A stretch of 63,201 nucleotides of DNA, filler included, from Stramenopiles sp. TOSAG23-2 (taxonomy: Eukaryota), in assembly GCA_900128395.1 (NCBI GenBank). It is 47 parts of 47 records of this genome, joined end to end, with 100 filler letters (N's around TTAATTAATTAA, not from the genome) between each part and the next. Parts side by side here need not be neighbours in the genome. Positions count along the whole stretch, not along the records: positions 2,713 to 3,968 come from LT653334.1; positions 4,069 to 5,323 come from LT653335.1; positions 5,424 to 6,677 come from LT653336.1; positions 6,778 to 8,030 come from LT653337.1; positions 8,131 to 9,382 come from LT653338.1; positions 9,483 to 10,734 come from LT653339.1; positions 10,835 to 12,086 come from LT653340.1; positions 12,187 to 13,437 come from LT653341.1; 39 more parts are not named here. One strand, written 5' to 3'. Made by a program: the position numbers and the translations under genes. This document shows, piece after piece, positions 1-63,201 of the stretch (its first letter is position 1; every line of letters begins with the position of its first letter). The notes under the pieces are model-generated. The model ran no database searches. It worked only from the letters and a program-made list of their open reading frames with translations, and was not told where the DNA came from.

Positions 1-2
1 TT

Positions 3-776
3 GAAAAAATAATAGAAACAAATACTAATGATGATGATGAAAGGACAATATCAATCAAAACAAGACGTGTTGCAGTAGAACCATGTCAAGCAATTGTATT
101 TGATATGGATGGTTTGATGATTGACAGCGAACCATTATGGCATATTGCTGAGCGTGAATGTTTTCATGAATGTGATATTGATTTAAAAGATTCAGATCTA
201 CTTGATACGACTGGTTTAAGAATAGATGAAGTAGTTGAATTTAATTTTAAAAAATTTGGAAAAGTATTAAATACAGAAACAAAAGAGGTTGTTGTTGAAA
301 ATATTGTATCTCGTATGGTTAGTTTATTATGTGAACGTGGTATGTCAATAAAAAAACCTGGATTAGATCAAATTATATCATTTTTTCAAAAGAAAAATTT
401 ACCATTAGCTGTAGCATCTTCATCGCCAATGCGATTAATCGAAGCTGGATTAACAGGTCTTGGTCTATTCAATAAAGAAACGAAAACATCTGAAATATTT
501 TCTGTTATTGTATCTGCAGAAGCAGAAAAATTAGGAAAACCATATCCTGGTGTTTATTTAACAGCAGCATCGAAACTTGGTGTACCACCATCAAGTTGTT
601 TAGCATTAGAAGATTCTTTAAATGGAACACTTGCTGCAAAATCAGCAAAAATGAAATGCATTTCCGTCCCTGAAGATTATGAAAATCGTTCCCTTGCGTT
701 TCATATAGCAAATGTACAATTACGTTCTTTGGAAGATATGAATGAGACAATATGGAATGGTATTTGGAGGACATAG
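3..776 (+). CDS. HAD-superfamily phosphatase (HxpB/YniC-like), 5' partial
   Basis: Motif I FDMDGLMIDSEPLW, motif II VASSS, motif III GKPYPGVY, motif IV LEDSLNG; frame is open to the contig start. Confidence 0.9.
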   Translation, partial: EKIIETNTNDDDERTISIKTRRVAVEPCQAIVFDMDGLMIDSEPLWHIAERECFHECDIDLKDSDLLDTTGLRIDEVVEFNFKKFGKVLNTETKEVVVENIVSRMVSLLCERGMSIKKPGLDQIISFFQKKNLPLAVASSSPMRLIEAGLTGLGLFNKETKTSEIFSVIVSAEAEKLGKPYPGVYLTAASKLGVPPSSCLALEDSLNGTLAAKSAKMKCISVPEDYENRSLAFHIANVQLRSLEDMNETIWNGIWRT

Positions 777-1256
777 ATAACCTTCAAGCTATATATATAC
801 CTGGTACGACGATGTGATGATTTATTTATTTGTCTATGATGTGCACATGTTCACGACTAATAAATTAATTTTCTATATAAATTACCAAAATTACCATTTT
901 TATTTCAAACTATTTTACTGAATGTCCATTACTAAGATTTTATAAATAGAATAAGTTAACACAAATAAACAATACAATCTTAAGAGAAAGGAAGGTACAA
1001 AAAATATACAGGAATACCACACAGGTATTAATAAAAAGAGGAGGAGACGTAAATTGAATTTTGATTTTGTGACTGAAACATTTATATATATTGTGATAAT
1101 CATATCAATCAAAACAATTAGGATAGAATCGTGCATATAGATGTGCATGCCTTTACCAGTTTGTGTGATTGATTTATAATATTAAAAATAATTCAAATAA
1201 GAGATTAATAGGAATATATAGACTTAATTAATAATAATAATATATTTATATATGTA

Positions 1257-1356
1257 NNNNNNNNNNNNNNNNNNNNNNNNNNNNNNNNNNNNNNNNNNNN
1301 TTAATTAATTAANNNNNNNNNNNNNNNNNNNNNNNNNNNNNNNNNNNNNNNNNNNN
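1257..1356. other. Artificial contig spacer (N44-TTAATTAATTAA-N44); first of 46 identical spacers
   Basis: The identical 100-nt block recurs about every 1.35 kb, the 12-mer gives stops in all six frames, and the flanking contigs are sorted by length. Confidence 0.99.
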
Positions 1357-1667
1357 AAAGAGGGGGGGAACCAGGGCACCAGGTACCACCAGAGTATCTA
1401 TACAAGTCTTCAAATAAAATAATTATGCCATTATTTGCCATCATAGTATTGCAACCTATTATAGTAGCATTGCAGTACAATTATGATATTGTATATTGTA
1501 TTATGATGTATCGTATATAATATCATATATACATATATATATTATATACAGTAGATGACAAGATATATATATATTATAGACGTAGCAAACAGTGAACAAG
1601 AAAACAGAAACTTCAAAACGTAAAAGAGAAAATAATTATATATACAAGATACAAAGTACAACAGACA

Positions 1668-2612
1668 ATGATGTCAATACGTCGTGTTAAAACTATTAGT
1701 GCAATAATCGTAATTGTATTGGTACAATGTACGTTAATTAAGAGTCACTCAGCAGCAAGAGGTAGTATTCAAATTCATACAGCAACTACAGATACAAGTG
1801 GCATGGCTGGTAAATTGACGTATTCTGGGGCATATTTTATGTTCGTGTACAACAGGAGAAATCATCCAAAAGATACCACAACAACAACGTGTGAACCGGG
1901 TGAAGGTGTTAATGTACCAGTGATTATAGATAAAAAAATTTCAGACGACGCATACACAGAACAAACTTCTTGTACAAAGAATCAGCTTAAAGAAGTTGAT
2001 TCAGTGCCTGACTGTAAAAACGCCTACAAACTTCTTCTTGCAGTACATGGTGGTTTTTACGCTAATGACCAAGTAAGAGATGAATTGAACAAAGCCGAAG
2101 TAAAGGAGAGTAAATGCTCTACTCGTTATAGAGAAGGCAAGTGGAATTATAACAAAAATACTAATGACAGAAAATGCGGTAATTCTATTCATCAAGGAAC
2201 AGGATTTGACTGCATATGCCTAATTCCTGAATGCTCTAAATGCCCAAAAAATACATTCAGTAAAGGTGGTGAAAAAGCAATATGTGAACCCTGCAAAACG
2301 CCAAGTTTAACAAATAAAGAAAGGACCAAATGTATAGACCCAGCTGGACAACTTGATTCAATTATAAAGCAATTAGATGCACAAAAAGAAAAAACAAATG
2401 ATTTATCCATCAAAAATTCACGTTTATGGCAAAAAGAAGAAACCAGAATGGAACATGATAAAATTATGCAAGAACGTAAAGAAAAAGACAATAAGAAGGA
2501 AACAGAACATTGCAAATACGAACGTGAAAAGGGCACAGCCATTTTTCCTGCAATGGAAATTTCTCAAGAAATTGAAAAAGTAGAAGATACAACATGTTTA
2601 GATATGAATCGT
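1668..2612 (+). CDS. Secreted Cys-rich protein (TNFR/GCC-like Cys modules) followed by a coiled coil, 3' partial
   Basis: Hydrophobic N-terminus IIVIVLVQCTLIKS; CEPGEG and CSKCPKNTFSKGG..CEPC motifs; charged heptads downstream. Confidence 0.65.
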
Positions 2613-2712
2613 NNNNNNNNNNNNNNNNNNNNNNNNNNNNNNNNNNNNNNNNNNNNTTAATTAATTAANNNNNNNNNNNNNNNNNNNNNNNNNNNNNNNN
2701 NNNNNNNNNNNN

Positions 2713-2932
2713 TGAGTTGATTCAATTGTTATTAACTCATATGTCTCTTAATAGCATTAATAAGAAGGCCGGGTTCGGGGGATCCACTCCCCTGGACAAT
2801 GCATATCGTAATAATCATAGTCCACTTCGCCAAGAAATCATTGCACTTTTACGTTCAAAAGGTGGAAAAGCAAATTATTTTGATGAAAATGGTAGACTTG
2901 TAGGATTAGGTAATGGTGATTTAAATCATTGA
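2713..2932 (+). CDS. Ankyrin-repeat family protein, C-terminus (family copy A)
   Basis: INKK..GSTPLDNAY..IIALLRSKGG ankyrin unit; near-identical to 25155..25584. Confidence 0.85.
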
Positions 2933-3004
2933 AAAGAGAAAGGGAAAGGAAGGGAAAGGAAATACCAGTAAAACATATTATCTGGCGATATATATAATAT
3001 TTTT

Positions 3005-3775
3005 ATACTCAAGCGCAAGAATAATATTCTATCCTAATAGTAAAGCGTAAAGCTCTAATGCACCTCTGCAAACCAATGCTTGAGAGTATTGAGCATATTA
3101 ACTATTACGCGTAACTTAACACGAGAAGTGTAAAATATTATATTATAACACTTTAGATTTTAACCATCATAATATATTTTTATATATGTAAAATTATTAT
3201 TAACTTAGATTTTCACCACATCAGTATATAAATTTCAAATATTATTAATGGAGTTTAAAAAAATCTATATAATCTAACAAAAATTAAATTGGCTTAAAGC
3301 ACAATGGGTCAATGAAACTTGTAGAAATCTAATATATGATTTGAGATGTTAATTTCCGGGAGTAAAAGAAATTTATATAATATAATGAAGAGAAAATAAT
3401 ACTTCGTATACGTATATAGACATATTGATATTATCAATTTTATAATTTACCGCACCATAATTTTTTATCGTATTTTTATACGATATATTAGGCGCACATA
3501 TATATATGTATATTACGTATATCACAGCAGGATCTTTCACTTCGACAACCTCACCGTTTTCGAATGAGCCCGGCGTCCAGCGCGTTCAACGAAAGCGCAT
3601 GGAAGTATTTGTGCTTGTAGAGTATTAGTTTGCAGAGGTGCATTAGAGCTTTACTATAGTATATACGAGCTCGTAGTAGGATAGCATATTTTATTCTTGC
3701 GATTGAGTATTGAGCATATTACTTAACACCGAGAAGAGTGTAAAAATATTATAACTTAGATTTTAACCATCATTA
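3005..3775. repeat. Two copies of a ~165-bp repeat, the first ~80 bp inverted in copy 2; third partial copy at ~3934-3968
   Basis: 3005-3080 matches the reverse complement of ~3621-3710 (AAAGCTCTAATGCACCTCTGCAAAC); 3084-3170 matches 3705-3773 directly (GAGTATTGAGCATATT...TTAGATTTTAACCATCAT). Confidence 0.8.
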
Positions 3776-3823
3776 TCTATAAAAATATTTTAAATATAAC
3801 AAGATGTCCTACCCTCTCCTTGG

Positions 3824-3855
3824 GAATACAGTGCTTGAGCCCAATATTAATATCT
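3824..3855 (+). repeat. Dispersed ~31-bp element GAATACAGTG..TGAGCC(C)AATATTAATATCT; second copy at 16242-16272; possible Tc1/mariner-like terminus
   Basis: Same sequence on two independent contigs; begins TA|CAGTG as Tc1-type TIRs do. Confidence 0.45.
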
Positions 3856-4070
3856 ATCTCACTAGACTCTTTTGGAAGTCAAGTTTTTAAAAATTATTTC
3901 GCTGTGTCAGAAATTTTTTAATTATCCATCTCATTGAGTATTTGAGCATATTATTTAACCACGGGAAGNNNNNNNNNNNNNNNNNNNNNNNNNNNNNNNN
4001 NNNNNNNNNNNNTTAATTAATTAANNNNNNNNNNNNNNNNNNNNNNNNNNNNNNNNNNNNNNNNNNNNGT

Positions 4071-4910
4071 GTAGTTATAACACCGGAGCCTGTTCCTGTA
4101 TTAGTTCCTGGTCAAAGTGGTGCAGCACCTGAACAAGAATCACCAAAAGCTGAAACCGGAGCATCTACCGGTAGTGCAGAGCCAGAAGCAAAACCATTAG
4201 TTTGGGATAAAATTAAAAGATTGTACGATGAAAATAAAGACAATAAAATTAGCTGGGCAGAACTTATTGCAGCAGCGCCAAAATTAAATACTCTACGTAT
4301 GAAAACAATATTTATTAAAATCGCTGGTCCAAAAGGTTTAGCAAGCTACAATGATTATTTAAAGTTCGTTACACATGCGAAAAAAGTACCAGATGCACCA
4401 AAAGAACCTGAAACCCCAAGTGAGCCAATGAGACCTACACCAAGTGAGCCAATGGAACCAATGAGACCTACACCAATGGAGCCAATGAAACCTCCAACTA
4501 TGTGCCCAATGCCACGTTGTATGCCACCACAGCCACATTGTATTATTGAACCAAGTATGGAAAAGAATGAAAACGGTTGTCCAAAATATCCATGTGGTAA
4601 AATTACATGTGAACCTAAAGCACCGAAGGTGGAACCAATGGAGCCTGTCACTGTAGCGCCAAAACCAATGGAGAAACATTGGGAAAAGGTTTTAAGATTA
4701 TATGACGAAAACAAAGATAATAAAGTAAGCTGGAGTGAGTTGATTAAGGCACAGCCTAAATTAAATACGATGGAAATGAAAGCAATTTTCAACAATATTT
4801 CAAAAAATCAAGGTGGTTTAGCTAGTTATAATGACTACATACAATTTGTCAAACGATCTGAAGAAGTAAAACCAATGGCAAGGCCAATGATGATGGATAG
4901 GAGATTGTAA
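4071..4910 (+). CDS. Protein with two EF-hand-pair modules separated by a Pro/Met-rich and Cys-rich linker, 5' partial
   Basis: LYDENKDNKISWAEL and LYDENKDNKVSWSEL; PMEPM repeats; CPMPRC...GCPKYPCGKITC. Confidence 0.75.
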   Translation, partial: VVITPEPVPVLVPGQSGAAPEQESPKAETGASTGSAEPEAKPLVWDKIKRLYDENKDNKISWAELIAAAPKLNTLRMKTIFIKIAGPKGLASYNDYLKFVTHAKKVPDAPKEPETPSEPMRPTPSEPMEPMRPTPMEPMKPPTMCPMPRCMPPQPHCIIEPSMEKNENGCPKYPCGKITCEPKAPKVEPMEPVTVAPKPMEKHWEKVLRLYDENKDNKVSWSELIKAQPKLNTMEMKAIFNNISKNQGGLASYNDYIQFVKRSEEVKPMARPMMMDRRL

Positions 4911-5323
4911 ACATAATGGGAAAATTTGTGAGAAGAGAGATATGATACGACCCGTTCGTATATTTTCTGATAATAAAAAAAATAAAATATCATATAATTA
5001 TATTTGAAAGAGATATGAAAAATATTTTTTTAATATGATATATGTTCGTTGTTCTCCGTATCAATCCTCTCTACTTGAAAAATGTTTATACGCCTTTGAA
5101 TTTTAATTCATAAGTAAACATAATGGGAAAATTTGTGAGAAGAGAGATATGATACGACCCGTTCGTATCATATATTTTCTGATAATAAAAAAAATAAAAT
5201 ATCATATATTATATTTGAAAGAGATATGAAAAATATTTTTTTAATATGATATAAGTTCGTTGTTCTCTGTATCAATCCTCTCTACTTGAAAAATGTTTAT
5301 ACGCCTTTGAATTTTAATTCATA
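4907..5323 (+). repeat. Tandem duplication (~207-bp unit) of the 3' flank
   Basis: 4907-5113 is repeated at 5114-5323 with a few SNPs and indels, ending at the contig end. Confidence 0.9.
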
Positions 5324-5864
5324 NNNNNNNNNNNNNNNNNNNNNNNNNNNNNNNNNNNNNNNNNNNNTTAATTAATTAANNNNNNNNNNNNNNNNNNNNN
5401 NNNNNNNNNNNNNNNNNNNNNNNTCCAAAAATGACCAATGTTAATTGGATGAAAATATCTAGAATATCCGATTTTTTACATTATCCTATATAAATATATA
5501 TCTACAGTATACTAAATTTGTACTAAATAGACCCCGCCTAAACAACAATTTATAACTAAGGACAATAGGAAAATACTATATTTTAACAACTTCTGTTGTT
5601 GAAGAAAAATGATGACATGATTTCACACTCTAACCTACCACAAAGATTCATTTAACTCCTCTCCTCTCTTCAGAAAAAATGAACAAATACTGTGTATGAT
5701 ACAACAACAACAACAACTATATGTATGGTATGAAGAAAATATTATAGCATATGTGGGAGGCATGATAAAGGAACCCTCCCATACATACATACACATACAA
5801 AATATAGAATTTTAAACCATACAGCATATACAGAGATATTTTTTTTTGTTCAATATAGTTCAAT

Positions 5865-6677
5865 ATGACATCATTAATATCAACATTAGAAAAAACAACA
5901 TTAAACAAAAATAATCATAATAATATAACAACATGGAGTATATCAAATATTTATACGACCTTCGATAAACAATTAAAACCCGGTGAAATTGCAAATTATA
6001 TAAAACCAATACATATGATTGGGCGTATAACATCGAAAAAAATATTAGGAAAGAATCTATGTTTTATACATCTATGTAATCATAATATTGATACTAGTAG
6101 TGATAATTCAACAATAAATAATAAATCAATTCAATTAGAATTACATCATATACATTTCAAAGATACGTTTGAACGAATGAATATATTCCGTAATATTCTT
6201 GGTAAAAATGATACGATTGAATGTATAGGTCTTCCAGCAAAAACACCTTCTATTGGTAAAATGTCTTTTATTATACATTCGCTGAATATAATACGAATAC
6301 AACAAAATATTCGTGGGATTGAACGAGTATTGCAAGGTTTAGAAACATTTGATAAACAATTACCATTAATATCTGAAGCATCTTTATGGTTACAATGTGA
6401 AAAAAAAGATCTTGCTATGCTTAGAAAGCTTCAAATTGAATCATCATCATCAGGAGATAGAAAATTATTTCGCAAAGCTTTACGTTTTGTAACAAATAAT
6501 TTAGGAATGGGACGTGGACCAAAACAACGTACTCTTGCTGATATTGGACCATTTATATTAGAAATGAAAAATAGAAAAAAAAAAAAATGTAAAAATAATG
6601 TCAACAATAATAATATATCAATGGTTCGTCAAAAACGTGTTCAAGAAATTGTTGCTCGTAGACAAGCTGGACTTGTA
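5865..6677 (+). CDS. OB-fold (anticodon-binding-like) protein continuing into the start of a TrmH/SpoU RNA methyltransferase domain, 3' partial
   Basis: IGRITSKKILGKNLCFIHL...DTIECIGLP resembles the LysRS/AspRS OB fold; terminal VRQKRVQEIVARRQAGLV matches the TrmH N-terminus (R..R..E..ARRQ..L). Confidence 0.6.
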
Positions 6678-6777
6678 NNNNNNNNNNNNNNNNNNNNNNN
6701 NNNNNNNNNNNNNNNNNNNNNTTAATTAATTAANNNNNNNNNNNNNNNNNNNNNNNNNNNNNNNNNNNNNNNNNNNN

Positions 6778-8029
6778 TCCAACGTATCTGAACCTTTTTC
6801 TTGTCGTACCCGTTGTTATCCACTAAATCATAATTTTTCTTGATGTAACGTAATTCTTCAAATGCAATTCGCAATACGTCAGATACTGATACACGTTTGT
6901 GATAAACGGCATGCCATATTTCCCATCTTGATCGCTCAACCGTTGCTAGATCATCCAACGCACTAACAGATGTAGGGACTCCACCATAATTTCGTGTTGC
7001 AGGTAATGCAACATTGCCATTTCCTGACAACCATTCTGCTAAATATTGTAATGCTTGGAAGAAATTAAAACGTATGTCCTTCATCAAAGCATTATTATCA
7101 CTATCATTACCATCGTTGCGATTGAAAAAATCAGCAGCAATTAATGATTGCGAAAATGTTTCTGATAATGGATCTAATGTCTCACCATCACCACCATTGA
7201 TAAATTTAAATAAGTCTTCTCGATCAACGGAATTAGTAACTAATGAACGAATTAATTGCTGAAGATCCTGACTGTTTTCACGATTATTCCATGCTTCAAC
7301 GATTGCTAATCCAATACGTCCAAATCTTGGATATGCAAACCAAAATCCGTTTAATCCACGTTTTAATTGCGTAATAACATCTTTGAAATAACCTATTAAA
7401 CAAACCTGAAACGATGGGCTTTTCATGTCATCATCATCTGGCACTAGGCCATACATGCCTCCAACACATATGCCTTTTCGCGGTCCAATAACATTTGCAA
7501 TCATTTCATGTGCCGCTTTCATATGTTTAATGACAATATTTGGATCGCTTTTTGGCGGTATCCTGTATGTTGATCCTTGATGAAACAATCTAGTAGCAGA
7601 TGCTAAGTAATCGTGCCAACCAAGGGAACCACCAGCAAAGTATGGATGAAGTGCATCTGCAATTTCATTAACACGAAAGATTGCTCGTGGATTTTCAAAT
7701 ACGACAATAATTCGCACTGTTCCTAATTTATATGATGGATATCGTTGTTGCAATAAACGTTCCGAGCAATCTATCACATTTTTTAAATATAAAGCTTCTT
7801 CTTCATTTTCCAATTTTGGGATATAAAATACCAACGCTTTAGGATTATTCCAGTTTTGATATAAATGAATAGCAAAACTGTATAAATGCATTGGTATTGG
7901 GTTTGAATAGTAAAACAAAAAAGTGCATGGTAATGCAAGTCCTGGCAATCTTACAATTGCTTGTGATGTATTTTTAGTTGAGAAATCATCCCCCACTTGC
8001 AATAATTGTTGGAAACCATCATGCGTCCA
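6778..8029 (-). CDS. Divergent malate synthase-like protein, partial at both ends
   Basis: IVRLPG, FYIPKLE..EEA, FENPRAIF..NEI..AL, GGSLGWHDYLAS, GGM and LDDLATVERSRWEIW parallel malate synthase A motifs. Confidence 0.8.
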
Positions 8030-8130
8030 GNNNNNNNNNNNNNNNNNNNNNNNNNNNNNNNNNNNNNNNNNNNNTTAATTAATTAANNNNNNNNNNNNNN
8101 NNNNNNNNNNNNNNNNNNNNNNNNNNNNNN

Positions 8131-8550
8131 CTGCAACAAGAAAGGGAACAAATGTTAGCACAACAAGCTATTAATATGTCCATGCAACAACAAGAAAAGG
8201 AAATAAATAATATGATGAACAATAATAACAATATGATAAATAGCAACAGCGTTAGTCTAAACGATTTAAATGGAATTGAAAATATGACAAACAATAGCAA
8301 TACCGGTAATGGTGGTGCCAATATGGAACGTATTGATTTAAAGGAAGTACGTGATCAACGTAGGGAAATTGAAAAATTAAGAAATTTATTACAAAATGAA
8401 AAAGAACAAAAAAATATGTTACAAAAAGCATTAGAAAGTGCAGAAAATACGATTATGGATTTGACTATCCAAATCAGTACAATGAATAGTAATCAATTTT
8501 TATTACCATTAAAAAGTGAAGAAAGTCAAAAACCACGAAAGACACCATAG
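8131..8550 (+). CDS. Coiled-coil hypothetical protein, C-terminus
   Basis: Open frame from the contig start; Asn-rich linker and heptad helix. Confidence 0.55.
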   Translation: MQQEREQMLAQQAINMSMQQQEKEINNMMNNNNNMINSNSVSLNDLNGIENMTNNSNTGNGGANMERIDLKEVRDQRREIEKLRNLLQNEKEQKNMLQKALESAENTIMDLTIQISTMNSNQFLLPLKSEESQKPRKTP

Positions 8551-9031
8551 CATATTTATATATATATATATATATTATAATAAATATTATAGTCGTAAAA
8601 GAAAGAGAGGTTTTTTGATGATTCGAATATGATAATCACGTTATAGATGAGCTGTATATTACATATAAATATATATATATATGCATATCGTGTATGCATC
8701 ATCTTATCATATGATAGCTCAGATAGAGTGTTGGATTGGAAATAACATTTTATAAAATATGATGAAATGTGTCTTGTGTATTTTAATCGCTTTCATGTAC
8801 GAATGTAGTTGTATATAAATGTATAATATAATATATAATATAATAAAATTATAAAACTAGAGAAAGGAGAGATACTCTCACACGCACGAAGAAAATACTC
8901 TTTCGATATATGTCACAGACACTCTTTCGTAGTTAGAACGACATGGATCTATCATAATATGACACTACATATCATCGCCTTTTCCTCCCTATCCTATCTT
9001 CTATAATAACCTTATGTATATATATATTTAT

Positions 9032-9201
9032 TTATTCGTCATCTTCTTCTGCCATTTTTCTTTGTGCTACCCGTGGAAGTCCAAATTTATTTGTTTCCAT
9101 CAACATACTTTGTAAAGCATCTCTTTTCTCATTTTCAAACTTTTCAAGTTGTAAACCTATAAAACCACCTGCACCAAACATTAAAACATGTTCCCAAGGA
9201 T
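9032..9201 (-). CDS. NDUFC2: Last exon of mitochondrial complex I subunit B14.5b/NDUFC2-like protein (absent from the ORF track)
   Basis: After a TAG acceptor at 9202-9204 it reads xPWEHVLMFGAGGFIGLQLEKFENEKRDALQSML...*; PWEHV..G.G followed by a charged helix matches plant-type B14.5b as I recall it. Confidence 0.7.
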
Positions 9202-9856
9202 CTATCGAATATTATAATACATAATGTTAGAGATATATCCAGTTTCAGTTAATAATAGTTTAGTACTGTATATATATATATATATACATGGCATAATGCA
9301 TTGAGTATACAACAATATAATTAAGTATGCTGTATAGTTGTATATATACGTTATATTCAGTTGATACTATATGTATATGTATNNNNNNNNNNNNNNNNNN
9401 NNNNNNNNNNNNNNNNNNNNNNNNNNTTAATTAATTAANNNNNNNNNNNNNNNNNNNNNNNNNNNNNNNNNNNNNNNNNNNNGATAATTCCTACTCTTCA
9501 AAAGAATAAAATAACTGAAATAATCTATCTCACACAAGTAGTGTTGATATTCTCATAATCGAAAATACCAATGAAGGTAAATAGATAGTAAAATATTATA
9601 TATATATAAAAATAAAAAAATATAAAAATATAAAAATACGAACACATTTTTACAAAATTTGAAATTTGTGTATTTTATTAATATATACGAGTTCGTACAT
9701 CTTATATATATTTTATACGAACACATATTATGTAAGAGAGAATTTTTATATATATATAATATATTTTTTAAAAAAAATACGAAAAGTTCGTTCGTTCATT
9801 AGAAGTTATGATATCATAACCTAAAAAGTATGATACGAGAAGTGTAGAAAAATATT

Positions 9857-10732
9857 TTACTTTATCATCTGATAAACTTGATTTGGTTCATTAATTTTCA
9901 TACTTTCTAGCCATTTTTTAGCTAGCAGTCTATCTTCCATAAGTGTATAGCATTTACTTAAATTAGTTCTGCTGCAATAATTTTGCGTTACTGCGATAGA
10001 ATCTTCTAGGTTAAAAACGGCATGATGCCAATTTGATGGGACAAATACAATTTCTCCAGGCATTTGTAGAAACTCTCGGTACCAAAAAGCTTCGTTATCT
10101 ATGTGACTGTTATTATTGGTATTTTTTTTTCTTAAATCAGACAATACATCAAAATGCATTTTTATCTTTCTTCTAATTTCTGGCAATTCTAAATAAATCC
10201 AAGAATATAAATCTTCCCAAAGATCTATATCCTCCTCATTTTGTTTTTCATTCTTATTATTATTATTATTAATTCCAATGTCTAAAGATTTTGTTGGTAA
10301 TAGCTCTTTTGGTGTTGCAGGGTGGAATAAAATCCACAATTTCTTTCCGCTGCACAATGCATTCCAAGCCTGCGTGCCCATTGGATCTTGGTGTACTGGG
10401 CTTCCAGAATTTTTAGGGCCGTAAATAAACCACTGGAAGGGTGGCCTTGAGATAGGATCAATATGCTTTAAATAATCATCTTGACTGAATAATGCAGGAC
10501 ATGCAAAATCGTTGATTAGATCCACTTCTTCTTGTTCCATTACTATAGCGTCAAAAATAAGCATTGGATTTCGATCATTGCAACCAATGACATACTTTTC
10601 CATATATTCTCTCAAGTTTAAGCTAACATCAATACCATTTTTATCAACACCACATTGAAAATGAACACAATTTATAAAGTTCCTAGTACATAATTTTTCT
10701 AGTGTCCATTCTTTTTCATTGTCCTTACCATT
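9857..10732 (-). CDS. JmjC-domain hydroxylase/demethylase, JMJD6-like, 5' partial
   Basis: RPPFQWFIYGPKNSGSPVHQDP, AWNALCSGKKLW, PGEIVFVPSNWHHAVFNLEDSIAVTQNY (HxD...H iron triad). Confidence 0.9.
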   Translation of the reverse strand, partial: NGKDNEKEWTLEKLCTRNFINCVHFQCGVDKNGIDVSLNLREYMEKYVIGCNDRNPMLIFDAIVMEQEEVDLINDFACPALFSQDDYLKHIDPISRPPFQWFIYGPKNSGSPVHQDPMGTQAWNALCSGKKLWILFHPATPKELLPTKSLDIGINNNNNKNEKQNEEDIDLWEDLYSWIYLELPEIRRKIKMHFDVLSDLRKKNTNNNSHIDNEAFWYREFLQMPGEIVFVPSNWHHAVFNLEDSIAVTQNYCSRTNLSKCYTLMEDRLLAKKWLESMKINEPNQVYQMIK

Positions 10733-11438
10733 ACNNNNNNNNNNNNNNNNNNNNNNNNNNNNNNNNNNNNNNNNNNNNTTAATTAATTAANNNNNNNNNN
10801 NNNNNNNNNNNNNNNNNNNNNNNNNNNNNNNNNNACTTAGACTAAATGTATATATATATATATATATATATACCACATTCTCTATTTTATTATAATTAAT
10901 TTTTATGTTGTTCATTCAATTTTCAAAAAAAAATTGATGTTTTTTAGCTTTTTTGGTTGGCCATTTGCACCATATTCCAGGCATTTGGATTTGAGGAGGA
11001 GGAGAGAGTTTTTGCTGGCTGGCTGGTTTGTTTTTGGATATTCCTGTATAATAATCTTAGGGAGCTAGGCTTAGCACAAAGAACATCAGCACATTTCTAA
11101 CATCAGCATCTCATTTGGCGGGTTTTGGAAGTAGAACAGCCTTTTTATTTTAATAAATTTTGATAGTATACTAAAACGTTGTTACCTCGACATGTAGGAC
11201 TTCCTTCATCTCATCCTTAAATATTAGCAAAAATCTATCAAATTAAGTATTTATCCGATACAAAAGCTCTTTTGATCGAGGACGCCTTATAGTAGGCATA
11301 ACTACAACACATTGCACGTATAAATACTCATCCTCGTCTGATAATACATACTATATGTATAATAATATTTGATGTCAAAAAATAGTATATACAACATAAA
11401 TAGAAATAAAAAGAAATTACTAACATCTTCCAAAAAAC

Positions 11439-12086
11439 ATGGGATGTGTATCAGCACGGCAACGCCATCGTGCGAAAGCTATACGAAATTTTCCAGAATT
11501 TGATAAAACCAAACAATTAGAGTTTGAAAGTATAATTGTGCCAAATGTAATAGACATCCAGACTAAATTAGTTGCATGTGAAGCTATTAGGCAAGATTTG
11601 ATGTTAGCAAAAGCTGCAGCCAATACTGAGGAAAAAGATGTAGTAAAAATAGACCAACTAACAAAAGAATTCCAAGATAGTTGGGATGAACTACGAAATT
11701 TGTATAAAAGCGCCATAGAAAAATTAGACTTTTGTATGCAAGAATATGATATTGAAACATTAGATCAAAATAAACTATCAAAATTATTATTAGATATCGG
11801 GGAAGAACCAATAAAAGAAAATCGAAATTTAGAAACCATAAAAGAATTGTTGAAAAAACAAGCTGAATTTTACGGTGAAGAAGGTACTGAAATAACAGAG
11901 GAACAGTATACTTTTTCAAAGGACGAATTAGAAGGGAACCACTTGCCACATGATGAATTAAGTCTTGAAAGTATAGAAGATGGTCTAAAAGATGGTATGT
12001 TAGCATTAGGTAGTGTAGTTGTGGCAGAGAAAAAAAATCGAGGAGCATGTGAAGGTGGTCGAATGAGAATGTTTAGAAAGAAAAAA
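11439..12086 (+). CDS. Hypothetical helical protein with N-terminal MGC dual-acylation motif, 3' partial
   Basis: Long ORF starting MGCVSA after an A-rich leader. Confidence 0.65.
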
Positions 12087-12829
12087 NNNNNNNNNNNNNN
12101 NNNNNNNNNNNNNNNNNNNNNNNNNNNNNNTTAATTAATTAANNNNNNNNNNNNNNNNNNNNNNNNNNNNNNNNNNNNNNNNNNNNATCTTGCCTCAATT
12201 GCCTTGCTTGCACGGCAGGTGTTGGCGCTGCATCCAATTTATATCCAGATATGTACATATTTTGTTTATCCCGATGTGCAAAATGAGAGGTTGACAATGA
12301 AAAAGGGGATGTGGTGATTGTATTTGTTTTCTTGTTTTGTATCAATTGTATATGTATGCATAGCCGCCAATACATGTCGTCTATATAAATTCTTTCTGTT
12401 TGTAACGTCTTTGTTTGAGCTCTATCCTGATGATGGCTATTTTAATATAGTGCACAATATACGAATAGCACAGCGGGGTTTTCCTGAGTAGTCGTCTAGC
12501 AGCAGGCTGGCTGGGCTGGCAGGGCTACTATACGAGAGGACGTACATTATTGAGTTGTAGATTTGACCTTAAAAAAGTCTCCTGAAGAAAAAAAAAAAAA
12601 AATAAAGGAGGTGTGCGTGTCGCACGTTGCCGCCAGGGTTGTTGCTCAAAATAGAACAAATGATTATTTGCTTATTTTATTACATTTTGTCCATTTTTTT
12701 AGCAACTCAATCACAAGCGTTATAGTATGTATGTATGAAATATATTCAGCGGAGTTTATGTTTCGAGCTTATTGACAAATATTGTCTACGTGGAAAATAC
12801 TTTACAGTTATTTTGAATGAAAGGTTATA

Positions 12830-13186
12830 GTGCAGTTATATAGTCTTAACACAACGTTTTTTAAAAACACTATAGGTATTGATGTAAACGAAACAGATCC
12901 TGAGTTCAAAGTAGTAAACAAAGACGACAATGAAGAAAGTATCTCAAAAAGTTGTAATATCCACGAAACTTCATTAAAAAATATGTTTTTATTTTTTGGG
13001 GATGGAAAAGCAGCAAAGTTAAATGACGTCGAAGAAGAAGACACCAAGTTGATCTTCCCGGGGTGCTTACATTTAAAGGATAAGCTGAATAAATTAAGTT
13101 TTGATACGAAATTGGATGAAAATACGTTGGTTGCTGCAGAGTTGGCAATTGAAATTGGAACTCGAATGTGTGAAAATGAGAAATGA
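12830..13186 (+). CDS. Hypothetical protein or degraded gene fragment
   Basis: 118-aa open frame with coding-like composition; no recognisable motif. Confidence 0.3.
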   Translation: MQLYSLNTTFFKNTIGIDVNETDPEFKVVNKDDNEESISKSCNIHETSLKNMFLFFGDGKAAKLNDVEEEDTKLIFPGCLHLKDKLNKLSFDTKLDENTLVAAELAIEIGTRMCENEK

Positions 13187-14090
13187 GGGAGAAAAGGACA
13201 CATTTTTGGTACTCCTGCTGATGTTGTATCATAATACGATCTATTAATTGTCATCTGTGAGAGGGGATATTACACTGAGAGTAATGTCATTATCAATTAT
13301 TTTTCTTGATTAAAATTCTTAAAGATTTTTTATTAAAAAATATCTCATCTAAAGTATGATAATTAAAATACCAAAATACAATTTTAATTGCCAACAACAA
13401 AACCACTCACTACAATCTCTACTTGCTCTTCTGGTTCNNNNNNNNNNNNNNNNNNNNNNNNNNNNNNNNNNNNNNNNNNNNTTAATTAATTAANNNNNNN
13501 NNNNNNNNNNNNNNNNNNNNNNNNNNNNNNNNNNNNNGTACTCTGGTCCAGAACGCCAACATCCATTATGAATAGTGTTATTTTTTTCATATTTTGACAC
13601 TTTTTCCACTATTTTAAATAGGATCTTGCACTTGGCAGTCTACAGAGCATTTTTTGTAAAAAATCCAACGTTTTCTACAAAGAAACCGGATTATCTGCTA
13701 TCCATTTTGATGGATTCCGGCATTTTTGGAAACACCTACAAGAAACTTTGCAACAAAGATCTTGGTTGCAACCAGTAATCCCACCAGGTGCTACCATGAA
13801 AATAGCATTGCAAGAGTTTACACACACTTCTATTGTGGATTTTAGCAAAAAACATATATATTTACATATGCAAAAATCTATGTTGCAGATTTATACATTG
13901 ACGTTTGAGTTTGTGCCTTCCAAAGTTATTCAAACTGTCTCCAAATTATTGTTTCATTAGGTGGGAAATAACAAATCCCACCTCCCAATCTAAAAATTTC
14001 CAGACAGTTTGCACAACGTTTGAAACACGTAGATATTTAAAATACGTAAAATTAACTTTAATTTAGCAGTATATTATATTAATAGAGGTT

Positions 14091-14788
14091 ATGTTCACCA
14101 CAGATGATGTGAGGGGTAGGAGAGTGAAAGCAATATATTTTCATGGTAAATATGACGCTTTTCAAGATTATTATCCTGCAACCATTATACGAGTTGATGA
14201 TGTATCAAAGCAATATTTTGAAGTAGAATTTGATGAATTTGAAGGATATAAAAAAGAAAGACAGCGGAACGTACATCACAATGAGATTCAGTGGGATAAT
14301 ACTAGTATTAATGGCAGTAGTAGTAGTAGTAATAATAATAATAATAATAATAATGCAATGGATATTAGTAGTGATGATATTGTTGGTGATATAATATATA
14401 TCACTGTACCAGAACATGATATACAAGGCAAAATATGGCAAGACCATGATTTTAGGTATGGATGGCCTAATCCAACAAAATGGAATCGAACATTAGTTGC
14501 TCAATATATAGATTTTGGATACTCCATTACTCCATTACACCTACCAGAATCATTCATATATGATGATCTCCAACAAAATCCTTTTTTTGAAGGAGTTACA
14601 AGAGAAAAGGTAAGACGTGCAAATCCACCTGAAAATCATTACCCAGAAACAATATTTGAATTAGCAGATGTATTTCATACTTTGCATGAAACACCTCAAT
14701 ATGTTGATGTGGTTCTTGTTGATGAAATACACTTTATCTTCACTGATGGAGTTAATTACCGAAGGAAAGGATATGCATCGTTGAAGAC
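14091..14788 (+). CDS. Tudor-like domain protein, 3' partial
   Basis: GRRVKAIYF...YYPATIIRV...YFEVEFDEF...RNVHHNEI Tudor pattern followed by a Ser/Asn linker. Confidence 0.6.
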
Positions 14789-14888
14789 NNNNNNNNNNNN
14801 NNNNNNNNNNNNNNNNNNNNNNNNNNNNNNNNTTAATTAATTAANNNNNNNNNNNNNNNNNNNNNNNNNNNNNNNNNNNNNNNNNNNN

Positions 14889-16138
14889 AAAGTCAAAAAA
14901 AGAAAGACAAGAAGAAAGCGTTGAAAGAAAAATTATTACAGGATATGAAAGATGAAGATAGGCCCGAAACTGATAACGAAACAAAAGCTCTAGAGGATGC
15001 TGGACCAAAATTAAAGTCAAAAGGTACATTAAAAATAAGGCTTCAAGGGTTGAATTTTGATCAATTTCAGAATTCAAAAACAGCATCTAATGTCACTTTA
15101 AAAGAAATTGCAAAAGCACTACAGGTAGACGTAAGCTGTATCAAAATTAATAAATTAGAAGCTGGAAGTGTAATACTAGAAATCGAAGTAGTTAGTAAAG
15201 AGGAAAATGATAAACAATTAGAAGCTCGTTTTGATCATTTCACTAAGTCAGAGCATACAGAAGAAAGAACTTGAGGTGGGCAATGTTACGAAACTAACAG
15301 TCGAATCGCTAGAAGTGAAAGCGCCGATTGATCCAAAGCAAGCTGCAAAATTGAAAAGAAAGGCAGAAAGAGATGCTCGCCGTAAAGCTCGCGCTGGTAA
15401 AAAGGAGGAACAGTTAAAGAAAAAGCAAGCGAAAAAAGAAAAAGAAGAAAATGCAAGGAAAAAAGCGGCCGAAGATGAAAGGCGAGAAAAAGAGTCAAAA
15501 TTAGCACCTGATCTTGTTCCAGTTCATACATGGTTTCAAATGATGAGGAGTGACACAACTCTAGAAGACCCACGATTCCAATTTGGAGATCCAGCCCCTG
15601 CGAATAGCCCCGGTGGAATTCATATAGATATTATTCGTGCGAGCAACTTGACTGCGATGGATCTAAGCCTCGGAGGTGGCAGCTCAGATCCATTTGTTAA
15701 GGTTGTTGTGGGTCAAAATGGTCCAAAGAACAGGGTTCAAAAATTCAAAACGGCTGTTAAAAAGAAAACGTTAAAACCTGTATGGGAGAATTTGGACAAA
15801 GGCGAGCGGGAGCATTTTGACTTTTGGCGTGAACCACCATTAGAAAAAATGGGCAAAAGTGAAGTAGTTCTTCAAGTTTATGATTATGATTTTGCCAGTG
15901 GCGATGATTTCATGGGGGAGATTCGATTAAATGTTAATGAGTTGCCATATGATAAACAAGGAAATCTAAGACCTATTGGAATAACGTTTGAGAAGGATAA
16001 AGACGGTGCTCGGAATGAAAAGTTAAAAGCAAAACCTGGATCGAGATCAAAAGTAAAGGGCAACTTAGTATATCGTGCTTGGCGTACCCCGTCTAGCGAT
16101 GAAAGGGCTCGAACAATGAAATATATTACATTGATTGG
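14889..16138 (+). CDS. C2-domain protein with an upstream SEA-like module; one frameshift near 15265; partial
   Basis: IIRASNLTAMD..GSSDPFVKV...KTAVKKKTLKPVW...VYDYDFASGDDFMG; upstream IAKALQVD..IKINKLEAGSVILEIEV; ORFs 14921 and 15231 join through a 1-nt shift. Confidence 0.8.
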
Positions 16139-16739
16139 NNNNNNNNNNNNNNNNNNNNNNNNNNNNNNNNNNNNNNNNNNNNTTAATTAATTAANNNNNN
16201 NNNNNNNNNNNNNNNNNNNNNNNNNNNNNNNNNNNNNNAAAGAATACAGTGGCTGAGCCAATATTAATATCTCCTAATATATATACTCTTGTTTTTTATT
16301 TGTAAGAGTGCATATATATATAATATTCAAAAATAAAAATTCAATACGAACACAAAAATAGTTTCTATATATAATGTGTGACTTATGCTACGAACGTATT
16401 CGTAATTATTATGATATGTGTGATGAATGTGCATAAAGCACAAATAAACATATTTACATATTGATACAATATACATACGCTTGTATGTAGTATGTATAAT
16501 ATATAATTACATAATATTAAACATGTAACATGTATATGGCATGCCCTCGTTCAAATATGATACATTTTTCTCCTACCTTTGCCTGATTATATAAGACGTT
16601 GTCTTTGTTGCATGTTATATTGTTTTTGGTGAATTGTTTTATACCAGATAAGATAATTTTTTAACACATTCAATGCGAAAAATGTCAAAAGTAGATTTAT
16701 CTTTGGCAAATATATAAACGTATGTGTTCTACACAAACA

Positions 16740-17483
16740 TTATGCCATGCTACTGCTCCCACTTGGAGCCATGCTCGTTTGCTGACAAATATTGTCTTTG
16801 TGATAGATACATCTCCAATGAGAGCCATTGGAGATTAAAATATACAATTCTTTTTCAATTATTGCATTTTCAAGAACACCACGGCGAACAGTTCCCCCGC
16901 TATTTCCAATATTTACTCCTCCCACATAAGCTGTAATAGTGGCATTGCTGGCAGGAAATGGTGGCAAAGGTTGCCGCCGAGTATCAATTACCATCAATTC
17001 CGGGCATATGCTATTATTTTGTTTTTTTATGTGCCATTTTATAAAATCTCGAAAATATTGTGTAATTGCAGCAATATTATCCACCCAAGCTTTTGTTTGC
17101 ATCAATATTTCTACTTGGCGATAAAAATTTCCAAAATGCTGTTGATACTCCTCAAATTGTTCATTGAGTCGCCTTTCAATTGTTGTATCTTCATGTGGTA
17201 TTATACTTGAATTTCCATCTTCATCTCTAACTACCATCTCTCTATTGGCAGAATTAGCATTAAAAATAAAATCCCTGAAATTAGATTTTACAGAGATATA
17301 TTCTAAATACTGTTCAAATTCTGAACGAAACTCCGTTTCATATTTGAAATTTAAAAGTTTGCTAACAGCGCGCAAACTACATAATCCATCCCCTTGTACA
17401 TTATGAAGTTGCCATGGCAAATCGCTCCCGTTTGTATAAGCTTGACTTTCAATATCATTTACAGCACTAACATCATCTGCTTT
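16740..17483 (-). CDS. OTU-like cysteine protease (deubiquitinase)
   Basis: LHNVQGDGLCSLRAVS (catalytic Asp/Cys box) and ISNGSHWRCI (His box). Confidence 0.7.
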   Translation of the reverse strand, partial: KADDVSAVNDIESQAYTNGSDLPWQLHNVQGDGLCSLRAVSKLLNFKYETEFRSEFEQYLEYISVKSNFRDFIFNANSANREMVVRDEDGNSSIIPHEDTTIERRLNEQFEEYQQHFGNFYRQVEILMQTKAWVDNIAAITQYFRDFIKWHIKKQNNSICPELMVIDTRRQPLPPFPASNATITAYVGGVNIGNSGGTVRRGVLENAIIEKELYILISNGSHWRCIYHKDNICQQTSMAPSGSSSMA

Positions 17484-17588
17484 CTAATNNNNNNNNNNNN
17501 NNNNNNNNNNNNNNNNNNNNNNNNNNNNNNNNTTAATTAATTAANNNNNNNNNNNNNNNNNNNNNNNNNNNNNNNNNNNNNNNNNNNN

Positions 17589-17838
17589 TAACGATGTGGA
17601 TGAACAGGTTGACATTTGGGAATTTTGTATTTATATTTATCATAATATATTACGTGTTGAAATCGGTGGGGAAGTAGAACAAGTGGAGAAAATGGAAACA
17701 GAATGTGAGAAAATGAAACAACGTATTCAACAAATCGATCAAGAAATCCATGCCATTAAAAACAATCTTTCACGTGATGGTAATATCGATGTCGTCGATG
17801 TCGAGATAGATCATTTAGCGTTTAAAAAGATTGATTGA
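17589..17838 (+). CDS. Coiled-coil protein C-terminus
   Basis: Open frame with heptad helix VEKMETECEKMKQRIQQIDQEI. Confidence 0.45.
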
Positions 17839-18139
17839 TATTTTATCATATCATAGTATTTTTTTAATTTATCATCATTATAAATATGTTAAACAAATTA
17901 TTACTAGGACGTCGTACAAGGTAAAATACTGTGTATTAAAAAACAGAGGGACGAAAAAGTGTTTTGATGAAAAAGAATATAATATATTATATATACCTCT
18001 CTCGTACGTTTCGTATTCGTAATAAGTACGACTTCGTACTCGTATTTAATTAAAAAAAATTCTTTATATATCCCTGTGAACTTAATTGTCAAATGTTTAT
18101 CATCCATCTCCCCTACGAGGTATGTCTCTCTGTCTGTTT

Positions 18140-18837
18140 TCACTTTTTTTTATTTGACATGATTACTAATAAGCGAACGATGATATCACACCAATATAAC
18201 CACACAATACTAATACCAATTGTCATGACAGTTGGCATGACACCCCAAACTTTAAGTATTTCATTTGATTTTGGAAAGTAATATTTACCCTCATGGCTTT
18301 TTAATGGTATGAACCATCTGTATGAACGTTTCTCTTGGAACACTTCTTCTAAACCTTTAATTACACCACGTCGCTCTGCCTCCAATCCTTGTTTCTTTTC
18401 AATCATCGTAGTTGCATCTGCAATTTCTTCTAATTGCTCCCAACACATGCATGTAACAAATAAGCAAAATAAAAATGAGAAAATAATACTAACAATGTAT
18501 CCTACTAATACAAATGGACCTACAGTATTTTTGCATTGATACAAATGAAACATTTTAGCGTCATTTCGCTGTTTGCTTATATAACATGTATAAATACGTA
18601 TGCCGGTCATGATGATGGAATAACCAGAACCTAAACCAACATACAATAAAAAAAGCATGAAAAATTTATGATTTTCTTTTCCAACGCAATTGTTCATCCA
18701 TGGGCAATGGTGATCCATGTTTTCAACGCATGTACCACATGTACTACAATGATGTGTATGTTGTGGTTTGTAATTATCACATTTTTGGCACCATGGTATA
18801 CGAACTGGACGGCTTTGATATTGTCCTGATTTTTTCG
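18140..18837 (-). CDS. DHHC palmitoyl acyltransferase, 5' partial
   Basis: [40 protein letters not shown], two TM helices, TTMIE motif. Confidence 0.95.
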
Positions 18838-18938
18838 CNNNNNNNNNNNNNNNNNNNNNNNNNNNNNNNNNNNNNNNNNNNNTTAATTAATTAANNNNNN
18901 NNNNNNNNNNNNNNNNNNNNNNNNNNNNNNNNNNNNNN

Positions 18939-20188
18939 ATTGATGCATTTTGCTTCGTCTACGATATTCAAGACGAAGTGGTTTGCTCATTTTCATTCCA
19001 TTTGTTATAAAATCATTTAATTCACTTTTAGTAATTGATTTGCTTGAAGTAATACTTTCTAAAAATGTTGCAACATCATGTGTACTAATTGTTTCATTAT
19101 GTTCAGTTATGTCTGTTAACATTTGTTTTGTTTCATCTGCCTCAATAAAGCCACTTTCATCTGTATCGTATTTATTCCAAATATAGTCCAGGAATCTTTT
19201 AACACCATCAACCTTGTTTTGACGTAAACTTTCCAATTTTTCTTCGATACTACTGAAAAAAGTAGCTAGCATATTTTCAAATCGGTTGCTTTTGCCTTTT
19301 TGTCTATTCTTATTATTGTTATTATTATTATTATTACTTAAGCCATTTTCAATAGCTTGTATTAATTCTTGCATTGTAATAGTCGGTACTTCTCCACTTA
19401 ATCCACTTGTTGTATCAAATCGATTTATGAATTTTTTAACGTCTTCTAATTTGATTTCAATTTTATTATTAGTAACATCAATCATCATTTGTTTTGTATT
19501 ATCAACACCAATAAAACCATTGTTATTGTTATCATATATATACCATATTGAGTTTATATATTCATTTATATATGCATGTACGGAGGAACCAATTGATGAG
19601 CCATTTCTAGTAGAGCCGGATGAAGCAGAAGAAATGCTTTTTGTCCTGCTTCTATTTTCATTACTATTGTCTATTAATACTATATCACTCTTTGTATTTT
19701 TTTCTTCTGCTTTTTTTTCTATAAAATCGACTTCTTCTGTCATAGATATATCATGCCGTTTATCTTCGTCTACTTTTTGTTCCACTTGTATTTTTTGTTC
19801 TAAAATTATATTATTTTGCTGTATTTCTTTATTTTTGTTGGTACTATGGTTATTGTTGTTATTTGCGTCACTACTTTTATCACTAAAACCAAAAATATGA
19901 TTTAATATATTCAAACGTTTTGATTTCATTTTTTTTTGTATTTTATCTTCTTCGCTTTTTTTAGCCTGAATTGCTTCTAATATTTTTCTTTCCTTCTCTT
20001 TTTCTATGCATCTTATCTTATACTTTCTCCATGCAATTTGTATAATTTCAATAGATTGAAGCCGAATATTTTTATGATTGTAACGTTGAAAAATCCGTAT
20101 ACTCTGCTCTAGTAACTTCCGTTTTCTACAGTATTTTCTAATCACGCGTTGTATCTTCGATGCACACCTTGCTTTATATTTATGGACT
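18939..20188 (-). CDS. IQ-motif and EF-hand protein, partial
   Basis: IIQIAWRKY (IQ motif); YDNNNNGFIGVDNT and YDTDESGFIEADET EF loops in duplicated modules. Confidence 0.8.
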
Positions 20189-20288
20189 NNNNNNNNNNNN
20201 NNNNNNNNNNNNNNNNNNNNNNNNNNNNNNNNTTAATTAATTAANNNNNNNNNNNNNNNNNNNNNNNNNNNNNNNNNNNNNNNNNNNN

Positions 20289-21029
20289 TTTTTGATATAT
20301 TTTTGCAACTTCTAATTCAAATGTTTGCCATGTTTGTTCTGTTGTTGTGGTGCTACTATTGTTGGATCCATCATCATCTGAATCATCATCATCTGAATCA
20401 TCATCATCTGAATCATCATCATCTGAATCATCGGCATCGAAATAATCTGAATCACTTGAATCACTATCACTACTGTTGCTGGATGATCCAATGTTGTATT
20501 TGTTCAACAATCGATGTAGTTTACCTGTTTTAAATTCATTTTCATCTCCACCAATCGAAATTAAATAAGTAGCCACTTCACGTAGATCTTTATATCCTGC
20601 ATGTGTAAGTGCCGTTTTACCACTTTCATCTTTTTCCGTGAGATGTTTCGTATGGCATACTTCAACTAATATTTTTGCATCTCGTAATGATACTGTACCA
20701 TTTTGACATCCTTTTAATAATGGTAGCGACCCATTGTATTTTCGATTCAACATTAATTGGTGAAAAATGCTTCTTACGCTATAAAGTGGTTCATCTTCAA
20801 TCGTCTCGTCTTCTCCAATAAATGCAAAACTTTTTTTGGTTTTACCAAATAAATGAAGAAAATCTATTATGCCTAATTGACTACTACCTTTCGAACTTAC
20901 AGATAATGTTCCTATTACCCCATTACGTAAAGGCAACGGATTGCAAAAAAATGGTATGATATTATTTGTAATCGTAGTTGTGGGTAACTTTGTAAATAAA
21001 TCATCTTCACGGTAAGATTTTCCTGACAT
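20289..21029 (-). CDS. Protein with one ankyrin repeat and a DDDDS acidic repeat, 3' partial
   Basis: KDESGKTALTHAGYKDLREVATYLISIGG; 15-bp tandem repeat encoding SDDDD. Confidence 0.65.
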
Positions 21030-21462
21030 AGTCACTAAGATTTGTATTTTTTGATATAGGTTTTTTCTTGTTGTAATTTTTTGTAATTTTTTCTTTGGAT
21101 ATATAAATAATAGTTGCTTTATAATAAAATCCCCGTAATAAATGTTAAATTATTTTGCAAAATTATAATAAATAATTATTATTATAAAAAAAAATAATAG
21201 TAGAAAAAAATAATAAAAGCTGGGAATTGTTTTTCCTCGTTGTACACGATCACGTATACGATAATAAATATATTGTCTTTTAAATGTAAATGGTCTTTTG
21301 TAATTACTCAGGAGAGTTTCTTTCTATATTTTGGTTTCTTCCTCTCTCTATTACAACTCTTTCATCAATTCATTAACTGTTTTAAAAATAGCAGGTACAT
21401 ACTATTACAGGTTAATTTTTATTATTTTTTTAAATTTTTTATGTTGTTTTTTTATTTTTTTT

Positions 21463-21537
21463 TTATAATTCCCTCTTCCGTTTTCCACCTTTTGAACGTA
21501 TAAGATCAATGATCTTTTGTTGAATTGGACTTTTATT
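21463..21537 (-). CDS. Ankyrin family C-terminal tail (copy E; absent from the ORF track)
   Basis: NKSPIQQKIIDLIRSKGGKRKREL*, nearly identical in DNA to 24336-24390. Confidence 0.75.
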   Translation of the reverse strand, partial: NKSPIQQKIIDLIRSKGGKRKREL

Positions 21538-21888
21538 NNNNNNNNNNNNNNNNNNNNNNNNNNNNNNNNNNNNNNNNNNNNTTAATTAATTAANNNNNNN
21601 NNNNNNNNNNNNNNNNNNNNNNNNNNNNNNNNNNNNNAATTAAAAGCTGCGAAAAAAAACGAAAAGTGAATGTTGACTGAGAGAAAACGTCCGCATCTTT
21701 AACAAATTGATAAGAAATATTTAAAATAAACGGCTGTATTGTGCATTTCACTATACTGTGATTGTATATATATATATATAATATATATATAGTAGTCGTC
21801 TATTTATTAAATAATTTAAATTATAATACAGTACGATTCCAATTTCGTCGTAAAAGACGGAGGCGCTACTCAAAATTTAAATTGTTGT

Positions 21889-22141
21889 AGGTTAAGGTTG
21901 TATTGTTAGAATTTTACGAAATTTTTAACATTACGAAGCTCGTCTACCTACCAACTACGAGGTAAATACCAGGTAAATTAAATCGTTTCTATAATAGTAC
22001 ATGTATACGTATAGACGACTACTAATAAATCCACCCGCCGACTGAGGCTGTAATGCTGTACTCTAGCTAATGCTCTATTCTTGCTCTTCTGTGTGTGCAA
22101 CCCTCTAGCCTCTAGCTATCCTATCTCATAGCTACCAGGTA
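21889..22141. promoter_or_regulatory. Cluster of recurrent intergenic words (AGGTTAAGGT, TACCAGGTA x2) upstream of the 22428 ORF
   Basis: The same words recur in non-coding DNA of several independent contigs. Confidence 0.45.
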
Positions 22142-22427
22142 AATACCAGTTGTTAAAAAATAATCTAACACAGAAAACTATTAGTAAATATATATATATA
22201 TTTCTACTATCTTTTCTCGTTGCCCACATGGCATCACCCATACAAAGAGGAAATATCTATATTTGATAGTCATCTCTCATGCAATAAATATATTATTGAA
22301 CAGTTTTAATCGTTTATTATTTTAATTGCATTTGCGATATATAATATAATATATATATATATATTAGGTTGATTAATATATTATTGGATACTTTAAATCA
22401 TTTATTATTTTATAGTAAAGATCAAAT

Positions 22428-22886
22428 ATGGGTTGTTGTCCGTCAACACCACAAATTTTCCATGATTTGGAAGTGGCAATACAACAAGTGAAACAAAAGG
22501 AGTCATCCCTATCTATGGCAGCACAAGGTGAAGAAGAGTATGCCGTACCACCACGTTATATGTATTTGAAACAAGAAACACCATTCTTAGTCCCGCCTAT
22601 CCGCACCTTAAGTATACATGATAAATGTGTACAAGATTTAAAAGGTGTAATTGAACGTGCAAACATAGAATCAGAAAAGCTGACAGCGATGAAAACCAAT
22701 GAAGTCTTTCAGCAGTTATTCGGAGAAGCACAAAATTTATTTGAAAAGTATAAAACAAATCATCAACGTGATATGCAGACAGTAACAGCCGCGACAAACC
22801 GCGCTAAATTTGAACAACCGTCCAATATGATTATAATCAACTTACTAAATGTATTATGGAAAACGCAATGGTATGGTATAAAGGAC
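22428..22886 (+). CDS. Hypothetical protein with MGCC dual-acylation N-terminus, 3' partial
   Basis: MGCCPS start and long open frame. Confidence 0.65.
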
Positions 22887-24335
22887 NNNNNNNNNNNNNN
22901 NNNNNNNNNNNNNNNNNNNNNNNNNNNNNNTTAATTAATTAANNNNNNNNNNNNNNNNNNNNNNNNNNNNNNNNNNNNNNNNNNNNTGTCAAGCCAACTC
23001 CTTCTTCTTTTTGTGCAATATTAAACCTGGTGTAATAACTACTAAAGAAGAAGAAGAAGAAGAAGAGATTTCGTCAGAAAAAAAAAGAGAGTGTTGAAAT
23101 ATTAATAATAATACTCATCATTATTTAGTACTATTATTAGTATTATACTATTATTATTATTACTAATTAGACTATTATAATATGGTAGAGTAAACCGCTA
23201 TCCAGCTTACTATACAAGTTAAATATTTAGATGCAGAGCAGAGATAATAGAAAAAGAAAGAAAAGGCTGTTACGCCGCATGTACAGTACCACCTTGGTGG
23301 TAGCAGTCCAGATCACCATTTAACCTTATATAATTTTACAGATGATATTTTACCGTAATTTTAATTTCGGTAGTTTTTGGTGCGTGCACATTAGGATACT
23401 TCTGTATAGTCTGTACATATGTGCTTCTTATGCCATATTTTATTTATATATTGATTATTATCGATGTATATAATTTAAATTATATAGCCGCCGCCTCTTA
23501 TATATCTATCCAATATATTATCAATAAATAAAATATATTTGTATTACTAATAATAATATATTCATTGAAACTTAAAAATATAGATTTCGTATCAAGAGCA
23601 ATACACACACACAAATACATACACACACATGCGTATATATTAGATATTGTGTTAATTTTTATTTAAATTGTATATGTCTAATTTGACAGGATATATATAT
23701 GAATGACATTATTAATTGGATTGAATTAATTCTATTAATGCTAAAAATATATATGTCTAATTTCACTATAAGTCCAATAAGCAACGCAGCAACGCAACAG
23801 CAGTGCAACATGATATTTTAAAAATGTGTTCAAAAAGAAGAAGAAGAAATTACAATACTGTAATCTCAATCAGGGTTTGCCAGTTTGGTGCTTTGCTGGT
23901 GGTAATACCTGGTAGTATACTACTGTACAATACATTAGCTTTCCCCTTAAATGATATTAATAAAATATTATTAATCCTTATACCAAGTATAGTACCTGGT
24001 ACTATAAGAAGCCGTCACACAAATTATAAAATACTGTATACAGTACCCTTTATTTCTATTATTAAAATAAATAATTTTTATTTTTTTTAAAATCTCTCTC
24101 TCTTCTTTCTCATCATGCAATGCATACACCATTATCATCATCAATTTTAGTCATTTGTTCCTTACTTTTTTCTTTAATAATGTTTATACTTTGCATACTA
24201 TCATTCACATCATTAATATTATTCAGATTGCTCCANNNNNNNNNNNNNNNNNNNNNNNNNNNNNNNNNNNNNNNNNNNNTTAATTAATTAANNNNNNNNN
24301 NNNNNNNNNNNNNNNNNNNNNNNNNNNNNNNNNNN

Positions 24336-24462
24336 CGTTTTCCACCTTTTGAACGTATAAGATCAATGATCTTTTGTTTAATTGGACTATGATTATTATA
24401 TGCCCAGTCCAGGGGAGTGCCGTATCCCCACCCGTACCCGCCCTTCTTATTAATTGTATTAC
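24336..24462 (-). pseudogene. Ankyrin family fragment or terminal exon (copy D)
   Basis: NTINKKGGYGWGYGTPLDWAYNNHSPIKQKIIDLIRSKGGK; similarity to the family is lost upstream of ~24462. Confidence 0.6.
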
Positions 24463-25030
24463 GAGAGGACAAGAGGTGAGAGATCTCTCTGGACGCACGA
24501 GAGGAGAGGAAGTAACATGTGTAAATACCGTAGAAGGGACATATATATATATATATATATTCGAGAATATTTGAATGCACTCTTGCTTAACAAAGAACAA
24601 AACCTCTTTTTTTAAAAAAAATTCAAAACACACACCCCACATCTCCAACATCCATTCAACCACCAACACGCTTTGCATCACGATTTGCATGGAGAGACAT
24701 TTTTCATTTATACGTACACTTGGATTGGAGAGATACACACCGAGAGAGCCGTGCGTGTAAAAAAAAAATGTAAATGGCGGTTTAATTGTTTGTGTTTAGA
24801 TTTAGTTATCCTACCTTCGGTAACCTATTCAATAATAATTGTAATACCCCCTCTGCTGGCACGCGTTCAAATGTAAATGTGTTTATCTCGTCCATCTCTC
24901 CTTTCCACAAAGTGTTTCTATTTACTTTTCTTATGAGAGTTCTATATATACCTCGAACAAGTATGAACCCTTTTACAAGAGAAATATAGACTCTGATGTG
25001 TCTCTTTCCCACTTTCCTTCTCTCCTTGTT

Positions 25031-25142
25031 TTAATGATTTAAATCACCATTACCTCTTCCTACATTTCTACCATTTTCATCATAATAATTTGCTTTTCCA
25101 CCTTTTGAACGTAAAAGTGCAATGATCTCTTGGCGAATTGGA
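25031..25142 (-). repeat. Isolated duplicate of the ankyrin family C-terminal cassette (copy C)
   Basis: PIRQEIIALLRSKGGKANYYDENGRNVGRGNGDLNH*, 12 nt downstream of the copy B stop; differs from B at three codons. Confidence 0.85.
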
Positions 25143-25154
25143 GTAAAGCGAGTT

Positions 25155-25584
25155 TTAATCATTTAAATCACCATTACCTATTCCTACACGTCTACCATTT
25201 TCATCATAATAATTTGCTTTTCCACCTTTTGAACGTAAAAGTGCAATGATCTCTTGGCGAATTGGACTACGATTATTACGATATGCCCAGTCCAGGGGAG
25301 TGAATCCCCTGATGGACTTCTTGTTAATACTATCAAGAGACATATGAGTTAATAACAATTGAATCAACTCAGTAGTCGTTTTGTTATTATATGCTGCATA
25401 ATGTAATGCATTCGATCCACCACTATTTGCAATATTAGGATCAGCTTCACCTTGTTCAATTAAATATTGAACTACTTGGAAATGTTCGTACGCTGCAGCT
25501 GCCATTAAAGGTGTACATTCACCACCACTACTACTTCTACCGACTTGACTCACCATATCTTTCAATGTCATATCATCTCTGTAG
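25155..25584 (-). CDS. Ankyrin-repeat family protein (copy B), 5' partial
   Basis: Three ankyrin units: TPLMAAAAYEHFQVVQYLIEQGEADPN, NALHYAA, TPLDWAY. Confidence 0.9.
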
Positions 25585-26586
25585 NNNNNNNNNNNNNNNN
25601 NNNNNNNNNNNNNNNNNNNNNNNNNNNNTTAATTAATTAANNNNNNNNNNNNNNNNNNNNNNNNNNNNNNNNNNNNNNNNNNNNAGGTATAGGTTGTTGA
25701 AACGAGCGTAGTAGAGACTTTGTGTGCTTGTTTTTAAAGCGTGAGATTAGTAAAACATTAAACAAAAATAATACGAATATATAAAATATATTTGAAACGA
25801 GCGTAGTAGAGACTTTGTGCTATATCAGTGCCAAAATTTAATTTTACACCCATGATTATATACGAAGCTTCGTATACAACGAGAAATTAAAAATTTAAAA
25901 TAAAAACTTTCGTAGGTTAAATTTCATATCGAATTTACTGTACCTTTTAGATATGTGTGAAATTCTTACACGCATATCTCATACTAGTATATAAAAATAA
26001 TTCTCTTATTTCTCATATATACGTATTTATTTTTTATATACGAGTACTTCGTATATGATATCTCGTTCCGCTTGAACCCTACTCTTCAACTCTAATATAA
26101 TGCTATTCCTATACTAATATTTTCGGTCCCATTGGTTCCGATTTAACAATCTGCCGGGCCAGCTGGGCCAGCTAGCCAGCTAGCTAGAGCTAGCTGGCTT
26201 GTTGTTTTAGTCCATTTAGTGAGCTACTATACCTTAACCTAATATGTAGGAACTATACCTGTATATTATACAGTACAGTATACGTATGATGTCACACCTA
26301 TTACCGTGGTGCTGGTACCTGTACAGTACACCTGTACAGTATTAGAATTCGTTATTGCGCTAACCAGGAACTTCTCCCTCTCTGACTATATTATACTGTA
26401 CTGTAATGATGCACACACATGTTCACAGTTATTTCCAATTTTATTATATATGCAGTACACATTTTTTACTCAGTATGTCAAGAAGATTTTAATGTTCCGG
26501 ATTCCATACACTATGTATATTTAAGAGAAAGACGTATAATATATTTTCGATTGTTTAATGCCTTTTAATATATATATATAATAAAA

Positions 26587-26932
26587 ATGAGAAGACGAAG
26601 AGAACAGAAAAAGGATATTAAAATCTTGGATAGAAATGATCAAACAAATAATCAATATGATAATGATGATAATGATGAAATTATATTATTAGATAATAGT
26701 AGTAATGATGATGATAATACGATTATTGATGAAGATAATGGTGAAATAGATGATTCGAATATGATATTTGATCTAGATGATGAAACATTTCATGACAGTA
26801 GTGAAACAGATGAAGAATTTATTAAAGCACAAAAACAGCATGAAGAAACGTCAGCAATTTCATGAATGGGCTGAGGCATCAAGCGAATTTTCTAAAAAAT
26901 CAGCAATTTTAAGAAATATTAAGCAACGCCTT
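26587..26932 (+). CDS. Acidic hypothetical protein N-terminus with a frameshift near 26847
   Basis: Frame 1 KAQKQHEE continues as KRQQFHEWAEASSEF in the overlapping frame. Confidence 0.5.
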
Positions 26933-27032
26933 NNNNNNNNNNNNNNNNNNNNNNNNNNNNNNNNNNNNNNNNNNNNTTAATTAATTAANNNNNNNNNNNN
27001 NNNNNNNNNNNNNNNNNNNNNNNNNNNNNNNN

Positions 27033-27088
27033 CGATATATTTGTATACCATTCACTTCCCACACTTCAATATATTTTCTTAGTTCCAT
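27033..27088 (-). CDS. Probable start of a gene (MELRKYIEVWEVNGIQIY), truncated by the contig end
   Basis: ATG with an open frame to the contig edge; motif cluster ~100 bp upstream. Confidence 0.3.
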
Positions 27089-27182
27089 ACATATCTATTA
27101 AAAAATACAACAAAACAAACAACAAACAAATTTAAAATTCATTCCGCCCGGGCAATCATCGCAGCCATCATCAGTACGCACG

Positions 27183-27213
27183 TACCAGGTAATACAGGTT
27201 AAGGTACCAGGTA
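27183..27213. promoter_or_regulatory. Compound element TACCAGGTA-ATAC-AGGTTAAGGTACCAGGTA
   Basis: Two recurrent words overlap within 31 bp upstream of a putative ATG. Confidence 0.5.
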
Positions 27214-27787
27214 AAACTCAATATAGATAGTTTGTACCGGTTTAGGTATATTATTATTATTAGAATTATATTTTATATAGGGGAAATTGTAAAGTATCAC
27301 ACCAAATGTCGGATATACTAAAATTATCAAAAGTTTGTTAGCTTTTTCCTTAATGAACTAGAATAATCAATTTAATAGAATTAGAACCTCATAAATCAAA
27401 CAGAAATACTAATCTCATTGCTCGATTTCCATCTATCAAAAGACCCATTAACAATGCCATTGTTTTAAATTAGACTAAAATACATGATGATTTTGGTTTG
27501 GAGATATACGAGAATCTTATATTGGTTGTGTTGAAAGATGGAATTGATTTATTTTATACTATTTTTGCAGTTCTTCTCTACGTGTAAATGATGTATCATT
27601 TGTGTCATACATGTTCTTTTATATATATATACTGTACATGTTTGGGATATTTATATTTCGCGAAAAATGTGTACGGAGGTGAAAATGTACTTGGTGTATA
27701 CTAAATAGAGGAATATTTACCTATTTTATTTCTATCCAGACTAGGATTTTAATTTACACACACAGCGGGAAAAGGACGAACTACTTT

Positions 27788-28280
27788 TTACATTCCTAAT
27801 CGATTTTTACATCTTTGTATCATTCTTAGAGCATCTTTTGTGTCTCGATGATCATCACCTAGTTTATCTTTCCATATATTGTACGACTTGTTGAAACATT
27901 CTAATGCTTCTTTGTATTTCTTTTGATTTTTATATAAGTCACCAATGTTATAATATGTCATTGCAACATCAGTATGATCTTTACCTAATTTATTTATATA
28001 AATATCTAATGATTTATTATAATATTCTAATGCTTCATCGTATTTATTTTGTGCTCGATAAACTATTGCTATATTATTATATGATGTTGCAACCTTAGTA
28101 TGATCTTTACCTAATTTATTTATACGAATATCTAATCCTTTATTATGATATTCCAATGCTTTATCATATTCAGCTTTATTATCAAAAACACACCCAATTA
28201 TATGATACGAATCACCAACATCAATATGATCTTCATCCAATACTTTCAAACGTATTTTTAAACTTTTCATACAATATTCC
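27788..28280 (-). CDS. TPR protein with 42-aa (kinesin light chain/NPHP3-type) repeats, 5' partial
   Basis: LGKDHTKVATSYNNIAIVYRAQNKYDEALEYYNKSLDI pattern repeated with a 126-bp period. Confidence 0.9.
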
Positions 28281-28514
28281 NNNNNNNNNNNNNNNNNNNN
28301 NNNNNNNNNNNNNNNNNNNNNNNNTTAATTAATTAANNNNNNNNNNNNNNNNNNNNNNNNNNNNNNNNNNNNNNNNNNNNTATTAGATTTAAACAGTTGA
28401 ATAAATGGAATGGAACAATATATCTTTCATAAAAATATACATAAATTGTTGTTTTTTCTTTGATATTATTGATAGAAATATTGAAGAAAGTTTTTAACAA
28501 TAGCAGGCATCACA

Positions 28515-29189
28515 ATGTCAGCGAATTATAGAGGTTTGAATTACCATGGTGGTGGAACATATCAAGAATCAAATATGAATAATACCAGAGCACGTTTTAA
28601 TGCTGCTTCCTCACCAAATAATAATAATAATTATAATCATCATATATTAAGTACACCATCGTCCAACCAAGGTGATACTTTATTACCGTCTATTAGCTCA
28701 CGAAAAAGCTCGCCCAGAAAATCATTCGCCGCCAAAGATGGTGGCTTTGGTAAATCGTCCCTCCTTTTATGTTTCATATCATTAACACTTTTTGCTTTAT
28801 GTATATATTTAATTTTTACTCGAAAATGTGCTACAAGGTCTGATTATGAAGCTTTGCAAGAAGAACATGAATTATTAAAAATGAAATTGTCTGAAGTAAA
28901 GTCAATCAGTTTAAATTTAAAAGCAAAGCATCAACGGCGATCAAAAGTTTTGCAAAATTTATATACGTCCAATTCTAAATTACGTGTTATGTTAAAAGAA
29001 GTTTGTATGGTACACGTTCCGGACGCTCTGAAACATGAAAACGAAGGAATAGAAGATTTTAAATTAGACAAAAAACATGATGAGAAGAAGAAGAATATAA
29101 AAGTAGAAACATTAGCCAAAAATAAGAAAATGCAAGAGGCAAAGTTAGAGTCGGATCAAAATAAAAAAGAGCCAAGTGGGCCATCATAA
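28515..29189 (+). CDS. Type II membrane protein with a coiled coil
   Basis: Complete ORF; one TM segment LLLCFISLTLFALCIYLIF followed by heptads. Confidence 0.7.
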   Translation: MSANYRGLNYHGGGTYQESNMNNTRARFNAASSPNNNNNYNHHILSTPSSNQGDTLLPSISSRKSSPRKSFAAKDGGFGKSSLLLCFISLTLFALCIYLIFTRKCATRSDYEALQEEHELLKMKLSEVKSISLNLKAKHQRRSKVLQNLYTSNSKLRVMLKEVCMVHVPDALKHENEGIEDFKLDKKHDEKKKNIKVETLAKNKKMQEAKLESDQNKKEPSGPS

Positions 29190-29435
29190 ATATAGTTATA
29201 TACATACAATTTTTACGAACCGTGTGTATTAATTCTTTCTTTAGAAAGATAGTTTGATAGTTTTTTCTCTTACACACGCAAGAATATTTAATGCGGATCA
29301 AAATAAAAAAGAGCCAAGTGGGCCATCATAAATATAGTTATATACATACAATTTTTACGAACCGTGTGTATTAATTCTTTCTTTAGAAAGATAGTTTGAT
29401 AGTTTTTTCTCTTACACACGCAAGAATATTTAATG
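29152..29435 (+). repeat. Tandem duplication (~142-bp unit) spanning the stop codon and 3' flank
   Basis: CGGATCAAAATAAAAAAGAGCC... begins at both 29152 and 29294. Confidence 0.9.
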
Positions 29436-29767
29436 ATATGACATATAAGTATTTTATCACTTCGTATGATATGCATATGATATCAATAACCATATCATAT
29501 CATACAGTACTCTTCGTACATCATACGAACGCGTATAATTTTATATTCGCATATATTGACATATGGTGTACACATTTCTATTTCTATTTAACTCAACTAA
29601 AAACAATATCATCGCCTCCTAAACCCCANNNNNNNNNNNNNNNNNNNNNNNNNNNNNNNNNNNNNNNNNNNNTTAATTAATTAANNNNNNNNNNNNNNNN
29701 NNNNNNNNNNNNNNNNNNNNNNNNNNNNGAATTCGTCTCACATAACACGCAGAGACCTAGATGCTGC

Positions 29768-30975
29768 TTACATCGCACCCATTGGCATGAACATCATCAT
29801 ATATAACATCATATTCATCATGGTATTCATCATTGTACTTTGTGGTTGTTCATTTGGTGGTTTAAAAAATTGTGCAGCAGATGGCGGAAGTAAACTTCCA
29901 TATACAATAGCGGCTAATTCTTGTCGAATTTGTGGAAATGCATGGAATGGTGCAACTTGCGTCCCAAAAAATACTTGAATCTCTTGGACAGGATCATTCC
30001 AATATTCTGTACCTAAATCACCTAAATAGGAATAGGTATTTTTACTACCAGCTAAATTAGATGTTGCAGGATCTTTAATGATACTAAAACCACCAAGTCC
30101 AACCGTTTGACCTGGCGAATTCAATCCAAGATTTGGATGAAATCCAGCAGAACTTCCTTTATCTTTTGAATGTGTATTAAAATCAGGATTGGACAATTTC
30201 CCATTCACAGTATCTGCTTCAATCATTAATAGTTTCATTTCATTAGATAATATTTTTCGTCTTTGATTTGTATTATTATTATTATTATTATTAGTATTAT
30301 TGTTATTCGATAAGAAAGCTTGAAATTTCATCATATCCGATGCGGTACTACAAATACCATTTACGGATAAACGTTGTGTGCTATTGCTACGACTACTTTT
30401 AGAAGGTGGTATACGCTTTGTTGGGGATGTACGCCATCCTAACCATGACGTATGGCCTTCATCTTCACCAGTTAAATATAAACCAAATGTACCTGTATAT
30501 GCTGGTACTGCTAAATGTTGCTCCGTCGTTCGTTCCATTTTTTCATCTTGAACGACCCAATCCGTATCTAACATATTCAATGGTTGCAATATACGTTCTT
30601 TTACAAACACATCAAGTGGTTTACCAGTTACTTTGGTAATAATATACGATATTACTTCCATCCCATGGCTTTTGCGAAAACCATTACCTGGTTGATATAG
30701 TAATGGAATTTTCACCATTTCTTTTTCAATAATATTTTGTGTTACATCATTATTATCACTTTGTAATAATTTATTACAAATAGTTTGAGCTTGTACATCT
30801 AATGTTTTAATAGCACTATCATTTGAATGGTATGGCCTACCAGCGGGGAAACCCCATGTATGATTTAATAAATGCTTTATTAATATAGGTTCATCCAACG
30901 GATCTGTTGCATAAGCTGTACCTTTTCTCGTTGCTGGCATTTTTAATACTCGAAATTCTGCAAATGATGGTATAT
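29768..30975 (-). CDS. Beta-lactamase-fold (AmpC/EstB family) serine hydrolase-like protein, 5' partial
   Basis: IKHLLNHTWG, PLLYQPG, TGKPLDVFVKERILQPLNMLDT, GICSTASDMMKF, GTEYWNDP. Confidence 0.85.
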
Positions 30976-31075
30976 NNNNNNNNNNNNNNNNNNNNNNNNN
31001 NNNNNNNNNNNNNNNNNNNTTAATTAATTAANNNNNNNNNNNNNNNNNNNNNNNNNNNNNNNNNNNNNNNNNNNN

Positions 31076-31106
31076 GTAGCAGCAAATAATAATGTTGTAA
31101 AACATA

Positions 31107-31149
<43 letters not shown>

Positions 31150-32089
31150 AACCAACAATATGATGAGTAATTCAAATAATAATGCTCGTAATGGTCGTAA
31201 TGTAGATGGTGTAGGAGGAGGAGGTAGGATGTATAATAATAATAATAACAACAACAACCGACAACAACCACGACCACCACCACCACCGCAACAAGGATAT
31301 TATGGTGTTCGTTGTCCACCTGCACCACCAATGCAATCACAACAACAAGGTCCTTATCGAGGAGGAAGAGGAGATAATATAGATTGTCCAAATAAAGGAC
31401 CATCATCTGGTACAGAAGCATCATTATCTCTTGCTGGGGGTAATAATGGCGATGACTCTCGAAGCAATGATAATAATAATAATAATATCAACAGAAGAAG
31501 AAATACTAATAATTATATTTCCAATCGTGGACCGCCTAATGGACCACCACCGCCAAGACGTAACCAAGCACCACCACCGAGACGTAATCAAGCACCACCA
31601 CCACCACCACCACCACCAAGTGGTAATAATACTAACAACAGAAATGTTAATAATACTAACAACAGAAATGGTAACAATACTAACAACAGAAACGTTAATA
31701 ATAATAATAATAATAATGGAGGTGGCGGAGGAAGTAAACGATGGAGAGAACCTGGTGAAGTTGTTGAAGATAATAATACTAACAACAGAAACGTTAATAA
31801 TAATAATAATAATAATGGAGGTGGCGGAGGAAGTAAACGATGGAGAGAACCTGGTGAAGTTGTTGAAGATAATAATAATGACAATCGACGCGATGATAGA
31901 TACAATGACAATCGACGTAATGGTAGAGATACACGTAGAGATTTTCGTGGTGGATCTGATAGAAGAAGCAGAGGAGGAGGAGGTGGAAGAAGAAGAAGAA
32001 ATAACAATAATCGTGATCGCCGTAATGGTAATAATAATAACAACAACAATAATAATAATAAAAGAAAGCGTAGATGGGCAGGAGATTAA
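31076..32089 (+). CDS. Low-complexity Asn/Pro/Arg-Gly-rich C-terminus, probably an RNA-binding or RNA-processing protein
   Basis: Poly-N, poly-P and RGG/RD tracts; in-frame 99-bp duplication at ~31675-31872. Confidence 0.65.
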
Positions 32090-32422
32090 AAAAAAGGGAA
32101 AAAAGGGAAATATATATGGAAGAGGGTTGTGGCTTTATGTAGAGCAATCTCTTGAAGAAAGCTTTTAGAGGGGTATATTTAATTAGTGTGTGAGTGTAAA
32201 CAGGGAGAGTAAGAGTGTAAACAACATTTTCCCCGTAGCACACTGGATAACAAGAGTTAGTTTGCATCATTTCAAGGGTCCAAATGTCGTTGTATTCCAT
32301 GACTTACAACACTTTTGAAGGCNNNNNNNNNNNNNNNNNNNNNNNNNNNNNNNNNNNNNNNNNNNNTTAATTAATTAANNNNNNNNNNNNNNNNNNNNNN
32401 NNNNNNNNNNNNNNNNNNNNNN

Positions 32423-33668
32423 AATTCTATAACAATTTTAGACATATATCCTTTCTCGCTGACTAGAATTCTTCTTCTTCTCCCTGATCCATATAACCAT
32501 ACATTTTCCAGCTTCTTTACACAATTGTCCTTGTCGGAAACTATTTTTTTTTTTTTGTCGGAAAACCAATTAAACGTATAATGTTTTTTGTTTTTTTTAC
32601 CAGGGAAATATATTTCAATATACTTTTTTAATTCATAATATTGCTTGCATACCATCTTAAAGTCAGAAAATATTTCAGTTACAGAGCCAAACGCTGTGTT
32701 CATAAATGCCGTATTGTTTACACCAGAGGCAACTTGAACTACCGCCTTATCGGTTGTAGTCATTTTCTGATTTGTTTGGTAACTATTCACGAATGAAATG
32801 TCCCCGCAAATATTAAAGCCTCTATTTTTATGAAAAATCCAGACCGGCCGACCTCCATTCAATACAATAAAATGAGCCCTGTAAAAGAAGTTTTTTGTCC
32901 ACTGCATACATTTGCAAGGACCATTTAAACCCTTCTTGCCTTCAAAGTGCTTATCTGTACCACAATAAGGCAATTTGACTTTCTTACGCAAATCAGGCAA
33001 GCTACAGACACGGGTTATTTCTGTCAAATCATAGCTTGTATTGCTGGAAGTAGTTACATCTTCTGGTACTCCAATCACACCAGTGCATTTGAAATCTTGC
33101 GGCGTGCCACTTTTGTTGCCATAGGCTTTGCTAAAGTCTTTTAACAACTTTGGCTTGATCCCTAACAATACCTGAATTTGTGGTCTCGTAAAATTATTGT
33201 GGGGGTTCATGGCTGCTATAATTTGTTGTGGCCGCAGAACACAAATACCACCATTTAATCGACACACCTCGTCACTCGCAATGCCATATTTGGGATGTAA
33301 AGCTGGTGTAGCTAGGCACTTTACTCCTGAACTACAAGTTCCATAAGATTTAAACTTCCCATCATTGCAAAGTTCCTTCAATATCGTATCACGGCAGAAT
33401 TTATCTTGTATTTGACGAAACAGACGGTCCTGGAACTTTGTGCAATAACCACCTGCTAACATGCAATCAATGTGGTTAGCCACTCCTGTTTTTGGTTCCT
33501 TCATTTTAGGGCGACAACACTGTTTATTCTCGCTGCACACACCAATTTGAACACCATATGTATGAGGAGAATTTGCACAATTACTGACACATTTACCTTT
33601 TTTCTCGTCGCATCCCTCTTTTGATTTAACCCTCCAGACTTGATGAATTACTTGATCGTGCTCGTATA
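32423..33668 (-). CDS. Cys-rich probable extracellular protein, partial
   Basis: Long open frame; repeated C..xGGxC modules; RRRRIL motif. Confidence 0.6.
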
Positions 33669-33768
33669 NNNNNNNNNNNNNNNNNNNNNNNNNNNNNNNN
33701 NNNNNNNNNNNNTTAATTAATTAANNNNNNNNNNNNNNNNNNNNNNNNNNNNNNNNNNNNNNNNNNNN

Positions 33769-33975
33769 TACAGCATCTAAAGTACCATTATGACCTTTAC
33801 GTATCTTAACTGGCACTGGTAATTCTAAAAAATCCAATGCTTGTGGTTTAATTTTTAAATTTTTTAAACTAACTTCTCCACTCCAAACCGATGCTTCAAT
33901 ATTATCCGACGATATTCCATCTAAATACCTTCCACAATAATTTTGTAATATTGTTGTTATAATCCGTTTCGCCAT
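33769..33975 (-). CDS. VPS13: VPS13-family lipid transfer protein, chorein N-terminus, 3' partial
   Basis: MAKRIITTILQNYCGRYLDGISSDNIEASVWSGEVSLKNLKIKPQALDFLELPV. Confidence 0.9.
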
Positions 33976-34422
33976 ATTATATTTGTTATATGTTTTTAAA
34001 AAATATGTATGGCTACACTCTTTGTCGATCACTCAATTCGTTGAGTGATAAATTCTCACAGATAATTTGTTGAATGATCAGGTATTGATATTTTTTTGTA
34101 TTAAATATTTTTCTATTTTGTTTTTTTACTACTTATCATTTGATGATTATATATAATATATTCTTCTCATCAATTCCACTCTCTTCTTTTTTTGATGATG
34201 TGCAAGCACATGCTTGTTCCAAATAATAATATATAATGATGATGATTGAAAATACAAATGAAAAATGCATTAGATAGAACATAATAAAACACAAGATATA
34301 TATTAGACGTGACAAATAATAATAATACGAAACAAAAGATTAGAAAATAGTAAGTATAATAACAATAAATTATTGATCGTCTCACCCGTACATACATACG
34401 TATATATATATGTACGATAATC

Positions 34423-35013
34423 ATGTCACGTGTAGTGAAAGATAATAATAATAATAATAGTGATAATAAAATAATTGTAGGAAAAGAATTGAACGAAAAA
34501 TATTTTCCACACCATCCAAAGAATATCTTACGGATGAATAATGGTTCCTTTGGTGCATGCCCAAATGCTGTTTTAGAATTAGCAAACGAGAGGAGGCAAG
34601 AATGGTTGAAATGCCCAGATATTTTATGGGGTAATGCGATACCAAATGGTATGGGAGAAGCAAGAACAGCAGTTGCAAAATATGTTGCTCATTGTGATGT
34701 TGAAGATATTGTTGTGATTGAAAACGTAACTGTTGCTTCTACTATGATGACATATTGGTTGGTAGATGATGTGTTAAAACTAGCTATTGATGAAAAGACA
34801 ATGACTATAAATCCTGGACCATATGTTATCCTTACGACAAATTATAATTATAATGCTGTCAAATCATCGCATGAAGCGTCAAAACAGAAATTACAAGGAT
34901 ACAATATTAATTTAATTATTGAAGTGGTGAATATACCATTTCCTTTGAATTCATCAAATGAAATTGAAAATGTTTATGAAAAAAAAATGCAAGAATTAAA
35001 TGAAATATGTACG
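34423..35013 (+). CDS. Class-V PLP enzyme (L-cysteine desulfhydrase / Egt2 / isopenicillin N epimerase family), 3' partial
   Basis: MNNGSFGACPNAV, ARTAVAKYV..DVEDIVVIENVTVA, YNAVK. Confidence 0.85.
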
Positions 35014-35599
35014 NNNNNNNNNNNNNNNNNNNNNNNNNNNNNNNNNNNNNNNNNNNNTTAATTAATTAANNNNNNNNNNNNNNNNNNNNNNNNNNNNNNN
35101 NNNNNNNNNNNNNTCCAATGTCTACTTGTATTTTACATATGTGGTGCTATGATATTTTTTTTACGAAAGAAGATTATTTGGTGTAAAAAATGTAATAAAT
35201 ACATAACATAACCGATTATTTTGTTCAAGCACTCTATAACTCTACCACTGGTGGTACGCGTATCGCAACTTAAACTGCTATCACATTTAGTAAGAAGGTA
35301 AATAGCATCCGTATTCCGTATAGTATACGACTGTGCTATTTATATGCTAATATCTGAGCTCGGATGAAAAATTATCACTTTCGCGTGAACATGTGAACAT
35401 CACCCCTCTTCTGTACACGCTTCTTTTTCATCATCACTATTTTTATTATTCAACACACTTCACACTTTACAAAAACAAATATGATGAAAAATGAAATACG
35501 AATACAAAAAAAAACATTGAACACCTACATATTCATGTGAAAACATACAACTAGTTGTAGTTGATAATAATAATAAAAAGCGATACGTATTGAATTAAA

Positions 35600-36358
35600 A
35601 TGGCATCATTAACAGTGGAAACTTGGCAATGTGATGCATGTGGTAAAGAAAGTGATGTAAAATTACGACTATGTGGAGGATGTAGAAGCGTATATTATTG
35701 TGATTCAAAATGTCAAAAAAGTCACTGGGATAATGGTCATAAAAAGGACTGCAAAACGATCAAAAGCAAAAAGAAATATGAGGCATATATGGACAAAGGT
35801 CAGATGCATAGCAAGGCATATGATTTAAAGGATGCAAAAAAATATCAAAAACGCGCATTTAAAATAGCAAAAGAAAATGAAGAACCAGAAGATATTGCGA
35901 GATCTTTCTATCAAAAAGGGATTATTTTAACGAAAGAAGGTAGAAACGATAAAGCATTGAAATGTTTTAAGAAATCATTGAAAATTTACATTGATATATT
36001 TGACGATGAAAATCATCCTGTTGTTGCAGCAACATATAATGAAATGGGATCAGTTTACTATGGTCAAGGTAAAAAGGATGGCTTCAATACAACAGGCAAG
36101 AAACGAAGAAGAAGCTCATTTCGTAGAAATAGCAGTAGTGAAGGCACTCCTCGCGCAAATAATGGTGGTGGTAGCTCCCTCAAATCTTCATCAAAACGCA
36201 GCTTGCTTGGAGGTAGCAACAAATCACGCCGTAAATTATTCAACAAAAGTAGCAGTAACAGTGGCAAATCAGTACCCAAACGCCATCTTTCAAAAAGCAA
36301 GAGTCATCATGCTAAACGAAGTCCATCAAATGGTAGTAGCAAAAGTAAACGAGACTTG
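35600..36358 (+). CDS. MYND zinc finger plus TPR protein with a basic Ser-rich tail, 3' partial
   Basis: CDACG...LCGGCRSVYYCDSKCQKSHWDNGHKKDC; ENHPVVAATYNEMGSVYYGQG TPR. Confidence 0.85.
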
Positions 36359-36666
36359 NNNNNNNNNNNNNNNNNNNNNNNNNNNNNNNNNNNNNNNNNN
36401 NNTTAATTAATTAANNNNNNNNNNNNNNNNNNNNNNNNNNNNNNNNNNNNNNNNNNNNGACGAGAGGATAGAATATACATATTCAAAAAATAATAAATAA
36501 TAATAAATATAATAAAAAATATAATAGCAAAACGTAATCAATTCTAAAAAAATGTTGATATCAGAAAAATTGTATAGTTACATATGCATATACATATATT
36601 ATTCCCACCGCGACTTTTCCCTCTGATAACAAACGAGAAAGAAAGCATTGTTGTTTTAAAGAAAAA

Positions 36667-36863
36667 ATGCCAAAACGAAGAAATGAATCTACGGATAGTA
36701 TTGAAACAAATGTTGTGAAAAAAAAAAAAGGAAAAAATGTATTAAAAAAAAAAAAAAAAGGAAATAATGTATTAAAAAACATATCACCAAACATTTCAAC
36801 AACTGATGAAACAAATACATCTAGAACTATTCGTCAAAAATCGACGCCTACGGCAACAACAAT

Positions 36864-36895
<32 letters not shown>

Positions 36896-37703
36896 AGAAC
36901 AACGATAGTACCAATAGTAATAGTAGTAGCACCAGCAACAACAATAACAAATACAGCAACAGAAATAATAATAACGATAGTAGTAGTAACAATAGGAACG
37001 CAATGATGATTGATGGCGACGTATCAGACCAAGAAGAATATGAAACAGATGAAGATGTTGAATCTACCGCAACGTATGAAAGACCAACAGATGGCTTGTC
37101 ATAGTCAATTTTATTACTGGGCGAAATGGCTCTGGTAAAAGTGCAGTCATAGCAGCGCTACAACTTTGTCTTGGTGCTACAGCATCTGAAACGCAGCGTG
37201 GGAAGGCAATAAAAGATTTAATTCGACGAGATCATGGTGGTCATGCATATTTAAATGTAACACTACAAAATCCTGAAGGCGACGGTGCGTTTAGGTATGC
37301 AGAGTATGGAGAATCCATTACAATTCAAAGGACAATTCAAAACAAAGGTGGATCTACATATCAATTATACAATCATAATGAGATGAAGAAGTATGTAGAG
37401 GCAATTGAGAAAGGTAAAGATTATAAACGAAAACCGACAAAGCCTGCGAACGGCTTGACTGCGAAAAAAGAAATTTTAAAAATTTTCGAATCCATGTAAT
37501 ATACTTGACCAAGAAACAGCAGGGAAATTTTTAAATTCTAAAGCAGAAGATAAATATGGATTTTTTATGAGGGCAACTGAATTGGAAACTATTGAAAACG
37601 ACATATCGCGTTTAGATGGGTTAATACCTACAGCGTTGAAAAACTTAAAGGAAGGAAACTCAAAGAAAGAAACGTTGGAATCAAAAGTTGACCGTCGTAA
37701 AGA
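36667..37703 (+). CDS. SMC6: SMC6 N-terminal head, broken into three frames by apparent deletions (36667-37096, 37104-37490, 37489-37703)
   Basis: VNFITGRNGSGKSAVIAALQLCLGATASETQRG (Walker A), GDGAFRYAEYGESITIQRTI, NPCNILDQETAGKFL..DKYGFFMRATELE (Q-loop); middle piece is absent from the ORF track. Confidence 0.88.
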
Positions 37704-37803
37704 NNNNNNNNNNNNNNNNNNNNNNNNNNNNNNNNNNNNNNNNNNNNTTAATTAATTAANNNNNNNNNNNNNNNNNNNNNNNNNNNNNNNNNNNNNNNNN
37801 NNN

Positions 37804-39048
37804 TCTGAAATATCAGTTGGGGCTCCACCTTCACCACCGGCAGCATAAAATTCGAAAATCTTCTTCAAGTCTACATAATTTTCTCTTAAAGTTTTTTCAA
37901 TTGCAGCAACTTCATGCTCTGCATCTTCCTCCGGCATAGGAGGGTGCTTGATTCCTTCTATTTCTTCCTTGGTCAATTCCCTTGGTGGTTCTTCTGCCAA
38001 TGCTTTCTTTTTCTCCTCGTGAACTAAATGTACTTGATTGACGGCGTCCATTAATTTACGTATTCGATCACGTTTTGTGACGGTGTAAGTTAAAAATTTT
38101 ACCTCGTGGCGATAATCACATAGCATTACAGGACATTCCCCGTTTTCTAAATTAGGCTCGCGCCCATGCTCTGCATGATCTTCTTGTTTAACTTTAGCGG
38201 AAAACACAGTAAATAAAAATGCATCCATACGACGGTACAATACCGACCATGCTTTCCTACCTTGAATAGCACGGTCCCGTAACTCATTTAAATTATCTAA
38301 CATTGTTGAAAAATCAGATGAAATAACTTGTATGCTTGTTAAAATAGAATCTAGCTGCTCGTCATCGTTTTTCATACGAATTCTTTTCCAAGTTTTAAAA
38401 TCTTGTAAATCTTCAATTATTTGTCTTACATCCTTCCATCTTTTGCGTAACTTTCTTAACTCTTTTCGTACTTTTTTTGTAAAATATTCACCTAAATTAT
38501 TAGGCCGAGTTAACAATAATCTTGTCAAGAACCCGGCGTTTAAAAACTGATCAAAACCCAATATATGTCCACGGGTAATAAATCCTGTTGCCCTTGGCTT
38601 AATTTTAGATGCCATATCCATTACCGCATCGATCCTTGCTTGGGGGTCTATTTCGCTATCTAAATCATCTCCCGGCCACACTTCTGGGGCCAATTGCTTC
38701 ATCAATACAGTATATGTTACTCCATCCCTTAAGTCATTTCCAAAATTTAAACATTTTCGACGATATGGATAACCGTGACGAGTCGCACGGCGTAAATTAT
38801 ATTTCACCCATCTTAATAAGAGCCTATCTTGAGGAAAGAGTGGTAATTTTGCAACTGCATCATCAATGTCTTGCTCTTTCATTTTATTATCTTTCCTTGT
38901 CATTTTCTTCTTAAATTCATCTTCCATTTTTTTTGCATCTTCTAAAATCTTTATACGCGCTTTTTGATCTTCTTGGTGTAACAACTCATCTTCCTTAGCC
39001 CATCTTTTCTTCGCTTCATGCATAACTTCATCTCCAGCTGTCTTTGCA
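37804..39048 (-). CDS. Calponin-homology-domain protein, partial
   Basis: DRLLLRWVKYNL...NFGNDLRDGVTYTVLMKQLAPE. Confidence 0.75.
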
Positions 39049-39148
39049 NNNNNNNNNNNNNNNNNNNNNNNNNNNNNNNNNNNNNNNNNNNNTTAATTAA
39101 TTAANNNNNNNNNNNNNNNNNNNNNNNNNNNNNNNNNNNNNNNNNNNN

Positions 39149-40390
39149 TTGTTCATATATACGATGCCATGGATTTTCATCATTAGCTTCCATCTCATTG
39201 ACCCTGTCATTATGTACGCAAACAAATGTCAATTCTTCTGGATCAGTTGGCAATGTAGTAACAGCACCACGATGTTGCAACCAACGGGATATGCCTTCGA
39301 AATGTATCAAATAGCGCCTTTCTGGCCTTAAACCTTTCGCGACGAATGATTTTGGCTTGCGACCTTGTAAGCGTTGGGAGAATCTAAAGGTTTGTCTACT
39401 TAAAATGTCGGTCATAACCATAGTTACAATCGCGCTTTGCTCGACCTCTAATAATACAACAGCAGTCGTTGACGTGACTTTCCCGATCACCGGACCTAAT
39501 AACGCCCGCGTAGCACGTTCTATCGCTCCAACTAATCTAACTTTCATCTCAGGCTTTTCATACATTGATTCTACTTTAATATTTAATGATAAATAGTTTC
39601 TTTGAGGCCGTTTCATAGGGAAATGTTCATATCTAAACATACCATTGTCATCAGCCTCTCCCTCTAACAATTGATTAAATGGCAATAAAGTATCAGTTAA
39701 TGGCCCTACCATAATCTGTCGTAACAATGTACCAGTTGCTACATGTTTGATCTTTGTCTCCCCACCTATACGCAAACCACCACTTACTATTAGAAGTCCA
39801 TTTCCTTCCTTTGAAGTTTTCCATTCGCTTAACATGGTTAGAATACGTGTCAGTTCTTTCGAATTGTATGCCCATCTTTCTTTCACTGCAACAGTTTCTG
39901 GACGGCGAGCTTTTTTCTTCGCCTCTGCAGGCGATTCTTCCACTAGTGGCCTTTCAATGCACACAAGCAATGCTCTACATTCGGGATTTTTAAGCGTTTC
40001 TTGTATATGATCCCATTGTATGTCACTTATAATAGGATTATCCCGTGCTTGTCCACCGGATGCTAACATTCTACCACCTCGCATATCAATGAACAGAACT
40101 CCTATATGTCCATATAAATGAAAATGATGCTCCTGGCTAGGTTTTTGCTCTAGTCCTCGTATTAATTCTTCATCATCATCCGATTCAGTATCTGTATCAT
40201 CCATCTTTTTGATTTGTAATTTACGATCCCTAATCGATTTAAAAAGCGCCTCTGATTCCTTCTTTGCATTAGAGTCATCCGCACCTTCTCCTAAACCCTT
40301 TACAACACAATCTGGATCCCACAATTGCCGTTGATATTCCCAAAAACAAAAACGACATCTGCTAAATCGGCTTTCACGATCGTATCGTGA
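39149..40390 (-). CDS. PhoD-like metallophosphatase repeat protein, partial
   Basis: WEYQRQLW, VLFIDMRG, LLGPVIGKVTSTTAVVLLEV, GLRPERRYLIHF (end of one PhoD-like unit and start of the next). Confidence 0.6.
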
Positions 40391-41166
40391 ACNNNNNNNN
40401 NNNNNNNNNNNNNNNNNNNNNNNNNNNNNNNNNNNNTTAATTAATTAANNNNNNNNNNNNNNNNNNNNNNNNNNNNNNNNNNNNNNNNNNNNAATATTGT
40501 TGCGTGTATGTGCGCGTCTGTTCGTTTGTTCTTTCTTAAAATGAAATGTTTCTTTGCATTGTATATGGTCGTCGACGACTATATTTGGATTACTGTACTA
40601 TATATATATCTTTTGATTGATTCAACAAATTAGTGATAAATCCCAGTAACTATTTACCTGCTAAGCTATACACTTTTATTTTGTAGCTACCTCGTAAAGT
40701 TAGAGTGAAGAGAGTGTTAGTTTGCAAAGCGACTATATGGAAATATGAGATATCGTGTGTTTTTTTCTATTTTTGCCTGATATCTGTATATCTATTATTC
40801 CCAATTATTAAATTTTTAAAAAACGACCTTTTCTCGTCTCACAGCATATTCTTATGGTGAAAGAATAATTTTTATACCCTTTTTCCATTTCTATACTTTT
40901 AAAAATTTATGTATTCGAAGAAAAAGTGATAGACATTTAATTGATATATTAAATCTATACTTAAAGTTCTGCAAGTGTGGCCATCAAGAAGCAACTGAAC
41001 GTTGTTGCAACTTAAACTTAAACTAGAGTTGTTGTGTTGTTGAAGTACAAAAAAAACAAAGATAGAGACTATTAATAAAAAATTGCTTCTCGATATACAT
41101 AGTCGTCCTACACACAATACGCATATTCTCATCATACAAAACAACAACACAACAATATATTAAAAG

Positions 41167-41736
41167 ATGGGATGCAATAATACCAAAATATTGAAAAATA
41201 ACGATGATGATGTCATTGTTGAATCACCATCGGATCATATTTCAACTACTACTATGAAGAAAAATAATAGTATAATGATTGATAAAATAATGACAGATGA
41301 CTCCTTTTTAAATAAATTAAATAAATGTTTAGAAGATACTACCATTATTAAAGATGATTTGACTGAAATAGAAGAAACGAAAGATGATATTTACATAGAA
41401 AAGTCATATACAAATAATGACACTATATTAGATAATAAAAGTGATTTTCAAGAAGAAAATGAAGATAAAATTAATGGAAATGATATTAAATTACATCTTG
41501 ATGTATCACTTTTAAATAAACAAATTATTAATGAACATAATAATAAATTAATGCATAATAATTATGATACTCCAGAAAAAAATGAAGATGATCACGATGT
41601 AAATACTACAATAGATAAGAATATGAATAAAATGATATCAATAGAAATCCCATCATCGCCACCGTTAGACAATACCTTTTTACATGATGATATAATTGAT
41701 AATTTAAATTTATCTGAAATAAAAAAAATAAATAAA
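41167..41736 (+). CDS. Low-complexity hypothetical protein with MGC acylation motif, 3' partial
   Basis: MGCNNTK start; Asn/Asp-rich. Confidence 0.6.
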
Positions 41737-41836
41737 NNNNNNNNNNNNNNNNNNNNNNNNNNNNNNNNNNNNNNNNNNNNTTAATTAATTAANNNNNNNN
41801 NNNNNNNNNNNNNNNNNNNNNNNNNNNNNNNNNNNN

Positions 41837-42562
41837 GGTTCGAGCATGGAGGCGGTGAAAGATTCCCCATTTATGGAAAAAATGAGGTCAAAAAATTTGG
41901 AAGTTATCTTTTTGGTCGATCCAATTGACGAGTATGCGATCCAGAACCTGACAGAATTTGATGGAAAGAAATTGCAATCTATAACTAAAGAAAATTTAAA
42001 GTTTGGCGATGAGGAGGATTCTGATAAAAAGCGTGATGAGCTTTACACAGAAAATTTCAAAGGTTTGACAGAATGGATGAAAGGTATTTATGGGGACAAA
42101 GTGGAAAAGATTGCTGTATCAAATCGTGTTGTTGATACCCCTTGCCTTTTGGTTACATCGCAATACGGTTACTCTGCAAATATGGAGCGCATCATGCAAA
42201 GCCAGGCCTTTGCTGATAATAAGCGAACATCGTACTTGGTAAGCAAGAAGACAATGGAAATTAATCCAAGGCACCCAATAATGATTGAATTGAAAAAACG
42301 AGCGGAGGAGAGCCCTGATAATGACGATACCAAGGATCTAGCTCTTCTAATTTATGACACAGCACTTTTAAATTCAGGATTCCAAATGGAAGATGCGACA
42401 GGCTTTGCTAGTAGGATGTACAAGCTATTCAAAGCCGGTCTTTCTTTGGAGAGCCTAGAGCTTGCTCCAGAAATCGAAATTCCTGACGATGACGATGTTG
42501 AAGGAGAGTCAGATGAAACCGAGGAGGCCGAAGTTGAAGATGATGAAAAAAAAGAACTTTAA
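41837..42562 (+). CDS. HSP90B1: ER Hsp90 (endoplasmin/GRP94), C-terminal part
   Basis: DPIDEYAIQNLTEFDGKKLQSITKE, YGYSANMERIM, KKTMEINPRHP; ends KKEL (ER retention-type signal) rather than MEEVD. Confidence 0.93.
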   Translation, partial: GSSMEAVKDSPFMEKMRSKNLEVIFLVDPIDEYAIQNLTEFDGKKLQSITKENLKFGDEEDSDKKRDELYTENFKGLTEWMKGIYGDKVEKIAVSNRVVDTPCLLVTSQYGYSANMERIMQSQAFADNKRTSYLVSKKTMEINPRHPIMIELKKRAEESPDNDDTKDLALLIYDTALLNSGFQMEDATGFASRMYKLFKAGLSLESLELAPEIEIPDDDDVEGESDETEEAEVEDDEKKEL

Positions 42563-43180
42563 TACCTGAGACTTAGAATCCGTGTCAAGAAATATTTTTA
42601 TGATAATATCAAAAATATTATATGACCCACGGCTGTAAAGATCTGTAGATTTTGGAAAAAACACTAAAATGAGAGGAAATTTCCTATGGCTCAAATCGGC
42701 AAAGATTTCCCTCAATCAAACGCCGATAACTCAGCCAATTCTTAATATTAGCGTATAAAAATTTAAAGGCATGTGTAGAATAATTAGTGTGACGTGCATA
42801 CAAACTTTTTATTAAAATATTTTAATTGCAATCAAGTGGAAAAAAATACCTTTGACGTGCGCATAAAATTCTATTTAAATAACCTTAAATTTGAAATTTT
42901 ACCCTTGTATGTGTTAGTGTGTACAGAGAGGATGGTGTGTATGTAACGTGTATGTAACAAGGGTGGAGCCCCCTTTGAACGCCCAAATTCCTGGCACCTC
43001 CTGGTATATTATTTGAGACACTAGCTCATCTGAAAGTCCCAAAATAAGTCTTTTTTTAATAGATTTTTTAGCTCTAAAAGNNNNNNNNNNNNNNNNNNNN
43101 NNNNNNNNNNNNNNNNNNNNNNNNTTAATTAATTAANNNNNNNNNNNNNNNNNNNNNNNNNNNNNNNNNNNNNNNNNNNN

Positions 43181-44423
43181 TCAAGTTTCAATACATTAAT
43201 GCTTGGCCCTTTCTTTTCCTTTTTTCTCTTCTGGGCTTTTTCTTCTTTTTTATCATCATCTGAAATTGTGCTTTTTGCACTTTTCGCTGGCTGAGTTGGG
43301 GTCACATCGTCAAGAATGCCTGCTAAAAAATTTTGAATTTTCAACTTTCGGGCATCAGACATTAAAAATGGCCCATTATACTTCCCATTGTAGCATGCTA
43401 TTGCATTTAATATTAACATTTCAGGCCAAGAATATGCCCACCCGCCAACCGGGTCCGCCATATTCCAAGATCTTCTTGAATATTTAAAATTATAATCATC
43501 AAACGTCGCAGAGTCCTTTATCGATGCCTTATCGTCTTCATTTTCATGACTCATTTTATTAATTTCTTCTGCTGTTAATAACAATTTTGGATACTGGCGA
43601 TATAAGATCATGTCTCTGGAAATGATCCCATAGAACAAGGAAGCTCTGCTAATTTGCTTTAAATATTTCATTTGTGGCAATGGAAATTCACGGTGTCCCC
43701 GTAAGTATCTTATCACACTGGCCCTCTCTTTCGGTTGCAATGTCATATGGCCACAAACATGGCATTTTTGTGCGCAATGAAAACATTCTATGCCACTAAC
43801 TGAATCGCATCGAAAGTGTTTTTGTTGTGTTACATGATGACATGTATTGCACTCAACACCCTGCTTTCGTTTATCGATTTCAATATTTTCTTTCGACCGC
43901 CATGATGTTTTTGAGTTTTCTGCGATACCTGCAGCTTCAAAATGAATTAATAAATTACTTGGTGCATATGTTTCTAACAATAAACCCCCCTTTAATAAGT
44001 CTTTTTTGTTTTTCACTAGTAATTCAATCAAATGTATTGCAATATTCGTTGCAAAACCCTTTTGGATATTTGGCAAATGTTCTTTAACGTACAAAGCAGG
44101 TTCTATCTCACCCTTTAAACTATTAAATGATAAAAGTTTTGTTTCAGAGCTGTAATTAATTTTTAACATGATTTGCTTCATTTTCTGGTTCATCACTTGT
44201 AAAAATCCATCCGGCACACGGTCATTATTAAACGCATTGGCATTATTAACTTGGCTTCTCCGTGTAATTTTTATTTTAACACTTAATGTATTTGTGCGTT
44301 CCCGCGACTTATCTTTAGCCTCATCAGCATTGCTGTTTGTCACTTTTTTACCAATGTCCAGATACATTTTTCTTTGTCGAATCTCATCATTTTCCCACGT
44401 GTCACATTTTTCATTGTAGGATT
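43181..44423 (-). CDS. Uncharacterised protein with a Cys/His zinc-binding cluster, partial
   Basis: >400-aa open frame; CNTCHH...CFHCAQKCHVCGH. Confidence 0.65.
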
Positions 44424-45542
44424 NNNNNNNNNNNNNNNNNNNNNNNNNNNNNNNNNNNNNNNNNNNNTTAATTAATTAANNNNNNNNNNNNNNNNNNNNN
44501 NNNNNNNNNNNNNNNNNNNNNNNCGTATATATACTCCTTATGTCCGTATATATAAATATGTATTTATTGATACTTTGTATAACTAGTTATCTTACAAAAA
44601 TGGGAGATGATGCTGCTGATGATGTTGATGATGATGGAGAAAAAAAGATAATAAAAAATGTGTATATATATCTATTTTACAACGTGATCTTTTTCTTTAC
44701 AATTATAATAACAGCAAGGACTGGAAAATGTGATGCTCCCTAATAAAATATTATAATCTCCGTGTTTGATATATATGTTCCAACATCCAATTATTTACAA
44801 TATCATTCTATATATATGATTGATAAAAAATAATAATAGACGATATCTTATATTCATATATTTATATACAAATCTATTGGATGGGAGGTGTTGAAGCGGT
44901 GTTTGGAGGTGTTGGGAGGCAGCCGGCGGTGCGAGAAATTGCTGCCGGCTTTAGCTTGGTTCTAGTTCGCCACTGTTCCTCTGTTCGCTATGAGCCTGCT
45001 GCTGTTTTTGGGAATGGTATTTCCTTAATTGTGTGCGAGATTGAAATATTTTTTTAATATCAAGGAGTATCAAGTATAAGGCAAAAAATCCAGCACAGGT
45101 TAAGGTTTTATGACGGATCGTACGCAGTGCTACGCTCTCAAGCGTCCAAAACTGTCAAATTGTTAAATAACAAAAATAAAATGAGAGAGAGAGAGAGAGA
45201 GAAGAGAGAAAAAAGAAAAAAAGAAGGCGTGTTTGTGCGTACTGATATATGCCTATGATAAAATACGCGAGGAGAGTACATTTTGTTATTTTTTAAAAAA
45301 ACGATTATCATACATACTCGTATCATATTTGTCGAAGAACTATTTATCATATAATCGTACTTCGTACTCGTATTATATATACGAGTATGAGCCGTGTAAG
45401 AGAAATAATATAAATGATGGTTAAATAATATATATATATATATATTATAAAAATCTACGCGCGTAAAAAAAATACGACGAGGTATTCGTATAAAACTTCG
45501 GTGTATCAAATGACATCCATACATGTGCAAGTTGCATGTTCC

Positions 45543-45766
45543 TTAGTCCTTAAGCATAAACACATCTTCTATTTGGTCTTGTTCTTTTTGATATCCTTCA
45601 ACAATCTCCCTGGCTGTTACGTGGATGTACAACTGCTCACTAGTTTCGATATCTCTAATAATCTTACCCATTGCCTGAAATTTGACCTTAGTTTTCTTAC
45701 TATTCTGATATGTTGCGCCAACTTTATAAATCCTCAATTGTGCATGCGATAGATCTAATTCTTTAA
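45543..45766 (-). CDS. Hypothetical protein C-terminus
   Basis: Open frame from the contig edge with coding-like composition. Confidence 0.4.
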
Positions 45767-45866
45767 NNNNNNNNNNNNNNNNNNNNNNNNNNNNNNNNNN
45801 NNNNNNNNNNTTAATTAATTAANNNNNNNNNNNNNNNNNNNNNNNNNNNNNNNNNNNNNNNNNNNN

Positions 45867-46375
45867 GTACAGTTGTCCAGAACCGACATGTACACTTGAT
45901 TTTAATCTTCAGGCCAACAGAGTCCACTCCTCCTTTTTGTTGCCCAGTTGTTTTAGCACCGGCAAAGCCTCCAGACCAATCAGCACACACATCCGGTGAT
46001 GATTCCCCACCATAATAAATACCATTTCCGGCCCAACCTCCACTATTACAACCACATTAACGGTTGGCATCGTCTGCTACAGTTAACCCCCAACAACTGT
46101 CTCCCCATTTATATCCACCAGTAACACATGCATGGCAAAATTTGGCGTCTTCACCAAATGTAACTCCAGTAACGGATTTTGTCACAACATTTGTTACAGC
46201 AATATTTTGATCCATCACTTGCTTGAAAATATTGCTTCCTGCAGGAACAGTAAAATCAACCGAGGAACTGCCCCATTCCATTCGAACATCGTATGATGTA
46301 CCACTTGCAACGCATTCATTTACATTTGCTATAGTAGGTAACGTCGATCCTGGTGTTTCACTCAATGTTTTTGTT
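45867..46375 (-). pseudogene. Cys/Gly/Trp-rich extracellular domain interrupted by one in-frame TAA (46057-46059)
   Basis: FCHAC..WGDSCWG..DDANR*CGCNSGGWAGNGIYYGG..CADWSGGFAG continues in frame to the contig end. Confidence 0.6.
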
Positions 46376-47209
46376 AAATATATATATATATATTAATAGA
46401 TTCTATATACCTCCTTCATTCATACCAGTATGTACATGTGGGAAAAATTCGATCCTACCATATGCATCAATGGCACTATTGTTTATAATGCTGTGTGCTG
46501 TATTTTACTGTATGTTTTAGACACGATCTTCGTGCCTTCGTTCGTGGGTGGGCTTTTTATTTCAATTTATTAATAACATGTTGCACATCCAAAATAGAAA
46601 CTGACAAAAATTATACTCTAATTTAAAACGATACACTATTGATTTTTTAAAATAGAATGTGTATAGCATTGTATAAGAAGATAAAATACACATAGCCTTT
46701 ACTATAGAAAAACACAGCTTTTTTTTTGCTACTATATCCTATTAGACCCATATGGGAGAATACAATAAATAAGTACTGAAAACTATTAACTATTTACTAA
46801 AAAAATATCCCTACTACTACTAAAGTTGAATATGGAGAAGTTACTAGTGATAAAATGTATAAAATGTATAAAATGTAACAAAAAATAATTATTTGTCATC
46901 TCTACGAAAAGCTTCGTATTTTATTATACTTCGTACGCTTTCAAATTTTGTTTTACACACCGCTGATGAAGAAAAACAACTTACGTGGGTGTCGAATTCT
47001 TAAAAAAAAATATCTATGCATAAATATTCAAATATGATATATGATACGAAGTTCGTAAAAAATATCAAGCCAAACCAAAACCAGTTAAATTTTCCAATGC
47101 AACAGAAAANNNNNNNNNNNNNNNNNNNNNNNNNNNNNNNNNNNNNNNNNNNNTTAATTAATTAANNNNNNNNNNNNNNNNNNNNNNNNNNNNNNNNNNN
47201 NNNNNNNNN

Positions 47210-48018
47210 AATAAGATCCATCCAACACGATATCCAGGCACCAAAAATTCTTTTGCAATACCACCAATAGCAATCACAGGCACTTCATCGGTTAAAGATG
47301 CTAATGGATAAAAAGTAGATCCGGTGAAGCACATATTGCCATAAATTTCATCTGATATGATAGGCAATTTGTTTCGACATGCTACTTTTATGATAGCTTC
47401 CAAATGTTCTTTTGAATAAACACTACCACACGGATTGGATGGATTATTGACGAAAATTAATTTTGTTTTCTCATCTACTTTTTCTTCCATTTGTTCTAAA
47501 TTTGCCTCCCAATTCTTTTCGGCTATTAAATCATAATACCGACATTCTATGCCGTATTGCTCTGCAATTGTTTGATATAAAGAAAACCCTGGTTTCGGCA
47601 ATAAAATGTTTTCCCCTGGACTTGCCATGGCTTTTAGTGCTATTTCAATCGCTCCTGATGCACCACTACATATTATAACATCGTCTTCCGTCAATAAACT
47701 TGTTTTTGTTTGGTAATATTTAGCTATTGCAATCCTTGCTTCTGGTCTACCAACGGAGGAACAATATCCATTAAATTTTTCACTGGTTACATTTTTTATA
47801 ATAGCATCGCGAAATGTCTTTGACATGTGCAAATTCCCGAAAACAGTTGGATCACCAATCGAAAGTGGTATCATATTTTTTTGGCCAGGACCAGGCATTT
47901 TTATTTGCTCAACTATTTCACGTATAGGATTACACATATCGTTAATCCATTGTGAAGTTGGTACTGTCTTCCATTTCTGTTTATTTTCTCTCGGTGCAAA
48001 TTTAGGCGTTGAAGACAT
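47210..48018 (-). CDS. TAT: Tyrosine aminotransferase, 3' partial
   Basis: NPIREIVE, IPLSIGDPTVFGN, NNPSNPCGSVYSKEHL, ISDEIY, GGIAKEFLVPGYRVGW (PLP lysine). Confidence 0.93.
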
Positions 48019-48552
48019 GATTCTTTGTTTTACTATAGAAATGATCAAAATTAAAATGAATTGATTTAAATTTACTTTTTTATGTGTTTGTATTTGTCTA
48101 TCTTCTATTATTTATAAAGTTCATCCTAAAAGTGATTATATGATAGTTCATTTAGATGTCCATTAAAAGCTTCTTCTCTTGCTGCTCCACCATCATATAT
48201 TTTTTTGGACCAAGTCAAAATATAAATAGTGGTGTGTGGTCTTGTGTTGTGCTGGTGTGTTCTTCAAGTATGTACAATGTACAATTTAAGAAAGCAGGGC
48301 CATAGGCCATAGGAATTTACTGTATAATACGTGCGTACTGTACTATCAGGCCATATAGGCCTATCTACTATATACAGTAACTTGCAAAAAAGATCATCCA
48401 CGAAAACCGGCGGTGCCCCCCCCACACTCACGCACACGCACACGCGTTTCTANNNNNNNNNNNNNNNNNNNNNNNNNNNNNNNNNNNNNNNNNNNNTTAA
48501 TTAATTAANNNNNNNNNNNNNNNNNNNNNNNNNNNNNNNNNNNNNNNNNNNN

Positions 48553-49794
48553 AATGTAGCACAAGGTTATGGTGGTGGTGTTTATATCGAAAATTCTAAT
48601 ACCAATCCAACATTTAATAATTGTACATTCCAAAACAATACTAGTACTAAACGTGGTGGTGCCATACTAATTTCATTATACACTGACAAACAATCGTACG
48701 GATTATGTGGCACAGCAATTACATTTATCAACAAAAATATATTTCAACATAATAAAGCTGGTGAAACAGGTGGCGCAATTTACATCAACATCATACAACC
48801 AAAAGAAACAATTATTGATTATAAAATATATAAAGTTCCATTCACTCCTGCATGTTTTCAAAATAATAATGCAATAACCTACATCAACAATCATGCAATA
48901 CTTTATGGAGGAAATAATGTCGCTACACCTCCATATAAATTAAATATTGAACAACCAATATCACCTGCACCAATAGCACCAGGTATAGCAATAAAAGGTA
49001 TCTTACAAGTAGTTGATGTTTTTGGTAGAAAATGTACTGAAATAACACACCAAACATATGCAACATCATATGTTGAACTAAGAACCACTGAAAATATTAA
49101 ATTTCAAGGTTTTCCTTCCTTTATTATCGATGGAAAAGGTATAATAGAGATAGGATATTCAAGTAATACAATCGAAATCCAAGATACAGATTTAAACCTA
49201 GTTGATAAAACAATTATATTAAATTTTTTTCATAAAACATTATTTTCAACAAATGCTACAGTGAAACTTGTTAAATGTTTCAAAGGTTATAAATCAACAT
49301 TAACAAAAAACAATCGGTTTGGATGCACGGTATGCCCTGAGCAACAATATAATGTTATATCAGATGGAAAATGCCACGATTGTCCAACTATTGGTGCTGT
49401 ATGTACAGGAAGAGACGATGTATATGCAATACCAGGATATTACGGGCATATAGATGAAAGTGATGGTGGTGAAATTTCAATATTTGAATGTAATGGTGGT
49501 CAATGTTGTCCACATTTAAATGGTACATCGCTTGAAACGTATGATATAAATGGAATAGGATGTCGTATTGGAAGTGGAAAGGATTGTGCAACAAATCGTG
49601 ATCCATCCACTCCATTATGTGGTTCTTGCATTTCCGGGTATAGTGAAGTATTAGGTAGTTCCATCTGCCGTAAATGTACATACGTAAATTGGGTTTGGTT
49701 TATCATTCCATTTTTTTATAGGTATGATATTCATTGTATATTTATTATGTAAAACCTATCTTGCAGCAACCAAAAATATTTTGTTCACATTAAG
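48553..49794 (+). CDS. Surface protein: GGAI beta-helix (Pmp-like) repeats, Cys-rich stalk and TM segment; partial; homopolymer frameshift at ~49711-49718
   Basis: Frame is open from 48553: YGGGVYI, FQNN..RGGAILI, FQHN..TGGAIYI; CHDCPTIGAVC, PLCGSCISGYSE; TM continues IGMIFIVYLLC in the shifted frame. Confidence 0.8.
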
Positions 49795-49895
49795 NNNNNN
49801 NNNNNNNNNNNNNNNNNNNNNNNNNNNNNNNNNNNNNNTTAATTAATTAANNNNNNNNNNNNNNNNNNNNNNNNNNNNNNNNNNNNNNNNNNNNC

Positions 49896-50842
49896 GTTGG
49901 TGCTGCTGCGCGTTCCAAAGCTCAAGGATTAACCGAGCCACTGCGATCAAGTGGTGTATTTGTACAGCTGTACAAAGGTTTGAAAGATTGGCATCCCGCA
50001 TATTTACGCCGCTCTGGGCAATCTTTTCGTGTTAAATTTTTAAGCGAGCGAGGAGTAGACGCAGGCGGGTTGTACCGTGAATGCTTAAATGAAGCAGTAG
50101 AAGAATTATTTTCTCCCCATTTATCATTGTTCTTGAAGACACCAAATACATTAAATGAAGGTGGAATAGGATACGTCCCAAACGCAAAATGTTCCACCCC
50201 ATCACATTTAAAAATGTATGAATTTGTAGGAAAGTTAATCGGAATGTCCCTACGAAGTGATTGCGGTTTGTTCTTACGAATACTGGTGGGGAGGAAGTTG
50301 AGTTAATGCGTTATGGTCGTTCCATGCGTGTTGACGCCACAAATAAAGGAAGATATTGCGACTTGAGCGAAGAATATAAGTTGCATGAGTTTGATTCACA
50401 AATTCAAGCAATACGTCGTGGGTTTATCACAATAGTTCCCGAGCGTGTATTAGGTCTAATGCTTTGGAGCGAGCTGGAAGAATTGGTAGTTGGCTCCTCT
50501 GAAATTGATATAGGGGTTTTGAAAGCTCATACAACGTATGGGTCGAGATCATTTGAACGGAGTGCCACTGTGAAACATTTCTGGGCGGTCCTAGAAAGTT
50601 TTACAAATGAAGAACGTGCCATGTTTGTACGTTTTGCATGGGGGAGATCAAGATTGCCCAGAAGTGGTCATTGGGATAATAATTTTACCTTGATGCGCTG
50701 CGGTGTCGATCCTAATAGGCTACCAGTCGCTCATACTTGTTTTTTTCAACTTGATTTGCCACCATATAGAACTGAAGACGAATTGCGTGAAAGATTGTTG
50801 TTAGCGATTAATGATGGTGCTGGTGTGATGGGTTTGGCTTAA
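49896..50842 (+). CDS. HECT E3 ubiquitin ligase C-terminus with an internal deletion/frameshift near 50262
   Basis: FRVKFLSERGVDAGGLYRE, YEFVGKLIGMSLR, FVRFAWGRSRLP, LPVAHTCFFQLDLPPY (catalytic Cys). Confidence 0.93.
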
Positions 50843-51235
50843 AATATGCATATTTATTTTATATATCATTACGTTTGGATATATGCATAAAAGATAAGAT
50901 CGGGAGGATCAGTAAAAAAAGTACTATATAATTGCGTATATTATAAGTACAATATTTAGTATTCTAATCTACACATTTATACCACTTAAATTAGCTGTAC
51001 CAACAACCAACAACATCTCTAGCTCTAAATAGACAACTAACAACTAGACGACTACGAGTACAGTATACAGAAGCTATAGTACATATAAATAGAAGTATAC
51101 CTTAACCTGTCAGGTTTTACCATTTACTTTATTATNNNNNNNNNNNNNNNNNNNNNNNNNNNNNNNNNNNNNNNNNNNNTTAATTAATTAANNNNNNNNN
51201 NNNNNNNNNNNNNNNNNNNNNNNNNNNNNNNNNNN

Positions 51236-52476
51236 TTTGTATATTCATCGCAAAATTTAATGAAGTTTTTAATATGCAATGGAGATGATGATGATGATGA
51301 TGACGACGACGAGGAAAAGAAGAAGAAGAAAGAAACAAAGGATGATGCTAGTGACAAAGATACTTCTGGAAAGAAGGATGATGAAAAAAAGAAGAAGAAG
51401 GAGAAGAAGAAAGATGATAAAAAGGAGGAAGCAAACGATGTAAAAGCTAGTGTCAGTGCTACACGTGATAATACACCTTTAAAACAAATTGAAAAAATTA
51501 AAAAAGCTGCATCGAAAATATATAATAATCCAGGACTAATTGTAATCAGAATAGTTTTTGGTATATTTTTAATCAATACATATGGTGTCCAACAATCTAA
51601 AGATTTCTTTGCGTATTGCCATCAAATGGCAGAAGGTATGTCTGGCCCATCCATCATGTTTAAAGCACGATTAAACAGCGGCAAAGAAATTATTGTGGAT
51701 GATTATCGCGAGGCATATTGGTGGTTACGAGATAAAACTCCTGATGATGCTCGTGTATTAGCATGGTGGGATTACGGCTACCAAATCACTGGTATTGGCA
51801 ACAGAACATCGCTAGCAGATGGAAATACGTGGAATCACGAACATATTGCGACATTAGGACGTATGTTGAGTGGTCCGGAGAAGAAATCACATCGCATTAT
51901 TCGACATCTAGCTGATTACGTATTGGTATGGGCTGGTGGCGGTGGCGATGATTTAGCAAAATCACCTCACATGGCTCGTATTGGTAATAGTGTATACTCC
52001 GATATTTGCCCTGGTGATCCAACCTGTTCCCAATTTGGATTTTATCAAGGTGGTGTACCAACTCCAATGATGCGCAAGTCATTATTGTATAAATTAACCC
52101 AATATGGCTATCGCGAGGACATCAAGTTAGATCCAAATCGTTTCATGCATGTAAAAACTACGAAATACGGTAAGGTTCGAATCTTCAAAGTAATGCACGT
52201 ATCGCAAAAATCTAAGAAATGGATCGCAAATCCTGAAAATCGTATTTGTGATGCGCCTGGAAGTTGGTATTGTACCGGTCAGTATCCACCAGCACTTTCA
52301 AAATTAATTGCTAGAAGAAAAGATTTTAGTCAATTAGAGGATTTCAACAAGAAAAAAGATAAGCAATCAGAAAAATATAATGAGGAGTACATGAAACGTA
52401 TGGATGGTAAAAGTACTGGAAAACGAGCAAAATCTGGTTATGGAATCGATGAGGAGGAAGATGATGAAGATCCTGA
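51236..52476 (+). CDS. STT3: Oligosaccharyltransferase catalytic subunit STT3, partial
   Basis: DDYREAYWWLR, WWDYGYQI, DGNTWNHEHIA, DDLAKSPHMARIG. Confidence 0.97.
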
Positions 52477-52616
52477 NNNNNNNNNNNNNNNNNNNNNNNN
52501 NNNNNNNNNNNNNNNNNNNNTTAATTAATTAANNNNNNNNNNNNNNNNNNNNNNNNNNNNNNNNNNNNNNNNNNNNTCCTCTCTCAACAAATCCACATGT
52601 CATCAATCCACATATT

Positions 52617-52800
52617 TCACTTTTTCTTCTTCTTTTTTTTCTTTCCACTTTTACCACTATTTGCCGCCTTCAATGCATTTAATTCTGCCATACGTTGTTT
52701 ACGTACTGCATCACGATTTTGTTGTACAGATGCAAAAATAACACCAAAATCTTTTTTCAAACGTTTTTTTAATAATTGAAATACCGAAAGAAAACTTCTA
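52617..52800 (-). CDS. Probable terminal exon of a small basic protein
   Basis: LKKRLKKDFGVIFASVQQNRDAVRKQRMAEL...KKKKKKK*. Confidence 0.4.
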
Positions 52801-53674
52801 TTATTTCTACTATATCTATCTATATAATATGAAGAAGATGAAATAAATGTACTTTTTATGTGAAGATACACTTGCAACTGCACTTCACTTCATTCACATC
52901 AGGCAATGTACTCCCATTTCACAAATGTGTCCCATCATTAAGCTTTCATAAATTATATATTTCTTTTATCAATAACAACAACTCAAACGGTACTCTTGTT
53001 GAGTTTGTTGTGTGAGTAGGTTGAAATGTATTATTAAGGTATTGAGTGTATTTTATATATGTAGTATGTAGTTATTATATGTATGTGATTAAGACCTTAA
53101 TATATGTTGCAAGCTGCCTCGAGCCGGTTTCTTTTTTTTTAGACTCAAGACTTCAATCTAAATTATAAATGGTTAAAGCCGCGAGCAAATCAATGCAATC
53201 CAGCGAACTACAGTAACTAGCATTCAATTATACAAACATAATACTTAGGTAAGATAGAAAAATCCCTTTCCTCTTCCATTTCTTCTCTGCATTTTTGTGC
53301 TTTTGGGAATGTTATAGAGGCTGCTGTTTAAAGAATTTTATATTGATCTATATTTGATTGATAGTATAAAACAATATAGTAGTAGCCTTTTATCGAGTAG
53401 CCTTGTTTTTTATTATTTACTCGTAGTACTTCAGTAAATGTGGTAATAAAAAGGAATTGCTACAAACTTACCTAATAAGGTACTATACTACTACTATTTA
53501 GTTGCTAAAATATCTTATTATTTTTTCATTTTCATTATTTTTTCTCAAAAACTCTGGATAAAAAATAAAACAAACAATATATATGCATATATGTATGTAT
53601 ATTCATCGCAGATCGAAAAATAGACAACAACAACAAAATTATAGTAGCGCGAAAGTTGAAAACCAAAAGCAACC

Positions 53675-53817
53675 ATGACGTCACTAGATTTCAAAGAGTT
53701 AATGAAACGTGAACGAGAAAAAGCATTTAATAAACGAAGACAAAAAGAACAAGATACAAATATTAATAAAATATCATCATCATCATCTACAACAACATCA
53801 TTTACTAACAATAATAA
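53675..53817 (+). CDS. N-terminus of a hypothetical protein
   Basis: MTSLDFKELMKREREKAF; open to the contig end. Confidence 0.45.
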
Positions 53818-54147
53818 NNNNNNNNNNNNNNNNNNNNNNNNNNNNNNNNNNNNNNNNNNNNTTAATTAATTAANNNNNNNNNNNNNNNNNNNNNNNNNNN
53901 NNNNNNNNNNNNNNNNNTGGTTGTTGTATTATATCGTAGTTTTTTCGCACTGTGTGTGCGTGAATAATAAAATATTTTGAAATTAGTGTTAATAAAATTG
54001 TAGTACCGTGGTAGGTCTAAAAAATTTCAAAAGAGATCTTTTTTCTCTCCGCTGCCCAAACAGTCGGCCGCCAGCTTTGACAACGTATAAGGTTTTTTTA
54101 AAATCCTAGTGAAGAAGTTACAACAAAAAAAAATAATAATATGTGTA

Positions 54148-54439
54148 CAAATAGTTTGCGATCAACATGGGCCACCTGGAAAAACACGACGCTCTCTCCC
54201 CTCTCTCCCCCCCCCGCCAAAAATACCTTGAAAACGCGAAAAAAGTGAAAAAAACAACAAAATCTGCAATTTTTATGAAAATCTGCAATATGTACATATA
54301 ATAGATTACTAAGAAAATTGCAGATTTTTGTTGTTTTTTTCACTTTTTTCGCGTTTTCAAGGTATTTTTGGCGGGGGGGAGGAGGGGGGAGAGGGCGTCG
54401 TGTTTTTCCAAGTGGCCCATGTTGATCGCAAACTATTTG
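54148..54439. mobile_element. Foldback/MITE-like element: ~125-bp terminal inverted repeats, ~40-bp spacer, flanked by TA
   Basis: CAAATAGTTTGCGATCAACATGGGCCAC...AATCTGCAATTT pairs with AAATTGCAGATT...GTGGCCCATGTTGATCGCAAACTATTTG; TA at 54146-54147 and 54440-54441; arms differ at a few positions. Confidence 0.7.
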
Positions 54440-54540
54440 TAATTACAAGTAAATACAGTACTGTATACGTTGTGTACAAATAAACAAACAAAATAAATTA
54501 AATATAGCTATTAACTCTCAATCAATCACATCCATTCATA

Positions 54541-54807
54541 CTATATTGTTAACATCAAATAAATTAGCTGTGATACAGTCGTAAATATTCTATTACTTGG
54601 AGTTTTTATGGATGAATTTGCTGCCATCCAGTTTACATTTACTTCGTCATCCGGTACAACTTTATTACTTATGCTCAAATTAGATATAAATTCATCTATT
54701 GACATCTTATTTTTACTATGAGTAGTTGGAGTTTTACTTAAATCCATGTTGGTAGATGAGGGAGAGAGAAAAAGTGATGAATTTTGTAAATGATTGTCTT
54801 CCATCAT
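54541..54807 (-). CDS. Short hypothetical ORF or first exon
   Basis: 88-aa Ser-rich ORF with ATG; no motif. Confidence 0.3.
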   Translation of the reverse strand: MMEDNHLQNSSLFLSPSSTNMDLSKTPTTHSKNKMSIDEFISNLSISNKVVPDDEVNVNWMAANSSIKTPSNRIFTTVSQLIYLMLTI

Positions 54808-55278
54808 TTTCTTTTATCTGATTTTGTAAACGTCTTTGGTATTGTTTTACTTTTGCATGTGATTTTATTATTGTAATGTGAGTTTTTAATCAAATATATA
54901 TTGTATTTTTCTTTAACTTATATATATTTACGTGTTGCATACCTGGCCGGGCTGGCACATTTTTAATAATAACTAGAATAACTCTCCTCATTTTAATTTT
55001 ACATAGCACTATCATACCGGTATATACCAATGGGGTTCCACTTACATTGTTTTTCGCTACCGGTAACGAATCTAACACATCAATTTATCGATTAGACCCT
55101 TCACTCAAGTACAAAAAATACCTAATGTGACCTATCAAATATATCAAACACTACAAATNNNNNNNNNNNNNNNNNNNNNNNNNNNNNNNNNNNNNNNNNN
55201 NNTTAATTAATTAANNNNNNNNNNNNNNNNNNNNNNNNNNNNNNNNNNNNNNNNNNNNCTCTCATATGTTGATTTTTT

Positions 55279-56022
55279 TTATTTTAAAAAGGCTTTTACA
55301 GTCGAATGTAATATGTAAAACATTCTAGTTTCTTCTTCATTATTTTTATCGAAGCTATCATTTGCTTTCTTCATTCGATATTTTTTTAATAATTTATATA
55401 GAGATTTTTCATTTAAATTTGGTTTATTACTGTTTTCCCTTTTGGATTTTTTTTTAGATGATGAGGATAGCGATGAAGATGCAATATCTAGTTGTTTGTC
55501 TAGGTTGTTTTCCTCAACAACAATTGGTGTTACGATGACTTTTCTCTTCTTTTTCTTTATTGAATTTTCATTTTTACCTTGATCTTCTTCCTCCTGATCT
55601 TCCTCCTCATTCAAATCATTTGTGCATGTTTCCTCAACTGATGATGAAGACCTGTTATCATTCCTACTGGTTGGCGAGATATTTTTCTTTTTTTCGCTTG
55701 AAGAAGTTGAACACAATGACTTGTCGGGTTGGATTTTTGAGGGAGTTTGAGCTTCAGCACTTTCCTCGTTTTTCTTAATACGCTTCTTCTGTTTTCTTTC
55801 TACGTAACCTTTTGGATTTTCACATAGAAACATTACAATAGACTCGGACTCATTGTATCCTTCTTCGTAGACAGCTAATTCAACAGCTTCCTTATTGAAA
55901 CCCATGGTTACTATCTTTGATATGAGTTTTTCTTGTGGGGTTTGACGCTGTTGTTTCATTTTTTCAGTTGCAGCCTTGGCTGATGAACGTCTAGGTCTAG
56001 GACGTTTCTTTGCCTCTTCCAT
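55279..56022 (-). CDS. UBA-domain protein with a charged low-complexity region
   Basis: ISKIVTMGFNKEAVELAV...IVMFL (UBA MGF loop). Confidence 0.7.
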   Translation of the reverse strand: MEEAKKRPRPRRSSAKAATEKMKQQRQTPQEKLISKIVTMGFNKEAVELAVYEEGYNESESIVMFLCENPKGYVERKQKKRIKKNEESAEAQTPSKIQPDKSLCSTSSSEKKKNISPTSRNDNRSSSSVEETCTNDLNEEEDQEEEDQGKNENSIKKKKRKVIVTPIVVEENNLDKQLDIASSSLSSSSKKKSKRENSNKPNLNEKSLYKLLKKYRMKKANDSFDKNNEEETRMFYILHSTVKAFLK

Positions 56023-56656
56023 ACTTTTTCTTAAGCTTGCTTATTAAATATGAATTATTTATTTATATTATTATTTTTTTAAAAGAAGATGTCGTTTGAA
56101 ACAAAAAGAAATAGTGCAGTCTCTGTATACATGTATATATATATATATATTACCAATAGGTATTATCTTAATTTATTTATTTCACTGTTTTCTTATGTGT
56201 GTGTATATATATAATATTCTGACACTATCATATACAAATCTACTGTATGTACAGAGACTAGGTATAATAAAGCCTGGAAAGGTATTAAGAAAAGTATATA
56301 TATTATTGTATTTATATGTGTGTTAAATTCGATAATTCCCGCCATGCAAAATATTGTATGTAAATATAGTTCTTAGAATATTACTATGCTTCCCTATTAT
56401 ATGTAATAAGTCAAAGGTTAGCAAAAAAGCTGCACAATAATAAAAATAGCTTGGGAAGTTTACATTTGTGTTTTAGTGCTATTGCATGCTAACCGATCTN
56501 NNNNNNNNNNNNNNNNNNNNNNNNNNNNNNNNNNNNNNNNNNNTTAATTAATTAANNNNNNNNNNNNNNNNNNNNNNNNNNNNNNNNNNNNNNNNNNNNT
56601 AAGCATCTCATTCCGTCTCAACATAAACATTACCAACAAATATAGAATATTAAACG

Positions 56657-57547
56657 ATGAGGACGCCAATAACGTTATTGAAACGATTGCACCGTAGTCG
56701 ATATCCGAAAATACAACAACGTTTATTTACGTCTGCTCAATCACAAACAGTATGTAATTGGTTTTGCCCTGAATTAGAACGTAAATATCAGGATGGTGCA
56801 AGATTCTATGAAGTTGATATACATGGTGAAAATAAATTATTGCCAAGCGTAACATCTGTTTTGAATATGTTAAACAAACCTGGGTTGAATCAATGGGCGG
56901 TAAATGTGACTTTAGATAAACTAGGAGAAACATTAGTCGATATAAGTGAAGTTCGGGAAGATAAAATGATAATTATGCCAAAAGAAGATTTAGACCAAAC
57001 TTTGAAAACAGCGAAAGGTGTACAAAAAGATATTATGATGACTGCAGCCGATTTAGGGACAAGGGCGCATGATACGATAGATCGAATTGTACGTGGCGAT
57101 ACGGAAGATATGATTATTGATGAAGATGTTAGACAAGTTATTAAAAATTTTTGGCAATGGTGGAATGATAGTGGCATTGTTTTGGATCCAAGGGGTGATT
57201 CCATGATATATAGTGCAAAATATGGTTACGCTGGTGCAGCAGATGCATTGGGTGTTTTACCAGATGGAAAATTAGTTGTTGTAGATTTTAAAACTTCAAA
57301 TGGTATATTTGATACACATATTATTCAAGTAGCTGCATATGCTAAAGCTTTGGAAGAGCAATTACTTGCAATGGGAAATCCACGTGAAAAAGCAGAAGTA
57401 AAAGAAGCGTATGTAGTACGATTTAGTAAATTTGATAATGAATATGAAGTGAAACGAGTAGCAAATATTGATGAATCATTCAATGCATTCAAAGCATGTT
57501 TATTTCTTTGGCATTATAAGCAAAAAAATCAAATGGAAAGTGTATAA
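56657..57547 (+). CDS. PD-(D/E)XK RecB-family exonuclease (MGME1-like / phage exonuclease-like) with a probable mitochondrial presequence; complete, intronless
   Basis: LPSVTSVL..LNKPGL.QW, AADLGTRAH, YGYAGAAD, VVVDFKTS, QVAAY; N-terminal ~30 aa are Arg-rich and acid-free. Confidence 0.88.
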   Translation: MRTPITLLKRLHRSRYPKIQQRLFTSAQSQTVCNWFCPELERKYQDGARFYEVDIHGENKLLPSVTSVLNMLNKPGLNQWAVNVTLDKLGETLVDISEVREDKMIIMPKEDLDQTLKTAKGVQKDIMMTAADLGTRAHDTIDRIVRGDTEDMIIDEDVRQVIKNFWQWWNDSGIVLDPRGDSMIYSAKYGYAGAADALGVLPDGKLVVVDFKTSNGIFDTHIIQVAAYAKALEEQLLAMGNPREKAEVKEAYVVRFSKFDNEYEVKRVANIDESFNAFKACLFLWHYKQKNQMESV

Positions 57548-58261
57548 ATATGTCCCACGACCTCGTGTGTAAATGATGTGTGGGGGCAAATTCAAGGAGA
57601 GTATATATTAACGGTTCGTATAAAATACTACGGTTTGAAAATGATTAATATATATCTATAGAGAGATATAATACGTTCGTATATATAATATATACTCGTA
57701 TAAAATATTTATAATATTTAATAGATATTAATATATTAAAATAGGACGAGGATTTATCTAGATAGAATAATTAAGTATTACACTAATAAATTACATATTA
57801 CTAGTGACCCTGTAAAAAAACTTTATATATAAATTATGTGNNNNNNNNNNNNNNNNNNNNNNNNNNNNNNNNNNNNNNNNNNNNTTAATTAATTAANNNN
57901 NNNNNNNNNNNNNNNNNNNNNNNNNNNNNNNNNNNNNNNNTGTAGTTGTAAAACGTGTGTCCGCTTAGGTTTTTGTAAAAAAAAATAACACAACACAGTC
58001 TTTTTAGCCCATATATATATATATATCATATATGCGCCAAGTTTGGTGGACCCCTATGATAGGGATATGCATATTATTTATCATATGATACGTAAATACG
58101 TTTAATAGATATTACACACCACATGTGCATTTAAGATCATCTCGCTCTTGTGCCTCATTACACGCAAACATAGAATTATCTCTTATAACCCCTGCCCCCT
58201 TTCTTCACTCTACTCGCACGCGCGGAGAACTTCTCAATTTAATGAGATAGAACTCCTCTTT

Positions 58262-59181
58262 CTAATTCTCCTCCTCCAATTTCATTGAAATATATTTTAC
58301 AGCTTTGATTGATAAAAGCACACCCACACCGGCAAATAATAAAGGCATTATAACAAAACCAAACCAAAATAAGTATAATGTTAGAAATGCAAAACGATCA
58401 CTTCCATCTGCTGCCGGTGAATGCACGATTGGAAATCCTAACAATGGTTCAGAGGCATTATAACAAAACCAAACCAAAATAAGTATAATGTTAGAAATGC
58501 AAAACGATCACTTCCATCTGCTGCCGGTGAATGCACGATTGGAAATCCTAACAATGGTTCAGAACCATAATAATATGCAACCCCAGCAATACACCACATA
58601 TTGAAAATAATTTCAACAGGTTTTGTCCAACTTTTTTGGTTGTAATAGCCGTAAAATAATAATAGTCCACAAGGTGTCTGAATCAATATTTCTTGAATAC
58701 TTGTAATTAAAACGGTGATTCCCTCATACCGCCCAGGCATCAAATACCTAGGTTCCAATTGCTTGTATCGTTCTGACATCATAGGCCATGCTTGTAATTG
58801 TCCTGCAAATACATCCATCATGCTATTGAAGAAGAAACCACAACAAAAGTACCAAGAAGCAGCAAGCTTATCATTTGCATTCAACTTCACTTTGTTATTT
58901 GATAATTGTCGGTCACGAAACGTAACAAAAACAGTTACTAAACCTACGGTACACCAAAGCAATACCGGCCATGCAAATAGATATGGTGGTAACATTTGAA
59001 ACGTTACCTCAGGATGTATTGGTTGTATTAGCTCTAAAATCAACGGAGTAAAATAGCAACAAATTACAAATAAACCAACTGGTGTTATCAATGCTTCCGA
59101 CACACCTTCTTTTAAAATTGAAATTACATTTATTTCATCACCACTTTTCTTACTTTTTGTTTTTGTATTCGTAAATTGAAG
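58262..59181 (-). CDS. EXPERA/EBP-like multi-pass membrane protein, 5' partial, interrupted by a 110-bp duplication
   Basis: Several TM helices; WYFCCG..N..D, RYKQLEPRY, QE, YYYGSE resemble EXPERA motifs; removing one repeat copy restores the C-terminus ...MKLEEEN*. Confidence 0.6.
58343..58562. repeat. Perfect 110-bp tandem duplication within a CDS
   Basis: AGGCATTATAACAAAACC... starts at both 58343 and 58453. Confidence 0.92.
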
Positions 59182-59282
59182 NNNNNNNNNNNNNNNNNNN
59201 NNNNNNNNNNNNNNNNNNNNNNNNNTTAATTAATTAANNNNNNNNNNNNNNNNNNNNNNNNNNNNNNNNNNNNNNNNNNNNT

Positions 59283-60311
59283 GCCATAGAAATAATTGAT
59301 GATAGTGACGATGAGGATGATGATATATTGAATTCAAAAAAAAATACTAGCCCTCATAAATTATCTGCAAGTTTAGATGGTGATTTCTCAGCGGACGAAA
59401 ATTCATGTTCTATGTCATCGTCATCTGATGAAGAAGATGACGAGGGTACCGGAGTTGAGGCGCTTGCACGCAATTTTTATTCTGGAATGAAAACAAATAT
59501 CGATGCCGAAAAGACTACAGTTAAATTGCAAAGAGAAGATGTAGATGATGCAAATGAAAAATACAAGATGGAAAACATGGATGTGGCAAAGGATGACAGT
59601 CATGATGATGATAATGAAGAACATGACGATTATGAAGAGGATGAATATGAAGAAAGTTTCATTGAAGATGATTCAATTACTGATTCAAAAAAACAAGAAG
59701 ATAATACTATAGTAAAAGAGAAACACAGCGATATTGATGTTCTAGAAAACGATGCGAGTAATGATGATGATAATGATGAAAAACCAGTGTGGAATACTCC
59801 ACGTACAAGACGGGAAAATTCTATGACGGATGAAAATCATGTAAACGATACCAATAATGATGGGGAAAATATCATTAATAATGATATGCAAAGCCCTCGA
59901 ACGTTTGTAAACCAACATATGACATTTTTAAGGGCAAAAACATTTCAAAAATGGAGCCAATCTTCGACTGCTGTGGACGAATCAGGAGAGCAATATAGTG
60001 ATGATGATTTCGAAGAATTGGACGAAATGAGCACACAATTTGATACTGTAAAGGAAGAAGAAACCAGTCAATTTAGTGATTATGGTGATGAGGAATTTGA
60101 AAAAGAAGTAGATCCTAGAAAATCTTTGCGAGATTCAGTGAATAAAAAATTTGCCCAAACATTACAATCGCAATTGAAAAAAGAATTATCGCACACAGAT
60201 TTATTTAATTCCAACAATACAAAAATGAATAATAGCGATGGTGGAGATAATACCGTTGATAGCCAGGATAGTAAAAAGCCTAGAAAAGGTGGAATAGCAT
60301 TTGTTTGTTGA
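59283..60311 (+). CDS. Acidic low-complexity protein C-terminus
   Basis: Long D/E-rich open frame with YSDDDFEE-type motifs. Confidence 0.65.
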   Translation, partial: AIEIIDDSDDEDDDILNSKKNTSPHKLSASLDGDFSADENSCSMSSSSDEEDDEGTGVEALARNFYSGMKTNIDAEKTTVKLQREDVDDANEKYKMENMDVAKDDSHDDDNEEHDDYEEDEYEESFIEDDSITDSKKQEDNTIVKEKHSDIDVLENDASNDDDNDEKPVWNTPRTRRENSMTDENHVNDTNNDGENIINNDMQSPRTFVNQHMTFLRAKTFQKWSQSSTAVDESGEQYSDDDFEELDEMSTQFDTVKEEETSQFSDYGDEEFEKEVDPRKSLRDSVNKKFAQTLQSQLKKELSHTDLFNSNNTKMNNSDGGDNTVDSQDSKKPRKGGIAFVC

Positions 60312-61476
60312 GTCCAAAAGAGTTGTAAAACTGGTACGACGTATACATACGACGTACATACGTACAATTTAAGGATTTAGTATATATATAAAAAATTCCT
60401 CTTAATATTTTGAATAATTCTTTCACAGGTCTTTCCGGTTTAGTTATATCTTCTTTCAATTTATATTATTTCTGGTAATTACACATATATAGTGAATATA
60501 ACATTATGAGTAAATAAAATCNNNNNNNNNNNNNNNNNNNNNNNNNNNNNNNNNNNNNNNNNNNNTTAATTAATTAANNNNNNNNNNNNNNNNNNNNNNN
60601 NNNNNNNNNNNNNNNNNNNNNTATCACAAGTAGTATTACTATCATCATTTTCTCATTATTATTATATTTCCACATGATGTTTGAGTATAATATATAATAC
60701 AATATGTATATATATCACGATACTTTTAATTATACGTCTATGTGTTGCGTTTCTATTATTTAATCAATAATCTACAATAATCTACAATAACATTAATACA
60801 CAATTGCAATTTATTATTATACTTCTTATTACATCTATGTTTCACCGTGTTGATGGTATATATTTCGATAATATATATAAATAATAACACCAGGTACTAT
60901 TTAAAAATATAAAATATAAAATAAATAAAATCATCAAAAAAATAATAATAATCTTCAACACCACCACGGTTTTGCTGAGAAATATTGGTGCTAATCACCT
61001 TGTATTTATATTGTTGAAAATATCAGGGAGAATATATTAAGAATACCGGAATACGATGTTTGATGCAAGGGATCTATAGCAGGGCAGGTCCAAATATTTT
61101 TCTTCCAGATTTTTCAGCCGACGTGTGCCATAAAATTATTATTTTGGAAAATTAATAAAATGCCTAAATTCGGGTCCATTTTATATAATTTAAAAAGTGA
61201 TGCGCCTACACAGCACTGGTTTTATTTGTACTCTGGGTATAAAACTCGGTATTATACTCTCATGATCTCATGATATATTATAATATTGCACAATAATAAT
61301 AATTCTAAAAATAATAATTTAAAAAAAAAATATAATATAATATTAAATTCTTCCTAATGCACTCTTCTTCATTTTTAATTTTGTGGTACTCTCCAAACAA
61401 AATGCAATATCTCCTTGGTTTGACTTAGCTATACAATTGCATTGTTTTCTATCTTTTAAAAATATGAACAAACACT

Positions 61477-61861
61477 TTAAACATTCTTTGTATTCTTAAA
61501 AATCTGTTCCAGTTCAAGTATATCATCGGTAAGTATATCATGATTGCTACTGGTTCCTTGATTGTTGCTGCCGGGGTTGCTATTAGCTGTGTTTGTATTT
61601 GTAGTAGATCCCTTTCCAGTTCCAGCATTTCCTTGTTGCTGCTTATTTGAAGTACTTCCTCCTTGCATACCTGGCATACACGTTTTTGATATTAGATCCC
61701 ATCCACATCCAGATGTTGCAGAGCAATCGGTATCAAACTCACATGCTACACAATTTTTATCGGAACATTTCGGAAACGAACATCTTACACCGTTAAAATC
61801 ATTCACAGACTTATCCATACTACTACTACTCCTACTACCAGATAATGTATCTTCGTTCCAA
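61477..61861 (-). CDS. Cys-rich (PSI-like) protein C-terminus
   Basis: CSFPKCSDKNCVAC...CSATSGCGWDLISKTCMPG. Confidence 0.55.
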
Positions 61862-61963
61862 NNNNNNNNNNNNNNNNNNNNNNNNNNNNNNNNNNNNNNN
61901 NNNNNTTAATTAATTAANNNNNNNNNNNNNNNNNNNNNNNNNNNNNNNNNNNNNNNNNNNNGT

Positions 61964-63201
61964 CCAAGTAATAGTATTGGATATGATTTTTCACATATTA
62001 TTGAAACAAGTTTACGCATGAATGGTAATACGTTTGATGTTACAAATTTACGATGTGCATCTGGATATGATGGTAATAATCCAACTGTAACTAAATGTAC
62101 AAATGATGGCCAACCATATTTAGTAAGTGGGTGTACAATTTCAAATTCTACAATTTCAACTTCTACAACCTGTAAAAGTAGAATAAATCCTACAACTGAA
62201 TACTATGCATGGCAAGGTAGACAAGGATGTCCTAGTACAGATAGAATTACTACACTAGCAGAGTGCGAATTTGCGGCTAAAAACAATATGAATGGAATTC
62301 CAGTTAACGACCTGACGGCAGAATTTGATGAGTGCCAAGATGTTTGGGGCTGCCAAGCGGGTGTTGGGCGGCCGTATGGATGTTACGTGAAAAATGACAA
62401 ATTGCAGTTAAACACATTTCGTAACAATGGACCATGTAACGAGAGAAGTTCTGAAAACGGGTTTTGTTTTTGCAAGAGAGAAATAGTTATATCTGTACCA
62501 GCTGGTTATATTTCAAGCAATATAGTTGAACACGATTTATCATGGAGTGGTTTTGATGTGACGGGTTTGGAGTGTGCTCCCGGGTACCACGGTGAACCTA
62601 TCGTAACGAAATGCTCTGCTGATGGAGAAGCTTATGATGTATCTGGCTGTACAGAAATAGCAATCTGTAAAAGTTGGAAAAATGAAGATTTTTTTGCGTA
62701 TCATTTTGAAACTGGATACACTAGATGCAGCAGTACGACTTACAATTTGATTATTGATAGTATAGAAGAGTGCAGTTTCGCGGCAAAAACATTAGACTTG
62801 GTTGACCAAACTGCAAGTGACCCTAACAGTTGGAGTTCATATCTACCAAGTGGATGTTATTTATATAATGGAGATTTGAGAATGAGGGTTAATGATGGGC
62901 AGTCAGGAACTTGTGATTTTAGTTCTGATAGAAGTGGATGTTTATGCAAAAAAAAGATACCTCCACCTATACCAACCGGCTACGACTTAAATAATGTTGT
63001 TGAGCATGATCTAAATTCAACAAATGATTTTACTGTTAGCAATGTACAATGTGCATCTGGATATGACGGTAACCCAATTGCTATTAAATGTACAAACGAT
63101 GGCGAGCCATATAACGTTAGTGGATGTACTAAAATTCCATATTGTATACGTCCAAGTCCAAGTAATAGTATTGGATATGATTTTTCACAAATTATTGAAA
63201 C
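61964..63201 (+). CDS. Internal segment of a large modular Cys-rich extracellular repeat protein (absent from the ORF track)
   Basis: Stop-free across the whole contig; three full copies of GY....E..L....F.V....CA.GY.G.P....C..DG..Y.VSGCT and two of I....EC.FAAK...P.GCY..N..L......G.C......C.CK. Confidence 0.88.

Follow-up and report, generated by a model that had tools for sequence, protein, structure and literature searches.

Near-identical genes whose differences fall almost entirely on target-gripping residues have the appearance of a naturally occurring binder library, possibly one for recognising foreign proteins. We asked whether the ankyrin genes of Stramenopiles sp. TOSAG23-2 (GCA_900128395.1) are of this kind, using a window (the whole stretch of DNA analysed, 63,201 nt) of 47 short contigs, 1240-1256 nt each, with spacers of the form N44-TTAATTAATTAA-N44 between them. 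A sequence-only reading had proposed a diversified recognition family under diversifying selection, and this proposal is supported by copy number, entropy, structure, dN/dS and recombination. The family is probably a germline repertoire of DARPin-like binders, its diversity kept by selection and recombination, in an AT-rich marine eukaryote.

Five family pieces on three contigs

All five copies located by the sequence-only reading were recovered in place, on contigs 3, 16 and 19 of the 47 joined, and the three contigs are independent as it had said; however, c3 and c4 are fragments and not genes. The longest piece, c5 (25155..25584, minus strand, contig 19), is the 3' part of a gene, 142 codons followed by TAA, with its 5' part cut by the contig end. 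In the codon listing, it comprises repeat 1 (25431-25541), repeat 2 (25317-25430), repeat 3 (25212-25316), the hairpin tail (25158-25211) and the stop (25155-25157), all on the minus strand. It matches Ank_2 in Pfam (E 2.3e-25), and its ten best public relatives share 73-84% identity with it.

The other four pieces were matched by tblastn of c5 against the window. On contig 3, c1 (2714..2932, plus strand; 83% identity, E 7e-34) holds the last 72 codons and TGA of a gene distinct from that of c5, cut at its 5' side by the contig start and covering the end of repeat 2, repeat 3 and the hairpin tail. Immediately past the c5 stop lies c4 (25031..25162, minus strand, contig 19; E 5e-17), a tail-only fragment of 43 codons with the second helix of repeat 3 and the hairpin tail, in which family similarity begins at codon P107. 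On the same contig, c3 (24336..24469, minus strand; E 2e-10) is a repeat-3-only fragment of 44 codons that the contig start truncates at GGK, and belongs to the IQQKIIDLIRSKGGKR subfamily; ahead of it lie (TA)9 and a pyrimidine-rich stretch, and no family similarity was found in 560 nt upstream. At the end of contig 16, c2 (21463..21537, minus strand; E 1e-4) provides the last 24 codons and TAA of a gene from the c3 subfamily, ends in the short KRKREL tail and agrees with P0044 at 19 of 19 residues. No further convincing copy was found in the window, the next match to c5 having an E value of 0.32. Contig ends cut four of the five pieces (c1, c2, c3 and c5), as expected of collapsed repeats.

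On contig 16, c2 is followed downstream on its own strand by a neighbouring gene (20289..21029, minus strand), which encodes a single ankyrin unit together with a long, acidic Ser/Asp tail. Its Ank_2 match (E 3.5e-4) is below the Pfam cut-off, and it shows 26% identity to P0171 (E 2e-5) and 44% to P0440; judged by sequence similarity, it is distantly related to the wider family.

Family size and genomic context

The family had been called very large, and public matches bear this out with hundreds of relatives at 63-85% identity: c5 matched 287 of 304 candidates in a first public protein list and 312 of 618 in a second (both at E<=1e-3), 168 of 179 in another list passed its E threshold, and a profile of the N-terminal module matched 234 representatives at 50% identity (E<=1e-3), all of these counts describing public data as a whole, drawn from many assemblies. 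Among the best 120 of each list, identity to c5 was 63-84% (287/304 list) and 49-85% (312/618 list). Some of this variety may reflect alleles or strain differences instead of paralogues.

The family is unlikely to stem from a giant virus or intracellular bacterium whose DNA was binned with that of the eukaryote, with a role in host manipulation similar to that of the ankyrin expansions in Bodo saltans virus, poxviruses and Legionella. Such a virus is suggested by AT-rich DNA and by massive ankyrin duplication with disrupted copies, which are typical of marine Mimiviridae, by one weak Atlas neighbour (score 0.85) that is a Nucleocytoviricota cluster, and by relatives in records whose names denote small size-fraction ocean metagenomes; a bacterium is suggested by the layout of Legionella AnkB, an N-terminal F-box followed by ankyrin repeats. 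However, no viral hallmark gene was found among the 36 long ORFs scanned in the window, and other contigs encode ordinary eukaryotic genes (HSP90, HECT, DHHC, STT3, JmjC, SMC and MYND-TPR). The ankyrin contigs share a (TA)n-rich non-coding style with contigs bearing cellular genes, (TA)n tracts being present on 30 of the 47 contigs, 3 and 19 included, and 23 gene models from EukProt sets are dispersed over gene numbers g1162-g14938. A bacterial source is opposed by a search of 185,579 bacterial and archaeal genomes, which yielded no member and only one distant bacterial ankyrin gene.

Bodo saltans virus carries 148 ankyrin copies at 25% GC, and the account of its ankyrin "genomic accordion" (PMC5871332) describes a marine genome rich in AT, ankyrin genes duplicated in tandem, copies that are disrupted and an arms-race interpretation, all of which recall the present family. 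The same account calls the viral proteins 'quite variable' and gives them 4-17 repeats, whereas here a rigid three-repeat scaffold carries point-focused variation and is binned with cellular eukaryotic genes.

Architecture and hypervariable surface

Full-length members are single ORFs of 303-316 aa (about 310) that begin with a family-specific N-terminal module (~130 aa) and continue with a capping repeat and three ankyrin repeats up to a C-terminal beta-hairpin. The N-terminal domain that was to be sought in longer sequences was therefore found, as a conserved module of the full-length members. An AlphaFold2 model reached a pLDDT above 90 across the ankyrin part, and its best Foldseek matches were DARPins (TM up to 0.80 on the target).

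We computed per-site entropy on alignments of 121 sequences and, in a second run, of 172 sequences kept of 219 aligned. Variation clustered at binding-surface positions, as had been claimed: it was confined to about 22 positions at 2.3-3.7 bits, with most framework positions below 1 bit. In c5 numbering, these are 19, 21, 23, 31, 32, 53, 55, 57, 62, 65, 66, 90-92, 94, 99, 102, 103, 105, 125, 132 and 135. Mapped on the predicted structure, they correspond to the beta-hairpin tips and the first helix of each repeat.

By eye, the full-length sequences showed neither a signal peptide nor a membrane segment, and the proteins were therefore taken as intracellular. F-box-like Pfam matches occurred at the N-terminus of 20 of 56 members, all below the cut-off (best E 0.0065; about 12-15 bits against 24.3 bits), and sub-threshold ones also in 2 of 25 divergent relatives; these matches give a weak hint of an F-box nature. 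The N-terminal profile had no significant match in the PDB (best ClpS, E 0.53), and a NOD domain was absent from the 25 most frequent Pfam families of the 56 full-length members.

There is only a small chance that the proteins serve intraspecific recognition (mating, kin or allorecognition), in the manner of fungal het/NLR genes, or act as housekeeping substrate adaptors, rather than in defence or prey sensing. An evolutionary signature like that of this family, a conserved scaffold with hypervariable binding sites and recombination, marks the repeats of fungal incompatibility NLRs (PMC4986451); the intracellular appearance argues against cell-surface receptors, and saturated binding surfaces would not be expected of housekeeping adaptors, although neither point is decisive. 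The likeness to these fungal NOD-like receptors (Podospora HNWD/NLR; ANK, TPR and WD) goes further in PMC4986451: a conserved repeat scaffold, recombination, concerted evolution, length polymorphism and a proposed role in non-self recognition. In the fungal ankyrins, the few positions under positive diversifying selection map to the concave face, to its hairpin and inner helices (PMC4986451), a placement similar to that observed here. In contrast, the fungal repeats are conserved within a gene and number 7 to >16 behind a NACHT or NB-ARC domain (PMC4986451), whereas here conservation is between paralogues, the three repeats of one protein are unlike each other and fixed in number, and no NOD domain is among the most frequent Pfam families.

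Selection at hypervariable codons

The framework DNA was said to be almost identical among copies, and codon comparisons agree: c5 and c1 show 3 synonymous and 4 non-synonymous differences in 60 framework codons, c5 and c4 show 2 differences in 34, and c2 and c3 are identical at 50 of 51 nt. At the hypervariable codons of c5 and c1, 10 differences fall on 25.8 non-synonymous sites and none on 7.2 synonymous sites (pN 0.39, dN 0.54), against a framework dS of 0.082 and dN of 0.029; hypervariable non-synonymous against all synonymous sites gave a Fisher p of 0.0013. Between c5 and c4, no synonymous change occurs in 24.7 sites, and both hypervariable tail codons nonetheless differ. The dN/dS check thus favours diversifying selection (hypervariable dN 0.54 against framework dS 0.08), on three short pairs (72, 37 and 17 codons) from one window. 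A framework dS lowered by gene conversion would inflate this contrast, which fits point-wise positive selection and selection against homogenisation alike, so that the two cannot be told apart.

Could these simply be ordinary ankyrin paralogues with a tolerant surface and a conserved framework, free of diversifying selection and forming no recognition repertoire? All ankyrin families conserve consensus positions and vary at exposed ones, and the codon sample within the window is small. Yet the exposed positions of the second helix and the linkers are not variable here, and a dN of 0.54 against a dS of 0.08 is beyond neutral drift. Nor can drift yield hypervariable sites at chance-level identity between frameworks that are 93-98% identical: over 14,706 pairs, hypervariable-site identity was 0.13-0.21 in all framework-identity bins from 0.70 to 0.98, against 0.165 predicted for independent draws. 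Among 3,531 residues at these sites, Trp (6.5x), Gly (3.2x), Asp (3.0x), Tyr (2.3x) and Arg (2.1x) are enriched over the level expected from the base composition of the window, and Ile (0.09x), Pro (0.18x) and Leu (0.23x) are depleted. This skewed composition indicates that the sites are selected and not drifting, and ordinary paralogy is very improbable.

Loops, tails and recombination

The loop and tail residues read earlier were exact on the codon listing. The repeat-3 hairpin loop of c5 (SIRGF-TPLD-W, 25287..25316, minus strand), where G/C-ending codons abound, and its equivalents in c1 (2768-2800, plus strand) and c3 (24404-24442, minus strand) have a GC of 0.60-0.72, with 27 of 34 codons ending in G or C against 23 of 132 in the remainder of c5 (Fisher p 2e-11). 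Loop GC above that of the framework, as claimed, therefore holds for the repeat-3 hairpin but not for the repeat-1 and repeat-2 loops. The repeat-3 loop is also the most length-variable of the family (52 of 202 off the modal length). The tail swaps, described as mostly multi-nucleotide, are so by half: over two tail codons, three of six pairwise comparisons need 2 nt (CGT/AAT, CTT/AAT and TTA/AGA) and three need one. Both predicted tail subtypes (KANY..GDLN and KRKREL) exist, the short KRKREL class in about 14 public relatives, among which a third, acidic subtype was also found.

We observed 28 pairs with all five repeat-1 hypervariable residues in common, of which 21 have an identity of <=0.34 in repeat 2; by our own arithmetic, chance would give about 2 such pairs. 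Likewise, c5 and P0008 are identical throughout repeat 1 and unrelated beyond. The coding sequences of c1 and c4 are identical at 101 of 108 positions, and identity drops to 16/32-29/44 in the 3' flanks within 100 nt of the stop. Module mosaics and homogenisation limited to coding sequence both speak for recombination. The mosaics could in part be assembly chimeras among near-identical copies.

Programmed diversification, with silent fragments such as c3 and c4 as gene-conversion donor cassettes and the GC-rich repeat-3 hairpin as hot spot, is very improbable: the fragments adjoin the end of a full gene on contig 19, the public members P0001 and P0132 have an in-frame additional partial repeat and tail, and the anomalous GC3 and length variation of the repeat-3 loop as well as the coding-limited homogenisation would fit, but debris of unequal crossing-over would also give fragments, hundreds of distinct germline-like sequences from bulk data require no somatic step, and we saw no sign of somatic change and no candidate enzyme, with three DNA copies of the loop available.

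Proposed mechanism and known systems

In the germline repertoire that we favour, the genes would form a large intron-free family whose products, each of about 310 aa, are putatively intracellular. The C-terminal beta-hairpin would act as a half repeat, and the ~22 residues of hairpin tips and first helices are predicted to make one continuous variable surface, the face by which ankyrin proteins and DARPins bind targets. With one scaffold and another putative binding surface per paralogue, the family could work as a germline set of binders. Diversity would arise from substitutions in binding-surface codons retained by selection, from hairpin-loop insertions and deletions, mostly in repeat 3, and from exchange of whole repeat modules between paralogues; the same recombination or gene conversion would hold the framework near-identical, synonymous sites included, and leave behind fragments such as c3 and c4. 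The targets may be fast-evolving foreign proteins, whether from viruses, intracellular bacteria or prey. The constant N-terminal module, possibly a divergent F-box recruiting an SCF ubiquitin ligase, might link binding to a common output.

Expanded and positively selected cullin-RING substrate receptors include nematode and plant F-box families, animal ankyrin-SOCS box proteins, poxvirus ankyrin/PRANC proteins and Legionella AnkB; Sonnberg 2008 is among the references of PMC5871332. They resemble the present family in a constant adaptor joined to variable binding repeats, lineage-specific expansion and suspected host-pathogen conflict. They differ in that the F-box identity of our N-terminal module is sub-threshold only, the PRANC and SOCS boxes are C-terminal, and hypervariability is far more sharply focused here.

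The suggested analogy with the LRR/TPR families of brown algae, lineage-specific proposed pathogen receptors that vary on the binding face, holds for the evolutionary pattern, binding-face variability in a eukaryote that is neither animal nor plant, but not for the mechanism. The algal genes are described as diversifying by shuffling of repeat exons and as attached to ROCO or NB-ARC domains, whereas the genes here are single ORFs, so that exon shuffling is not the mechanism, and carry a different N-terminal module.

DARPin libraries share with the family the fold, the fixed framework with hairpin and first-helix diversity, and a binder-like usage of Tyr, Trp, Arg and Asp. DARPins are designed, whereas this family is natural and genomic. 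Randomised DARPin positions are 2, 3, 5, 13, 14 and 33, unlike the variable set here (roughly 1, 3, 5, 10, 13 and 14, plus position 16), and the family further differs from DARPins in the length changes of its repeat-3 loop and in a variable C-terminal hairpin that replaces the C-cap.

Five pieces of an ankyrin gene family in the window

All five ankyrin pieces of the window, here named c1 to c5, were recovered at the positions at which the sequence-only reading had placed them, and the loop and tail residues reported in that reading proved exact. The longest piece, c5 (25155-25584, minus strand), holds the last 142 codons of its gene and matched Pfam Ank_2 with an E value of 2.3e-25. Two further genes are represented by c1 (2714-2932, plus strand), with the last 72 codons, and by c2 (21463-21537, minus strand), with the last 24 codons and a short KRKREL tail. 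The term "five copies" needs correction in that two of the five pieces are fragments: c3 (24336-24469, minus strand) contains repeat 3 only, and c4 (25031-25162, minus strand) is a tail-only piece that starts directly after the c5 stop. The DNA upstream of c3 contains (TA)9 and a stretch rich in pyrimidines, and over 560 nt it has no similarity to the family. Four of the pieces (c1, c2, c3 and c5) touch contig ends, as expected of an assembly that breaks off within nearly identical repeats. Contig 16 also has, on the same strand as c2 and immediately downstream of it, an ORF (20289-21029, minus strand) whose product is distantly related to the wider family. It combines a single ankyrin unit with a lengthy acidic stretch of Ser and Asp (SDSDSSDSD..DDDDSDDDD) and is 26% identical to the public relative P0171 and 44% identical to P0440.

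Of 304 candidates similar to c5 in length, 287 matched it at E<=1e-3, as did 312 of 618 longer ones, with identities of 63-84% among the best 120 of the similar-length list and of 49-85% among the best 120 of the longer list. The matches listed include 23 EukProt gene models, some with adjacent numbers (g13428, g13429, g13432), and several public proteins agree in the length of their longest contig (for example, 92,606 or 16,724 nt), which suggests that the family genes are clustered. When 185,579 genomes of bacteria and archaea were scanned with the family alignment, no family member was found, the sole match being one distant ankyrin gene in a Coxiellaceae single-cell assembly (L001:3001-3228; 32% identity over 71 residues). 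This gene looks unrelated, so that the prokaryotic reference genomes lack the family. Many public predictions begin with MCIRDR or finish with VSYTHLTLPTKA, CLLYTSPSPRD or LSLIHI (P0009, P0010, P0012, P0245, P0249, P0259, P0282, P0291, P0292 and P0294); we take these ends to be translated untrimmed library adaptor, that is, contig-end artefacts and not protein.

Architecture and fold of the family proteins

Each full-length member is a single ORF, 303-316 amino acids long. An N-terminal module of about 130 amino acids (consensus MASLTTN..KRQR..IGILVLPAGFESACGIM.NILQYLDIRSLCNVKRSSLIQQCRKAFG.DDFERVRD.AL..DY.GRRSINE..LSHPARRLYLLIERYKREFP) is followed by a capping repeat (TPIVCACEHGRMDDVELF), three ankyrin repeats and a tail. 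The repeat consensus sequences are TPLMxAAxxEHFQVVKYLIEQGEADPNI (repeat 1), NALHxAAxxNRTNTELIELLLTHMSLDSINKK (repeat 2) and TPLDxAYxxNxSPIRQEIIALLRSKGGKAN (repeat 3), and that of the tail is KANxxDENGRxVGxGNGDLN[HD]. The number of repeats does not vary, except that a partial unit is occasionally added: the relatives P0001 and P0132 carry an in-frame extra partial repeat and tail, a layout identical to that of c5 and c4 but for the stop between the latter. Two tail subtypes had been noticed in the window; both were seen again, c2 belonging to the KR..EL class, and the public set added a third class, with about 208 hairpin tails, 16 acidic DEDDYEDY tails and about 14 short KR..EL tails.

The family belongs to the ankyrin repeat superfamily (Pfam clan Ank), both by profiles and by its fold of helix-turn-helix units with beta-hairpins. 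The scores of c5 were well above the Pfam cut-off (Ank_2, 89.4 bits against 27.3; Ank, 63.9 bits), and Ank_2, Ank, Ank_3, Ank_4 and Ank_5 were matched in 56/56 full-length relatives. Moreover, 271 PDB sequences were matched at E<=1e-5. AlphaFold2 predicted paired helices with hairpin bridges at a pLDDT of 86-98 over residues 171-300, the N-terminus scoring 35-70, and Foldseek searches with the model returned DARPins (designed ankyrin repeat proteins) and ankyrin domains at E values of 4e-6 to 6e-5, DARPins being the best matches.

Variation is confined to hairpins and first helices

Entropy was calculated for 121 and then for 172 sequences; of the 219 aligned for the latter set, 47 had been dropped because their coverage of the 142 positions was below 135. 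It was below 1 bit at most positions and 2.3-3.7 bits at the hypervariable ones, which in c5 numbering are 19, 21, 23, 31 and 32 in repeat 1; 53, 55, 57, 62, 65 and 66 in repeat 2; 90-92, 94, 99, 102, 103 and 105 in repeat 3; and 125, 132 and 135 in the tail. We mapped the entropy profile onto the secondary structure (DSSP) string of the model, which places the sites by structural element. On the relative P0136, the variable sites fell in the hairpins (residues 188, 190 and 192; 222-226; 259-262; 293-303) and in the middle and at the C-terminal end of the first helices (200-201; 231 and 234-235; 267 and 270-271). In the model, the tail is a further hairpin, predicted to extend the same variable face. 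The proposal that changes cluster at target-binding positions was thus upheld, the variable sites being the hairpin tips and first helix of each repeat. This surface is the ankyrin binding interface as described in part of PMC4986451.

Mere tolerance of change at these sites is the alternative that has to be weighed, and three lines of evidence argue against it. The first is saturation: when 14,706 pairs were binned by framework identity (0.70 to 0.98), identity at variable sites stayed at 0.13-0.21 throughout, where independent draws would give 0.165. The second is composition. Compared with the expectation from the base composition of the window, variable sites were enriched in Trp (6.5x), Gly (3.2x), Asp (3.0x), Tyr (2.3x) and Arg (2.1x) and depleted of Ile (0.09x), Leu (0.23x) and Lys (0.38x), a binder-like composition that is opposite to the AT-rich mutational bias.

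The third line comes from the codon differences in the window. Between c5 and c1, the 11 hypervariable codons showed 10 non-synonymous differences over 25.8 sites and 0 synonymous differences over 7.2 sites. The 60 framework codons gave a dN of 0.029 and a dS of 0.082, bearing out the near-identity of framework DNA that had been claimed for the copies. The ratio of hypervariable dN (0.544) to framework dS was 6.6 (Fisher p 0.0013), a contrast that gene conversion would inflate. Across all 37 codons compared between c5 and c4, both hypervariable tail codons differed and no synonymous difference was found over 24.7 sites. Pieces c2 and c3 differed over 17 codons (51 nt, from AGTCCAATT) by 1 nt, which was non-synonymous, with 0 synonymous differences; the codon just ahead of this stretch, at hypervariable position 105, is AAA in c2 and CAT in c3. 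The description of the changes at two tail codons as mostly multi-nucleotide swaps applied to 3 of 6 comparisons and failed in the other 3. Sequencing or amplification error was rejected, as it would not single out structurally defined codons.

Repeat-3 hairpin and recombination

Loop length departed from the mode in 52 of 202 repeat-3 loops (4-12 residues long), compared to 27/242 for repeat 1 and 20/243 for repeat 2. In the window, the repeat-3 hairpin (25287-25316, minus strand; 2768-2800, plus strand; 24404-24442, minus strand) has 27/34 G/C-ending codons, against 23/132 in the rest of c5 (p 2e-11) and a genomic GC3 near 0.17-0.19. The higher GC ascribed to the loops therefore holds for this hairpin and not elsewhere. 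TPLD of repeat 3 was encoded by ACTCCCCTGGAC in all three copies, and TPLM of repeat 1 by ACACCTTTAATG. The repeat-3 hairpin may be a hot spot of recombination or of biased conversion.

Mosaic relationships were also observed. In 21 of the 28 pairs with all five repeat-1 variable residues in common, repeat-2 identity was <=0.34, where about 2 such pairs would be expected by chance (reckoned from the 0.165 mean), although some mosaics could be assembly chimeras. The EukProt protein P0008 agrees with c5 at every residue up to the end of repeat 1, the variable ones included, and is unrelated to it beyond. The coding parts of c1 and c4 are identical at 101/108 positions, whereas their 3' flanks match at 16/32, 29/44 and 20/47 positions in successive 50-column blocks. 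Diverged flanks beside near-identical coding sequence indicate that the duplications are not very recent and that the coding framework, synonymous sites included, is kept homogeneous. Gene conversion limited to coding sequence would explain this pattern most simply. Exon shuffling was rejected, the full-length members being single ORFs. A diversity-generating retroelement was rejected as well, since the changes among c1, c4 and c5 (TCC/GCC, ATC/TTC, TTC/TCC, CGT/CTT, AGA/ATA) involve T, C and G and go in either direction, not being limited to template adenines; no reverse transcriptase was found among the 36 ORFs scanned in the window.

N-terminal module

The commonest non-ankyrin match of the family was F-box-like and had a constant place, LPAG..ILQYLDI..L (segment LPAG..ILQYLDI..L..V). 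Such matches were obtained for 20/56 members (best E 0.0065; 12-15 bits, below the Pfam cut-off of 24.3 bits), 7/56 matched the F-box profile, and 2/25 divergent relatives had an F-box-type match at E<0.1. Among the members tested, none had an F-box domain above the Pfam gathering score. In the part of the module that holds this segment, the model placed three short helices (residues 42-53, 58-62 and 68-77), with a pLDDT of 58-70. A profile of nine N-termini retrieved no F-box protein from the PDB, the best match being ClpS (E 0.53), and neither Pfam, Atlas (a protein cluster resource; residues 1-128), region search nor PDB profile tied the module significantly to any named domain. One Atlas neighbour, scoring 0.81, has an F-box in 21% of its members, which is a lead only. 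A HMMER search of 1.84 billion representatives with the module returned family members only, always with ankyrin repeats behind it. From these sequence matches we hypothesize, tentatively and with the balance of chances on the other side, that the module might be an SCF ubiquitin-ligase adaptor. No Skp1 was found in the window.

Proposed working and comparison with known systems

Most likely, the family would work as a germline repertoire of intracellular binders, in which each protein would present, on a rigid scaffold of three repeats, some 22 variable residues together with a loop of variable length. Selected substitutions, loop indels and module exchange would renew the repertoire, and the constant N-terminal module should give a common output. 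Fast-evolving foreign proteins would be our best guess for the targets, on account of the arms-race signature. We consider it quite unlikely, as a complete picture, that this marine protist has an antibody-like intracellular repertoire of hundreds of "natural DARPins" built on one scaffold, in which silent cassettes of the c3 and c4 type and the GC-rich, indel-prone hairpin would allow renewal by gene conversion and the N-terminal module would lead to destruction of the bound foreign protein.

The proteins resemble DARPins by working and not by descent, in that variation is confined to those positions of the hairpins and first helices that are predicted to form the concave face. The DARPin positions that we take to be randomised (2, 3, 5, 13, 14 and 33) overlap with the variable positions of the family. 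Presumably, its mode of working is also that of the expanded families of cullin-ligase substrate receptors. Among described systems, the closest is found in fungal NLRs with their hypervariable ANK, TPR and WD repeats, for which part of PMC4986451 describes concerted evolution and positive selection on the concave face. However, fungal NLRs have a central NACHT or NB-ARC domain, neither of which was among the 25 most frequent of the 30 Pfam families matched in the 56 full-length members, and proteins of about 310 amino acids have no room for such a domain. Moreover, fungal NLR repeats are alike within one gene and polymorphic in number, whereas the three repeats of the family differ and their number is fixed. 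The family is thus not a member of the fungal-type NLR group. Poxvirus and NCLDV ankyrin-PRANC proteins carry a C-terminal, F-box-like PRANC domain after the repeats, in contrast to the 18-residue hairpin, acidic tail or short KR..EL tail found here, and PRANC had no match among the Pfam families listed for the window pieces and relatives. Likeness to the ankyrin accordion of Bodo saltans virus is only superficial, judging from part of PMC5871332.

The open-access literature yielded no account of a marine protist with such a family, which is weak evidence of its absence from print. Variable binder repertoires occur in vertebrates (antibodies, lamprey VLRs) and in plants and fungi (NLRs), with candidates in brown algae. 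Small cells, heterotrophic or algal, dominate the ocean, and to our knowledge almost nothing has been reported on the means by which they recognise a virus, a parasite or prey. With about 310 amino acids, no introns and 22 variable positions, the family would be a compact and easily expressed candidate, making it testable whether marine protists keep libraries of intracellular binders in the germline and whether ubiquitin-dependent destruction is the output of these. The family would also show, as an experiment of nature, which positions of ankyrin repeats come to be randomised in evolution, and natural binders of this type could be used directly as reagents.

Source DNA and other genes of the window

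The 47 contigs are 1240-1256 nt long and stand in descending length, with N44-TTAATTAATTAA-N44 spacers (for example, at 1257-1356 and 2613-2712); the window, of 63,201 bases in all, is a concatenation and not a single locus, and distances across different contigs are therefore meaningless. Its GC content is 32%. Pfam identified HSP90, HECT ligase, DHHC palmitoyltransferase, STT3, JmjC, SMC, C2, EF-hand and MYND + TPR among 36 long ORFs, in which no viral hallmark genes were found, and Rfam detected no rRNA and no other family in the window. These ordinary eukaryotic genes, together with the lack of viral hallmark and Rfam matches, indicate that the source is a fragmentary AT-rich eukaryote assembly. 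The source organism is taken to be marine, since relatives occur in ocean metagenomes and EukProt sets. The GC content of MAST-4A single-cell genomes, given as 33.9% in part of PMC5269757, is near that of the window, a lead only; a comparative paper on MAST (PMC8163842) mentions neither ankyrin nor F-box. A paper on a choanoflagellate microbiome (PMC9418006) proved to have no bearing on the family. Atlas taxa for N-terminal residues 1-128 were weak (Chlorophyta or Nucleocytoviricota, 0.81-0.85).

Tracts of (TA)n were seen on 30/47 contigs (for example, at 24542-24559, 8557-8574 and 10849-10872) and are common in non-coding DNA of both cellular-gene contigs and ankyrin contigs. Several public family members have a read-through "IYIYI" immediately before the start codon. 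Long poly-asparagine coding low complexity was seen at 31076-32322 on contig 24, a Cys-rich repetitive ORF without Pfam match lies at 61964-63199 on contig 47, and an ORF with Chlamydia-PMP-type repeats (E 8e-6) was found at 48553-49749 on contig 37. Finally, Pfam identified genes for a TPR_12 protein (27791-28279, minus strand; E 6.8e-58) and for a zf-MYND + TPR_12 protein (35594-36358, plus strand), which may represent further expanded repeat families of this genome.
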